From Vitrella brassicaformis CCMP3155 (taxonomy: Eukaryota > Protista > Chromerida), in the NCBI GenBank assembly GCA_001179505.1, contig CDMY01000385.1:310001-374000 (forward strand): DNA of 64,000 nucleotides. The letters are read 5' to 3'. The notes below the pieces were generated by a model. The model did no database searches, was not told the DNA's origin, and was given only the letters and a program-made list of their open reading frames with translations. A program made the translations under genes and the position numbers. Position 1 is the stretch's first letter, and every line of letters begins with the position of its first letter. This document shows, piece after piece, positions 1-64,000 of the stretch.

Positions 1-16
1 GCCCTTATGTGTGCAG

Positions 17-247
17 CTTGGTGGCTTCGAGGTGCGTCGTCTCGAGAACGGTCATGTGGAGCTCTCATACTTCAACCAGGTAGGTCAGCCACATAACTAA
101 CGTCGCTTTGGGACCACTTGTGTGTGTGTGGCGTGTCAGGCTGATCTGTGCGGCAACATCTCCGAGTGGCTGGTGACGCAGGCCAAGCTGGATCAGCTCA
201 AGATCGTGACCAATGTCAAGAGGCAGCTCATAAAGAAGACGGCATGA
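17..247 (+). CDS. 3' end of a START/SRPBCC lipid-binding domain protein (5' part lies outside the window)
   Basis: Exons 17-79 and 140-247 join through a GT-AG intron to give LGGFEVRRLENGHVELSYFNQADLCGNISEWLVTQAKLDQLKIVTNVKRQLIKKTA*. This fits the START C-terminal pattern GF.I..L..G...(Y)..Q.DL.G.IP.WLV followed by a terminal helix. Confidence 0.6.
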
Positions 248-1032
248 GACAAACGCAGGCAGGCCAGCCATAGACAGAGACAGGCAAGACAGGGCAAGGC
301 AGTGCAAGGCAAGGCAAGACAAGACCAGTAGGGTAGGCTAGGTAATTGCAGGTCAATCGATATGGGATCATTGGCACTTCTCCCGTCCCATTGTGCTCTT
401 CGCTCGCATGGAGGCAACGGCCCCGTGTGTCCATCCGTCCGTCCCTTCGTCGGTCGGTCGGTCGGTCTGTCTGTCTGACTATCTGTCTGAGTCAGTTATG
501 GTGGCTTTGTTGGCCTTAATTGCTCGTGTGTGGTCCTGTCCTCTGAAGTGTCTGTCTGTCTGTCTGTGTTGGGAGGAGGGGCTGGCAGCTCAGCTGGCTC
601 TGACGTGACTTTGTGTGTGTTTGGACTTGTGGGATCTCATCCTGTGTCCTCTTCACCTTGATCACATCGCCTCCTGTGTGAAGGCTGCCCCTCGCTGGCC
701 TCGTTTCATGGTCAGCTGTTCTGGCAAGTTCTGTCTCGTTTGTTGCTGTCCAAGAGCATTGAGACAGCCGGATGGACGAAAGCCGTGACTGCGTCACGCA
801 CACACCGCAACACACACACGCATCCACCCACCCACCCGCCACGCAAAGGCACGGCACAGCACGGCACAGCGCGGCCTGCCTGCCTGCCTCAATGTGCGAT
901 AGACTCACTCAGCTGCGATCGTCCGTCCAACCAACCAATCGACCAAGGCACAGTGATGAGCAATCGACACACCGACCACCGACCAAATGACACAAAACGC
1001 ACCACACCGACAGACCTACTGGCTAGTCTAGT

Positions 1033-4000
1033 TTATTCACAGGCAATGGATGTCTCGTCAGGGTAGCCCGTCTTCAGAATGCGGTAATCAGCACAGCCTA
1101 CACACACCACACACAAACCCCCAAACCCCCCACACACGCACACGTGATGTCTCGGTCTCTCTGTGGCTCAACCACTGTCTGTGTCTGTCGGTCTGTGTTG
1201 TGTTGTGTGTGTTGGTTACAGTCTGGTTTAGGTCCTATCCACTTGCCGTCGTTGCACATATGAAAGAACACCGTCCCCGTCTTATTGGTCGGCCTTGGCG
1301 CGTCGCTGGCCGGCGGCTCGCTGAAGTGCCGCAGCACACGCGGGCCCACAGACCTCTGCGGATCCAGACACTCGATAGCCACAAAGGTCCCCTCGCCGTA
1401 CAGACGCTTCTCAGCGCGAGACTTCTCGCACCGGTCACCAGCAAGGTCGTTCTTCGGCCGCCAGCAGTTGGCTGCGTCGCAGCAGCCCGGCCCCCACATC
1501 GAGTAGGTCCGCGCGCGAGGCACCAGCTGGTCTTCTGCTCGGCAGAGTTTTGGCGCGAGGCCTAATGGCTCGCCCTGGGGAGTGCTGATGTTGAGGGGCT
1601 TCAGAGCCATCTGCTCCCGCCGCAGCGACACACGGGCGTTGAAGTCTCTGTCCGGCTCGAGGAGATCGAAGACGCCCTCGCCTGTGGCCTTGTGCGTGTA
1701 ATCCCGCCTTCTGGCGGCCGTGTTGCGTTGCCGTCGTTTCTCGAGCAGCAGTTGTCTGGCCTGTTTGGCCTCCTGCTTCATCTGGTACTCCTCCAGCCCT
1801 TCACGAATGTCGGCTTCCTCCTCGGCCGTCTGGCTCAGCTGCAGCAGCAGAGTGCCCTCGGTCATGACCTCGCTCTCCCCCCCACCCCCGCCCCCGCCCC
1901 CTGAGACAGCCTCCTCCAGCTGTCTTTGTTGCTCGGGCGCGATGTCCTCGATGCGGCCGGCCTGGTCGTTGCAGCGCTTGGTGCGGAGGAAGCCAGCTTT
2001 TCTTGGGTCGTCGGTGTCGACGGGCTCGACCCACCAGAAGAGGTAGTGGTCGTTGTCGAGCTCCAGACGAGCGGGGTCCCAGGAGCCCACACACCCCACT
2101 GTTTGGCGAAAGGAAGGGCAGATCCGGACACACTTAAATAGATGTGTAGATCTGACTCTTTCCTCACTGTCCGTGTGTTTCTGTAGTTCTGTGTGTCTGT
2201 GTGGCTGATAGACCTACCTGCACATCTGAATGGCAGTGGGTTTGGCGCCCACTTTCCGTCGGAGCACACGACTCGTGTGACGCGTGGCTTCTCGTTGTAT
2301 CCCTCATTCAGCCGCATGACGCCAGCCCAGTCCCGCGGCCACGCTGCCACAGGCGCGAACTGAGCCCGCGTGTCGCACGTCACCAAATGCAGAGTCCCAG
2401 GCTGATATACCAATGCATATAATGACACAAGACATGACCTTGCATCATACCATCTTTATAGGCCTCTCTGTGTTGTGTGTGTGTGTCTGCCGGACTGACT
2501 CTGCGAATGGCGGCCTTGACTTGTCCTTGCGTCTGTGGTGCTCGTGTGACGGTGGTGCCGTTGGGGAAGGTGGCGGGCAGCTGGCTGGGGACGAGCGTCT
2601 TGGCGATCTTGTACGGCGACGCACCGCTGTTGCACTTCTCCCTGGCCTCGGCCTGGTTGCCCCTGGTGGTCTGGCTGACGTGGTACTCCACACACAAATT
2701 GTACAATATGTTGTCATACCCCTCGTCACACGGCACTGATGGCACACACACACATAGACACACAGACACACACACACACACACAAGAGACAGACGAGAGG
2801 TCGTGGGTGTGTTATGTGCCTTTCGTTGTGTTTATGTCTGTGTGTGTGTACTTTGGCATTTGAGAGCAGGCCTGGACCATCGACCGTCGAGGCACTCCAC
2901 TTGGTCGAAGACCACACCGCCGTCAGTCGCGCGACCAGGGGAAAAGAGCGGCTCATACGGTCTAAACGCACACATACAACACCCAATACCCCACCGTCGT
3001 TGTGTCCGCTCCGTCCACTTTGAATGAGCTCATTCATTTCACTCACTCACTCTTTGCATGTGATGTATCTCATGGTTCCTGGCGGCAGTGGCTTGGCAGT
3101 CTGTGTGATGCCCTGTGCGCCGATGGGTGTGAGGGAGATCAGGTCCTTGAGCTCGGTGTCGCGGTACACCTTGTAGCGCTCCTCCCCGCCGCCAGCGCCC
3201 TCCTGCGGCCCGCGGTACTCCGAGCACATCCCTGACCAGTCGAATCGACACACACAGAGAAGGGGGTGTGCTGTGCCGTGGTGTCTCCCTCCCTCCGTCC
3301 CTCCCTCCCTCCCTCCCTCCCTCTGTGTGTTGAGCGTTGTGTGGCTCACTCACTTTTGCATATGATGACTTTGCTGGTCCATCTGCCGTTGTCGCAGTAG
3401 ACACGGTCCTTGCCCGGCAATACCTTCTGACCCGTCTCTGTCACCAACTCATCCTACACAGACACACATCACAGAGGTCCCCCGGTGACCCATCCCATTC
3501 ATCAGAGACATACAGACAGACAGAGATGCATCGCAGTCAGCCATATATCCCACCGCACCCACCGGCATGTGGTTGGGTCCACAGTCGAGTATTCTCTCGG
3601 CGCCAGGGAAAAGCCCCCACTTGGTCTTGTTGTCTGGGAGAGCCGCACCCTCCTCGGCCTCCCTGAGGCTCATCTCCTCGTCGTCAGACTTGGCCTGCAA
3701 ATCGTTGGGCTCCACCAAATAACCCGTGGCCACCTTGTAACCTGTCTCATTCTGGTACGCCGGACAACGAGCTGTTGTGGATACACAGAGACACACATGG
3801 AGAGACTTGTGGAATCTCTCGTTCCCTCTGTCTCCCCTTCTATTCTATCTATGTGTGTGCGTAGGTACGTTGGCAGTTGAGTACGAGAGCCTGCCACTTG
3901 CCGTCTTCGCACTGCACCTCCTCCTGGTTGTCGAGTGGGTTCTCGCGGTTGAAGAAGCCCGAGGCCGTCCGGCACTTGACCAGGCGACGCGCACCGTGCT

Positions 4001-7000
4001 TGGTCGAGTTGTGCTCCGCCGACACCTCATAGCGCTCCTCAGGGGCAGGGAACAATCCACATTTCTCTGAAAGATGCATGGCATACAATGCAGAGCACAA
4101 ACACACAACAAACAAGGCCTCGCCTCGGTGAAGAAGGGAGAGAGAGGACGTTGATTGGATTTCTCCTGTGTACTGTAGCATTTGAGGTTGATGTTAGAGA
4201 ATTTCCCCCTGTGACAAGCGACCACGGTTGTGTGCACGTTGACCCCCTGTGGCGTAGAGTATCCGTTGGCCACGTGGCAGCCCACAGTGCGCGACTCCCC
4301 CGGCATGACCCAGCCCTCCTTGCTGCTGCCCCCCTCGGTGATCTCTCCCATGGCCGCCTCCTCCTCCTCTGTCGTGTTGCTCGTCGGCATGGCGCCCTTC
4401 TTCAGAAACACGTAGCCCATAGCCAATCTCACCTCAGGACATGTGCCTGCGAAAGAGAGAGAGACAAAGAGAGAGAGAGAGAGAGGGGGATTGCATGTCC
4501 GTCGCACTTGTGGTTTTCCATGGGCGCTGGGCTGCTGGGATGCGTAGCGTACGTACGTTCGCATTTGAGTGAGATCATTGTCCACCTGCCGTCGTTGCAC
4601 TCAGTGTAGTCAGGGTTGGGCCCCGACACGTTGTAGAAGGCCGTGTCGTTGGTGCGCAGACACGAGACGGTCTTCTGGCTGCCGTGCGTCACCATCCCGC
4701 CTGGCGGATCCACCATGTAATCCAACGCTTGCAAGTCCAACACCGGACAGTTCTCTGATATATACACCAATCGAGGCGCAGGAAGATGGAGGGAGGCGAT
4801 TGGGTGCATTGCATGAGATGAGGACCACTCCACTCCACTCCACTCCACTCACTTGTACATTTGAGGTTCAACGGTGTCCACTTCTTGTTGATGCAGAAGA
4901 TCGGGTAATCCCCCAGGGCCGGGTCGGCCGTGTAGCCCTCACTGCAGCCATACGCGCGGTAGCTGCCCTCCGCCAGCCGGCTGTGCTGCCCATCAATAAT
5001 CGCCAAGCCGTGTTCTGGCTTAGGAGGCGCCGGGCACTTGTCTGTACGAATGAATGAGAGTGCCGCAGGAGCAAACAAGTGGTGTCTTTCATTCTCTGCT
5101 GCCACACCTTTGCACACGAGAGAGTGGAAGGTCCAGTAGCCCTTCCTGCAGGAGAGCGTCTCCTCGGTGCGGTTGATGCGCCAAGAGACCTCGTAGCCCG
5201 CCGCGCATCGGACGGTCCGCTTGGCACCGGCGTATACGCCGTTGTCGTATTTTTCCACGACGTACTCGTCGGGGAGCGTGCCGAACTGCTGACAATTGGC
5301 TGTATTGCGTGCAGAACACACATGAGAGCAGACAATGTGCTTTTTGTGTGTGTGGGGGGGGGAAGGGGGGTGTTAGTGTACATTGGCAGTCGAGGTAGGC
5401 GTGGCTTCAGGTGCCGTTGATGCACTTGGTCTCGGCGATGAACTTGGGCCCATGCGCAGCGTCCGAGAAGCCGCCCACACAGTGCACATCGAGGATCGTC
5501 CCGTGGTGGAACTCGCGACCAGCAGCCGTCTTGTTGCCCCCTCTGTGGTCATGCTCTCGCCCGCCATGCTTGCCGCCCTTCACCTGCCCTTTGCCACCCT
5601 TAGTGCCCGACGTGGGATCGGTGGGGTGTTTGCCGCCTCGCACCTCTCCTCCTGGTCCTGGTGGCTGCTGCTCTTGCTCTTGGATCAAGGCGGGAGTTGG
5701 TCTTGCGGTGCGGTTTGGCCTTGGTCTGAGTGCCTGCTGGTGCGCGACGATGTTGTCGAGGTACTGATTGTAGTCCTGACAGCCGGCGAGAGTGCGGTTC
5801 CACAGACACTGGCCGGGCTTGGGCGTGTAGTCACCACACGACACTAATATATCACACGCAGCGCACAAGATGGTGAGTGAGTGGATGGCGTGGGATCCGA
5901 GCATACGTATGTGGATATCGTGTGCGTACATCTGCATTCGATGTCTTTGGGTGTCCATCTCCCGTCGACGCACTCCACCTTCCCCTGTGGCTGGCCGATC
6001 GACTCAAAGGGCTCCACACACTCGATGATGCGTTTGGTGCCGGGGGGCAGGTGGTGGGATGTCGGCGACTGCCCGAATTCCACCAATGCCGTACTCGTGT
6101 TGGTGCGGTTGCCATGGTTGGTGGGGGCGGGGGTGGAGGGGTAGATGAGGCGGTAGCCGGGCTCGGTGAGAATGTACTCGTGACATTTCCCTACACACCA
6201 CACAGGCATGTGGCGTGGATGTCTCTCTCTATGCGTGTCTCCATCCACTCACTGCAGTTGAGGTCGATTCGGGTCCACTGTCCGTCGACACACGAGATGA
6301 TGTCTCTGTGCTTGTCATTGAGATCGATGTACTCCTCCCCACACTCCACCAGTGCGTGCTGCGGCTTGCCCCCCTTTGTGTAGTCGGCAGGCAGGTAGCT
6401 CACCACCCCGTTGCCGCCCATAATGCGCCGCAGATCCATGTCCCACGCTGACATGTGCTCGCTGTCCGTGGCTGTGGCTGTGCCCATGTCAGTGTCTCGC
6501 ACTTGGATCAGCCGGGGGGCACGGCGAGAGTTGTGCTGCTGACGGTGCTGTCGGTGTCTGCTGGGCCCTCCCGCTGCCCACTTTTGGATGGAGGCCGTAT
6601 GTGAGACCGAGAGGAATGCCGTGGCGGCGTCTGTCGCTTCCGTGGCGGTTTTGTTTGATTTCTTGGTCGGCTGCAGGTATGAAACCTCATAGCCGAGGGG
6701 CAGCCAATCTATCTCGGGACACCCGTCTGTGGTCAGATCACACACTCATGCGCACGTCCCCNNNNNNNNNNNNNNNNNNNNNNNNNNNNNNNNNNNNNNN
6801 NNNNNNNNNNNNNNNNNNNNNNNNNNNNNNNNNNNNNNNNNNNNNNNNNNNNNNNNNNNNNNNNNNNNNNNNNNNNNNNNNNNNNNNNNNNNNNNNNNNN
6901 NNNNNNNNNNNNNNNNNNNNNNNNNNNNNNNNNNNNNNNNNNNNNNNNNNNNNNNNNNNNNNNNNNNNNNNNNNNNNNNNNNNNNNNNNNNNNNNNNNNN

Positions 7001-10000
7001 NNNNNNNNNNNNNNNNNNNNNNNNNNNNNNNNNNNNNNNNNNNNNNNNNNNNNNNNNNNNNCCCCCCCCCCCCCCCCCCCCCCCCCCCTCTCTCTCTCTC
7101 TCTCTCTTTCTCAATCTTACATTCGCATTTGAGCAGCAATGGCATCCACTCGCCCTTATAGCACTTGATGGTCTGCGGCGTCTCCCCGGCCGTCACCTCA
7201 CAGGTCGAGCAGCACGACACCTCAACCTCAGCTCCGTGACGACGACTCCCGTCACTCTTCACCAAGTAATGCGCACCCACGTTGGGGAAAATCGGACACT
7301 CGGCTGACCGCATTCACACAGGGAGTGGGAGAGGAAGAGGCATTCACTTGTGAGGTGCTGAGCAGCTGTGCGGGTGTCCCATGAATGTCCCGACTGACCT
7401 TCGCACAGAAGGGTGACGGTATCCAACTTGCCGCCGATGCAGCTGACTGTCTGCTGCTCCACCGTCGACGCCGAGTAGAATCCCGCCTTACATGACACGA
7501 TCCGCCAGGCGCCATGATATTCCCCCCCGCCCTCCGTCGGCATCACCGCATAACGCCTTTCATCCAGATGCACAAACGGACCGCAACGAGCTGACATGAG
7601 ACACACACACACCACACGACACCACACATTGCGCATGAGTGCCGTGCCTGTGTGGCCACATATATACATACCTGCACAGACGAGCGTCTTAGGCGCCCAC
7701 AGGCCGTTGTTGCACTCGAGCTTCTCCTCGGTCATGCCGCTCTTACCCTCCATTCCCTCCAGACACCGCACAATCGCCTGAGTGCCGTGGGCGGCCTCAG
7801 GCGGGCTGGCGGGGTCGAACAGAGGCGCTTCACCGGCAGGCGTCTGGCCCAGCGTGAGCATGGCCGACGGCGGCCCGCCAAACCCGCTGCTGAAGTCCTC
7901 CCCTTCCTTGGTCCTCTGTGTGGGGCCCCGCACGGGTGGTGGGGTGGTGCTGGGGGTTGGTGGTGTTGGTGGTTTGGTGGGTAGGAGGTCTGTGGGGATG
8001 GTGTAGTTGAGGTCTGCAAGAGAGGAGAACTCGTCGTCGGTGCCAGGGGGGCTGAAGGTGACGTTGTAGCGGGCAGTCAGCTCGGGGAAGGCCGGGCAGT
8101 CCCCTGTATGTCAGTGCGGTGGGTGGATGTGTGCAGAAAGACCAGACAGACAGGCAACAACACAGAAATGATCGGAGTCTCTCTTCTTGTGTGCGGTGCG
8201 GTGCGGTGCGGCCATTCGTTCGTTCGTTCGTTCGTTCATCATGACTTACGTGCGCAGACGAGCGAGAGGCTGGTGAATGTGCCGTCGAGGCAGACGAGCT
8301 CCTGTGAGTCACGGCCAGCGGCGCTGAAACCCGGATGGCACCTGAATGAAGCAATGAATGAACGGAGACCCAGACAACACATCCATGCCCTGCCCGCATC
8401 TCATCTGGCTGACTGTCTTTTTGTTGAGTGAGTGCAGTGCAGTTGTCTGTCGTGTCTTACACGGCGCGGTATTTCTCTCCATGTTTGGCGGCTTGACCCG
8501 TGAACTCCGGGACGAGTATCACCTCACGCGGCAATGCCTTGGTGTCATTCAGAGGGGCGCAGTCACCTAAACACACACACACACAACACACACACACACA
8601 ACACACACAGGAGGACATGAAATGGCCATCCCATCCATGTCTGTGCGTTGCGCGTGTGCCGTCAGTCAGTCATTTGGTCATTCATGTGCTTACGCAGGCA
8701 GAGCAGCGAGTGTTTGGTGAATTTGCCGTTGAGGCACTGGATTTGCTCCTTGGAGATGCCCCGTGGGTCGTGCAGCCCACTGGCGCAGTGGACCGTCCGT
8801 GTGTTGCCGTGGCGCGTCCCCTCGCCCGTCATGTAGTACCGGTCAATCGGCACCGGCACCTCCGGCTGCTCGCAATCCTCTTTAGGTGTATTTATTGCAG
8901 ACACACACACGCACACACACACACACACATTCACAGAGAGAGAGGTCTCCATCCATCCCTCCATGTCTGTCTACTCTTGTGTGTGCCTCTGTCTGTCTGT
9001 CTGTCTGTCTGTCTGCTTACTTCTGCACTCGAGGAGTATTTCGTCCCATTCGTTGTCGACGCAGGTGGTGAGCTGGTCCTCCACCTCAGAGTAGCCAGGG
9101 CTGTAGCCCGGCCGACAGGTGACGCGGTAGGTCGCACCGTGCACATAGCGCTGCTCGCTCGGCGTCAGCATGTCAGGTTGTACGCCACGCTCCCGTCCGT
9201 CCCGTCATCAAGTGTCGGCAACGGCGGCTCAGATGTGCAGCTCCCTGTGTGCCCACAGCACAGCACACATGTACAGTGCTACTGTATACGTCTGGGTGGC
9301 TCTCCGTATATATCTCTTACTTGCGCAGGTGAGTGCCCGTTCCTTGGGCACCCACTGGCCGTTGGTGCAGTAGACAGACTCGGGCTGGGCGCCGGTGGCC
9401 GGGCTGTGTCCCGCATCGCACCTCAGCTGGACGGTCGAGCCGAAAGGGAAGGTGGCGTTGTCCAGACAGTGAGCACACAGCAGATTGGGCTCCACTGGCT
9501 TGGGGAACGGGGGACACTCGGCTGGTAGAGAAACCGTCCACACACACAGAGAGGGAGGGAGAGGGGGATGTTGCATTGCATTAAGAGAGGGGAGTATGTG
9601 GTGTGGTGTGGTGCTTACGTTGGCAGTCGAGCGAGAACCCCACCCATTTGCCGCTGTCGCACACGACTCTGTTGTTAGCGTTGCCCGTCACACTCAAGTA
9701 GTGCCTTTTGCAGCTCACTATCACCGCAGCTCCGTGCCGATAGGTCACATTGTCGCCCCGGTGGGTGTGGGTGGTCTGCAGCAGTGTCACCTCCTCACCC
9801 TCCTCCTCCTCGAGACGCTCCTCCTCCCCTTCGGCGGTCTCGTTAGCCGCTGCTGCCGCTGCTGTGAGCTTGTGCTTGATATGGGCCACCGAATGGTCGG
9901 TGACAACACTGTAGGCGAGAGGGTCCGGGTTGATGAAGGGCGGACACACCTCTGCACACACAGAGGGAGGGGTGTGTGTGTTCAGTGCAGTGCGGGATGG

Positions 10001-12445
10001 TGATGGTGTGGTCCGTGCGTCGCTCACTGTAGCATTCGATGGATCGTCGTGTGAATTTGCCGTCGATGCATGTGACATTGACGGTCTCCTTGATCTGCCC
10101 CTCTGCCACAGCATAGCCCTCCTCCTCGTTGCAGCTGATCATCAGCGCCGTCCCGTGGCTCTCCAATGTGCCCTTCTCCAACAGATCGCCCTCGTCCGCA
10201 TCCGTGGTGTTGGGCTGCTGCTGCTGCATAGCCTCATCCTCCTGCAGGTTGAGGGCGATCTGTGCCAGCTCCATCATGTCGGTCGGCAGCACTCCCTCCG
10301 TGTCACGCTCCGTCTTGAAGCGCGGCGCCGGCGCGTCCTGGTACGGCGGACACATCTCTGCAACAAGCCCACAGAGAGAGAGAGAGAGATGCACAGGTCT
10401 CTGTCTCTGTCTCTCTGTGTGTGTGGGGGGGGGCNNNNNNNNNNNNNNNNNNNNNNNNNNNNNNNNNNNNNNNNNNNNNNNNNNNNNNNNNNNNNNNNNN
10501 NNNNNNNNNNNNNNNNNNNNNNNNNNNNNNNNNNNNNNNNNNNNNNNNNNNNNNNNNNNNNNNNNNNNNNNNNNNNNNNNNNNNNNNNNNNNNNNNNNNN
10601 NNNNNNNNNNNNNNNNNNNNNNNNNNNNNNNNNNNNNNNNNNNNNNNNNNNNNNNNNNNNNNNNNNNNNNNNNNNNNNNNNNNNNNNNNNNNNNNNNNNN
10701 NNNNNNNNNNNNNNNNNNNNNNNNNNNNNNNNNNGGGGGGGGGGGGGAGTTCACGTACGTTTGCATTTGAGTGCGATGTTCTCCCACGTGCCGTCCCTCT
10801 GGCACTTGATGTGCTGCTGCGGCAGACAAGGGTCTGCGGGCGAGTAGGCCTCGGCACACGCAATGTCCCTCCAGCTGCCATACGAACGGCCGGTGTCGTG
10901 ACCGGCTTTGATCGCCAGATGCTTCTCCTGAGGCAAGGGGGGCCGCTGGGGGCACTTCTCTGATGAATGAGATAAGGAGCAAGGACAGTGGTGAATGGAT
11001 GGATGTGTCTGTGTCTCGGTGTGTAGATGGTGATGGGCTGGTTACTGAGGCAGGAGCACGAGCAAGTTGCACTGCCAAACTCGTTGACGGAGTCTACCTT
11101 CCAATCGCAGGTCTCCTCAAGATCACTCTGCACAGTCCCGTCACCACAGTAGCCCTGGAGCTCTGCACACACACACACACAGACACACCAACCGGGCATA
11201 CAAAGTATGATCCATTTGCTTTGTATGTGACTTACCGAGTGGGCTAGATCTGTAGCTGTCGAGTGACTGTATAATGTTCTCCTCTTTCATGGCGTTCTCG
11301 CGGATGTGCAGAAATGACACCTCGCCGTCGAGGCACTCGGTGCCGTAGATGGTGCACCCGAAAGTGAGTCTCCCCGGCTTCTTCAGAATGGCCGCCAAGG
11401 CCGCGTCATGCACCTCCCGCAGTTGGTCGCGGCGACGATTGAACTTGTAAACACCATACTGCACCAAAAGCACACACGTGAGAGGGTGGATGTGTGTATA
11501 TCGGTTAAGTGAAGTGGGTGGGTTGGTGGCTGACCTCGACGAGTTCCTTGCCCTCGTCGTCGGCCCTCACTCTGAGTACGAATGCCCACAGCTGCAGGAA
11601 GTGCTTGCAGGTCTCCTTGGTGAGTGTGAGGATGGTCTTGTCGCCCCCCACCCAGGCCAGCCCGACTTTCATCCCCAGCATGTCCACGTCCTCCGAGTTG
11701 CCCCCGCCCTCACCCACCTCCTTACCTCCCTCGTCAGTCACACCCTCGGCGAACGGCGTCGAGGCCGCCGTAGACCGGCTGTGGTTCTTGAAATGGTCCA
11801 GCGGCTCCAGGATGATCGACAGCCCGGCCTCGGTGGAGAGCAGGGTCTGTCTGCGGGAGGGGGGCTTGTCTGTCTTGAGCCGGAAGGCCATGAATATGGT
11901 GGTGTTGGCCAGGGTGAAGGAGCAGGCGCTGGTCATGGCGTTGCCGACGCCTTCAGGAGTGGGGAGCGGGTTCACGCCGCCACTGCAGATGCACAGAGCA
12001 GCAACCGATGGATGCATCGCACCCATGAAGGACTGTCTGCTGTCTCTAGAATGTCTTACTGAGTCATCTTAGGTCCGAGCTGCTTTGGGTTGGTCTTGAG
12101 CGAGAGCTTCCTCTTGACCTCCGGCTCTTTAAAGTCCGTCATTCGCTCTATATGCGTCGTGTCCTCCTCGTCAGGCTCCGTCCTGTCGTCCTCGGGCCGG
12201 GCGTCAAGCTCCTCATAAGACGCCACGGCCTCGTCACACGACTGAGACGAACACTTGCAAGGCGGCTTCTCTGGGGCCTCACTGACGATAGTTGTCGAGG
12301 AAGCTCGACGAGAAGAAAGTGCCGTCGCGGAAGCCACCTTTGCCGCGGAAAGACGAGGCAGCAGGGATGGGTCAGCGTGACCACTCCCTCTCACGATGGG
12401 CACACATGACGCCACGAAGACAACAGTAAGGGAAACAACAGCCAT
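1033..12445 (-). CDS. Giant secreted multi-Sushi/CCP protein (signal peptide, LamG/pentraxin-like domain, CGDG Cys repeat, ~22 CCP-like modules; ~2,600 aa). As assembled it has an in-frame TGA and frame breaks, so it may be a recent pseudogene
   Basis: ATG at 12445 gives MAVVSLTVVFVASCVPIVRG (signal-like). About 31 exons. Repeated module C-P-x-[FY]...Y-x-V...(H)G....C...C..G.W....L.C, mostly one module per phase 1-1 exon (e.g. 10759-10959, 9321-9521, 8694-8879, 7399-7590, 7121-7303, 5108-5299, 4853-5041, 4557-4754, 3869-4066; all multiples of 3). Last exon ends ...GYPDETSIACE* at 1033. No C-terminal TM or GPI stretch seen. Confidence 0.85.
6762..7061. other. Assembly gap (300 N) next to a poly-C tract
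   Basis: Run of Ns followed by a C homopolymer and (CT)n. Lies inside a Sushi-gene intron. Confidence 0.98.
10435..10734. other. Assembly gap (300 N) flanked by poly-G
   Basis: Run of Ns with G runs on both sides. Lies inside a Sushi-gene intron. Confidence 0.98.
11046..11162 (-). other. Myxococcus-type Cys-rich repeat (CGDG...E.CD, DUF4215-like) on its own phase 1-1 exon
   Basis: ELQGYCGDGTVQSDLEETCDWKVDSVNEFGSATCSCSCL matches CGDG-x6-E-x-CD-x(n)-C-x(1-3)-C. The exon is 117 nt. Confidence 0.65.
11236..11982 (-). other. LamG-like/pentraxin (ConA jelly-roll) domain of the Sushi gene
   Basis: Exons 11535-11982 and 11236-11458 encode SFTLANTTIFMAFRLK...RLTFGCTIYGTECLDGEVSFLHIRENAMKEENIIQSL, resembling the Laminin_G_3 pattern FT(I)..WF(K)...L.IG......F.G.IDEVRIY..ALS..EI..L. 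Confidence 0.55.
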
Positions 12446-12824
12446 TGCATTGCGGCAAGATCTGCAAAACGGGGGCGGGCGCGATTGCGATGGGGGAGAG
12501 GGGGAGGGAGGCGCGTCCGAGCAAGAACAAGGCGGGCCCTCGCTCCGTGGCTCCATTGCAGAGGGGCTCGGTGAGGGCACACAAGCTGACTGCGGAAGAG
12601 CTCCTTCCCTCCAGATGGGCGGGAGAGGCTCCAAATCCGCTCGCTATGCGCCAGTCAGCATCGCCCTGTCTTCGAGGCCGTTGCAGTGAGTGTTCAAAAG
12701 GGATGGGAAATGGATCAGGGGACAGGAGGCAGTCGGTGAAGTTGTTGCCTCTCAAACTATTCGGGTTTCAGGTGACCAAACGCCCGATTCCGGCCCCAGT
12801 TCGGTCTGGGGGCAGTGGTGTGAG

Positions 12825-12832
12825 AGCTCGCA
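12825..12832 (-). promoter_or_regulatory. TGCGAGCT element, Sushi-gene/hypothetical divergent spacer
   Basis: AGCTCGCA on the + strand, inside the 12445-13021 spacer. Confidence 0.6.
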
Positions 12833-13020
12833 ATTTGAGCCCCTCTCTCAAAAAGCGTTCATCGTTTGGATACAAGCCCTTTCAGCACCCAATTGCAAGC
12901 GACTTCGGAATCCGCGTTTTGCACTGATCGTGTCGCGATTGCCGCTCTCGTCATCATGCGGTTCGAGTCCTTCCTGCACCTGATGCACTTCGGATTTTTC
13001 ATAAGGCTCCTCACCCTGAC

Positions 13021-13730
13021 ATGGTGCCGCCCCCGCCCCCCATCAATGAAGAGGAATTCAAGCCCAAGGAGGTGCAGCAGAGGCCCACATGCACTGGGGG
13101 TGCTCGTCGCGCAGCCCGTCGGGGGAAGCGAGGACAGCAATTGCCGGCCCCTGCAGCACTGCAGCAGCCCAGCATCAACAGCATCAGCAGCAGCACCGGC
13201 ATCAATAGCGGCACCGGCAGTGCAAGCGGCAACTGGATCACCCGCGACAAGGAGGCAGAGTATCGAAGGTGGACGGCTCCCGCAGCTGCCGGGCAAGCCG
13301 AATTGGGCGACAAGGAACAAGAGAACAAGGGCGGCGTCAGCAACAACGGCAAGGTGAGAGCGAACTTGGATGGAGTCTCAATGACATGGCATTGTAACGG
13401 ATATTATCTATGTCTCTGCCGCACTCAGGATGTTCTTGCCAATGAGCCCTCATCGTCCGCTGCCTCTGCCAGCGCCAACGTCGACAAAAAGGCCACCCGG
13501 CTGCAGCGTGTGACGCTGCGTGAGCACGAGTTGCCCATGGCAAGGGCTCCGGTGGCCGAAAAGATGGCATCGGTGCTGGTACGTATATGTGCACCTCCTG
13601 CACACATCTATCCGTCCACCTAGCACTTTCTTGTGTCGTGTGGATGCAAGCGGAGAAGATCAAGGGCAGCGGCCCCAGCGTGGTGTGCAACAACAAACAC
13701 GCCAACACCAAATACAACAACGGAATCTGA
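13021..13730 (+). CDS. Hypothetical low-complexity protein (2-3 exons)
   Basis: ATG 13021 MVPPPPPINEEEFKPKE.... GT-AG intron at ~13354-13428 keeps frame (NNGK|DVLANE). The putative last exon (KIKGSGPSVVCNNKHANTKYNNGI*) has coding-like codon usage but its acceptor is uncertain. No domain recognised. Confidence 0.45.
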
Positions 13731-15558
13731 TAGGGAGACAAGAGGGGAACTCAAGACGGAGGAAAGAGATATGGGGAGGGGGGCGGTGGGTGCGTCTGCC
13801 TGCTCACTCGCCGTCTTTGCCATTCTCTCGCTCGCCCTTCCTGTCTGTCTGGCTGGGTTGCCTCCTGTACATGTGATTGATTGGGGGTAGCATCGTTCCT
13901 TTGTGTTGTGATGTGCACCGTCCACTGAGAGCACAGCGGCCCGCCCCACCTAGCTGGCCAATTCCCCCTAGCCCGTCCACTCACCCACTCGCATAGCTTC
14001 CTCGCCTGACACACACCTACCTACCTACCTAGGAGATGGCAGCGGTTTTCCCGTTAGCTGCCATCAGCACATACGGCGTAATGAGACAGGGGATAGTCCA
14101 TCCATCCACCAGAGTTCCACCAGAGAACAGCCAATGCAATGTTGAACAGTGGATGGAAGGCAGAGAATGTACTGACTTACATGGGTGTGAAGCGACCGTT
14201 CACACCACACCACAGGCACATAGCCAGCGGCACAGCACACGTGCATCTGTCGGCCCTTTGAGCTCTCTCTTGCGGGGTGTGTGTATCCATGCGTGTGTGT
14301 GCGTGTGCGGACTGTGTGCGTGCGGCCCTCTCGAGGCCTGCCTTCACGCATCCGTCCATGTCCCTGTCTCGTGGTTGTTTCCGTACGTGGTGCGTGGTGC
14401 GTGGATCGACTTATTGCATGGCCGGACATCCACATGTTGATGTGAATGGATTACTTCTATCTATTCTCCGTCCGACATGCATAAGGTATGTGTGCTGCTA
14501 ACCACATCTATCTGCCGCTGCTCGATTCGTCCAACCATTCGTCCAACCATCCGTCCAACCATCCATCCATCCATCTGCCGGTCAAATGGACTCACTCGCC
14601 CACCCACCCACCCACTATGCACTGATGGTGACAAATAAAATAAATACACGCAGATGCAATCCATTAATGGGTACATACAGGCATGTAGCTATATAGGTAG
14701 GTAGGTATGTATGTCACATATTATGTACATGAGATATGGATGGCTGTCCGGGGCTGCTTGGTACCACGTCATCGGGCGGACCGATCGGTGGCCTGGCCAG
14801 CCGGTGGACAGACAAAGGGGCTGGTACATACCTCAAGACGAAGGCAAAGCCCCCCAACGGACGCTTTCGGAGGGACCTAGGTGGAGGACCTACCATCCCA
14901 TCCTGCTGACCAAGCAAGCACTGACCATCCAATCCACCCGCACTGCGAACAACCGTCTTTCTCAAGACTGAGACCGACGAGTGTTCACGGGATGGAATGG
15001 ATGGGAAGCAATCGCAAGGCCCGCAGGAAGACACAGGCCGCCGTTCCTTCCACCCTCACGGCATTCACACACAGCGTAAGCACTTAAATCATCATGTCGC
15101 ACACAGCTCAGCACAGCAAGGGCAACAAAGACGATAGATATCTGACCCATCCATGTTTGTATATATGCAGAAAGGTTCACAGAGCAGACAGGGATGCATG
15201 TCTGCCTGTCTGTCTGTCGAGAGGCCGGCCGGCTGTACAAATATGAATCGATGTGTGTATGTGTGTATGTATGTGTGTGAATGAAGCTTGCCGAGCCCAG
15301 AGTGTGTCAGGTCTCGGTCGCCACAGCAGAGAGCCCACACAGCCCACACACACAGCCACAAGGATCCCTTTTGCCCTCTCTCCTCTCTCATCCCGCCCGC
15401 TAAGTCATCCCATTGCAATGCAGCCGCCCTCACCAAAAAGCCCAAACCCATACTGTATGTCAGTCTTGCGGCCGGTCAGCGCTGCATCCATGACATCACA
15501 CACACAGAACCATAGCCACTTGCCCCCCTGTGTGTGTGTGTGTCTGTGTACCCACCCG

Positions 15559-22000
<6,442 letters not shown>

Positions 22001-22145
22001 CTGCTGTCACGGTCAGCGTCCGTCTCAGAGGGAGGGTGGCGTGCCAAAGTGGAAAGCAAATGGCTCAAAGGAGGTGCTCAAGGCGATAGAAGACCCCTGA
22101 TATCGGGAAAAAGATGGGAGATGGCGGACGGGAGAGATCCGCGCG

Positions 22146-22161
22146 TGCGAGCTTGCGAGCT
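22146..22161 (+). promoter_or_regulatory. Tandem TGCGAGCT x2, DEAD-helicase/XPO7 spacer
   Basis: tgcgagct-tgcgagct-taaa, inside the 22000-22640 spacer. Confidence 0.65.
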
Positions 22162-22639
22162 TAAATGTGCAAGAGGGAAAGTGACGCGAAGAAGGAGGTG
22201 ACGTGATTGCTGTGTGGCCGCGCAATCACACGCGGCGAGAGCGAGTCACGTGGCGAAGCAACTGAGATCTCGAAGGCGAGACTCGCCGAGAGGCTCTTGC
22301 CATCTGGTAGTGGTCATCTGGTAGTTGCCCGGCCTCTCGGCTCGTCGAATCGCCGTGTTGGCAGGTGCAGACGCAGACATAGGGTGCATGTAGACACACT
22401 CGCGCAAACGCATGTTGGCTGACGTCATCTGTCGCTCTGTCTGTCTGATGCGTGCAGGTGTGTGTCGGGAGCGTGCGTGCCTGCGTTGCCTCCCTGAGAG
22501 ACCACGAAAGCCAAGTTTTAAGAAGTCTAGAGGACCCCTCCCCGCTTGCAGCTCCCCTCCCTGCCCCTCTCCCCCTCTCTCCCTGGTTGTTGTCGGTGGT
22601 GCGGTGCCGTGCGTGTGTTGTATGGAGAGTATCGCCACG

Positions 22640-25600
22640 ATGGACCCGTCTGAACTCTCTCAGATGGAGGTACGCCAGCTGCCACACGGCCAACCACCGC
22701 AAACACGCACGCCATGGATGTTGGTGGTGTGTGTGGCGGTGTGCCGGGCAGACTTTGTGTAACTCTCTGTACAACGCGACAAGCGAGCAGGAGCGCTCCC
22801 AGGCGCACACCATCCTCATCCCCCTCACACAGGACGCCAGCCAGCTACCCCGGCTGCAGAACCTCATCGGCACCTCAAACCAGCCACACGCCCTCGTCTT
22901 CGCAGCCACGGCCGCCCTCAAGATCATCACCCAGTTCTGGGCACAGATCGGCGACACGCAGAAGGAGGAGCTGCGGTCCTTCCTCCTCAACTTTTTGGCG
23001 CAGAAGGGGCCGGACGTGCTGCGGAGCGCGCCCCAGGCCCTGACGCAGGTGATTCGGCTGGTGTGCCGGATCGTCAAGCTGGCGTGGCTGGAGGGGCCGC
23101 AGCACCAGACCATCACCGAGCACGTCGGGCAGTTCCTGCAGGCGTCGACGGTGCACTGGGTCATCGGGCTGGAGATCTACTGCGAGCTGACGACCGACAT
23201 GCAGCCGCAGCTCGGGCCCAGCATGTCGCGCTTCAGACGCACCGCGCTGTCCTTCCGCGACACGGCGCTGCCGAGCATCTTCACGGTGGCCCTGTCGACC
23301 CTGCACAAGATGCACGCCCGGCAGCTGCAGATCCCCGAGCAGACGCAGGAGAGACGGCTGCTGCGGCAGGTGCTGTCGCTGTGCTGCTCCTGCCTGAGCT
23401 TCGACTTCATGGGCACGATCCCCGACGAGACCTCCGACGACCAGCAGACCGTCATGGTGCCGCACGGGTGGTCGATGCTGCGTGACGACTCCATCCCGAC
23501 GCTCTTCCTCTCCCTCTACCAGCGGACCTGCCAGGACAAGCACTACGACTGCAGCGTCATCTGCCTCCAGTGCCTCGTGCTGCTCTCCTCGCTGAGGCGG
23601 TCATTCTTCCACAAGGAGGAGGACCGCGCCAAGCTGCTGAGCAGCCTTATCATGGGCTGCACCCAGATCCTGAGCAACAAGGTGGGGCTCGACGACGGCA
23701 GCAACTACCACGAGCTGTGCCGGCTGCTGGGCAAGATCAACACCGCCCACCAGCTGACGGAGCTGTGCGCAGCGGACGCCTTCCAGCAGTGGATCGACCA
23801 GGTGTACCAGTTCACCATCGAGAGCCTGCAGAGCTGGCAGCACATGCCCAACAGCAAACACTACCTCCTGCAGTTCTGGTCCCAGATGGTCAACCCACTC
23901 CTCTTCGCAAATGCCAAGGACAAGGCGCCCAAGGCACTCGAAGGATACATCCAACAGGTGCGTCCGCTCTCTCTCCCTCCCTCCACCCACCCCTCCCTCC
24001 CTCCCTCCCTCCATCCATCCATCCATGTGTGTGTCTCGGTTGGTTCTGTCTGTCTCCCCCCCGCCCGCCCTCTATCTGCAGATAACGTGTGCGTACATCC
24101 AGTCGCGTTTGCTGATGGCCGAGGCCTTCTCGTCCGACTCGTCCGTCCTGTGGGAGGACCCCCTCACCGACGAGGTCATGCGCAGCGAGCAGCTCGAGGT
24201 CCTCGCCTCACTCGGACGCTGCAAGCCGCAGGAGACCGCCCAGGTGCTCATGAAGTTCTTCGAGCAGGTCACCACACAGGGCCAGGCGGGCCAGCTGAGC
24301 CAGGTGGTCTTCGAGAAGAAGGTCACCTGGCTCGTCTACATGATCGCCGCCTTCATCGCCGGCACAGCCAACATGAAGACACCCGTGGCGAGCGGCGGCA
24401 ACAGCGACCGCATCGACCAGCCCGCCGCCCCCGCCGTGCCCCCACACGTCATCACGGGGGAGCTGTCGTCCCGGGTGTTTCAGCTCATCAATTTGACCGA
24501 CAGCCAGTCGTCGGCCCCCGAGGACCTCGAGCTCGCCTACCTCTACTTCCTCGAGCAGTTCCGAAAGGTCTACTTCGGAATGCACGCCAAACAAATCTTC
24601 CAGGTGGGTGCACGCAACACGCCACACAGCACAGCGGTGCGGTGCTTGGGCCGCGCTGATGGACACTCATCATGTCGGTCCCTCTGTGTCTCTGTGTCAG
24701 GCTGAGGTGACAGAGCGTCTGTGCACGGTGCTGGGTTTGAAGGACGACGACGCCGTACTGGGTTTGCTCATCAACAAGATCGGCCGCAACTTCCAGCAGA
24801 GGGTGCACCTCGAGCAGGTCATCAAGAAGTCCCTCCAGCTCTTCTACGAGCTCGCCGCCGGCATCAACATCGTCCACACGACCGGGGGCGGCCCGGGGGA
24901 GCGCGCCGGGCCCATCTACGGCTCCCCCCTGCTGATCGTGTCGGGGCGGCTTCTGCTCAAGAACGAGACCGTGCAGTCGATCTTGCAGCGGCACAACCAC
25001 ACGCAGTTCACCTTCCTGCAGGTGCCGTCGTACGGCAAGTACCGCACCATGTACTACCACACCCTGGGCAAGCTGCTGTTCATGGAGGTCAAGGACAACA
25101 AGGAGCCCTTCGAGGAGTTCATGCAGCCCCTCTCAGACGTCGTCGCCTCCATGTGGGCGCCCCCACAGCTGCCCCTGGCGCCCACCCAGCTCCGCGCCCC
25201 CCAGTGCAAGATGCCCCTGATCGGGCTGTGCAGAGACCTGCGTGGCCTGTGTCTGGCCTGCATGAATGCCGACCCCTACAACCTGCTGTTCAGCTGGCTG
25301 GTCGAGAAGCCCAAGCAGCCGCAGATGTCCCGGCTGGGCCTCTTTGCGGCGGCCATCGACGTGTGGTGGGACGACCCCGACGTCGTCATCCCCCTCCTCA
25401 AGTTCATGTCCGAGTTTGTGCACAACAAGGCCAACCGCATCGCCTTCGAGCCGACCAGCCCCTCGGGCATCCTACTCTTCAAGCAGGTGGCCAACGTGCT
25501 CTGCACCTACGGCCAGCGGATGGTGACGCGCGACTGGTCGAGTGTGGGGCCGGGCGTGTCGAGCGGGCAGCTGTACCGGATCCGGTTCAAGGGCATCGGC

Positions 25601-26692
25601 ATCGCACTCGAGATGTTCTCCCACGCCCTCCAGGGCAACTACACCAACTTCGGCGTCTTCGAGGTCTACCAGGACACCTCGCTGCACGACGCCTTCGCCA
25701 TCGCGCTGCAGCTGGGCATCTCCCTGTCTGCCGAGGACCTGTCGGCGTACCTCAAGACGCTCAAGCCCTACTACCTGTTCCTGGAGTTCGCCACCCGCAA
25801 CCACATGCCCAAGATGCTCGAGCTCTGCGAGGTGGTGCAGTCGACGTCCGCGAACGTGCCGAGCAAGGAGCAGGGCGGGGCCACCCTGGTGCCCGTCCTC
25901 CCGGCCAACGGGCTGTGCCGCGTGTTGGCGTCGATCGAGGAGGGCCTGTGCTCCTTCGAGGCCGGCGTGGCCATGCAGTGCTGCGCCACCCTCGACAACA
26001 TCGTGACCTACCTCTACACCACTCTGCAGAAGCACCACCAGAACAACCGGACGCGCCAGAAGCAGCGCGGCCAGATGCCGTCACCCGTCCCCACCCCCAA
26101 CCACACATCAGCCACAGGCGACCCCGGCCGCACCGCACTGGAGCTCTTCCAGCTCAACCTCCCGCCGCCCATCCCCGCCGAGGAGACCGAGGAGGAGGTG
26201 CAGCGTGTGCTGCGGTTCCTCTACCCGCCCGAGGGCGGTCTGGCCGACCCCAACCCGCCCCCGCCCGGCGTCCGCACGGTGCCCCTCCTGCTGCAGCGGC
26301 TCATGTCGCTGCTCTTCGACCTCGTCTTCAGCGGCGAGTTCACATCGACATGGTCCATGAGCCGCCCGCTCCTGGGGCTCATCCTGCTGCAGCCCCAGAA
26401 GTACGCCACACTCAAGGAAGGGCTCGTGCACACACACACGATGCTCTCGGGCCCTGGCGGGAGCGGGGCCGGGGCGAGGGGGGCAAGTGGCGGTGCTGGG
26501 GGTGGTGCGGGTGGGGGGGAGGGGATGGTCGACGGGCAGGACGGTGAGGGGCAGACGAAGCGGAGCAAGCTGGAGGGGTATTTTTCCGACCTGCTGTCGG
26601 GGACGGAGGCGAATCTGTCGACCAAGACCAAGGACCACTTCACGCGCAACCTGTACCATTTCGCACAGATGATACGGACGTCACTCGTCTGA
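22640..26692 (+). CDS. XPO7: Exportin-7/RanBP16-17 family karyopherin
   Basis: Exons 22640-22669, 22752-23957, 24082-24603, 24701-26692, all in frame. Family-typical segments: LCNSLY, FRRTALSFRD, CLSFDFMGT..DETSDD..TV.VP..W, LYYLLQFWSQMV-like, ALKFMSEFVHNK..RI.F...SP.GILLFK, NFGVFEVY.D, CC.TLDNI, WSMSRPLLGLI, KDHFTRNL. Confidence 0.9.
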
Positions 26693-27968
26693 CACACATC
26701 CTCATACGGTGAGAGGGCAGGGCCGCAACAGGGGCGGGTGGGCTGCTTGTTGGCTCAGTATCTGTGTGTGTGCGTATGTGTGTGTGGTCAGGTCGGTGTA
26801 TCATCGTTTTGTTGCGCCTGGTCCCACGCTGTGGTCCGGTGCGAAGACTCTACCTGCCTGCCTGCCTACTCTATCTCCCCTGTCTGTCTTGTCTATCCAT
26901 TCTTGTCATGTTTCGAGATGGGTGCCTGACTGACTCACTGACCGATGCCTAGCCATCCCATGACGATGATTCTTACACACATACGCACATACGTACACAC
27001 ACACCGTCACTCTCTGTGACAGCCCTGCCGACCGACCTACCTACCTACCTACCTAGTCTTTCAAGTCAAGAGCCACCTGCCTGCCTGCCTACCTGTCGGT
27101 CTGCCTAGCTCCTTCCCTCTCCCTCCCTCACGCGTACAGGTCATCCATACACGTCACGTCCACATGGGGGGAGGCAGAGGCAGGCAGCGCGGGCGGGCTT
27201 AAGTCGCATCCGTTTCCGCCCTTCCACACCTACGAATCGAGGGCGAGGCGATGGGTGAGGGTGAGGTGCGCCGTTTTGCGGCTGGCTGTGAATAAGAAAA
27301 GGAGTGCTGCTGTTATATTTGTACGCGCGGCCATCACTGATGGACCGCCTACCTAGTCGACTCGTGATGCGACAAACGGACAGACAGACAACACAATCCC
27401 GCCACGCCCCTCCACGCGCTTCCACACACCCTTCTTGGTCACCAAAAGGGCACTCAGACAGGCAGGTGCTGTGTGTGTGAGAGGGCGGGGCCTAATTTAA
27501 TGCTAGTGTGTCAGGTGCCTGGCTGCCTGTGTCTCCATATCTCCCTCTTCCCTCCCTCCCTCCCTCCCTCCTGTCTCTGAGATCCACCTGTCTGTCCGTC
27601 TGCGTGTGGCCGCATGTGTGACTGGTGGTATGCGAGACTCACCTGCCCTCCCTGTGTGGGCTATGCCTATGCCATGCGATGCGATGCGCTGCGATGGATT
27701 CATGCATGTCACTTACTTTCTCTGTCTGTCTGTGTGTGCGTGTATGTATGTATGTGTGTATTTAATCCTCCTTTATCGAACCGCTCGGGGATCAAACACT
27801 CACAAACTCACAGCCGCGGAGAGTCGCGTCACCGTCATGGTTTACTCACCCACCCACGCGTATGTGCACTCATTGTCAGGCACTCGACAGTCATGAGTGC
27901 GTTTGTGATCTGTCAGCGATACGACACGCACCAGAAAAGTTGCCCCTCTACATAATGTCCTCGGCGCA

Positions 27969-29203
27969 TCACAGGACGATCAGCAGCACGATCAGCGTCA
28001 CAGAAAGGATCTGCAGACACGTGCGCACGGCCACACAGACAGGTGTGTCGGCGATTTCCCTCTGGGCGTGTGGTCAGGCTGACCAGAATGAGGGCGTATA
28101 GGCACGTATATGACGACCGCTGCAGCACGCGAACTGCACACACACACACACACACGTCCATCAAGTGCTGCACACTGCCACCGTTTCACTGCCCACCTAG
28201 CAACGTCTGGTTCTGCTTGAGTTGATGCCTTGTGCGCTCGGCCTGGTGGCGGATGACACACACACACACACACACACACATAGATCACGGTGCGTCTGAG
28301 AGAGGGCGTGTTGATGCGTACATCAGCATCGATATCGCCGATTAGTCTGACATGCAGGTTGATCTCCTGGTTGATGTTTCCCCCTATGCTCTTCAGGTTA
28401 TGTACACTCCCCTCTAAAAACTCAAGCGCTGCGTCCTGCTCTGCACACACACACCACACTGCGTCTGTTATGTGGCGTGGTGTTGTGTTGTGTTGTGTGC
28501 GTACCGTGTATGGATTTCTCCTGTAGCATCATGATGTCCTGGTCTGACATGTTGTGGAGCTCATCCTCAGTGTGCCGCAAGCGTGTGGAGGCGGATGTGG
28601 CGGTCGACCCGTGACTCAGAGGCTCGGTCAACCCACTCCTGCAGCGATGCAATGCACGTGAGCAGCCTTAGGCACGTGTGTGGACAGATGGATAGATGGA
28701 TGGATGTGTGGGTGAGTGGTCACCTGAATCCCTCCCTGAATGTTTCCTCCAGCTGCTCCCGTTCCTGCTGCAGCTTCGCCACCTTGTCACGCCGACGAGT
28801 CAGCTCCTTGGTTGTGCTAATCACACACGCACACAGACACGCACCCAAGAGGGTGAGAAGGGACAGTCAGCGACGCAGACCTCTCACATGTTGTATGCGG
28901 GCGGGTTGGCTGCGGATGTCGACACGGCCTGCTCGAGGTGAGAGATCTCTTGGGCCAGCTGAGCTATTTGCCCTCGGACGATGGCTGTATGCTGCACGAT
29001 GAATCAAAACACACAAACACGCACGTTGCCGAGGTGAATGAACACTGATGTTTGTGATATAGGTACCATCTACAGTACACCATCCTCACCTTGCCGCGGC
29101 CGCTGCTTCCCGATGCCGCATTGTCCCGTTTCTTGATCTCCAGAGCGATGTCGCGGGTGAGAGCTTTCGCCCGGTTGAAGTCTTGAAGCCAATAGTCATT
29201 CAT
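27969..29203 (-). CDS. Syntaxin-8/SYP5-like Qc-SNARE (tail-anchored)
   Basis: Seven exons: MNDYWLQDFNRAKAL..., ITTKELTRRRDKVAKL, SNARE motif EQDAALEFLEGSVHNLKSIGGNINQEINLHVRLIGDIDAD|AERTRHQL, and C-terminal TM TCLYALIL|ILSVTLIVLLIVL*. Confidence 0.85.
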
Positions 29204-29245
29204 CTCAGCAGCCAACTGTAAGCCAACACAAAGAAGCAGGGACAC

Positions 29246-29253
29246 TGCGAGCT
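29246..29253 (+). promoter_or_regulatory. TGCGAGCT element, SNARE/coiled-coil spacer
   Basis: tgcgagcttaaa, inside a 154-bp ATG-to-ATG spacer. Confidence 0.65.
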
Positions 29254-29356
29254 TAAAGTGTAAAGTTCGCCTTGAAACAAAAATGCGCTGCCGCTGAAGG
29301 GCGTGTGTTGATTCGTTTCGGTTCTTTCGTTCGTTGATTCATCCATTCATTCGGCG

Positions 29357-32300
29357 ATGTCGCAGCTGGCGGCGCTGGGCCAGGGCGCTCACGGGCCGGT
29401 GCTGCTGAAGTCTGACACCGACCGCTTCCTGCGCCAGCTCAACGAGGAGGGCAAAGCGCACGGTGAAGGAAGGAGAGATCAAGCACGGATCCACCCATCC
29501 ATCCATCCATCCATCCATCGTTTGTCATTCTCTGTGTGTGTTAGATAAGGTGCAGGCGTTGGTCAAGGAGAGCAAGAAGGCCATAGAAGATCTGCAGCTC
29601 CTCAAGCAGCGCGGCGCACAGACGAATGAGTTCATATCCCAGAGAATCCAAAGCTCAGAGGTCACCACAAACCACCGCAAACAACACGCAAACATGCCTA
29701 ATGCATGTGTTTGGCTGTTTGTGGATGCATCACTCACTCACTGCAGGCGCGTCTGGGTCAGATCTTGGAGAGTGCGTCGGCGGTGGCTCAGCAGATCAGC
29801 GAGTCCAAGGGTCTGTTCGCCGTGCTATCGCAGCAGAGGGAGACGCTCGCGGTGCTCATGGAGTCCGTGACGAAACGAGCCATTGAGCGAGGTGAGCTAC
29901 AATCAATCAATGACAAAGGGGAGAGAGACATCTGTGTGGTGTGGTGTGTGTTGTTTCATGTGTCGTTGGTGTGGTGTGGTGTGGTGTGCAGAGGGTTGTT
30001 TGGATCATCTGCGTCGCAAGCACAACAAGCTGCAGGACACACTCACGCGCCAACTCGCCACCAACATGCAACTCCACGAACACAAGGTGACCCACACACC
30101 CACGACACCACAACACATCGATGGTGGTCCATGTGTGTGGTGTGTGGTGTGATGGTGGTGGGTTTGTCAGATGATGACGCTCGAGGACCTGCGCGCCCAC
30201 CACTTGGAGTCGTGTGGGGTCCAGGCCGACACACGCATGACTCGAGAGAAGAAGGCCGAGGTCGACAAAGGCACCGCTGCCGTCGACGAGGCCACCCGAC
30301 AGCTGCAGCAGCAGATCGACCAACTCAAGCAGGAGGACGAACGCATCACCGAGATGACTGCCAAGGCGAGAACCAGCCTGGCACAGATGGCCGACAAACA
30401 CAAACGCCTCAAAGGTGAAGGCAACGAGACCACCTACACACAAAAGAAAAACACCTGACGCACTGCTCTTCTCTTGTACCATCAGATGGCATTGAGAAGG
30501 TTCGTGTGCAGAAGGAAAAGAAGCTCAAAGAACGGGTCGGGTAATGTCACAAATCCTCATTCCCTGCATGTCGTCTGTGTGTCATCCGTCTGTGTGTATG
30601 TGTGTGTGTGTGTATGGTGTCAGGAGGAGAGCAAGGCGGCAATGCTCGAGTCGATCCGTGTGGTGCGTGAGTCCATCGAGGCCAAGCAGCAGCAGCTCAA
30701 GGACATGGACGCCAAGACCAAGAAGACATCTGAGCAGACGCAGAAGATCGAGGGCCAAGTACTCGACGCCAAGTCACGGATACTCATACTCAAAAATCAA
30801 ATCGACCAGGAACGAAAGAACTGCCAGACTGCAAAAGAGGTCAGGCAGAGACACCCACAGCCACACGAATGCATCTGTAGATGGATGGATGTGCGTGTCT
30901 ACTTGTTAGGCTCACGACGCTGCCCGTGCGCATCTCAAGCAGCTCGAGGCGGACAAGACGGACCATCTCAAGCAACTCGACGAGGCCAAGGCGAAGGTAC
31001 AGGCATCACACGACAGAACGGGAGAGGGAGGGAGGGGGAGAGGGAGGGAGGGATGCTGTCCTCATGTCATTTGTGTGTGTGTCAGGTTGCGTCGGAGCAG
31101 GAGCGTGCCAATGAGACCTTTCCGCAGCTGCTGGCAGAGGAGGACAAGAAAGGGGAAGAGCTCACAAAGACGCTCGAATCGGTCAGCTGCCTCCTCAGAT
31201 TCCCCACACACCCCACCCAGGCCATATCCATTCTCTCATCTGCAGCAGCAGCGCAAGACCGATGCGGCCCGTGCGAAGGCCGACGCCGCCCGCCAGCGCC
31301 TGCAGGAGGCGACGAAGCAGCTGGACGAGCTCAACCAAAAGGAAACAGGTGCAAACACACGCAAAACAAATAGCCAGAGAAGGGCCTGTGAGGGCGTCTG
31401 CCTTGCGTGGATGTGCAGATGCTGGTGGAGACATCATAGGTCAGGTCGAGGCCAAGAAGAAGCGGCTTGAGCAGCTACTGTCGTCATACGAGGAGGGGCA
31501 GACACACATGCAGAAACTAAATCAAGGTACCCACAGGCCCACAAACACAGCAACGAGGGAGGGCCTTGTGGGTTGCTGACTGATGCAGATTTGGATGGGG
31601 TGCGCAAGTGTTTGGTCGAGCGTGAGACGAAGCTCAAAGAAGCCAAAGCAGCATACCACAAGTAAGAGGGAGTATCCACGCTCACGCAACACATTTATGT
31701 GGGTGTACTGTTGCATGTCTGCAGGCAGCGTTCTGAGAGTGAGGCCGTCGCTCGCCATCTGTCGTCTCTCAAGGCCAAGGCGGCGCAGCAGGAGGCGGCC
31801 AAGCGAGACCTGCTGCGCCGATACGAGGAGCGAGAGGCTGCCGTGCGTGAGCTCGAGGACGGCGAGAAGCGGGTCGAGGAGAGACACAAGGAGAGCAAAG
31901 CACAGATAGACGAACAGATCATGTCAGTGGCAGGGACAGAGGGGGACGAGAGGACATCTGTGGTAGACTCTATGCGTCCGTGTGTGTGTGTGTGTGTGTG
32001 TGTGCAGGATGGGTTTGGAGGATCTGCGGAGCGCGTTGATGCCTGACAACGTGGCCGTGCGTGCTGAGGCACTCGCCAAGCGGACCAAGCAGCAGCGCGA
32101 ACGCGACATGAGGTATGTCACACACGACGGACAATCTCGTCCCTCTCATCCGTCTGCGTGCATCCACATCCACACATGTCGTTGGTGTGTGTAAAGTGAG
32201 AGGCGTGCGCGTGATAAGAGGGAGCTCGAGGAGATGGAACAAGAGTTCCAACAGCGACTCGAACAGGTAGAAGGATGACCGGCACACAACCAACGACTGG

Positions 32301-33561
32301 TTATGTGAATGTGTGGCTGTGTGGATATGTGTGTGTGTGGCATGAACCCATTTGTCAGCTGCACCTGTCCGCCCGCAATGAGCTAGAGGAGGCCATTCGC
32401 AAACTGCATCACAAGAAAGAACAGCTACAGAAACAGGTCAGCGCGTGCACACACAAACAGATGATTTGCCAGTCTCACGATCGCCCGACTTTTGTGCTTG
32501 CTCCATGCAGAAGCGTGAGCTCGAGGGCAATGCGTTCAACACCCAGCCAGCAGCAGCCGACCTCAGCCCCGACGACTCGCCCGCCCTCCCTGCTCCCATC
32601 GGCCGCCCAGGCTCTCAGGGTGCACCCGCCGCATCTGTGGCTGGGTCGGTCAGGAGCGCTCCCAGCAGCAGGGGCGGCCGCACACTCCTCGATCCACAAT
32701 CGGTGCAGCAGGGGGCCGGGAGCGGCGTGGCGCTTCAGCCTGTCAGGGGTGTGCTGAGGCTGGGCAAGTCACAGCTCAACCAGGACAACGCGTCCAATGC
32801 GTCCCTCATCCAGAAACAGCAGCAGGGGGCAGGTAGACTAGCAAGAGATGGCTGGCTGGCCAGTCATCCATGTGTGTCGTTTCGTGTGGATGTATGCAGG
32901 TGTGCGGGGGGCGAGTGTGCGCGACGAGGCACAGAAGGGCGACGATGCCGATGAGGAGAGCCCCGCCGCCATGAGCGTCATCTCGCAGAGACTCAAGCGC
33001 CACCGATCACACGGCAACCGCAAGCCACCTGCTCCCACTCCGGCCGCCAACCCCCCCAACCCCAACGCCAAACAGCCCAACATCAGCCCCCAGTCGATCG
33101 CCTCGTCCGCACCCAGTCGAGGCAACGCCAAACTCAAAGCACTCCTGCAGGTCAGTCAGTCTACCACACACACACACACACAGTGGGTGGGTAGGAGGGT
33201 GAGTGGATGAATCGGCTTGCTGTTGTCGTGTCATGATATCAGGCACGGAAAGAGCCCACTCCCGTCGCCAAGCCACCTGCCAAGCCAGCCACCAAACCAG
33301 CCGAGCCGCGGCAGAAACCAAAGGTATGGAGACACCAATGCGACACTCATGGACGTGGTGGCATGTTTTCATGTCATCTCTGTCTGTGTCTGTGTGTGTG
33401 GGTTGAAGGCGCTCGGGTTCAACATCGGCCGCAAGGCATCGAGTGTGCCGATCAAGCCGCCCACCAAACAGCAGCAGCAGCAGCAGCCCAAGGCCGCCCC
33501 TGCCAAGCACCACCAGAGCAGCACGGCCGCAGACGAAGACGACTGGTTCGGAGAACGGTGA
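29357..33561 (+). CDS. Long coiled-coil protein (K/E/Q/A heptads) with a disordered P/S-rich C-terminal tail
   Basis: About 20 short exons in continuous frame from MSQLAALGQGAHGPVLLKSDTDRFLRQL, through heptad-rich exons, to ...SSTAADEDDWFGER*. The final TGA overlaps a possible GTGAG donor, so the 3' end is uncertain. Confidence 0.75.
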
Positions 33562-34353
33562 GCGCCCATCTACACACACACACAGAAGAGCGTGGCCGCC
33601 TGTCTGACGATCGCAAGTGCACACATTCATCAGTGCTGCATGTGTGCGACAAGCAGTGCAAGACCCCAAATCGTCCGTGTGTGTTTGTGACTGATGCATT
33701 GCATGTATGAGGAGAATCTCAGACTTGTCCACACATCGCTCAATCTGTTTGGTTTTCTATTGTACATTGATGTGAAAGTGAAGGGTTCTGTCTGTCCGTC
33801 TGCACGCAAAAGAGGCTCACCATCCACCATACCCATCCATTTGTCACATCGATGTGTCCATCCATCCATCCATCTGTCTGTCCTCCTCGATCTCGCCAAA
33901 GCAGAAAGGGAAAAATAGGCAGCTCACGGCCCGTGATACACGTACGCACACAGATCGATAGGAAGGAAGGAAGAACACTCAATTGCACACATACGTACCC
34001 ACATGCAGAAAGTAGCCCCACCCACTGCAGCCAGGCATGAGAGCAAGAGAGCAAATCTGAAAAGAGCGACCTGTGTGATGCACACAGCACATCACTGCAG
34101 AAACTGCACTGCACGCATTCGTTGAAAGCCTCGATCACACCCATCCATCCATCCCCCCCATCGCCATCCACCACACCGAGAGAGACAGGGCGGATGTTCA
34201 CGTACGTGTCACATCCCCCTCCTTATCATTAGCTCTCTCACACCCACCACACACCACCCATCCACCCAGCCGCATACCAAACCACTCTCACACACACCAT
34301 TCCCGCACACACTCTCCTTTGGGTCTGTGTCCTCGTGTCGTTATCGTGTCGTG

Positions 34354-35016
34354 TCACTGGATGGTCTCCACCCAATATCCGCCCGTCACGGTCTCTCCCG
34401 TCTCCTCGTCCACCTTTCCGCCCATCATCCTCGCCTTGAGCCCCATGGCCGCCAAATCAGCCACCCACTTGGCCTCGGCCAAAGCCACAGAAGTGCCGAA
34501 GAACATATACACAGGGATGAGGTGCCCTGTGGGAATGTCCTCAAACGATATCAGCTTTCCGACGGTCTCGGAATGCAGGCGGGTGCGAGGGGCTGAGAAA
34601 GGCGGATATGAGGACATCAGCCAGGGGTCACCGATGACGGCAACCGGCAGCGGCACAAGAGGATACTGCGATGGCGGCGGCGACACGAACGAATGCTGCA
34701 GAGCCGCATGCATGGCGCCATGGTTGTCAACAGGAACTTCGAGCAGCGGGGGGACGGTCGGCGGCGCGGTGACATCGACGGGAGTGCTGTTGCCCGTTTC
34801 CACGGTGGGCACTCTCGTGCTGTCCCGAGCCACCTCCTTCACCCCCACTGCCGTGTCCTCAGCGCGGCGCCCAGAGGGATTCTTCCCGTCTTTCGCGGGT
34901 TTGCGGGCCTGGCTGTGGCGCTGCTGCGGTCCGGTGGTCTTGCCAGGGGCGGGGATGAAGGGGCGGGGGTGCAGCTGGGTGTCGTAAGTCGACGAAAGCT
35001 TCGACAGCTTCGACAT
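34354..35016 (-). CDS. Intronless hypothetical protein (220 aa)
   Basis: ATG 35016 MSKLSKLSSTYD.... P/T-rich N-terminal half, then an ordered-looking C-terminal ~75 aa (GKLISFEDIPTGHLIPVYMFFGTSVALAEAKWVADLAAMGLKARMMGG...GGYWVETIQ*). Head-to-head with the PCBD gene. Confidence 0.55.
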   Translation of the reverse strand: MSKLSKLSSTYDTQLHPRPFIPAPGKTTGPQQRHSQARKPAKDGKNPSGRRAEDTAVGVKEVARDSTRVPTVETGNSTPVDVTAPPTVPPLLEVPVDNHGAMHAALQHSFVSPPPSQYPLVPLPVAVIGDPWLMSSYPPFSAPRTRLHSETVGKLISFEDIPTGHLIPVYMFFGTSVALAEAKWVADLAAMGLKARMMGGKVDEETGETVTGGYWVETIQ

Positions 35017-35166
35017 GGCGATAAGCAGAAGGGGGTGGGGTGGGGGTCGGCAATAGAACGTCGCGGTCTCTGCAAAGACGCTTCCTCTGATGAGGCGGAA
35101 CGCTTTCGAAGGGAAATAAGCGAACTTCGAAGCGCAGGCGAGACAATCTCGATCCGGCTTACTACT

Positions 35167-35174
35167 AGCTCGCA
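35167..35174 (-). promoter_or_regulatory. TGCGAGCT element, orphan/PCBD spacer
   Basis: AGCTCGCA on the + strand, inside a 200-bp spacer. Confidence 0.6.
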
Positions 35175-35215
35175 CCCTCCCAGATTCCCCGACGACAGAG
35201 CAAAGAGGTGTGCGG

Positions 35216-35542
35216 ATGGCATGCAGCGGCCAGGTGTTATCTGAGGCGGAGATCCAGGAAAAGCTCAGCGGTCTGGAAGGCTGGCAGATCAGTGCTGAGG
35301 GGCGCCTCTCCCGGCGCTATGACTGGCCCAAGAAGAAGAAGGACTCATTCGCGAGGGCCAAGGCATTCATCGACAAAGTCAGCGAGGTGGCGGAGGGCAG
35401 AAACCATCATCCAGAGCTGCACTTTGGGTGGGGCTATGCTGTCATGGAGTTCTACACCCACACGGTCAATGGCATCACCTCGACTGACTTCGAGATGGCA
35501 ATTTTAGTGGAGAGCGAGACGAAAGACCTGCAGGCCAAGTGA
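35216..35542 (+). CDS. PCBD: Pterin-4-alpha-carbinolamine dehydratase (PCD/DCoH/PhhB family)
   Basis: Intronless, 108 aa. LSEAEIQEKL..LEGW, the catalytic NHHPELH and FYTHTVNGIT..DF..A motifs. Confidence 0.92.
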   Translation: MACSGQVLSEAEIQEKLSGLEGWQISAEGRLSRRYDWPKKKKDSFARAKAFIDKVSEVAEGRNHHPELHFGWGYAVMEFYTHTVNGITSTDFEMAILVESETKDLQAK

Positions 35543-36593
35543 CTGCTTCCATCGTGAAGCTATCGCCCTCTCGACGAGTCAGTGAGCCAGTGTGGAGTAG
35601 TCATAGGAGCACAGTGGCTGCCTGCACTCCATGACCACCTCCACGCACAGCAAGGAGAGGCACAAGAACAGACACAGAGAGCTGAGGAGGCATGCATCGA
35701 CGTCGTGTCGTCTTGTTCGGCTCTGCTTCCTGGAGATGCGGCATGTCAGGCACATCGGTAGTGCAGCCTCTTCGGGTGCGCTGCTCGTGTGCCCGAGATG
35801 GACGACCACCAGAAGACAGAACATGAGACCAGATGACAGCAGACAGAACAAGAGAGAAGAGCAGGGCAAGGAGGGAAACAAGTGCGATAGACAGGCAAGG
35901 CGCAAACAGCCTACAGTGCCAGCAACAGTTGCTGTGCCTTGGACTATGTCATACCGAGCCATACTGACGTCCCGTCCGTTACAATACGTGCTTATCTCTC
36001 CAGAAGCCCCTCACAGAAGCACCGCAATAAACCAAAACACGTCTGTATGCCTGTGTCCTCGAAACCTGGGTATGTCGACGTATGTATGCAAGGTCCGCAG
36101 AGCCATTCACGACACGAAGGCCCCATCACCCGGCCGGCCGGAATCGAAAACAGCGATTCTCGGTGCGTACGTACGTATGTGGGAAGGATCAATGGGTCGA
36201 TGCATCCATATACTTGGCAGGCACTAGGTATGAAATCACTCCACATGCAACGACGTCACGTCCATTCGTGTGACCCAGACGGGTGACCGACCGACCGACC
36301 GACCGACTGACCGGCCGTCCGCCCGTCCGTCAAAAAGTGGTCAGTTGGATGCATCTATGGAACACGACACGTGAACAAATTGGCTGACTGTCATGTCGTC
36401 CTGTATCAATCACCCAAACAAACCATGCGCACATCACATGCTCGAAGGGGATGAACGCCCTCACATCACAGGCAGGGCAGGACCAATCTGCTCGCCTGAC
36501 TCACCATCCATCCATCCATCCATTACTCACAGCACGCTGTTATGTTACCACCAACTCACGCACCGCACCCATCACAGACATGAATATGCGGGT

Positions 36594-39143
36594 TCAGTGC
36601 TGCCCAAAATACTGCCCATAGTGCTGGCCGTAGTGCTGGCCATAAGGCTGCCCATGCCCATAGTGCTGCTGCTGCTGCTGCTGCTGATGGCGTTGATAGT
36701 GTTGTTGGGGGGTGCCCGTTTGCAGGGGGGCCGCCTGGTGCTGCTGGTGCTGGTGTTGATGCTGCTGCTGGTGTTGGGTGAAAGGATGCGGTGGAAGGGC
36801 TTGAGGCGAAGGCCCAACGTAGCCGCCCTCCATCAGTGGATACGGCGGGAAGAAGGGCGCACTCTGCTCAGCCGCAGGTGGGGGGTGGGGGAAGGGTTGC
36901 TGCGTGCCGCCCCCCTCGTAGCTCGGTGGCGGTGTTGCTTGGGCCTGTGCCTGGCTGGCGGATGGGGAGAGGGACGCAGGTGTGGTGCCGGCCTCCACGG
37001 CCGCGTTTAGGTACTGCTCCTCTCCCTTCTTGACGGTGACCTTGAGTCTCTTGCCGCCGACGCTGAAGCCGTTCATGGTCTTGATGGCCGCACGCGCACC
37101 GTCAGGATGGTCATAACACACAAACCTGTCGGACAGGGGTGGGAAGAGAGGACCGACAAAGCACAGAGTGAATCCAGGGCCGCAATTAATGTTGTTGCCA
37201 GGGTGGAGCTGTGGGTACTGGTGCCCACCCGTATCCTCTGCTGCGCCCTGAGTCTTTGTCAGTCTGCACACGCGCAGAGATCACGCGACCGAATGACTTG
37301 AAATGCTGACAGACAGACAAACAGACAAACAGACAAACAGACGAACACGCAATCAGCCGACGACACACACAGCGATGCATGGTGTGGACGCAATTCCCAC
37401 CGTGAAGAGGTCGTAGTCGCGCCATTCGTTTGGCAGGTGGAAGACGAAGAGGTTGGCGCCCAGCGGCCCATGCGCCCCCATCGGTAGTTCCGCCTCAGAC
37501 GACCCAACGCTCGGCGGCCGGTCGCTGGTGCTGTCGTCGCCCGTGACGTAAGGTGGGCTCTGCGCGTCAAAGTCCGCCGGCCGGTCCCACTGGGACATGC
37601 GAGACAGGGTGTTGAAGTAATACGGCACACCTGAAACGAACGAACGGAGGCACAAGATACATGCATCTCTTCCGTCTAGGTGCTCTCTCTCTCTCTGGGC
37701 TGTGTGTGTACCTTCTGATGTTTCGTATCTGATCCAGAGGGGGGGCCGCCCCTCGGGGGCGGATGGCTGCCCCAGGAGCTCGGAGGGGACGTCGCTGCCG
37801 TAGGGAGGGGGCGGGTACACCACTGGGTAGGACGGCGACGCCTCCTCTGCATCGACACACCAACACACGGACATCACATATATACATACATCACTATCAA
37901 TAAGTGGGGTGTCACTCACTGCTGGCCATTCATTCCTGTTGTGGACTGGACTAACCTGCCTCCTGCTCTTCTAAGACGAGCATCTGCTGCTGACGGCCAC
38001 CTGCCTGCCCTGTGGGCTCGTCTGCGGGCTGCGTCAATGGCTGCTCCGCCTCGCCTTCCGAGACGGTCGGGACGAACTGGGCGCGACGGATGGACTGCGC
38101 ATAACGGACCTCGACTGGCTGGGAGGCGCCTGCACACACACACGAGTGAGGACCCGTGAGCAACAACCGCGTGGTTCTGACTTCATGAGTCGCGACGGTA
38201 GGCTGACCTCTGAATGTCTGTCTGCCGTCCAGGTTTGTGATGGCGGCGTGGGCCTCGTCGGCGTGTCTGTACTCCACAAACGCCCACCCTGCGGACGGAC
38301 ACCACACCACACCACACCACACAAAGCACACAAAGCTTCACACCAAGCCAAGAGACCTCTGTCTGTCTGCCTACTTCTGTCTGTGCTGTGAGCCTCGCTC
38401 GTGTTCGTGTCGTGTGGTGTGGTCCACACCTCCCTCACCTCTCTCGCCTCCGTGTTCGTCGTGCATGTAGAAGAGGGAGTCGACAGTGCCGTACCGACGA
38501 CACACACCCATCAGATCGCGGTTGCGGATGCCGCTCGGAATGTGACCTTCGGGAGGGACCAGCAACGGAAGAAGAACGCCGAAATGACTCACTACTCCCA
38601 CATCAAGATGTGCGCCTTCTCCTACCGATGAAGAGCTTTTTCTGCGCTAGGTCGTCATCCGTTGGCTCCGCAGTCGGGTCCGCCTGGCGCCTGGCACCTC
38701 CGGGGTCTCTCCTCTCCTGCTCGTCCGCTGTGAAGAGCGGGACCGATGCGGCCCGTGCTGGCGCAGACACGTCGGCCGTGTCGACCTCATGGCTGCCGCC
38801 GGGGTCAGAGTAGGTCAGTGAGGCGTGCCGCTCGGTCCTGTGTTGGGTGGGAAGGGGCGGCAGTTCCATCCGCTGCCGGGCATGGTGCTGGTGCACTGCA
38901 GGTGGACTGCCCGGCGGGGGCCTGACCCAGCTGATATCCAGCGTGTGGTCAACGACGACAAACTACCCACAAAGAGCAGGGAGGGAATGAGAGAGGCAAT
39001 CTGCCTGCCGCGTCGTGTGCGTTGATTGACAGTGTGCGGGATGAATTGCTCACTGAGCCGCCGTATTGGTCGTCAGGCAGGACGGATGGTGAGAACGGTG
39101 AAGGGCTGCCGCTGTCTGACAGAGCTCCTCGCCCGTCAGGCAT
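36594..39143 (-). CDS. CELF/Bruno-like RNA-binding protein, RRM-WW-RRM, with a Q/H/Y/G prion-like tail
   Basis: RRM1 KKLFIG|HIP...GWAFVEY...A..AI..L. WW domain [10 protein letters not shown]|[24 protein letters not shown]3-type [13 protein letters not shown]...[19 protein letters not shown]|FVCYD....[19 protein letters not shown]. Probable ATG 39143. Confidence 0.85.
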
Positions 39144-39319
39144 GGCAGCATCGCACCTGCTGCTGGAACTCGACGACTGCATAAAGCGATAGATGACAGA
39201 TCCAAGCGAGAAACCATTCTCTGCCTCTATTGCAAGTCCTGCGGCTCACGTGAAGCTGGCTGCAAGCGAAAGATGAGGCCGCAGGACTTTTCCGCCGAAA
39301 ACGAAAGGCGATCCTAGCT

Positions 39320-39327
39320 TGCGAGCT
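39320..39327 (+). promoter_or_regulatory. TGCGAGCT element, CELF/DCP2 spacer
   Basis: ctagct-tgcgagct, inside the 39143-39711 spacer. Confidence 0.6.
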
Positions 39328-39710
39328 GTTGAAGGGATGGCAAAGCAGCCAAACAGCCTGTTTCAACGTGCGCCTCAGTAACTCGGTGACCGGCATCACA
39401 AACACCTGACGCGGAGGTTTCCCGGCGCTGATCATCGGCTCGTCTCCCCCCGTGTGGAGGGAGCAACAAGCCGACAACACGGGAGGCCTTGACTCAGCGA
39501 GACTCGAGTACTCTTCTACCGTACTTCGACAAGCAATCATATTTGTTCACACGGCTCTAGAGGCGCCTATCCGCCACCAGCCGGCAGCTTCCGGAGCTCT
39601 GTTTGACGCGGCTTCAGGCCAGGCAGCCCGTTTCGACTGATCGCAGCATCGCCTGCTGTGTGTCGGCGTGTCTGAGTGTGTGAGAGTGAGAGTGTTTGAC
39701 GGCTCACGGC

Positions 39711-42700
39711 ATGCCGCTGGCGGTACAGCAGCAGCAGGACCAGCAGGGAGAGGGGAGGGAGGGGGAGGACGACAGCGATGAGGTCGACGAGGAGCAGACA
39801 CCCAGCAAGGCCGTCGCCATTCAAGACTGCGCCGTGTAAGCCAGCAGGCAGGCACTCTGGCGGGGAGCGGCGATGTCTCTGACGCTCTGTGTCATTCACT
39901 CATTTATTCAATGTGTGTGTGATGTGTGTGGTGTGTGCGCGTCAGTCGGTTCATCAACTGTCTGCCCCGTGAGGAGCTGGAGAAGAGGATGAGCATGATG
40001 TTCACCTTCCAGGTGGGTCGGTGGTGCGCCGGGATGGCATGGCATCGTGTGTGTGAGAGCGATGGGATGGGATGTCGGTCCCACGTGTGTGGTCTGATGA
40101 TGTTATGTTGTCCATCACCTTACTTACAGGAGGCGTATTGGTGGTACAAGGACATGTGGTGCGACAAGTACCCCGAGCTGCCACGCCTCTCCATGGTGGC
40201 CTTCGGCAAGGAACTAGTCGAACAATCTCTGGTAGGCAGCCACCACCAAGGTCATCTTCATTCATATGAATCGATGTTGGGTGTCTGGTGAACGACTGGT
40301 TTGTTGTCTTGTCTGTCTGTCTATCTGTCTGTCTGTCTGTGCGTCCGTCAGGCCCTCAAGTCGATATACAAGACGCAGAAGGAGGTGGAGCTGCTGCATG
40401 ACGAGTGGCGGCGGTACGTGCGGCTGGTGCCGGTGCGGGGAGGCATCCTCCTCAACGACAACATGGACAAAACCGTCATGGGTATGTGTGTCACACACAC
40501 ACACACAGAGCAACATGCGCACAGGAGGAGAAGGAGATCTGTGTGTGTGTGTCTTGTGATGTCGTTGTGCAGTGCAAGGTTACAAGGGGTCTGACTGGAT
40601 GTGGCCGCGTGGCAAGATGATCGAGGGCGAGCGGGACCACGACTGCGCCGAGCGGGAGGTCGAGGAGGAAATCGGCATCAGAACATCACACCTCATCAAC
40701 CCAGATGTAAGCCACGCCACGAGCAGACAGAACACACACTCGAGACCAAGCCCGCCTCTTTGCTCTGGCCGTGTGTGTCAGCAATACATAGAGAGGCTCA
40801 TAGATGGCCAGAGTGTCCGCCTCTACATCATACCTGGTGGGCTAACAGAACGGACAAAGCATGAGCGTCACCGTGGTGCGCACACGTGTGTGTGTGCAGG
40901 TGTTGCGGAGGACACCAAGTTCGAGCCCAAGTGTCGCAAGGAGATCGGCAAGATACGGTGGATCCAGCTCAAGGACTTGCCGAACTGGAACGTGTTCCAG
41001 TCTGGGTACGCAGCCAAAAGCACACCACTAACTCACTGACACGCGAACCCAACAACCAAGGCGCTCTGTTCTCACCGACCGTATCATATCCATCAGGTCG
41101 GTGAAGCAGCGTTTCTGGGCGGTCAAGGAGTTCACCCGTGACCTGCGTGATTGGGTGGAGCGGCGGCGGCGGGCGCTGAGCCTGAGCCAGCAGGAGCGGG
41201 CCGCATCCAGGCGGCCCATCAAGCAGACCACCATGAAGGAGATCCTTGCCACTCTTCAGAAACCATTCGACGCACCGACGCACCACCGCAGCCCACAACC
41301 CCAGCAACAACACACTGACGGGGCATCAGGCCCAAGCCCTTCCCGGCCGATGGAGAACGGCGTTGCAGCACCCTCCTCCTCGTCATCCTCTCGCCCGTCG
41401 CCCCCTCACCAGTCGGAGCACATCAATCGCATCATGTGGATGCTAGAGAACTCCACCAAGCGTTCCGGCGGGACGCTGCGGAGTCTCGACGACGACTTTA
41501 CGTCCTACTACGAGGACTCATTGGCGGCCCCCCCTCCCCCGCCCCCCAACGCCATTCCCATCTCCCGCATCGAAAGCAGGGGATGGGGCAACGACGATCA
41601 CGAAGACATCGGCAGCCCCGTCAACCCTCACACGGCTAAGCCGCGCATTCGGAACGCCCTCAACGGCTCAGCTGCTGGCGCCGAGTTGTTCATAGGCAGT
41701 GGCGGCGACCGGCCGCCGTCACGGGGGCGCAACGGGGATGAGGACAATCTTCTCAGTGCGCTGGCCGACCTTCGGGGCGGCCAGCCAGCAGCATCGGACA
41801 GTGAGGGCCCTGTGATTCTACCCGTGCCGGGCCGCCGACAGTCCGCCTGGGGGGCGGGCAAGGCCGGCGGCGCTTCGCCCAAGGAGAGCAAGAAGGACAA
41901 GGACGGCCGCAGCAAAAAGCCTGGGAGGGACAAGGACCGGGAGCTTGCTGATCGGGAGCCGCCGAGTCGGCTGACGAGCCAGGGGTCGTTCAAGGGATTC
42001 GATGACATGGCGATCGTCAAGGGGCTGTCGGGGCGGCGTCAGGAGATTTTTGGGATCATCGAGTCCACCAGGCCAGGCAAGACGCGCTTCAACAGGGCGG
42101 GCGCCAAGGCCAAGGCGAGAGCCGGCAGGGCCCAGCAGACACAGGCACATGTCTCGGCATCCAGGGCCGACGGCAACGACCCCACTGTCCTCGACGGCAT
42201 CACGATATTGCCGCGGCCGGACGTTGCGGGGCGGGGCGGCAAGGGCAAGAAGGACAAGGGCGGCCAGGGGCAGGCCAATGGTGTTGGTGTGAGGGGTGGC
42301 TCGACAGCGACGCCTAAGCCGTCCCCTGTGTTGGGGCCCCTCGGCGAGCCCTCTGGTGTGGTTGGGGCATCAGCTGTTGGCAAAGGAGGTGCGGGCTTGA
42401 CCAGTTTGCTGAGCCAGATAGGCGTCTCGCGGGATCGCATCAGCGTCGGGCGGGTCGTGTCGGGCGACAGTGAAGGCAACAAGCCCTCCACACGAACTGA
42501 CAGGTCGGTCAGCAGCCAATGACACGCACACAGAGCCTAAAGCAACAGGTGTGTGTATGTGTGTCTGTCTTGCTCACTCAATCAGTGTTGAGATGCGGCG
42601 TGGTCGTGACCGTCTGGCCTCGGACATTCCAGCGGCTGTTGCCGGCAGCCCGTCTACCAACGGCAACTCTGCGAGCGGCAGCCATCTGCTCAGTCTAGTC

Positions 42701-43327
42701 GGAGGGGGCGCTGGGGGCCGTGCACCGGACCCCCTGCCATTCAGCTCCACCTCACACACCACCACCATCCCCTCACCCCCACCAGAGAGCACCACCAAGG
42801 GCAGCGGATCTTCAACCATCCTCGACATCATCCGCCAGCACCACCGGCAGCAGAGCCAGCAAGGAAAGTCGGGCGCCCCTCCCGTCCCCCCTCTCCCCCT
42901 GCAGTCGTCATCCCATTCCCTCGTGCAGTCTCAGAGTGGCGGCGTTGAGTCCGACGGCGGTGCATCGGGTGTGTCCCGTCGTGCGTCGGCGGACGCGGGC
43001 CAGAATCTGCTGCAAGTTTTAAAGAAGGGGGCGGTGGACCGGGCGGCCACGGGTGGCAGCAGCGGCGAGGGCCGCTCGCGGGTGGTCTCATCCATGTCCC
43101 GCCAGGGCTCCGGCAGCAGCGAGATGTCGCCACCTGGTGCTGTTGCTGCCGAGGCAGCACCAGGACCGCCAGTAGTAGAGGCTTTGGGCAGCCAGCAGCA
43201 GCAGCAGCAGCCGCCGCCGCAGCAGGTCCTGTCATTCTCGCATCCGCCTCGGCCGGTGAGTCCCGTGCGGTTCCCGCGGGCAGAAATGCGGGCGATCCTC
43301 GACAAGTGGCTCAAACCGGCGTCATGA
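39711..43327 (+). CDS. DCP2: mRNA decapping enzyme DCP2 with a long disordered C-terminal extension
   Basis: Box A (RFINCLPREEL...FQ|EAYWWYKD), a perfect Nudix box GKMIEGERDHDCAEREVEEEIGI, then FEPKCRKEIGKIRW and FWAVKEF. The start codon is uncertain (ATG 39711). Confidence 0.92.
40492..40552. repeat. Intronic (CA)n ... (TG)n inverted microsatellite pair, an example of the window-wide pattern
   Basis: acacacacacacaga (40495-40509) is the exact reverse complement of tctgtgtgtgtgtgt (40538-40552), inside DCP2 intron 40482-40572. Confidence 0.85.
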
Positions 43328-43329
43328 TG

Positions 43330-44940
43330 GTATCGCGCACGAGTGTGCTTTGCCGTGCTGTGCTGTGCTGATGTGATGGGTTCATATCGATACGAGTACG
43401 CGTGAGCTGAGCAGCCTGCCCGCCCGCCCGCCCGTTTGTTTGTTTGCCCGTTTGCAGTTGCTTTTGGAGGCTCGGCTCTCTTTTCGTCGGCTGCATTTTT
43501 TGCTGTTTTGCTTTCTACGTATGTATGCGTCGGGCTGTAATGTGTGTGTGTACGTATGTGTGTACGTGTTGAGTCTGAATCGACATGGGATTACCCGCTG
43601 CCCGTGTGAGCTGCCTGCCTGCCTGCCTGCTGTGGCAAGCTGTGCATCTCATGTATCCGGCGTGTTCTGCGTGGTGTGTGTGTGTACCGACTGACCTGCG
43701 AAATCGATCCATGGTGACTGACACGAAGAAAGCTGGCTAGGTCAGACCAACAAGAAGACAGAGGAGACGGTGGAGAGATGGTGAAGATGACGTCAGGGCC
43801 GGCCTCTGGGGAGAGTGCTTGCCGCTCAGTTCTGGTACGAATGTGTGAATGTGTGTGTGTGTGTGTGTGCACACACACGATGCATACATAGATGAGATTC
43901 ACCCACCGATAAGTCGATCGACGGGAGGAGGGAGAGGAAAGAGAGAAAGAGGGAGGGGCTGGAGGCAGCCAGTCAGCCAGCGAGTGATTGATTGATCGAT
44001 CGATCGATCAGCATTTGTACATGCATGGGGTCACGTGCCTCTTCCTTGTCCCCTCCCCTCCCTTTCCTCCCCTCCTCCCTTTTTCCCACGCCGTGCGCAA
44101 TCGGGCGTGTCGCAATATCATTGACTGATCGATTGATTGACCGGCTGATTGCTTGTACTCGTGTGTATGGGCGTGTGTGTGTGTGTGTGTGGGTGTGTGT
44201 GTACTCGTGTCTGTGTAGACGAGGAAGGAAGGGTGTTTTGGAGGGGCATACAAACATACGACTGACTGCGATGATGTGTTCTCTCCGGGCCGCTTTCTTG
44301 CGTCATGGTGTCTGTCTTGTTTGTGTTGGGGTGTACACGCACACACGCACTGCTTCTGTGTGGCTGGCTGACTGGCTGGCTGACTGGATGGCTGTCTTGA
44401 CTGAGAGAGGAGGGGCAAGGACGGATGACCATGACGTGGCTGCAAGATTGTTTTTCGCTGCTGCTGCTGCTGCTGGTGTGGTGCTGGTGGTGGTGCTGCT
44501 GCTGAGGGATGGAAGAATATGTAACGTAACGCCTGAAGGGTGATCCAACTGGGGAGCATTTTCATTTTGGCCCCGTTGATGATGGGTTGGCTGACTGATT
44601 GCGGGGGCCTGTTTCTGAGGGATGCTGTCTTGGTAGGTACACGATGCTCTGGCCAGCCGTCTGTCTGTCTGTCTCTCCGGGTGTGCATGTCAGTTGTGGG
44701 CCAACCAAGCTATCTATTTCTCCATTCATTCATTCGTGTGGTGTCTGTCTGTCTCCTTCTCTCCTTGTCGCCTCGCTTGTACATCTGTCTGTATCATACA
44801 TACAATAAATACAATGCCATACCAGCCATAGAGATGATGAGTGAGTCTCCCCCCCACCCACCCCACAATCTCTCTCTCGCCCCTCCATCCATCTGTGTGT
44901 TCTTGGTCCGGTCCATCACATCCCGCCCCCCTCTCCCATC

Positions 44941-44971
<31 letters not shown>

Positions 44972-46900
44972 GTCTGTCTGTTTGCCTGTCTGTCTGTCGT
45001 CTTGTCGATGTCGATAAGAGCTACGCTGATGAAAAACTGAGTGAGAAGAATGGCACTGAATCAAATCAGTTCAGCCGAGACACGGATATGCATGTGCATG
45101 TGGCAGTTTTGCGTATGTGCGTGCATACGTGACGTGCGACTCTGGATGATGAGAGGGATGGGCCTGCGGGGCGGGGCGGGACGGGGCGACTGTGTTTGTG
45201 TTGTGTTGTGTGTGCCCCTCCTTTCATACGTGCGCACACGACATACACACATCAGGTGAGGTGACAAGAGAAGACAAGAGAGAGGGGAGAGAAGAGGGGA
45301 GGGGAGGGGAGAGGAAGAGAGGTGTTTTCTTTAATTCGAATGCTCACCATACATGGCAACCGACACACACAGAGGGGCGAGAGAGTTTTCGGGTCTATGA
45401 CGTGTTGTTCGACCGGTCTGTTTTGACTGCTGGTTGCGCTGCGCTGCCCTGCCCTGCCCTGCCCTGGCCTGGCTGGCTGCTGTGCGTGCGAGAGTGAGTG
45501 CACCGCTCATGAGCTGTGCGCATTACATACCTACATACGTGGGGCACCTGATCGAATGAGGATGGCCTGAGCTGTCTGTGTGGCGTGCGTGGCTGTGTGT
45601 ATGGTTGCTGGGTGGGTGGCTGTTTGTGTGTCTTGGTGAGTGTGATGTGTGGGGTGAGCAAGTAGCTTTATGGGAGGCTCGGTGTCTGTCTGTCGATCAT
45701 TCATTGATCCATCAGCGGAGAGGGAATGACCAGCCTGCCAAGACAGGAAGAAAGATCGACCCCTTACTTATACATAACACAAGCACCCATCTATCCGATC
45801 TATACATAAATACAGAGGTCAGGCCAGGCAGGCAGGCACCGATTTGAAGGGGGGAGGGGGGGGAGGGAGGGCGACGGGCTGCATGGCGGGGGGGCCGGGG
45901 GCTGGCTGCGCATGGATGACCGACTGGGTCCGGGTGGCTGTCCATCCATCCATCGCCGTATCAGTATGACCGCACCGCACTCTATCTCTCTTCCGTTCGT
46001 GTGCCTTCGTGTCGAGTCTCTTTCCTGTGTGCGTGGCGTGTGATTGTGAGGGAGGGAGGGAGGGAGGGAGGGAGGCGGCCACAGACAGACACGGCCACAG
46101 AACGATGCAGACAGGAAGACGAGAGAGACAGCACTCACTGCGTCACTGACTGGTCTGGTCTATCTACTGGCCGATGAGTCGAGTCGAGAGTACAGTACCT
46201 CTATCTGCTGCTTTCTCAAAACCTCACACACCAACACCACGCCACCATTATGCATCCACGCATCCATCCATATTCGGCGCTGTGCCTATTCTTGGCTCCA
46301 GTGTCAGTCATTCATGTCATTCTAACACGCCAAGTGGTGCCTCTCTGCTCGTAACGTAACGTACAGCGCTCTCTCTTTACGTGTCCAACACGACTGTCTG
46401 TCTGATGTGTGTGATGTCATAGCTACAGATCCTGTTTGCCGACTGCTTTGTCTGTGTGCTGCCTGTGTGCGTGGTCTCGTCGACTGTGTGTGCCTGCGTT
46501 GCTGGCGTCGTATTCCCCTGACTGTTCGTTCGACTGACCGCAACAGTCACGGAATAGGACACCAGCGATGCAGGCGCCGACATCGGGCCCGTGCATGCGA
46601 TGCGGACCGTCTGTCTGCCTGTCTGTCTGTGTGCAAAGTGATGTCGATCATGGCTGGCTGGCTGCTTTTACGTGGTTGGGATGCCGTCACGTCACACCAT
46701 TACACTGCTGCCTCTCCGCTGTGCTGTGCCGCCCTCCTTGTCGGAGGCCTGCTGCCTTGCTTGTCCCTGACGATCCCGGGGCCATGGACAGTCATCCATC
46801 GACATGTCAGACAGACAGGAAGGGCGTAGCATCAGTCGAGGCATGCCAACTTGTGACTGCAGAGTGGTTGCCTGGTTGGGACTGGGGATGCACGGGGACG
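43330..46900. repeat. Long non-coding microsatellite mosaic ((TG)n, (TGTC)n, (GATC)n, (GGGA)n, (GCCCT)n)
   Basis: About 3.6 kb between DCP2 and the molybdoenzyme with no convincing spliced ORF; its ORFs are translations of simple repeats. Confidence 0.6.
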
Positions 46901-46977
46901 GAAAGGGAGTAGAAACAGTCCCGCGCCACACGTAAACTTTCACGGAGTGCTCCCTCACCGCAGAAGAACACAAATCG

Positions 46978-48948
46978 ATGGGACTGTTGGTGCAGCATAC
47001 CTTGTCCGTCACGGTCGTGTGTGTCATCTCCCTCCTGTCCTTGCTTCGGTCATCAAACAGTCAGGTACCATCACTGCCTGGCGCAACCATCGCCAGATCT
47101 GCACCTCCTCTGCGTCTTGTGTGCAGCAGTTGAGTGACAAGCACAGCGCGGATGAGACGACTGAGCGGTTGGCTGAGCGGGAAGGTGCTTCGCGTGGCTC
47201 TTCCACTTGTGCCTCGGAGACGTGCGAGTCGTTCGGTCTGACGGCATTTGTCGGCAGCACTGCTTCACTTGACCTCAAGTGTCCGTCAGAGAGCAACCTC
47301 GGCGAGGACGCTGCCCTCTCACTGACGATCTTGAAAAGCCTTGGCAAGGTACGGATGAATCAGCGCGAAAACCAGCGTCACTCACTTGATGTGTCTGCCC
47401 CACGTGTGTGTGTGTGTGTGTGTGCGCAGAACGAGTCACTGCGGCCTGCGCCACCCGTGGCATCGTGCCCTACAAATATTGAAACACCTCCATGGCTGCT
47501 GGACGACGCACTCACACCGATTGACAAGTTCTTTGTGCGCAACAATGGTGACATTCCAAGGCGCGCGATGGACCAGGACTCTGAGGGGTGGACACTCACG
47601 GTCAGCAGAAACGATAGATCACCATCCACCAGCCGCATCAGCCTCGTGTGTCGGTCGGTCATTCGGTCATTCGGTCATTCTGTTTCCCAGATTGATGGTA
47701 TCGGTGTGGATGGATCAAGGAACTTCACTCTGCAGCAGCTCAAGAGCTTCCCCACCGTCACGCGCAAGTACCCACTCCAGTGTGCCGGCCACGGCCGGGC
47801 TGGATACCGTCCACAAGTGGGCGGCAACCAGTGGACGCTTGGCGCAGTGGGTTTTGCCGAATGGACGGGTGTTTTGCTCAAGGACATCCTGTCATACGAC
47901 CCGCCCGAAGGCTTCAAGGGCCTGAAAGTGCTGGACAATGCCGTGTACCTTGCCTGGGAGGGGCTGGACAGGCATTGCGAAGGTAGGTAGGTGAACCGCG
48001 ACGCGCCACTCAGATCAGGCCGCCTCATCTCTCTTTCCGTTCTCCTTCCCTGCTGTGTCCGTTCATTCATCAGATACTGACGCATTCGCCATCTCCCGTG
48101 GTGTGCCGATTGAGAAGGCGTTGGACGGCTACACCATGCTAGCGTGGGAGATGAACGCCGAGACGCTGCCGGCCGCGCACGGCTTCCCTCTCCGGTTGAT
48201 TGCACCTGGCTACCCAGGGTCGGCACAGGGGAAATGGCTCAAGAGGCTATGGGTGAGCAGCAGACCGACAGAGAGGCAGGCAAGGGCCATATAGGAGCCC
48301 TCTGCCTGTGTGTGTCCTGTCAGGTGCGAGACCAGGTTCACGATGGCCCGAAGATGACAGGGACGTCTTACCGAATGCCTCTCCAACCATTGCCGCCAGG
48401 CCACGAAGGGGTACGCTGCCTCAGCACACGAGACCAAACAAGTGTTCACATGCTCGGTTCTCGTTTGTCGACGGCTAGCTGACAGAGGAGGAGACGTCCG
48501 TGATCGAAGAGATGCCAGTTTATTCAATCATCACCTCCCCACCCCCCTGCACACAGGTCAAGAGCGGAGACAGCCTCACCGTCCGCGGGAAGGCATGGAG
48601 CGGCATGGGCAATGTCGTCATGGTCAGCCACACGAGCAACCAAGACATCACAAGACACCGTCAGTCACATGTTGCACTGCACTCACTCGAGCTCTGCGTG
48701 CGTTGCAGGTGGAGGTGTCTGTCGATCAGGGCCGGACCTGGACAGCTGCCTTCCTCAGCCCTCCCGTCAACAAGTACGCTTGGCAGGTGTGGACAGTGGA
48801 CATCGAGCTGCCGGGCAAAGGCTACTGGGAGATATACGCACGAGCCACTGACGAGAAGGGCCGCGTGCAGCCCCTCATGACGCCGGGGTGGAACCCGAAA
48901 GGCTACCTCAACAATTCGGTGATGAAGATCAACGTCGACGTCGTCTGA
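46978..48948 (+). CDS. Sulfite oxidase family molybdoenzyme (Moco + dimerization domains, no cytochrome b5), with an N-terminal signal peptide
   Basis: Exon 1 (46978-47064) gives MGLLVQHTLSVTVVCVISLLSLLRSSNSQ. Then ETPPWLLDDALTP..KFFVRNNG, LQCAGHGR (Mo-ligand Cys), GAVGFAEWTGV, HGFPLRLIAPGYPGSAQGKWL, VRDQVHDGPKMTGTSYRMP, GKAWSG, VEVSVD.G.TW, ARATD..GRVQP, WNPKGYLNN. Confidence 0.9.
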
Positions 48949-50013
48949 TGGCTCCGTCTGATGCCATGCCCCATCCTGCAGAAGGAGCAGGGGCGTGACG
49001 GGGGTAGGTAGGCGTGTTGTGTACATGATGCATCTCTCTGTCGATGGGCCTAGGCGTTGGTGTGCAGATCAGTGTGGGCTCTTCCTGTTGTGTCGTTGGT
49101 TCGGTGGTTGGTCGTGTGTTTTGGTTTATGGGGTGAGTGAAGCGACAGCGCGTTGCCGCTCGGTTGCATGTTTGTCATGTTTGCAACGGCGCTGGCTGTA
49201 ATTAGACTGTGGGGCGGGGGTCGGGGCTGTTGTGTGCACAGTGTGTGGGGATGATTGAACGAACCTCTGAGTGAGGGCGGGAGGGACTGACCTTGTGAAT
49301 GCGACTAAACGATAAGACAGACACAATGGATCAATTTACCCTGTGGATTGGATTGGATGCATTATATAAAGGACAGGAAGGCTGAATCGGCACACAGCTG
49401 CACAGAGATAAAGGGGGGATTGTCTCTGGAGGCAGAGCGATTGACTGCAAACTCTGAGTTTGAGATTCAGTGCCTGGTTTGGACTGTTTCTTGAACCTTT
49501 AAGAACCGCTCGATTGTCTTTTGACCGACCGACATCACCGTCTCTCTCATCCACACACTCATTCGCAGCCACCCACGACCCTCCCCCTTCAAATGGACGC
49601 AGGCACCCTACAGTCACAGACGCACAATTTTCCCACCCCTATCTCTCCTTCCTCTCTCCCCCCCTCGCACTCACACATGGCACCGAACAAACAGTGAGCC
49701 CAATGCCCTTTCCCATTTGACGCATACTGTCAGTCATTCTCTCGCTGGCGTGTTCGGTGAGTCATATTTACTGCTGTTTATCAGGCACACACACACACAC
49801 ACACTCCCCGTGCGTCACAATCAGACATCCGGACAGCCAGGCGTATAAGCCAAGAAGTCGAGATGTGTCCACCGGCCGGCCACCTCGCCAGCGTGACACC
49901 ACGGCAGCCAGGTGGAGACATCCCTTGCAAAATCCAAACAGTCGACGAAACGGTCAGTCCATACGGTCAGTCGATACCAATGCAGTCACACACCCTCCCA
50001 ACGCCTCACCCCT

Positions 50014-50044
<31 letters not shown>

Positions 50045-50045
50045 A

Positions 50046-50345
50046 NNNNNNNNNNNNNNNNNNNNNNNNNNNNNNNNNNNNNNNNNNNNNNNNNNNNNNN
50101 NNNNNNNNNNNNNNNNNNNNNNNNNNNNNNNNNNNNNNNNNNNNNNNNNNNNNNNNNNNNNNNNNNNNNNNNNNNNNNNNNNNNNNNNNNNNNNNNNNNN
50201 NNNNNNNNNNNNNNNNNNNNNNNNNNNNNNNNNNNNNNNNNNNNNNNNNNNNNNNNNNNNNNNNNNNNNNNNNNNNNNNNNNNNNNNNNNNNNNNNNNNN
50301 NNNNNNNNNNNNNNNNNNNNNNNNNNNNNNNNNNNNNNNNNNNNN
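50046..50345. other. Assembly gap (300 N) flanked by poly-C
   Basis: About 30 C on the left and a C run on the right. Confidence 0.98.
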
Positions 50346-50409
50346 CCCCCCCTCCAACCGTCCCAAAACACAAAACAAACGTCCAGCACGCCCTCACGCG
50401 GGCGATCTC

Positions 50410-52983
50410 CTAGTGCCGACGGCGGCTGTCCTCTGCTGCGCCACCTCGCCCGTTGCGTCCTCCTCTCGGTCTGCCTCCGTTGCCTCCTGGCCCGCCCCGC
50501 TGGCCCGGCCATCCGCCGCCCCGCCCGTTGTGTCCGTTGTGGCGGTAGTTGGCGTGCTGTCCATCGGCGGCGGCCGGGTGCGGCAGAATGACCGGGAAGC
50601 CATTCGGCTGCTGGTGCTGTGGGTGGGGCTGCAGGTTGGTGAAGTGCGGATTGATGTCCGCGTTGAAGGCCGCCTGCTGCTGGTGGTGGTGGTGGTGGGC
50701 GGGGTGCATGTTGTGGTTTGCCCACCCGCCGTAGACGCGCTGCGGGCGATGGAAGGGCTGGGGCTGATGGTGATGATCATGATGATGGCCGCCCTGCCCC
50801 ATCGCACCCCCTCCCCCAAGATGCTGGCCGTAGTTGCCCAGCAGCCCGCCTCTGCTGTCGTGGCCGCCATGCTGTCCCTGCCCGTATCCAAAGTGTCTGC
50901 CGTTGTGGCCGGCGCCGTTGAGGGGTGTGTCGGGAGGGGGCGGTGGGCGGGTGCTGTTGTTGTTGTTGTGCAGCGGCGACTCTCCCATAGCGAACCCGTT
51001 GACCTGTTGCTGCACACAGACATATACAATACACACAGATGCTTACACACAATCATAGTGTATGTCTGTATTCCTTCCTCACCTCATGTGCGGGTGGCTG
51101 GGGGAATTGGCCATGGCCGTGGCGGGCTCGTGGGCCAGCGGCGTCGGATCGAATTGGATTGGCGGGGGTGGCGGGGGAGCAGCCGAACCAAACAGCTGGG
51201 CAACATGGGCATCATGAGGCCTGGCTGCATGCCGTTGCCCATGGCGGCGAGGGCCATTATGGGGAGAGGGGGCTGCGGGAAGAAGGGCACAGGGGGCACC
51301 GCTGGCATCATCTGCTGCGGCGCAAATGGCTGCACCCCCGCGGGCCCCCCTCCCTCACCACCACCGACGGGCTGCTCCACAGCCGGAGGCGCCAACACAC
51401 CCGCACCCGCACCCTCCCCCTGCCCCTCCCCATCCCCTCCCTCAGCAGCGCTCTGCTGCGCCTCAGGCGGGGGGAACTGCGGTGACTCCACGGCCACGGC
51501 GATGGGTGGCGGAGGAGCGATGGAGTGGGCCGAGTTGGGGATAGATGGCGGCACGAACGCGTGCATTGGCTGCAGCTGGGGCTGAGCAACAACACCTGCC
51601 GGGGACGCCTCACCATTGCTGGACTGCCCGAGTGCTGCTGCAGGGTTAGAGGGGGGAACGACCACAACATCACCCTCTTGCTGCTCCTGCTGTGCGCTCC
51701 CTGCCGCCCCGCCGTCTCCCTGGCCCTCCTGCTGAGGCTGTGGCTGTGGCTCCATTGGCTGCTGCTGCTGCTGGTCAGCCACTTGGACGAAGTTCGGCTC
51801 ACCAGCGGCGTCCGCTTCCAGGCGGTAGTTGGAGGGCGGGCTGTAGTAGCCCGGTCGTTCTCCGCCCTCCGGCTGCATGCCGAAGTAAGCACGGGGTTGG
51901 AAGGCCTCAGGAGGCTGGCGGCCGCCGTGCAGCTCGACATTCTGCCCCAACCACTGCATGGTGTCAACCATGACGGCCTCATCGGCGGCCTCACCCTGTT
52001 GGCACGCCGGCGGCTGCATACAGAGAGAGGGAGCGATGGTTTGAGTGCTGTCAGGATCTGGTGTGGCATTGTGGATTGTCTTACTTGGTCTGTGCCTTGC
52101 TGATCTTGGTCAGCGGGCGGCTGCTCCGCGTTACTTGGCGGCGGCTCGTCAGCAGGCCGCTCGTCAGGTTGCTCCTCAGCAGCAGCATCTCCAGACAACT
52201 CGGCAGCAGCATCAAGAGGCGATGGCCCGTCCTCCGTCTGCGCCTCAACACTCTGCAGACACATAGAAAGGAATCAGAGACACAGAAACCGATGAAGGTG
52301 ACAGACAGAGAGGTTCTCCTGTGTTCCCTTCCTGCTCACCTCGACAACGACAATCTCCGTCTGGGTCGTGGCATGCCCCTTGCCCTTCGCCCCCTCCCTC
52401 CCCATGCCCTCCCTCGCGGCCTTGAGGCACTCGTCCTTCACCTTGACCAGGATCGCCATCTCGTGCTCCTTCTGCAACTTGCTCTTGACCTTCTCGGCCT
52501 CCTCACGCGACAACGTACTGGGCTCCCGCGCCTCCAGCCGAGCGATGGCTTCGAGGGCCTTCCTGTACTTCTTGATCTCCTTGAGGATGATGCCGAAGCT
52601 GTAGTCGTGCTCCTTCAGGTACTTGATCAGCCGCTCGTCGTCCTCCTGCCCGGCTGACTGCCCCTCCCCGTCCTCCTTGGGCGGCGTGTCGGTGTCCTGG
52701 TGCGTCTGCTGGGCGGGGGTGCTGCTGCTGTCCGCTGACAGAGGCTCTTGGCTGAGTCCCGGCTCGTCCTTGCGGGCTTGGTCCTCGTTCGCTGGGGCGA
52801 CGGCATCAGGTGCGGCCTGGGAGGGCTGGTTGGCGGGCGATGCTGCCGGGGCGGGCTGTGAGTTATTCTGAAGCGCACAGAGACCACAGGGACGTAGCAG
52901 AGGCGTGTGGATGGTCAGAATGTGAGGGCATGATAATCATCATGTGCATTTCTCACCTTGTTCTTGTTCTTCTTCTTCCCCAT
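50410..52983 (-). CDS. Putative RNA-granule protein: PYM/eIF2A-C/Caprin-like helical hairpin, P/Q-rich middle, H/N/Q-rich and RGG C-terminus
   Basis: ATG 52983 MGKKKNKNK|NNSQPAP.... Hairpin GIILKEIKKYRKALEAIARLEAREPSTLSREEAEKVKSKLQKEHEM. Last exon ...GRGGGWPGQRGGPGGNGGRPRGGRNGRGG.... The junction into the last exon has a frame problem (see findings). Confidence 0.6.
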
Positions 52984-53087
52984 GACTGACGGGATGGTGG
53001 GGATTGTGGCTGAGGCTCTCCTCTCTTCGGGCCTCGCTGAAAGAGAGAAGAAGTGGTGATTTCAACGGCAAGGCTCGCGCCGTTGAA

Positions 53088-53095
53088 AGCTCGCA
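53088..53095 (-). promoter_or_regulatory. TGCGAGCT element, RGG-protein/AlkB spacer
   Basis: aaAGCTCGCA on the + strand, inside a 160-bp spacer. Confidence 0.65.
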
Positions 53096-53142
53096 GGTGC
53101 GAAGCTTCAGAACCCTTTCTTACGGGGTAATTTTGCCGCGTC

Positions 53143-54227
53143 ATGCAGCCCGCCACGCCATTCGCACGGCAGAAGAAGCGACGCGGATCTGATCCAGGTA
53201 GGCAGCACAGCGGTCCGTTGCATTCATTCATCCCATTCGGTCGTTCTCACATTTGCAGATTCATCAGACGGTGCCGCTGCTGATCAGCCCAACGGCCATG
53301 GTGCTAGTCCCTCGTCCGGCGAGGACATCCCGCCGTCCATTCTGAGTGGCCTTGCAGACTGTCAGCGGATTGACCTGCCTGGCGCCGACGTGCTGTACGT
53401 GCCCCGCATCTTCACGAGAGAGGAGAGCACGGCCTTTGTGGCGCAGCTGGCGGCTCTCGAGCAGTGGAAAAGGCCCGAGTTCAAGATATTCGGCAAGGTG
53501 CACTTGCAGGGCAATTACAGCTGCCACTTCAGCGACGGAGGACAGCTCAACTACCGATACTCGGGCAGGGACAATGTGGGGCAAGAGGTACACCCAATCG
53601 CACACACAGACAGACAGACAGACAGACAGATAGACAACAGCGCCGCCCCTCTTTTCATCTCACAGTGTGTCTGTGCGACTGGTGCACCCATTCAGTTCCC
53701 CGAGTTTCTCCAGGCCATCAGGCGGCGTGTGGAGGCCGTTGTGAGGCACATCGACGGCCAGCGGACCGACGCTAAGATATGCCCAGGTGATGGTGAGTTC
53801 CAGTTCAACTACTGCCTGGCCAACAAGTATGAGGACGGCAACGCGTCGCTGGGGATGCACTCGGATGACGAGCGCGACCTCTTTGGACCCATCGCCTCAG
53901 GTGGGTCAGCCAGTGAATGAATGGATGAGGCAGACAGACAGACAGACAGACAGACAGGTGAATGTCGTGTGTGTGTGTGTGTGTGCAGTGTCGTTCGGCG
54001 CCACACGTCACTTCACCTTGGCCCACAAGCGGGACAAGTCGGTGAAGCGGCGGATTGACCTGAGTGACGGGTCTCTGCTGGTGATGGCGGGGGACACGCA
54101 GAGGAACTACAAGCACGGGGTGCCCAAGATGAAGAGGGTCACCGACATGCGCATCAACCTCACCATGAGATGCATCAGGCCCAGAGATAGCAGCAGGGCG
54201 AGCGGCAAGAAGAGGGCAAAGCGATAG
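53143..54227 (+). CDS. AlkB family Fe(II)/2OG dioxygenase, ALKBH2/ALKBH3-like
   Basis: Four exons. MQPATPFARQKKRR (NLS-like), FKIFGK, YRYSG, FNYCLANKYEDGNASLGMHSDDE (HxD), IAS|VSFGATRHF, GSLLVMAGDTQRNYKHGVPK (H), RINLTMR. Confidence 0.9.
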
Positions 54228-54619
54228 ATAGGATGCTACGGATACAGGAGTGGCCGCCTGAGTGGATGAGATGAGTACGCTAACTAACTAGTTACATGTG
54301 TGGGGTGTCTGTCTGTCTGTCTCTCTGTCTGTCGACAATCATGAGCGGAGCGGAGTGCCTTTCCTTTCGTATGCCGTGCTGTAGATAAAGGCAATCCTGG
54401 CTGCCAATTCAACTGTCACCAAAGGGTCCCTCCCTCGTCACGCACGGGTGTGGTGTGCAACAAATGCATCATCCATCGTCACGTCATGTCACGTCCAGAC
54501 AGGCGCGAAACACGATTTAGCTATACAGCACACGAATAAAACCATCACGAAAGCAGACAGGACAGGACAGGACAGGACCTCTCTCTCCTTTGCACCGCAC
54601 CCATCCGATGGATCCGATC

Positions 54620-57107
54620 TCACAGCCGCTGCTGCTGTGTTGACGTCACCTGAGAGCACACAGTTTCGCAGGTGGATATGTATAAAAACAAACGTGTGTC
54701 CGTCGCGGGCTGGACTGTCCGTGTGTTTGTCTGACCTTGACATCGACGAGTCTGCCGCCCCGGAGCAGCTGCAGCTTGACTGTATCGCCAGTGCGGTAAC
54801 CCATGCTCTCAAACACCTGGACACACGCAAGCAACCAAGAATCAACCGAGTGTGTCTGTGTTGGCGTGTTGGTGCCCCTGTCCTGTGTTCGGGTGTGCAA
54901 TGGTGTACCTCGAAGTGTGAGTAGACAGGCTGCCCGTTGACAGAGAGGATGAGGTCCCCACTCCGGATGCCCGCCTCCTCTGCTGGCGTGCCACCCTTCA
55001 CCTGTGTGGTAAGACGACGCACGCTCCATGCACACACCCTCCCTCCCTCCCTCCCTCCTGCTTGCTGCCCATACCATCCAGACACACACATGCCTCACCT
55101 CACCTGAGCGACGAGGACGCCTCTCCTTGCCTTCTCCCCCCCTGGATGGTGGTGGGTGTCGGGGGTGTGTGCCGCCTTGGGGTGCAGCAGCTTGTCCCAG
55201 AACCGGCCGGCGCCCGACCCGCTGCCCTCATCCTTCTGAACCGTCTCCTCGCCCTCTACCTCATCCACATGATCCTTCAACACCATACCTGAACACGACA
55301 CGTACAAACAAAGAAGCTGAGCTGGTACAAACTTGCTGATGTCACGTCACGGCATCCATCCATCCTACCGAGGTATGGGAAGGTCCAAGAGCCCGTCTCT
55401 TCGATACAGGAGGCGACGCCGTGGACATGCTGGATCGGCAGGGCCAAGCTAAGACAGACAGACAGACACATCGACCAAATCAAGAAGGGGTGGAAAATAT
55501 GGGCCGAGGGATGAATTGATGAGTGGTGTCGTGTGTCTGCGGTGGCTACCCATATTCTTGGAACTTCTTGACCACCATGGCGACCACCTTGCCGTGGACA
55601 TCGCACACGGGTGCGCCGGACATGCCGGGGATGGTGATCATGCCCATCTGAATGAACCGGATCCGCTGCCCCTCCTCCAACTTGCGAAACGACTGGACGA
55701 ACGGCAAGCATATTTATGTATGTGCTGTATCATAATCCGCTGGTGATGGTGTCTGCTGAGCCACGTACTTGTCTTGGTTGGCTGACGGTGCCCATGACAG
55801 CTACTGGCTCGTCGCCGTACTGATGCACAAGACAGACAGACAGACACACAGACACACAGAGGAAGGGTGCGGTGCATCCGCCATACATGACGGAGGCTGA
55901 CTGATCGAATTACCTGTGTGGTGCCATAGGTGACGACCCACTCTCCCTGCCGAGGACGCTCACGGAGGTTGGCTGCACCAGTCGTTCCGTCATGTCAAGT
56001 GAATGAATGGCATACGAGATTGAGAGACTGCAGTGTTTTCGTTTCTTTGAAGTACTTACCGAAAGTCACGGCGGGGAGCTGCAGGGGCTTGGGGGGCATG
56101 ATCTGAAGCACCGCCACATCAGCATCTGGAGTGAGTGGAAAAAATCGACAGGCAGCAGCGTCTCGTCTCCCGGACCGCAGATCAATGAGGGTGTGGTGCG
56201 GTTCTTACCGCTGCTTTTGCCCCTGACGTTGGCCCTGAACCACCTGCCGTCGCTCATGCGGACGAAGTACTGGAAACCGCCAGGCGTCCCGGGCGGCGGC
56301 TGGGCCTGACACGACACGTGGATGTAAGCCATCACATCGACGCATCCACACACGGCACCTCAATCAATGCTTGTGGTTCCCTCGCTCCCCTTACCTCAAA
56401 GAGATGGCCAGCAGTCAGCACAAAGCCTGATCGCAAACACACCCCACATGATATCATAATGGGTCGATCGGCGGGGCCCCCACCTTCCCCTCCCTCACTC
56501 CCCCCTCCCTGCCTGGCTCATGCACCGCACCTTCCGGCTTGTAGATAAAGCCCGAGCCCAGGTAGATGGCGTCCTTGAGGGGCTGGTGCCGCTCCGCAGA
56601 CGCATATATCCTGACCATTGCAGGCCGCAGCTGGTCAAACAAGTGGGCGAAACCCGACTGGAAGTCCAGCATCCCAACCGATGCAGACGGGGGGGACGAG
56701 GGGGGGCTTTCGGTTGCTGATGGCTCCTCGCAGCGGCAAGCAGATGGGCGTTGAGAGGGGGACAGCCATGACAGAAGCAGTAACACAGCAGCCATACCGG
56801 TCAGTGGGAAGAGGATGGAGGGGGCGTCTGCTGTAGGGTCCCAAGATGCTTCAGAGCCACACGGGAGGAGGCGAGGATGGTGCTGATAGCAGAGTCGCCT
56901 CCACGCTGTTTCGTGCTGCTGCGGGAGAGGGCCACGCATCCATCGGGTCACTGCACCCGTCACGTGTGGATGTGTTTGGTCGTCGCAGCGGGGTGTTGCA
57001 TCGCAGCTGGGCTGCCATGTCGTTTGCTGCTGCAGGTGCTGGCTCCGCAGCCTCCCCAGAGCTGCCAGCACCCTCCTCCGAGCGCCGACGGGAAGAGCCG
57101 TCCTCAT
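54620..57107 (-). CDS. HtrA/DegP-family serine protease (trypsin-like + PDZ), HtrA2-like mitochondrial topology
   Basis: Arg-rich leader MRTALPVGARRRVLAALGRLRSQHL, then a TM-like LFPLTGMAAVLLLLSWL. LGSGFI, triad LTAGHL / DVAVLQ / PGMSGAP, ALPI, PDZ YLGMVL...GVLVAQVKGGTPAEEAGIRSGDLILSVNG. About 12 exons, ending VTSTQQQRL*. Confidence 0.88.
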
Positions 57108-57211
57108 CCAGTCAACAAGGAACGGAGATCTTTGAATAAGACGAACGATTCGTGGGCAGGTGAGCCGTAGGGAAGCGCTCTGCGTGCCTTTTGCGGACGT
57201 GGCGATCCGTC

Positions 57212-57219
57212 TGCGAGCT
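57212..57219 (+). promoter_or_regulatory. TGCGAGCT element, HtrA/LMF spacer
   Basis: tgcgagcttagct, inside a 258-bp spacer. Confidence 0.65.
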
Positions 57220-57364
57220 TAGCTCCAGGGGGAGCAGAGGCCCGCCTTTTTCTGTATCTTCGTTGGAGAGACCGACATCTTGCTTTTGAAGCGGCGGCCA
57301 TCCCATGTTTCCAGCTGACTGTCTTCCATCGTGGCTCAGACGCTGATAGTCGTTCAGCGTCAGG

Positions 57365-60226
57365 ATGAGGCCGCATCAATTTTCCTCCGTGGCTGCCGCC
57401 CTGCCGCTGTGGCTCATCTACGTGGCCTCACTGCGCCCCTCGTCCCCCGTTCTCTCTTCCTTTGCTATCGGCCCTTTACCTGCCGCTCTCTCTTCCAAGC
57501 GCCTGCCCACATTTCATCCATCGCACAGCTGCTGCAATGGTCGCAGGGGACTCGCAGCTCCGTGGGTCATGATGGACGATGAGAGGGGCGGAGAAGATTC
57601 GGTGCTCACCTTCCACAGCCCGCCTCGTGACAGCAGCATTTTGCCACCATCGGAGTCGCTGCCTGACGGGACCACCGGCAACAAAGCAGCATCGCCTAAC
57701 GCCACTGCAGCAGTGTCGGCTACACGAGAGGAGCCGTATCCAGATGAGAACGAGAATGGCTCGCGAGGCAGGACCTTCCCCCTCCACCGGCTGGCAAAGC
57801 TCGTCAGAGCGAGGAGGAAGAAACTGGCTCACGACACCACGAAGACGGCGGTCCGTCCGTCCCGGCCGCTGCACTCGTATCTCACGCCCCGGGTAGGACG
57901 GTCGTTTCTGCGCTCTTTCCTGGTTCTCGGCGCTCTATTCCCATTCAGCGGGCTGCTGGCTCGGCTATGGGGTGCCAAGTGGGTGGCTGGGGCGCCACCG
58001 TTACACCACACCTTCTACCTGAGTCGGTTTCTCTTCTTCCGTCTGTTGGGCGTCACTGCTGCTGGGGCCTTCCTCTCCATCGCAGCACAAGGTAGGCCCG
58101 CAGACCAGACACACACACAGTGGGTGCACTGCGGCATCCATCTCTTACGTCACGTACTCTTTTTCTGTATCACTGGATGTCGTTAGGCAACTCTCTGTTT
58201 GGTCCACAGGGGATCCAGCCCCTCTCCAGAGGCATTGCCGAGATCCGGCGACAATATAGGTTGCTCTCTGTGAAGGATAAGCTCCGTGAGCTGCCGTACG
58301 GCCTGACAGCCATGATATGGGGCGAGGGCAGCAGGGGGCGGGTGAGGGGCGTGATGGCTCTTGGAGTGTTGGCGGCGGTGATGAGCGTGTGCCACTGGGG
58401 AGGGCCGGTGCAGCCTCTGCTGCTGGCCACGCTGTATAGTCTGTACTTTGCTGTCATTCAGGTCAGTCCTGAAGTATCTGGATGAGTCAACCAAGCAACG
58501 GGGAAGAGGGAGATCGACAATTGGCCAGTTGGTGTCGTGTTCTGCATCTGTGTCATGCAGGCAGGCGACTCCTTCCTGACATACCAGTGGGACGTCCTGT
58601 TGTGCGAGTCGCTGCTGCTTGCCACCATTGCTGCCATCCCTTCCCCCAACTGGCTGGCACACAGGTACCTATGCCTATCTGCATGATCGCGTCGACGGAC
58701 GAACGAATCGGATTGTGCCCACACTTGCTGTGCGTTACTCCCTTCCGTCAGGTTGTCGATGCTCCCACTTCAGCTCCTAGCTTTTCGGTACGCAAGGAGC
58801 GCATTTTGTGCGGGGAGGGGAGACAGCACCCGCCAGCCGCACACCACACCCACGCCTCCTCCTTTTCTCTCTGTCTGTCCGTGTGTTGTTTCTTTCGCAG
58901 TTTGATGTTCATGTCCGGCGTGGCCAAGCTGGCAAGTGCAGATCCGACGTGGTCCAATCTCACCGCACTGGATTATCACTTCCAAACCCAGCCGCTGCCC
59001 AAGCCTGCCGCAGCTCGGCTGCATCGGATGCCGCGAGCTGTCCTCCGCTTCGGGACGGCCCAGACCTTGGCAGTGGAGGTGCTGGCGCCGTTTCTCCTCC
59101 TCTGGCCCTTCTCATACGCCAGGACAATCGGTGAGTGATGCGAGAGGGGCAGCAGGTGCTGACTGACACGTGCGCTCTTGTCGATCGTCGTCTTGCCTCC
59201 TTTCTTCGTCTCACAGGTTTCGTGTTGCAGCTGATACTGCAGCTGGGCATCATGTATGCGGGACACTTTGGCTTCTTCAACTTCCTCACCATCGCGCTGC
59301 TCACCACCACCCTCGACGACGCCACCCTCATGCCACTCGCCAACGCATGCCGCGACGCATTGGCAAGCACCCCGCTCGCTCAGCTCTCTCTCCCAGCTGT
59401 CGGCCAATGGCTCCAAAGTCAGATCGGGACATCAGCTTTATCAATGAAGCGTCTCGCTCTCTCGTCAGCGCCCTTTGGTTTGGTCGCCACACTCATAGCG
59501 GGTGTGTACTGCTTGACCATGACGCGGGCGCTGCGGTTGGGTGGGGGGATGGGGATGTTGCGGTCCTGGCGGAGTGTGGTGGGGAGCTTTCTGGTGGGGT
59601 CGCCGTACGGCCTGTTTGCGAGCATGACAACCAGGCGACAGGAGATCATCCTGGAGGGCAGCGCTGACGGGCAGACTTGGTGGGAGTTCCATCATCGGTA
59701 CAAGCCTGATGCGATCGACAAGGCTCCAAAGCCGCTGGCACCACTGCACATGCCCCGTGTCGACTGGAACTTCTGGTTCCTGCCGTTGCAAGGTGAGCAA
59801 CCGCACTCGAAAGGATGGGTCCACCTCCCTCCGTCAATGCCCATGTCATGTCCCCTGTGCCCTTCTCCCCCCATCCACTCCCATCCACACACAGGTGGAG
59901 TAGCGTCGAGCCCGTGGTTCTTTTCCCTCGTCAGGCTGATCCTCGAAGGCTCGCCTGACGTGTATCGCATCTTCACACGCAGCACACGGCGGGCAGCCGA
60001 CACTGATGAATGGACAGCCGCCGTGGGCAGCAAGAACGACACGTCGCGAGAGCTGCTGCCGTTTTCCCCTGCAGAGCCGCCCAAGTACGTGCGTGGCAAA
60101 TTGTATACATATGAGTTCAGTGGGGGTGCGGGTGGCGGGGAGGGCGGGGGCGAGTGGGAGGAGGGCAGGCACTGGCGGCGCAGGCTCGATGGTGTGTATC
60201 TGCCGCCGGTTGCGCTGAGGCCGTGA
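57365..60226 (+). CDS. Lipase maturation factor (LMF1/2)-like membrane protein with a bipartite (signal + transit) leader
   Basis: RFLFFRLLG...AF, LFGPQGIQP, FLTYQWDVLLCES, LMFMSGVAKL..DPTW..LTALDYHFQTQPLP, LQLGIMYAGHFGFFNFLTI, YGLFASMT..RQEIILEGS, YKP...P..LAPLHMPRVDW..WF. Confidence 0.9.
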
Positions 60227-60621
60227 GTGAGTGAGTGATCGATAGTAAGGAGTGATTGAGTGGTTTGGTTGTGTGGCTTGGTTGTGTGGCTTGGTTGAGT
60301 CTTGGTCGTGGGTCATGCGGACGCGATATATATACTTAGTAGGTGGGACCTGGGTGTGCACTGTGGCGTGAAGCGCAGGAATGCGTTGTTCAAAAAACAG
60401 AAAAGCGCACATACAGCAGGGCGATAGGGTCTCCCCCCCTGAAACGGAATCACGTCAGTCAGCAACAGTGCAACGATGGCTCACGCACGTATCGTTCGCC
60501 GCAGCTGACCTCCCTAAGCAATTGATGTTCGCTCCCTGACAGGCGAGAAAACACGAAGCGAACGCTGCTGAGATTCATCCGTCAAGTGCTGCCCCCGGTT
60601 GATGCGTTGCGTTTCCCTCAG

Positions 60622-62886
60622 GTGTTTGCACGGCAGATCCTTGGCACAGTTCGGATGGAGCTCTGTCAGCCCGAGAGCCGTCCGAAAGAGATGGCGGCGG
60701 ATCTGCACGGGGCAGGTGCTGCCGTCACATTGGTGCAGGGGCTGGAGAGGCTCCACGTCCTGGACTTCGAGTTCAGCCTCTCAAGGATGCAAGTCATGCC
60801 CATGTACGCCAGACATTCAAACAAACTTTGCAGGATGGATGGGTGGTCAACGCAGTCAGCTACACAACACCCTCTGCAAAGACAGACAGTCGCTCTCTCC
60901 CTGACTCTGTCTGCTGTGGTGTGTTGTGGTGCAGCCTGACTGAGCTGCTGTCGGCCAAGCGTCCCCGGACGCCCCGACCCACAGGCACGTCCACACAGCA
61001 CAGCACACGCAAAACTAAGGCGAGGCAAAGCACACATGTACAGAAGCAATGCTTCTTGTGCGCCTTTCCAGGGTCTGTGTGCGGCGTCGGCCTCAGCAGC
61101 AGCATGGTGGCGACGGGAGAGGCCAAGATGAGGGCCGTGCAGGGGCTCAAGAATGAGCTGGAGGCCTTCAGGGAGGAAATGAACAAACTACACAAGGCCA
61201 TCGAAGACGATCTCGACAGACTGTAAGACAAAACCCCTCTCACTCAAACACAGACAAAGGGTGGATGGATGGACGAATGGATGCCTTCACGGTGTTTTTC
61301 TGGATGTGTCAGGAGTGTTCACCTGCCCATCAAGTCTCTGTGCCGCCTGCGGCAGAGCGACATCCTGGGCTATCTGACGTGCGGCGGCACACGTCACCCT
61401 CCCACACAGGCCATCACTCTCCTCCATCCATCACCCACCCTCCCCCACACAGACCCGCCCAAAGAGCACAGCCACACGTCCAAGTCCCGCTACGCCATCT
61501 GCTCGCCAGCCATTGGCGACGACTCAGACCTCCTCAAGCGTGCACAGGACGCGGCCAACAAGGCCATGCTCCGCCGACTCGAGGAGTTCATCCGCGATGA
61601 ACGACGAGACACCGTCCGTCTCATTACCCCACCCGCCCTGCAGCGGTACAGCCAGCAGCTGGCGGTGCTGGCTGGCCGTGTGCAGAGGGTGCGTGAGCTC
61701 AAGGTGGCCTTGCGGCAGTGTCTGGCCAAGGGGGTGGTGATGGAGCTCCACCTGGACGAGGAGGGCCGGCCGACCAAGAAAGCCAAACAAGGTGGGGGTG
61801 GTGTCGGTGGTGGGGATGAGGGGTATCATGGGGATGACGAGAGCGGCGATATGGAGATGGACGACGGGGAGCTGGTCGAGGACGAGTGCCGTGACGAGAG
61901 GGAGATCAGAGGCTCGTTCGGTTCGCCGCCCCCGTGCCCCCCTCCCACACTCATCGACGAGCCGCCCGAGACTGCACACAAGGAGGCATCGGCCAGCAGC
62001 ACCAAGACGAAGCTGCCCGAGCCCCCGAGCTTCTGCCGTCGGACCGTCAGCTGCCGTGAGGCCCTCATCAACTCAGGCGAGAACCTGCGCCAGATCCACC
62101 TCATTCTCGACCTTGACGCGACCCTGGTACGCGTATATCAAAAGGATTGTCCAATCCCCTCTCTCTATCGTTATGCGTGTGTGTGTGTGTGTGTGTATGT
62201 GATTTCCTGCCTCTTGTCAGGTGCACGCCGACGCCGTTCAGGCCATCGCAGTAGAGAAGCGCCGTCCCGTGCCGGACGCCTACCAGGTGCGTCTTCCCCG
62301 AAGGGTTTGGTTGAATGGGCACAAACCCTGGGGGGTTACAACTGTCTTCGTTGTATCAGGCTGACGACCCGCCCCCGCCCCTGTTCCAGCCGGCATCGCG
62401 GCTCAAGCGCCTGTCACCCAGCAAGAGAGTGGCCGGCAAGGACGACGACGGTGCTGCCGTGGCTGCATCGGGGGGCAAGGCGAAGACGCCCCGCGATGTG
62501 CTCGAGGAGGCCGAGGCGAGGCTCATCTCCAAGAAGGTGGAATTCTTCGCAAAAGGCGCGTACGTCGACCGACTGGTGAGAGAGGGAGAGGGAGAGGGAG
62601 ATGGAGGGATCATGTGTTGGATGAATATTATTGCGTTCTCTTTGCCTCAGGTGGAGTATCAGCTGTTTGTGCGTCCTGGCGTGGTGGAGTTGCTGCAGGA
62701 GGTGAAGCGTACACAGAGCAAGCAAGGCAATCGTGTGTGTACTTACGTGTGTTGTGTCTGCGCGTGTGTGTCTGCGCGTGTGTGCAGGCGTTCCAGTGCC
62801 GTCCTGGCGACCGCGGGTTCTTCAAGGTCCACATCTGCACACTCGGCAAGGAGGCCTACGCAAAGGTACGTGGGGACCACCACACA

Positions 62887-62920
<34 letters not shown>

Positions 62921-64000
62921 ACTGGAACATCCCTCTCTCCCTGCCTCCCTCCCTCTTTCAACACATGTCTGTGTCCCTCGATGTCTTTCCGTCAGGCCAT
63001 TCAGAAGACACTCGAGGACATGATGAGTGAGACAGCGCCCAATACACACTTGCCTGCCTGCACTAGTGGAAGGACACATGGGTGTGGTGTGGTGCAGGAG
63101 ACGCCGGTGTGCGCGACTTTGTGTTTGGCGAGTTGGTGGCGTACGAGCACTTCGAGCGGCACCACAAGATTCAGAATCTGCGGTCCACCTACTCCAGACC
63201 GTCCCCCGTCTACAAGAAGCTGTAAGTAAGGCACACTCTGACTGACACCGACACACGCCACGCCAGACAGCGAGACACATACACACGCGCACTCACCCCA
63301 CCCTGCACGTGTCTATGGATGTGTGTGTTGTGTGCAGTGCGGTGTTGGCTGAGAAGCTCAAAATGAAGCTCTATGACCTCCAATGCAACGCAATCATCCT
63401 CGACGACTCGCCGGGCGTGTGGATTGAGGATTTCGCGGTAGGTAAAACTGACTGACGAGCCAAAACATCCCACCCTGCCGCACATTCTTGGTTGTGTGTC
63501 ATTCAGCATGTGGTGCCGTCGGTGCGTTGGTGTCGCTGGCCGAGTGATTTCATGAGCCGGCATCTGGCCTGGGCCATCGAGGCGGACCCACCGCACACAC
63601 AATACGTCACCGACAGACAGCTATACACGTGAGCGACCCAGCGATACACACACATCTATCTATCCATCCATCCAAGCCACCCATCCATCCGCCCTCTGTG
63701 GCTGCTTTGTCCCTCAGGTTTACTGAGTTGCTCAAGGAGGCTCGGACACATCTGTTAGCCTCCCTCTGTCCACACCTGCATGGCCTCATCACTGGATGGT
63801 TTAATTAGGTTCGCGCCCGGCGGCAGCTGCGCCATCACAGCCCTCAACCGCTCCATCAGCACACACATCAACCTCACCATGACCGCACCCGAAGTCCCCG
63901 AAGGTCAGTCAATCAATCAATCAGTCAGTCAGTCCCTCCCTCTCCGTCCATCCACCCTCGTCCCCTTCTCTTTGTATGTGTTCACATGCAGGTATGCGGG
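60622..64000 (+). CDS. FCP1/CPL-like HAD phosphatase (NIF/FCPH domain); start uncertain, 3' end outside the window
   Basis: HLILDLDATL|VHA (DxDxT, 62109-62123), LFVRPGVVELL, ICTLGKEAYA, AIILDDSPGVW. Long acidic/coiled N-terminal region. Confidence 0.8.

Follow-up and report, generated by a model that had tools for sequence, protein, structure and literature searches.

In the alga Vitrella brassicaformis, a close free-living relative of the malaria parasites, the exact 8-mer TGCGAGCT very probably represents a shared-promoter element not described before, within the stretch of DNA analysed here, since it lies in every head-to-head gap and 5–13 nt from the mapped transcript starts. This stretch, hereafter the window, comprises 64 kb of contig CDMY01000385.1 from strain CCMP3155 (assembly GCA_001179505.1). 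The word is real and highly non-random, and within the window it is restricted to head-to-head spacers apart from a chance copy at 23181. On the basis of seven sites in this one 64-kb window, we consider it probable that TGCGAGCT is a cis-element in the shared TATA-less core promoter of V. brassicaformis head-to-head pairs. Start-site choice in alveolates without TATA boxes is poorly understood, and to our knowledge no promoter element has been described in chromerids so far.

Distribution of the word among gene junctions

The deposited annotation of GCA_001179505.1 contains seven head-to-head, two tandem and six convergent junctions in the window, and a coding-potential map built independently of the annotation shows exactly seven minus-to-plus strand switches, each at a TGCGAGCT site. 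Both sources return the same seven head-to-head pairs, formed by 14 genes, that the original prediction had put forward. Its ATG-to-ATG spacers of 576, 154, 200 and 160 bp agree exactly with the annotated CDS starts, whereas the other three differ: spacer 2 is annotated as 664 instead of 640 bp (XPO7 ATG at 22664), spacer 5 as 276 instead of 568 bp (RRM/WW gene ATG at 39435) and spacer 7 as 693 instead of 258 bp (Deg-protease ATG at 56672). By RNA, the 5' exon of the Deg-protease gene extends to 57203. In Vitrella generally, the median intergenic distance is 92 bp and head-to-head pairs occur in excess (PMC4501334). An assembly gap at 50046–50345, also present in the NCBI record, lies between the convergent stop codons 48948 and 50410 and 2.7 kb from the nearest motif; it is crossed by no annotated frame and has no bearing on the TGCGAGCT finding.

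Nine copies of the word occur in the window, all at the coordinates originally predicted, and on the original gene models eight of them fall at seven sites between the seven head-to-head pairs:

12825 to 12832, minus strand: copy in spacer 1 (Sushi-repeat gene / 185-aa gene); annotated CDS starts 12445 (minus) and 13021 (plus)
22146 to 22161, plus strand: two abutting direct copies, TGCGAGCTTGCGAGCT, the second starting at 22154, then TAAA, in spacer 2 (DEAD-KH helicase / XPO7); annotated CDS starts 22000 (minus) and 22664 (plus)
29246 to 29253, plus strand: copy, then TAAA, in the 153-nt spacer 3 (STX6-like / 898-aa gene); 42 nt to the minus-strand ATG
35167 to 35174, minus strand: copy in the 199-nt spacer 4 (220-aa gene / pterin-4a-carbinolamine dehydratase, PCD)
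39320 to 39327, plus strand: copy at the RRM-WW / DCP2 pair (spacer 5), a spacer only on the original gene model
53088 to 53095, minus strand: copy in the 159-nt spacer 6 (720-aa gene / AlkB-like dioxygenase)
57212 to 57224, plus strand: copy in spacer 7 (Deg protease / LMF1), here extended to the 13-nt TGCGAGCTTAGCT
23181 to 23188, plus strand: ninth copy, in XPO7 coding sequence, outside the element set

The word is commonly extended to TGCGAGCTT(A), with five copies continuing as ...T and three as ...TA, in line with the original claim, and the copy at 12825 overlaps an imperfect inverted partner at 12821–12828 (combined sequence TGAGAGCTCGCA). All seven sites lie at strand switches and at head-to-head pairs. 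The statement that the word is present in all seven spacers holds, on the annotation, for six of them; the copy at 39320 falls within the annotated RRM-WW gene, 116 nt into its first exon. "All seven" thus depends on rejecting this annotated but doubtful exon, whose coding score of -0.09 per codon indicates poor coding potential.

Dinucleotide shuffles of the window yielded a mean of 3.18 copies and a maximum of eight, against nine observed. The annotated head-to-head spacers (2716 nt in total) carry seven copies at six sites versus 0.137 expected, and the probability of at least six sites is 8e-9. Tandem (4078 nt) and convergent (6800 nt) spacers of the window contain 0 copies, in agreement with the reported absence of the word upstream of both tandem genes, and the remaining ~49 kb contain two. 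The window count likewise agrees with a single copy beyond the spacers of the original models, at 23181, which is an ordinary chance occurrence in coding sequence. One-mismatch variants (28 in the window) are scattered, mostly coding and without promoter association.

That chance, compositional bias or the remnant of a promoter-inserting repeat or mobile element accounts for this distribution is extremely improbable. The word was picked after the sequence had been inspected, and in a cruder test, with seven segments placed at random, some 8-mer was common to all of them in 2 of 2000 trials; the 8-mers behind these trials were, however, of low complexity, unlike TGCGAGCT. Given a word of like frequency, its chance of occurring in all seven spacers of the original models is 2e-13, and 7e-9 once all 32,896 8-mers are allowed for. 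In unrelated metagenome DNA (313 kb) the core has a density of 0.013 per kb, versus about 2.6 per kb in the spacers. Compared all against all, the spacers have only 10–12 nt around the word in common, plus low-complexity G/A tracts, and TGCGAGCT is therefore not a repeat; a dispersed repeat or mobile-element remnant was rejected since extended flanking similarity is absent among the spacers.

Two further candidates were set aside. CGATCC and TTGAAA/TGAAAC, found in three of the seven flanks, are within multiple-testing noise as a second motif, and a promoter associated with small-RNA genes (snRNA or tRNA) found no RNA gene in the window to belong to (no Rfam family at gathering score, 0 tRNAs).

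According to the deposited annotation, the partner genes of the head-to-head pairs are functionally unrelated, so that a general promoter element fits better than a regulon. Pfam scans of 30 window ORFs were mostly empty. Four of the window's ORFs had no exact match in the protein collection, and exact look-ups of the ORFs 50397–51056 and 13021–13620 were likewise empty.

Position relative to transcript starts

Assembled transcripts have their 5' ends 5, 8, 12 and 13 nt from the edges of the word, these being four contig ends, as opposed to capped ends, from three of the seven spacers. The word in spacer 4 ends at 35174 and the PCD contig (L060) starts at 35180; the AlkB-like contigs (including L064) start at 53109 and 53115, with the word ending at 53095; and on either side of the word at 57212–57219 lie the 5' ends of the Deg-protease contig (L063, 57203) and of the LMF1 transcript (57232), which delimit the following interval:

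57204 to 57231, no strand: at most 28 nt, holding the motif, that separate the two divergent transcripts at their outermost 5' ends, Deg protease at 57203 and LMF1 at 57232

No spliced (RNA-type) contig enters this interval; unspliced, DNA-like contigs traverse it. The transcript ends derive from unstranded assembled contigs, which commonly end short of the true 5' end, and the word could belong to the very beginning of either transcript or of both. The Logan contigs from two look-ups were all unspliced and collinear with the window, and hence uninformative on TSSs. Transcript ends 5–13 nt away are more consistent with a core-promoter element, or one that positions the TSS, than with a distal site for the "general activator" that had been proposed.

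As a shared core-promoter element, the reading we prefer, the word would sit in a very short untranscribed gap separating two divergent transcription units, and a sequence-specific DNA-binding protein probably recognises it. The bound protein is proposed to keep the gap accessible and may recruit or position RNA polymerase II initiation a few nt away, on one or both sides; protein binding, activation and bidirectional action are what we infer for TGCGAGCT. The 28-nt gap between divergent transcripts poses a mechanistic question, namely two initiation events sharing one site. Tentatively, we put forward the possibility that this single compact, partly palindromic word is a complete shared core promoter, at which one factor would nucleate two opposed initiations less than about 30 nt apart, a distance that leaves no room for two independent pre-initiation complexes side by side. 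It might be a near-obligatory promoter code for head-to-head genes genome-wide, and possibly a relic of how promoters were organised in the ancestor of Apicomplexa.

An alternative that we regard as unlikely is that the word is the site of a barrier or chromatin-opening factor, akin to the general regulatory factors of yeast or to BEAF-32/DREF of Drosophila, with the bound protein excluding nucleosomes or insulating the genes and TSS choice left to other signals. The presence of the word only in head-to-head spacers, with none in the two tandem promoters, and the unrelated functions of the partner genes are consistent with such a site, and BEAF-32 at close head-to-head genes offers a published precedent (PMC3483549). 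However, the four transcript ends at 5–13 nt are tighter than a TSS-independent word would predict, and the 28-nt gap in spacer 7 leaves scant room for separate core promoters.

We likewise regard as unlikely a transcribed element of the initiator or 5'-leader type, in which case the true TSSs would lie in or beyond the word and it would act as an Inr-like start or an RNA signal. The contigs end just 5–13 nt short of the word, as might arise from the common loss of the extreme 5' end in assemblies, and unstranded assemblies would keep divergent transcripts apart if their overlap were shorter than one k-mer. Yet none of six RNA-type assemblies (X13, X24, X5, X4 and two JGI transcriptomes, covering spacers 4, 6 or 7) enters the word. 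The side of the word that is turned toward the closest mapped 5' end is AGCT at LMF1 and TGCG in the remaining three cases, and such a mix of orientations sits poorly with an RNA signal.

The same sites qualify the earlier description of the word as orientation-independent: although copies are found on both strands, wherever the gene models are firm (five spacers on the annotation) the TGCG end points toward whichever start codon is nearer, as it does in 7/7 on the original models. The orientation of TGCGAGCT may not be neutral, and we treat this polarity as a lead only.

Comparison with known promoter elements

The original prediction had set the word apart from known apicomplexan elements, and the known promoter elements checked (TGCATGCA, GAGACGC, TATAAA, TCTCGCGAGA, GCTAGC, TAGCTA and GTGCAC) are indeed all absent from the seven spacers. 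In the full-text literature, TGCGAGCT matched only as primers, and no published description was found.

The vertebrate CGCG element TCTCGCGAGA is a single short element that drives divergent TSSs (Mahpour et al. 2018, PMC6192621). Both it and the Vitrella word are short, GC-rich words of TATA-less promoters with a GCGAG/CTCGC half, but they differ in sequence and symmetry. The TSSs of the CGCG element lie 28 and 51 nt away (PMC6192621), compared with 5–13 nt for contig ends at the Vitrella word; moreover, only a minority of the CpG-island promoters of vertebrates carry the CGCG element, while none of the window's head-to-head spacers lacks the Vitrella word. Identity of the two was rejected, the window containing 0 copies of TCTCGCGAGA and one of CTCGCGAG, none in a spacer.

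With ApiAP2 sites and other apicomplexan motifs the word shares its lineage and a similar length, and chromerids encode many apiAP2 proteins (PMC4501334); an ApiAP2-type protein, as originally suggested, is a candidate binder. Unlike the word, the apicomplexan motifs compared (TGCATGCA, GAGACGC, GCTAGC, TAGCTA and GTGCAC) occur in none of the seven spacers. Known apicomplexan promoter motifs characterise the genes of particular stages or pathways, but the Vitrella partner genes are unrelated.

Sites of general regulatory factors and insulators (Reb1, Abf1 and Rap1 in yeast; DRE/DREF and BEAF-32 in Drosophila) lie in the nucleosome-free region of close head-to-head genes. By analogy, the word may be likened to them as a specific site between close head-to-head housekeeping-type genes, although the sequences appear unrelated and those sites are not known to be tied to a position within about 10 nt of both TSSs. 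Sites for ETS/GABP, NRF-1 and YY1 are enriched in human bidirectional promoters, but these motifs are degenerate, and many such promoters lack them; the Vitrella word is similarly over-represented in head-to-head promoters, yet as an exact 8-mer in 6–7 of seven spacers.

Prospective use and relatives

An exact word that adjoins start sites and marks virtually all shared promoters would provide a concrete handle on start-site choice and a bait for purifying the factor, and chromerid genetics might use it as the core of synthetic promoters. As a landmark it helps to correct 5' gene models, and two annotated start codons in the window look doubtful by it.

In an environmental relative (L066), the 330 nt available upstream at the orthologous promoter hold no exact TGCGAGCT, only AGCGCGC at a similar distance, which counts against the core-promoter reading. 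An unrelated eukaryote (P0157/L067) has 0 copies of the word. Vitrella-like DNA that diverges by roughly 3% occurs in marine-sediment metagenomes (runs X10, X12 and X14). Metagenome matches to the palindromic 17-mer TGCGAGCTWAGCTCGCA (53 loci) are of mixed GC and bring no extra copies; they are thus chance matches, and served solely as a background rate. A search for LMF1 homologues returned bacterial-type relatives only, with no Vitrella or Chromera entries. The word is a character traceable in Chromera, colpodellids and apicomplexans, and the XPO7 search matched the Chromera velia protein P0119.

Enrichment of the word in head-to-head spacers

The window contains nine copies of the exact 8-mer TGCGAGCT (the word, or motif), all precisely where the original prediction places them; none of 100 dinucleotide-preserving shuffles attained this count (mean 3.18). 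Two independent checks were made of the gene arrangement. In a codon-usage map for which only the window served as training data, the coding strand switches from minus to plus exactly seven times, always at a motif site, and the deposited annotation confirmed the seven predicted head-to-head pairs, together with two tandem junctions (upstream of the sulfite-oxidase-like and of the NIF-like gene) and six convergent junctions.

Head-to-head pairs in the deposited annotation, with window positions of the word
Pair 1: Sushi-repeat giant / 185-aa gene; 12825
Pair 2: DEAD-KH helicase / XPO7; 22146 and 22154
Pair 3: STX6-like / 898-aa gene; 29246
Pair 4: 220-aa gene / pterin-4a-carbinolamine dehydratase (PCD); 35167
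Pair 5: RRM-WW / DCP2; 39320
Pair 6: 720-aa gene / AlkB-like dioxygenase; 53088
Pair 7: Deg protease / LMF1; 57212

The predicted ATG-to-ATG lengths agreed exactly with the annotation in four of the seven spacers and were off by 24 nt in one and by more in two. Seven copies at six sites fall within the 2716 nt of annotated head-to-head spacers, against an expectation of 0.137 copies (P(>=6 sites) ~8e-9), and the tandem (4078 nt) and convergent (6800 nt) spacers of the window hold zero, in keeping with the predicted absence of the word upstream of the two tandem genes. Outside the spacers, about three chance copies were expected versus one or two seen; the one at 23181 is an unremarkable coding-sequence copy.

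Chance or a repeat as the source of this distribution is effectively excluded. With post-hoc choice among 32,896 8-mers allowed for, the chance that some word of such frequency would occur in all seven originally defined spacers is ~7e-9, and unrelated metagenome DNA (313 kb) has the core at a background rate of 0.013 per kb. A cruder test, with segments placed at random, produced some 8-mer common to every one of the seven in 2 of 2000 trials, because of low-complexity words; the next-best 8-mers common to the real spacers, G/A-rich low-complexity words and the shifted word AAGCTCGC, reach four of seven. The word is no repeat or mobile-element remnant, since the likeness among spacers extends over only 10-12 nt around it, and neither Rfam families nor tRNAs occur in the window. 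Apart from the word, these spacer regions resemble one another only in G/A-rich (GGGGAGGG-type) low-complexity tracts at 12490-12512, 22554-22583 and 39744-39768, in or edging the three long head-to-head spacers, the last lying just inside the DCP2 coding start.

The predicted extensions were recovered (T in five copies, TA in three), and the consensus of the oriented contexts is TGCGAGCTT(A)(A/G), with little else in common. One-mismatch variants (n = 28) are dispersed and mostly coding, the sole promoter case being an imperfect inverted partner at 12821; it is thus the exact word that forms the unit. Dimeric or multiple binding is hinted at by the direct tandem copies (22146/22154), by TGAGAGCTCGCA, an overlapping imperfect palindrome spanning 12821-12832, and by AGCT repeats adjoining the word at 39316 and 57221.

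Further sequence features were seen near individual sites. In spacer 6, a perfect 10-bp-stem hairpin (TTTCAACGGC...GCCGTTGAAA, 53061-53089) adjoins the motif; its 45-nt stretch (53056-53100) gave about -17.8 kcal/mol with RNA folding parameters, and its loop holds GGCTCGCG, a relative of the word with two mismatches. Flanking the AGCT side of the motif, three to four spacers have TTGAAA/TGAAAC-type words (e.g., 29275-29281, 39328-39333, 39362-39369 and 53081-53087), and in three spacers CGATCC occurs either upstream or downstream of the motif, at a distance of up to ~20 nt; around the seven motif sites neither is significant after multiple-testing correction, though both are possible companion elements.

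Transcript ends beside the word

RNA-type Logan contigs of four runs were aligned on 52001-58000, and three JGI transcriptome contigs (L060, L063 and L064) were retrieved by exact-protein look-up. These contigs resolve the splicing of the AlkB-like gene (GT..AG intron 53195-53255) and the Deg protease (eleven CT..AC introns), and their outermost 5' ends lie 5-13 nt from the word; the libraries are unstranded, and a contig end gives only a minimum for the length of its transcript.

Outermost 5' ends in transcript contigs
AlkB-like: 53109; word 53088-53095; 13 nt apart
PCD: 35180; word 35167-35174; 5 nt apart
Deg protease: 57203; word 57212-57219; 8 nt apart
LMF1: 57232; word 57212-57219; 12 nt apart

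The Deg protease and LMF1 ends therefore leave an untranscribed gap of at most 28 nt in spacer 7 (57204-57231), with the word at its centre. The contig of the 720-aa gene stops at ~52991, which puts the start of this gene at most 96 nt from the word. True transcription starts may lie even nearer to the word, or inside it; a rival reading accordingly takes it as a transcribed initiator or leader element. Unspliced DNA-like contigs of ERR558149/151 (L001 and L059) traverse the spacers and confirm their sequence.

The word is found on both strands, but the predicted orientation independence is not established: in each of the five spacers with firm models, it is the TGCG end that points to the nearer start codon (seven of seven on the originally predicted models; the rule is broken at spacers 5 and 7 when annotated starts are used). 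The mapped 5' ends of AlkB-like, PCD and Deg protease lie on the TGCG side, and that of LMF1 lies 12 nt from the AGCT side. Polarity of the word is thus a lead, not a result.

A putative protein-binding site in a proposed shared core promoter

The best-supported reading is that the word is a sequence-specific protein-binding site at the centre of a shared TATA-less core promoter. TATAAA, TGCATGCA, GAGACGC, TCTCGCGAGA, GCTAGC, TAGCTA and GTGCAC were all missing from the seven spacers, consistent with the prediction that the word is distinct from known apicomplexan elements. The bound factor would keep open the tiny gap between two genes and set initiation immediately beside the word. The data show that the word is enriched, confined to head-to-head spacers and close to transcript ends; binding, activation and two-sided action are what we infer from this arrangement. 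A rival explanation makes the word the site of a barrier or nucleosome-excluding factor, with the TSS chosen elsewhere. The predicted binding by an ApiAP2 protein is plausible only in view of the many apiAP2 proteins of chromerids (PMC4501334).

The closest functional precedent in the literature consulted is the vertebrate CGCG element TCTCGCGAGA, which is sufficient to drive transcription in both directions, mainly from starts at distances of 28 and 51 nt (PMC6192621). The Vitrella word has a different sequence, sits much nearer to the transcription starts and is locally far more pervasive. We class the word among the promoter cis-elements associated with bidirectional promoters, its geometry being unusually tight. 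The compact spacers fit the published Vitrella gene spacing, with a median gene-to-gene distance of 92 bp and an excess of head-to-head pairs (PMC4501334); that study reported no promoter motif. In the full text of the journals covered, which are not all journals, neither the word nor its extensions were described (primers and unrelated sequences only), including in Vitrella or Chromera promoter literature.

An environmental metagenome contig (L066:1-2050; ENA ERZ893784 k147_4437523) carries an orthologue of the 185-aa gene (window 13021-13730), at 74-95% nucleotide identity in its 3' coding part and downstream of the gene. A fairly close Vitrella relative is thus present in public metagenomes and usable for phylogenetic footprinting. 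Its upstream 330 nt, where the contig stops short of the expected divergent partner, are largely unalignable and lack the exact word; the sole resemblance is AGCGCGC, at about the distance from the start codon that the word has in Vitrella. This is at most mildly negative for conservation of the word. When metagenomes were scanned for a palindromic 17-mer, the matches were chance ones only.

Gene models and other features of the window

With the annotated RRM-WW start at 39435, the copy at 39320 falls 116 nt inside exon 1. This start is doubtful, because the annotated first coding exon (39138-39435, minus strand) scores negative for coding potential and would encode an implausible peptide; should the motif mark the TSS region here as at the other sites, the annotated ATG lies upstream of the real transcript start. 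The Deg protease start is at 56672 in the annotation versus 57107 in the original prediction, and spliced transcripts extend the 5' exon to at least 57203. The in-frame ATG at 57107 of this Deg/HtrA-type protease lies within the RNA-supported stretch beyond the annotated start (56673-57203, minus strand), so that the transcript has a leader of ~500 nt or else the protein is extended N-terminally by 145 aa resembling a targeting peptide (MRTALPVGARRRVLAAL...).

The ORF at 57365 and LMF1 form one 759-aa gene, and LMF1 (lipase maturation factor) is therefore no separate tandem gene. This fusion (57365-60226, plus strand) has a 273-aa N-terminal part without a Pfam match; its LMF1 part matched mainly bacterial-type DUF393/DCC-LMF1 proteins at ~30% identity, with no close eukaryotic relative in the homologue search. 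The best relatives of the XPO7 exon are from dinoflagellates, Chromera, Perkinsus and apicomplexans, in agreement with the source of the window, which matches contig CDMY01000385.1 of GCA_001179505.1 at 100% (310001-374000); NCBI lists one of the encoded proteins (P0153) under Vitrella brassicaformis CCMP3155.

Two 300-N gaps (6762-7061 and 10435-10734) lie inside the giant Sushi-repeat gene, whose annotated product (2513 aa) is therefore probably incomplete or wrongly joined at these points. Another 300-N gap (50046-50345), also in the NCBI record, lies in a convergent region (stop codons 48948 and 50410), is crossed by no annotated frame and is clear of every motif site, though a small gene may be hidden in it. 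By far the longest intergenic region of this otherwise very compact window is a 3.6-kb non-coding, G/T-skewed stretch (43328-46977) upstream of the tandem sulfite-oxidase-like gene, filled with microsatellites (GT, GCT, TCTG, TGCCC and GAGG). At 54228-54650, the AlkB-like (plus strand) and Deg-protease (minus strand) genes converge with stop codons 392 nt apart, and several RNA runs have both transcripts joined in one contig, suggesting an overlap of their 3' ends.
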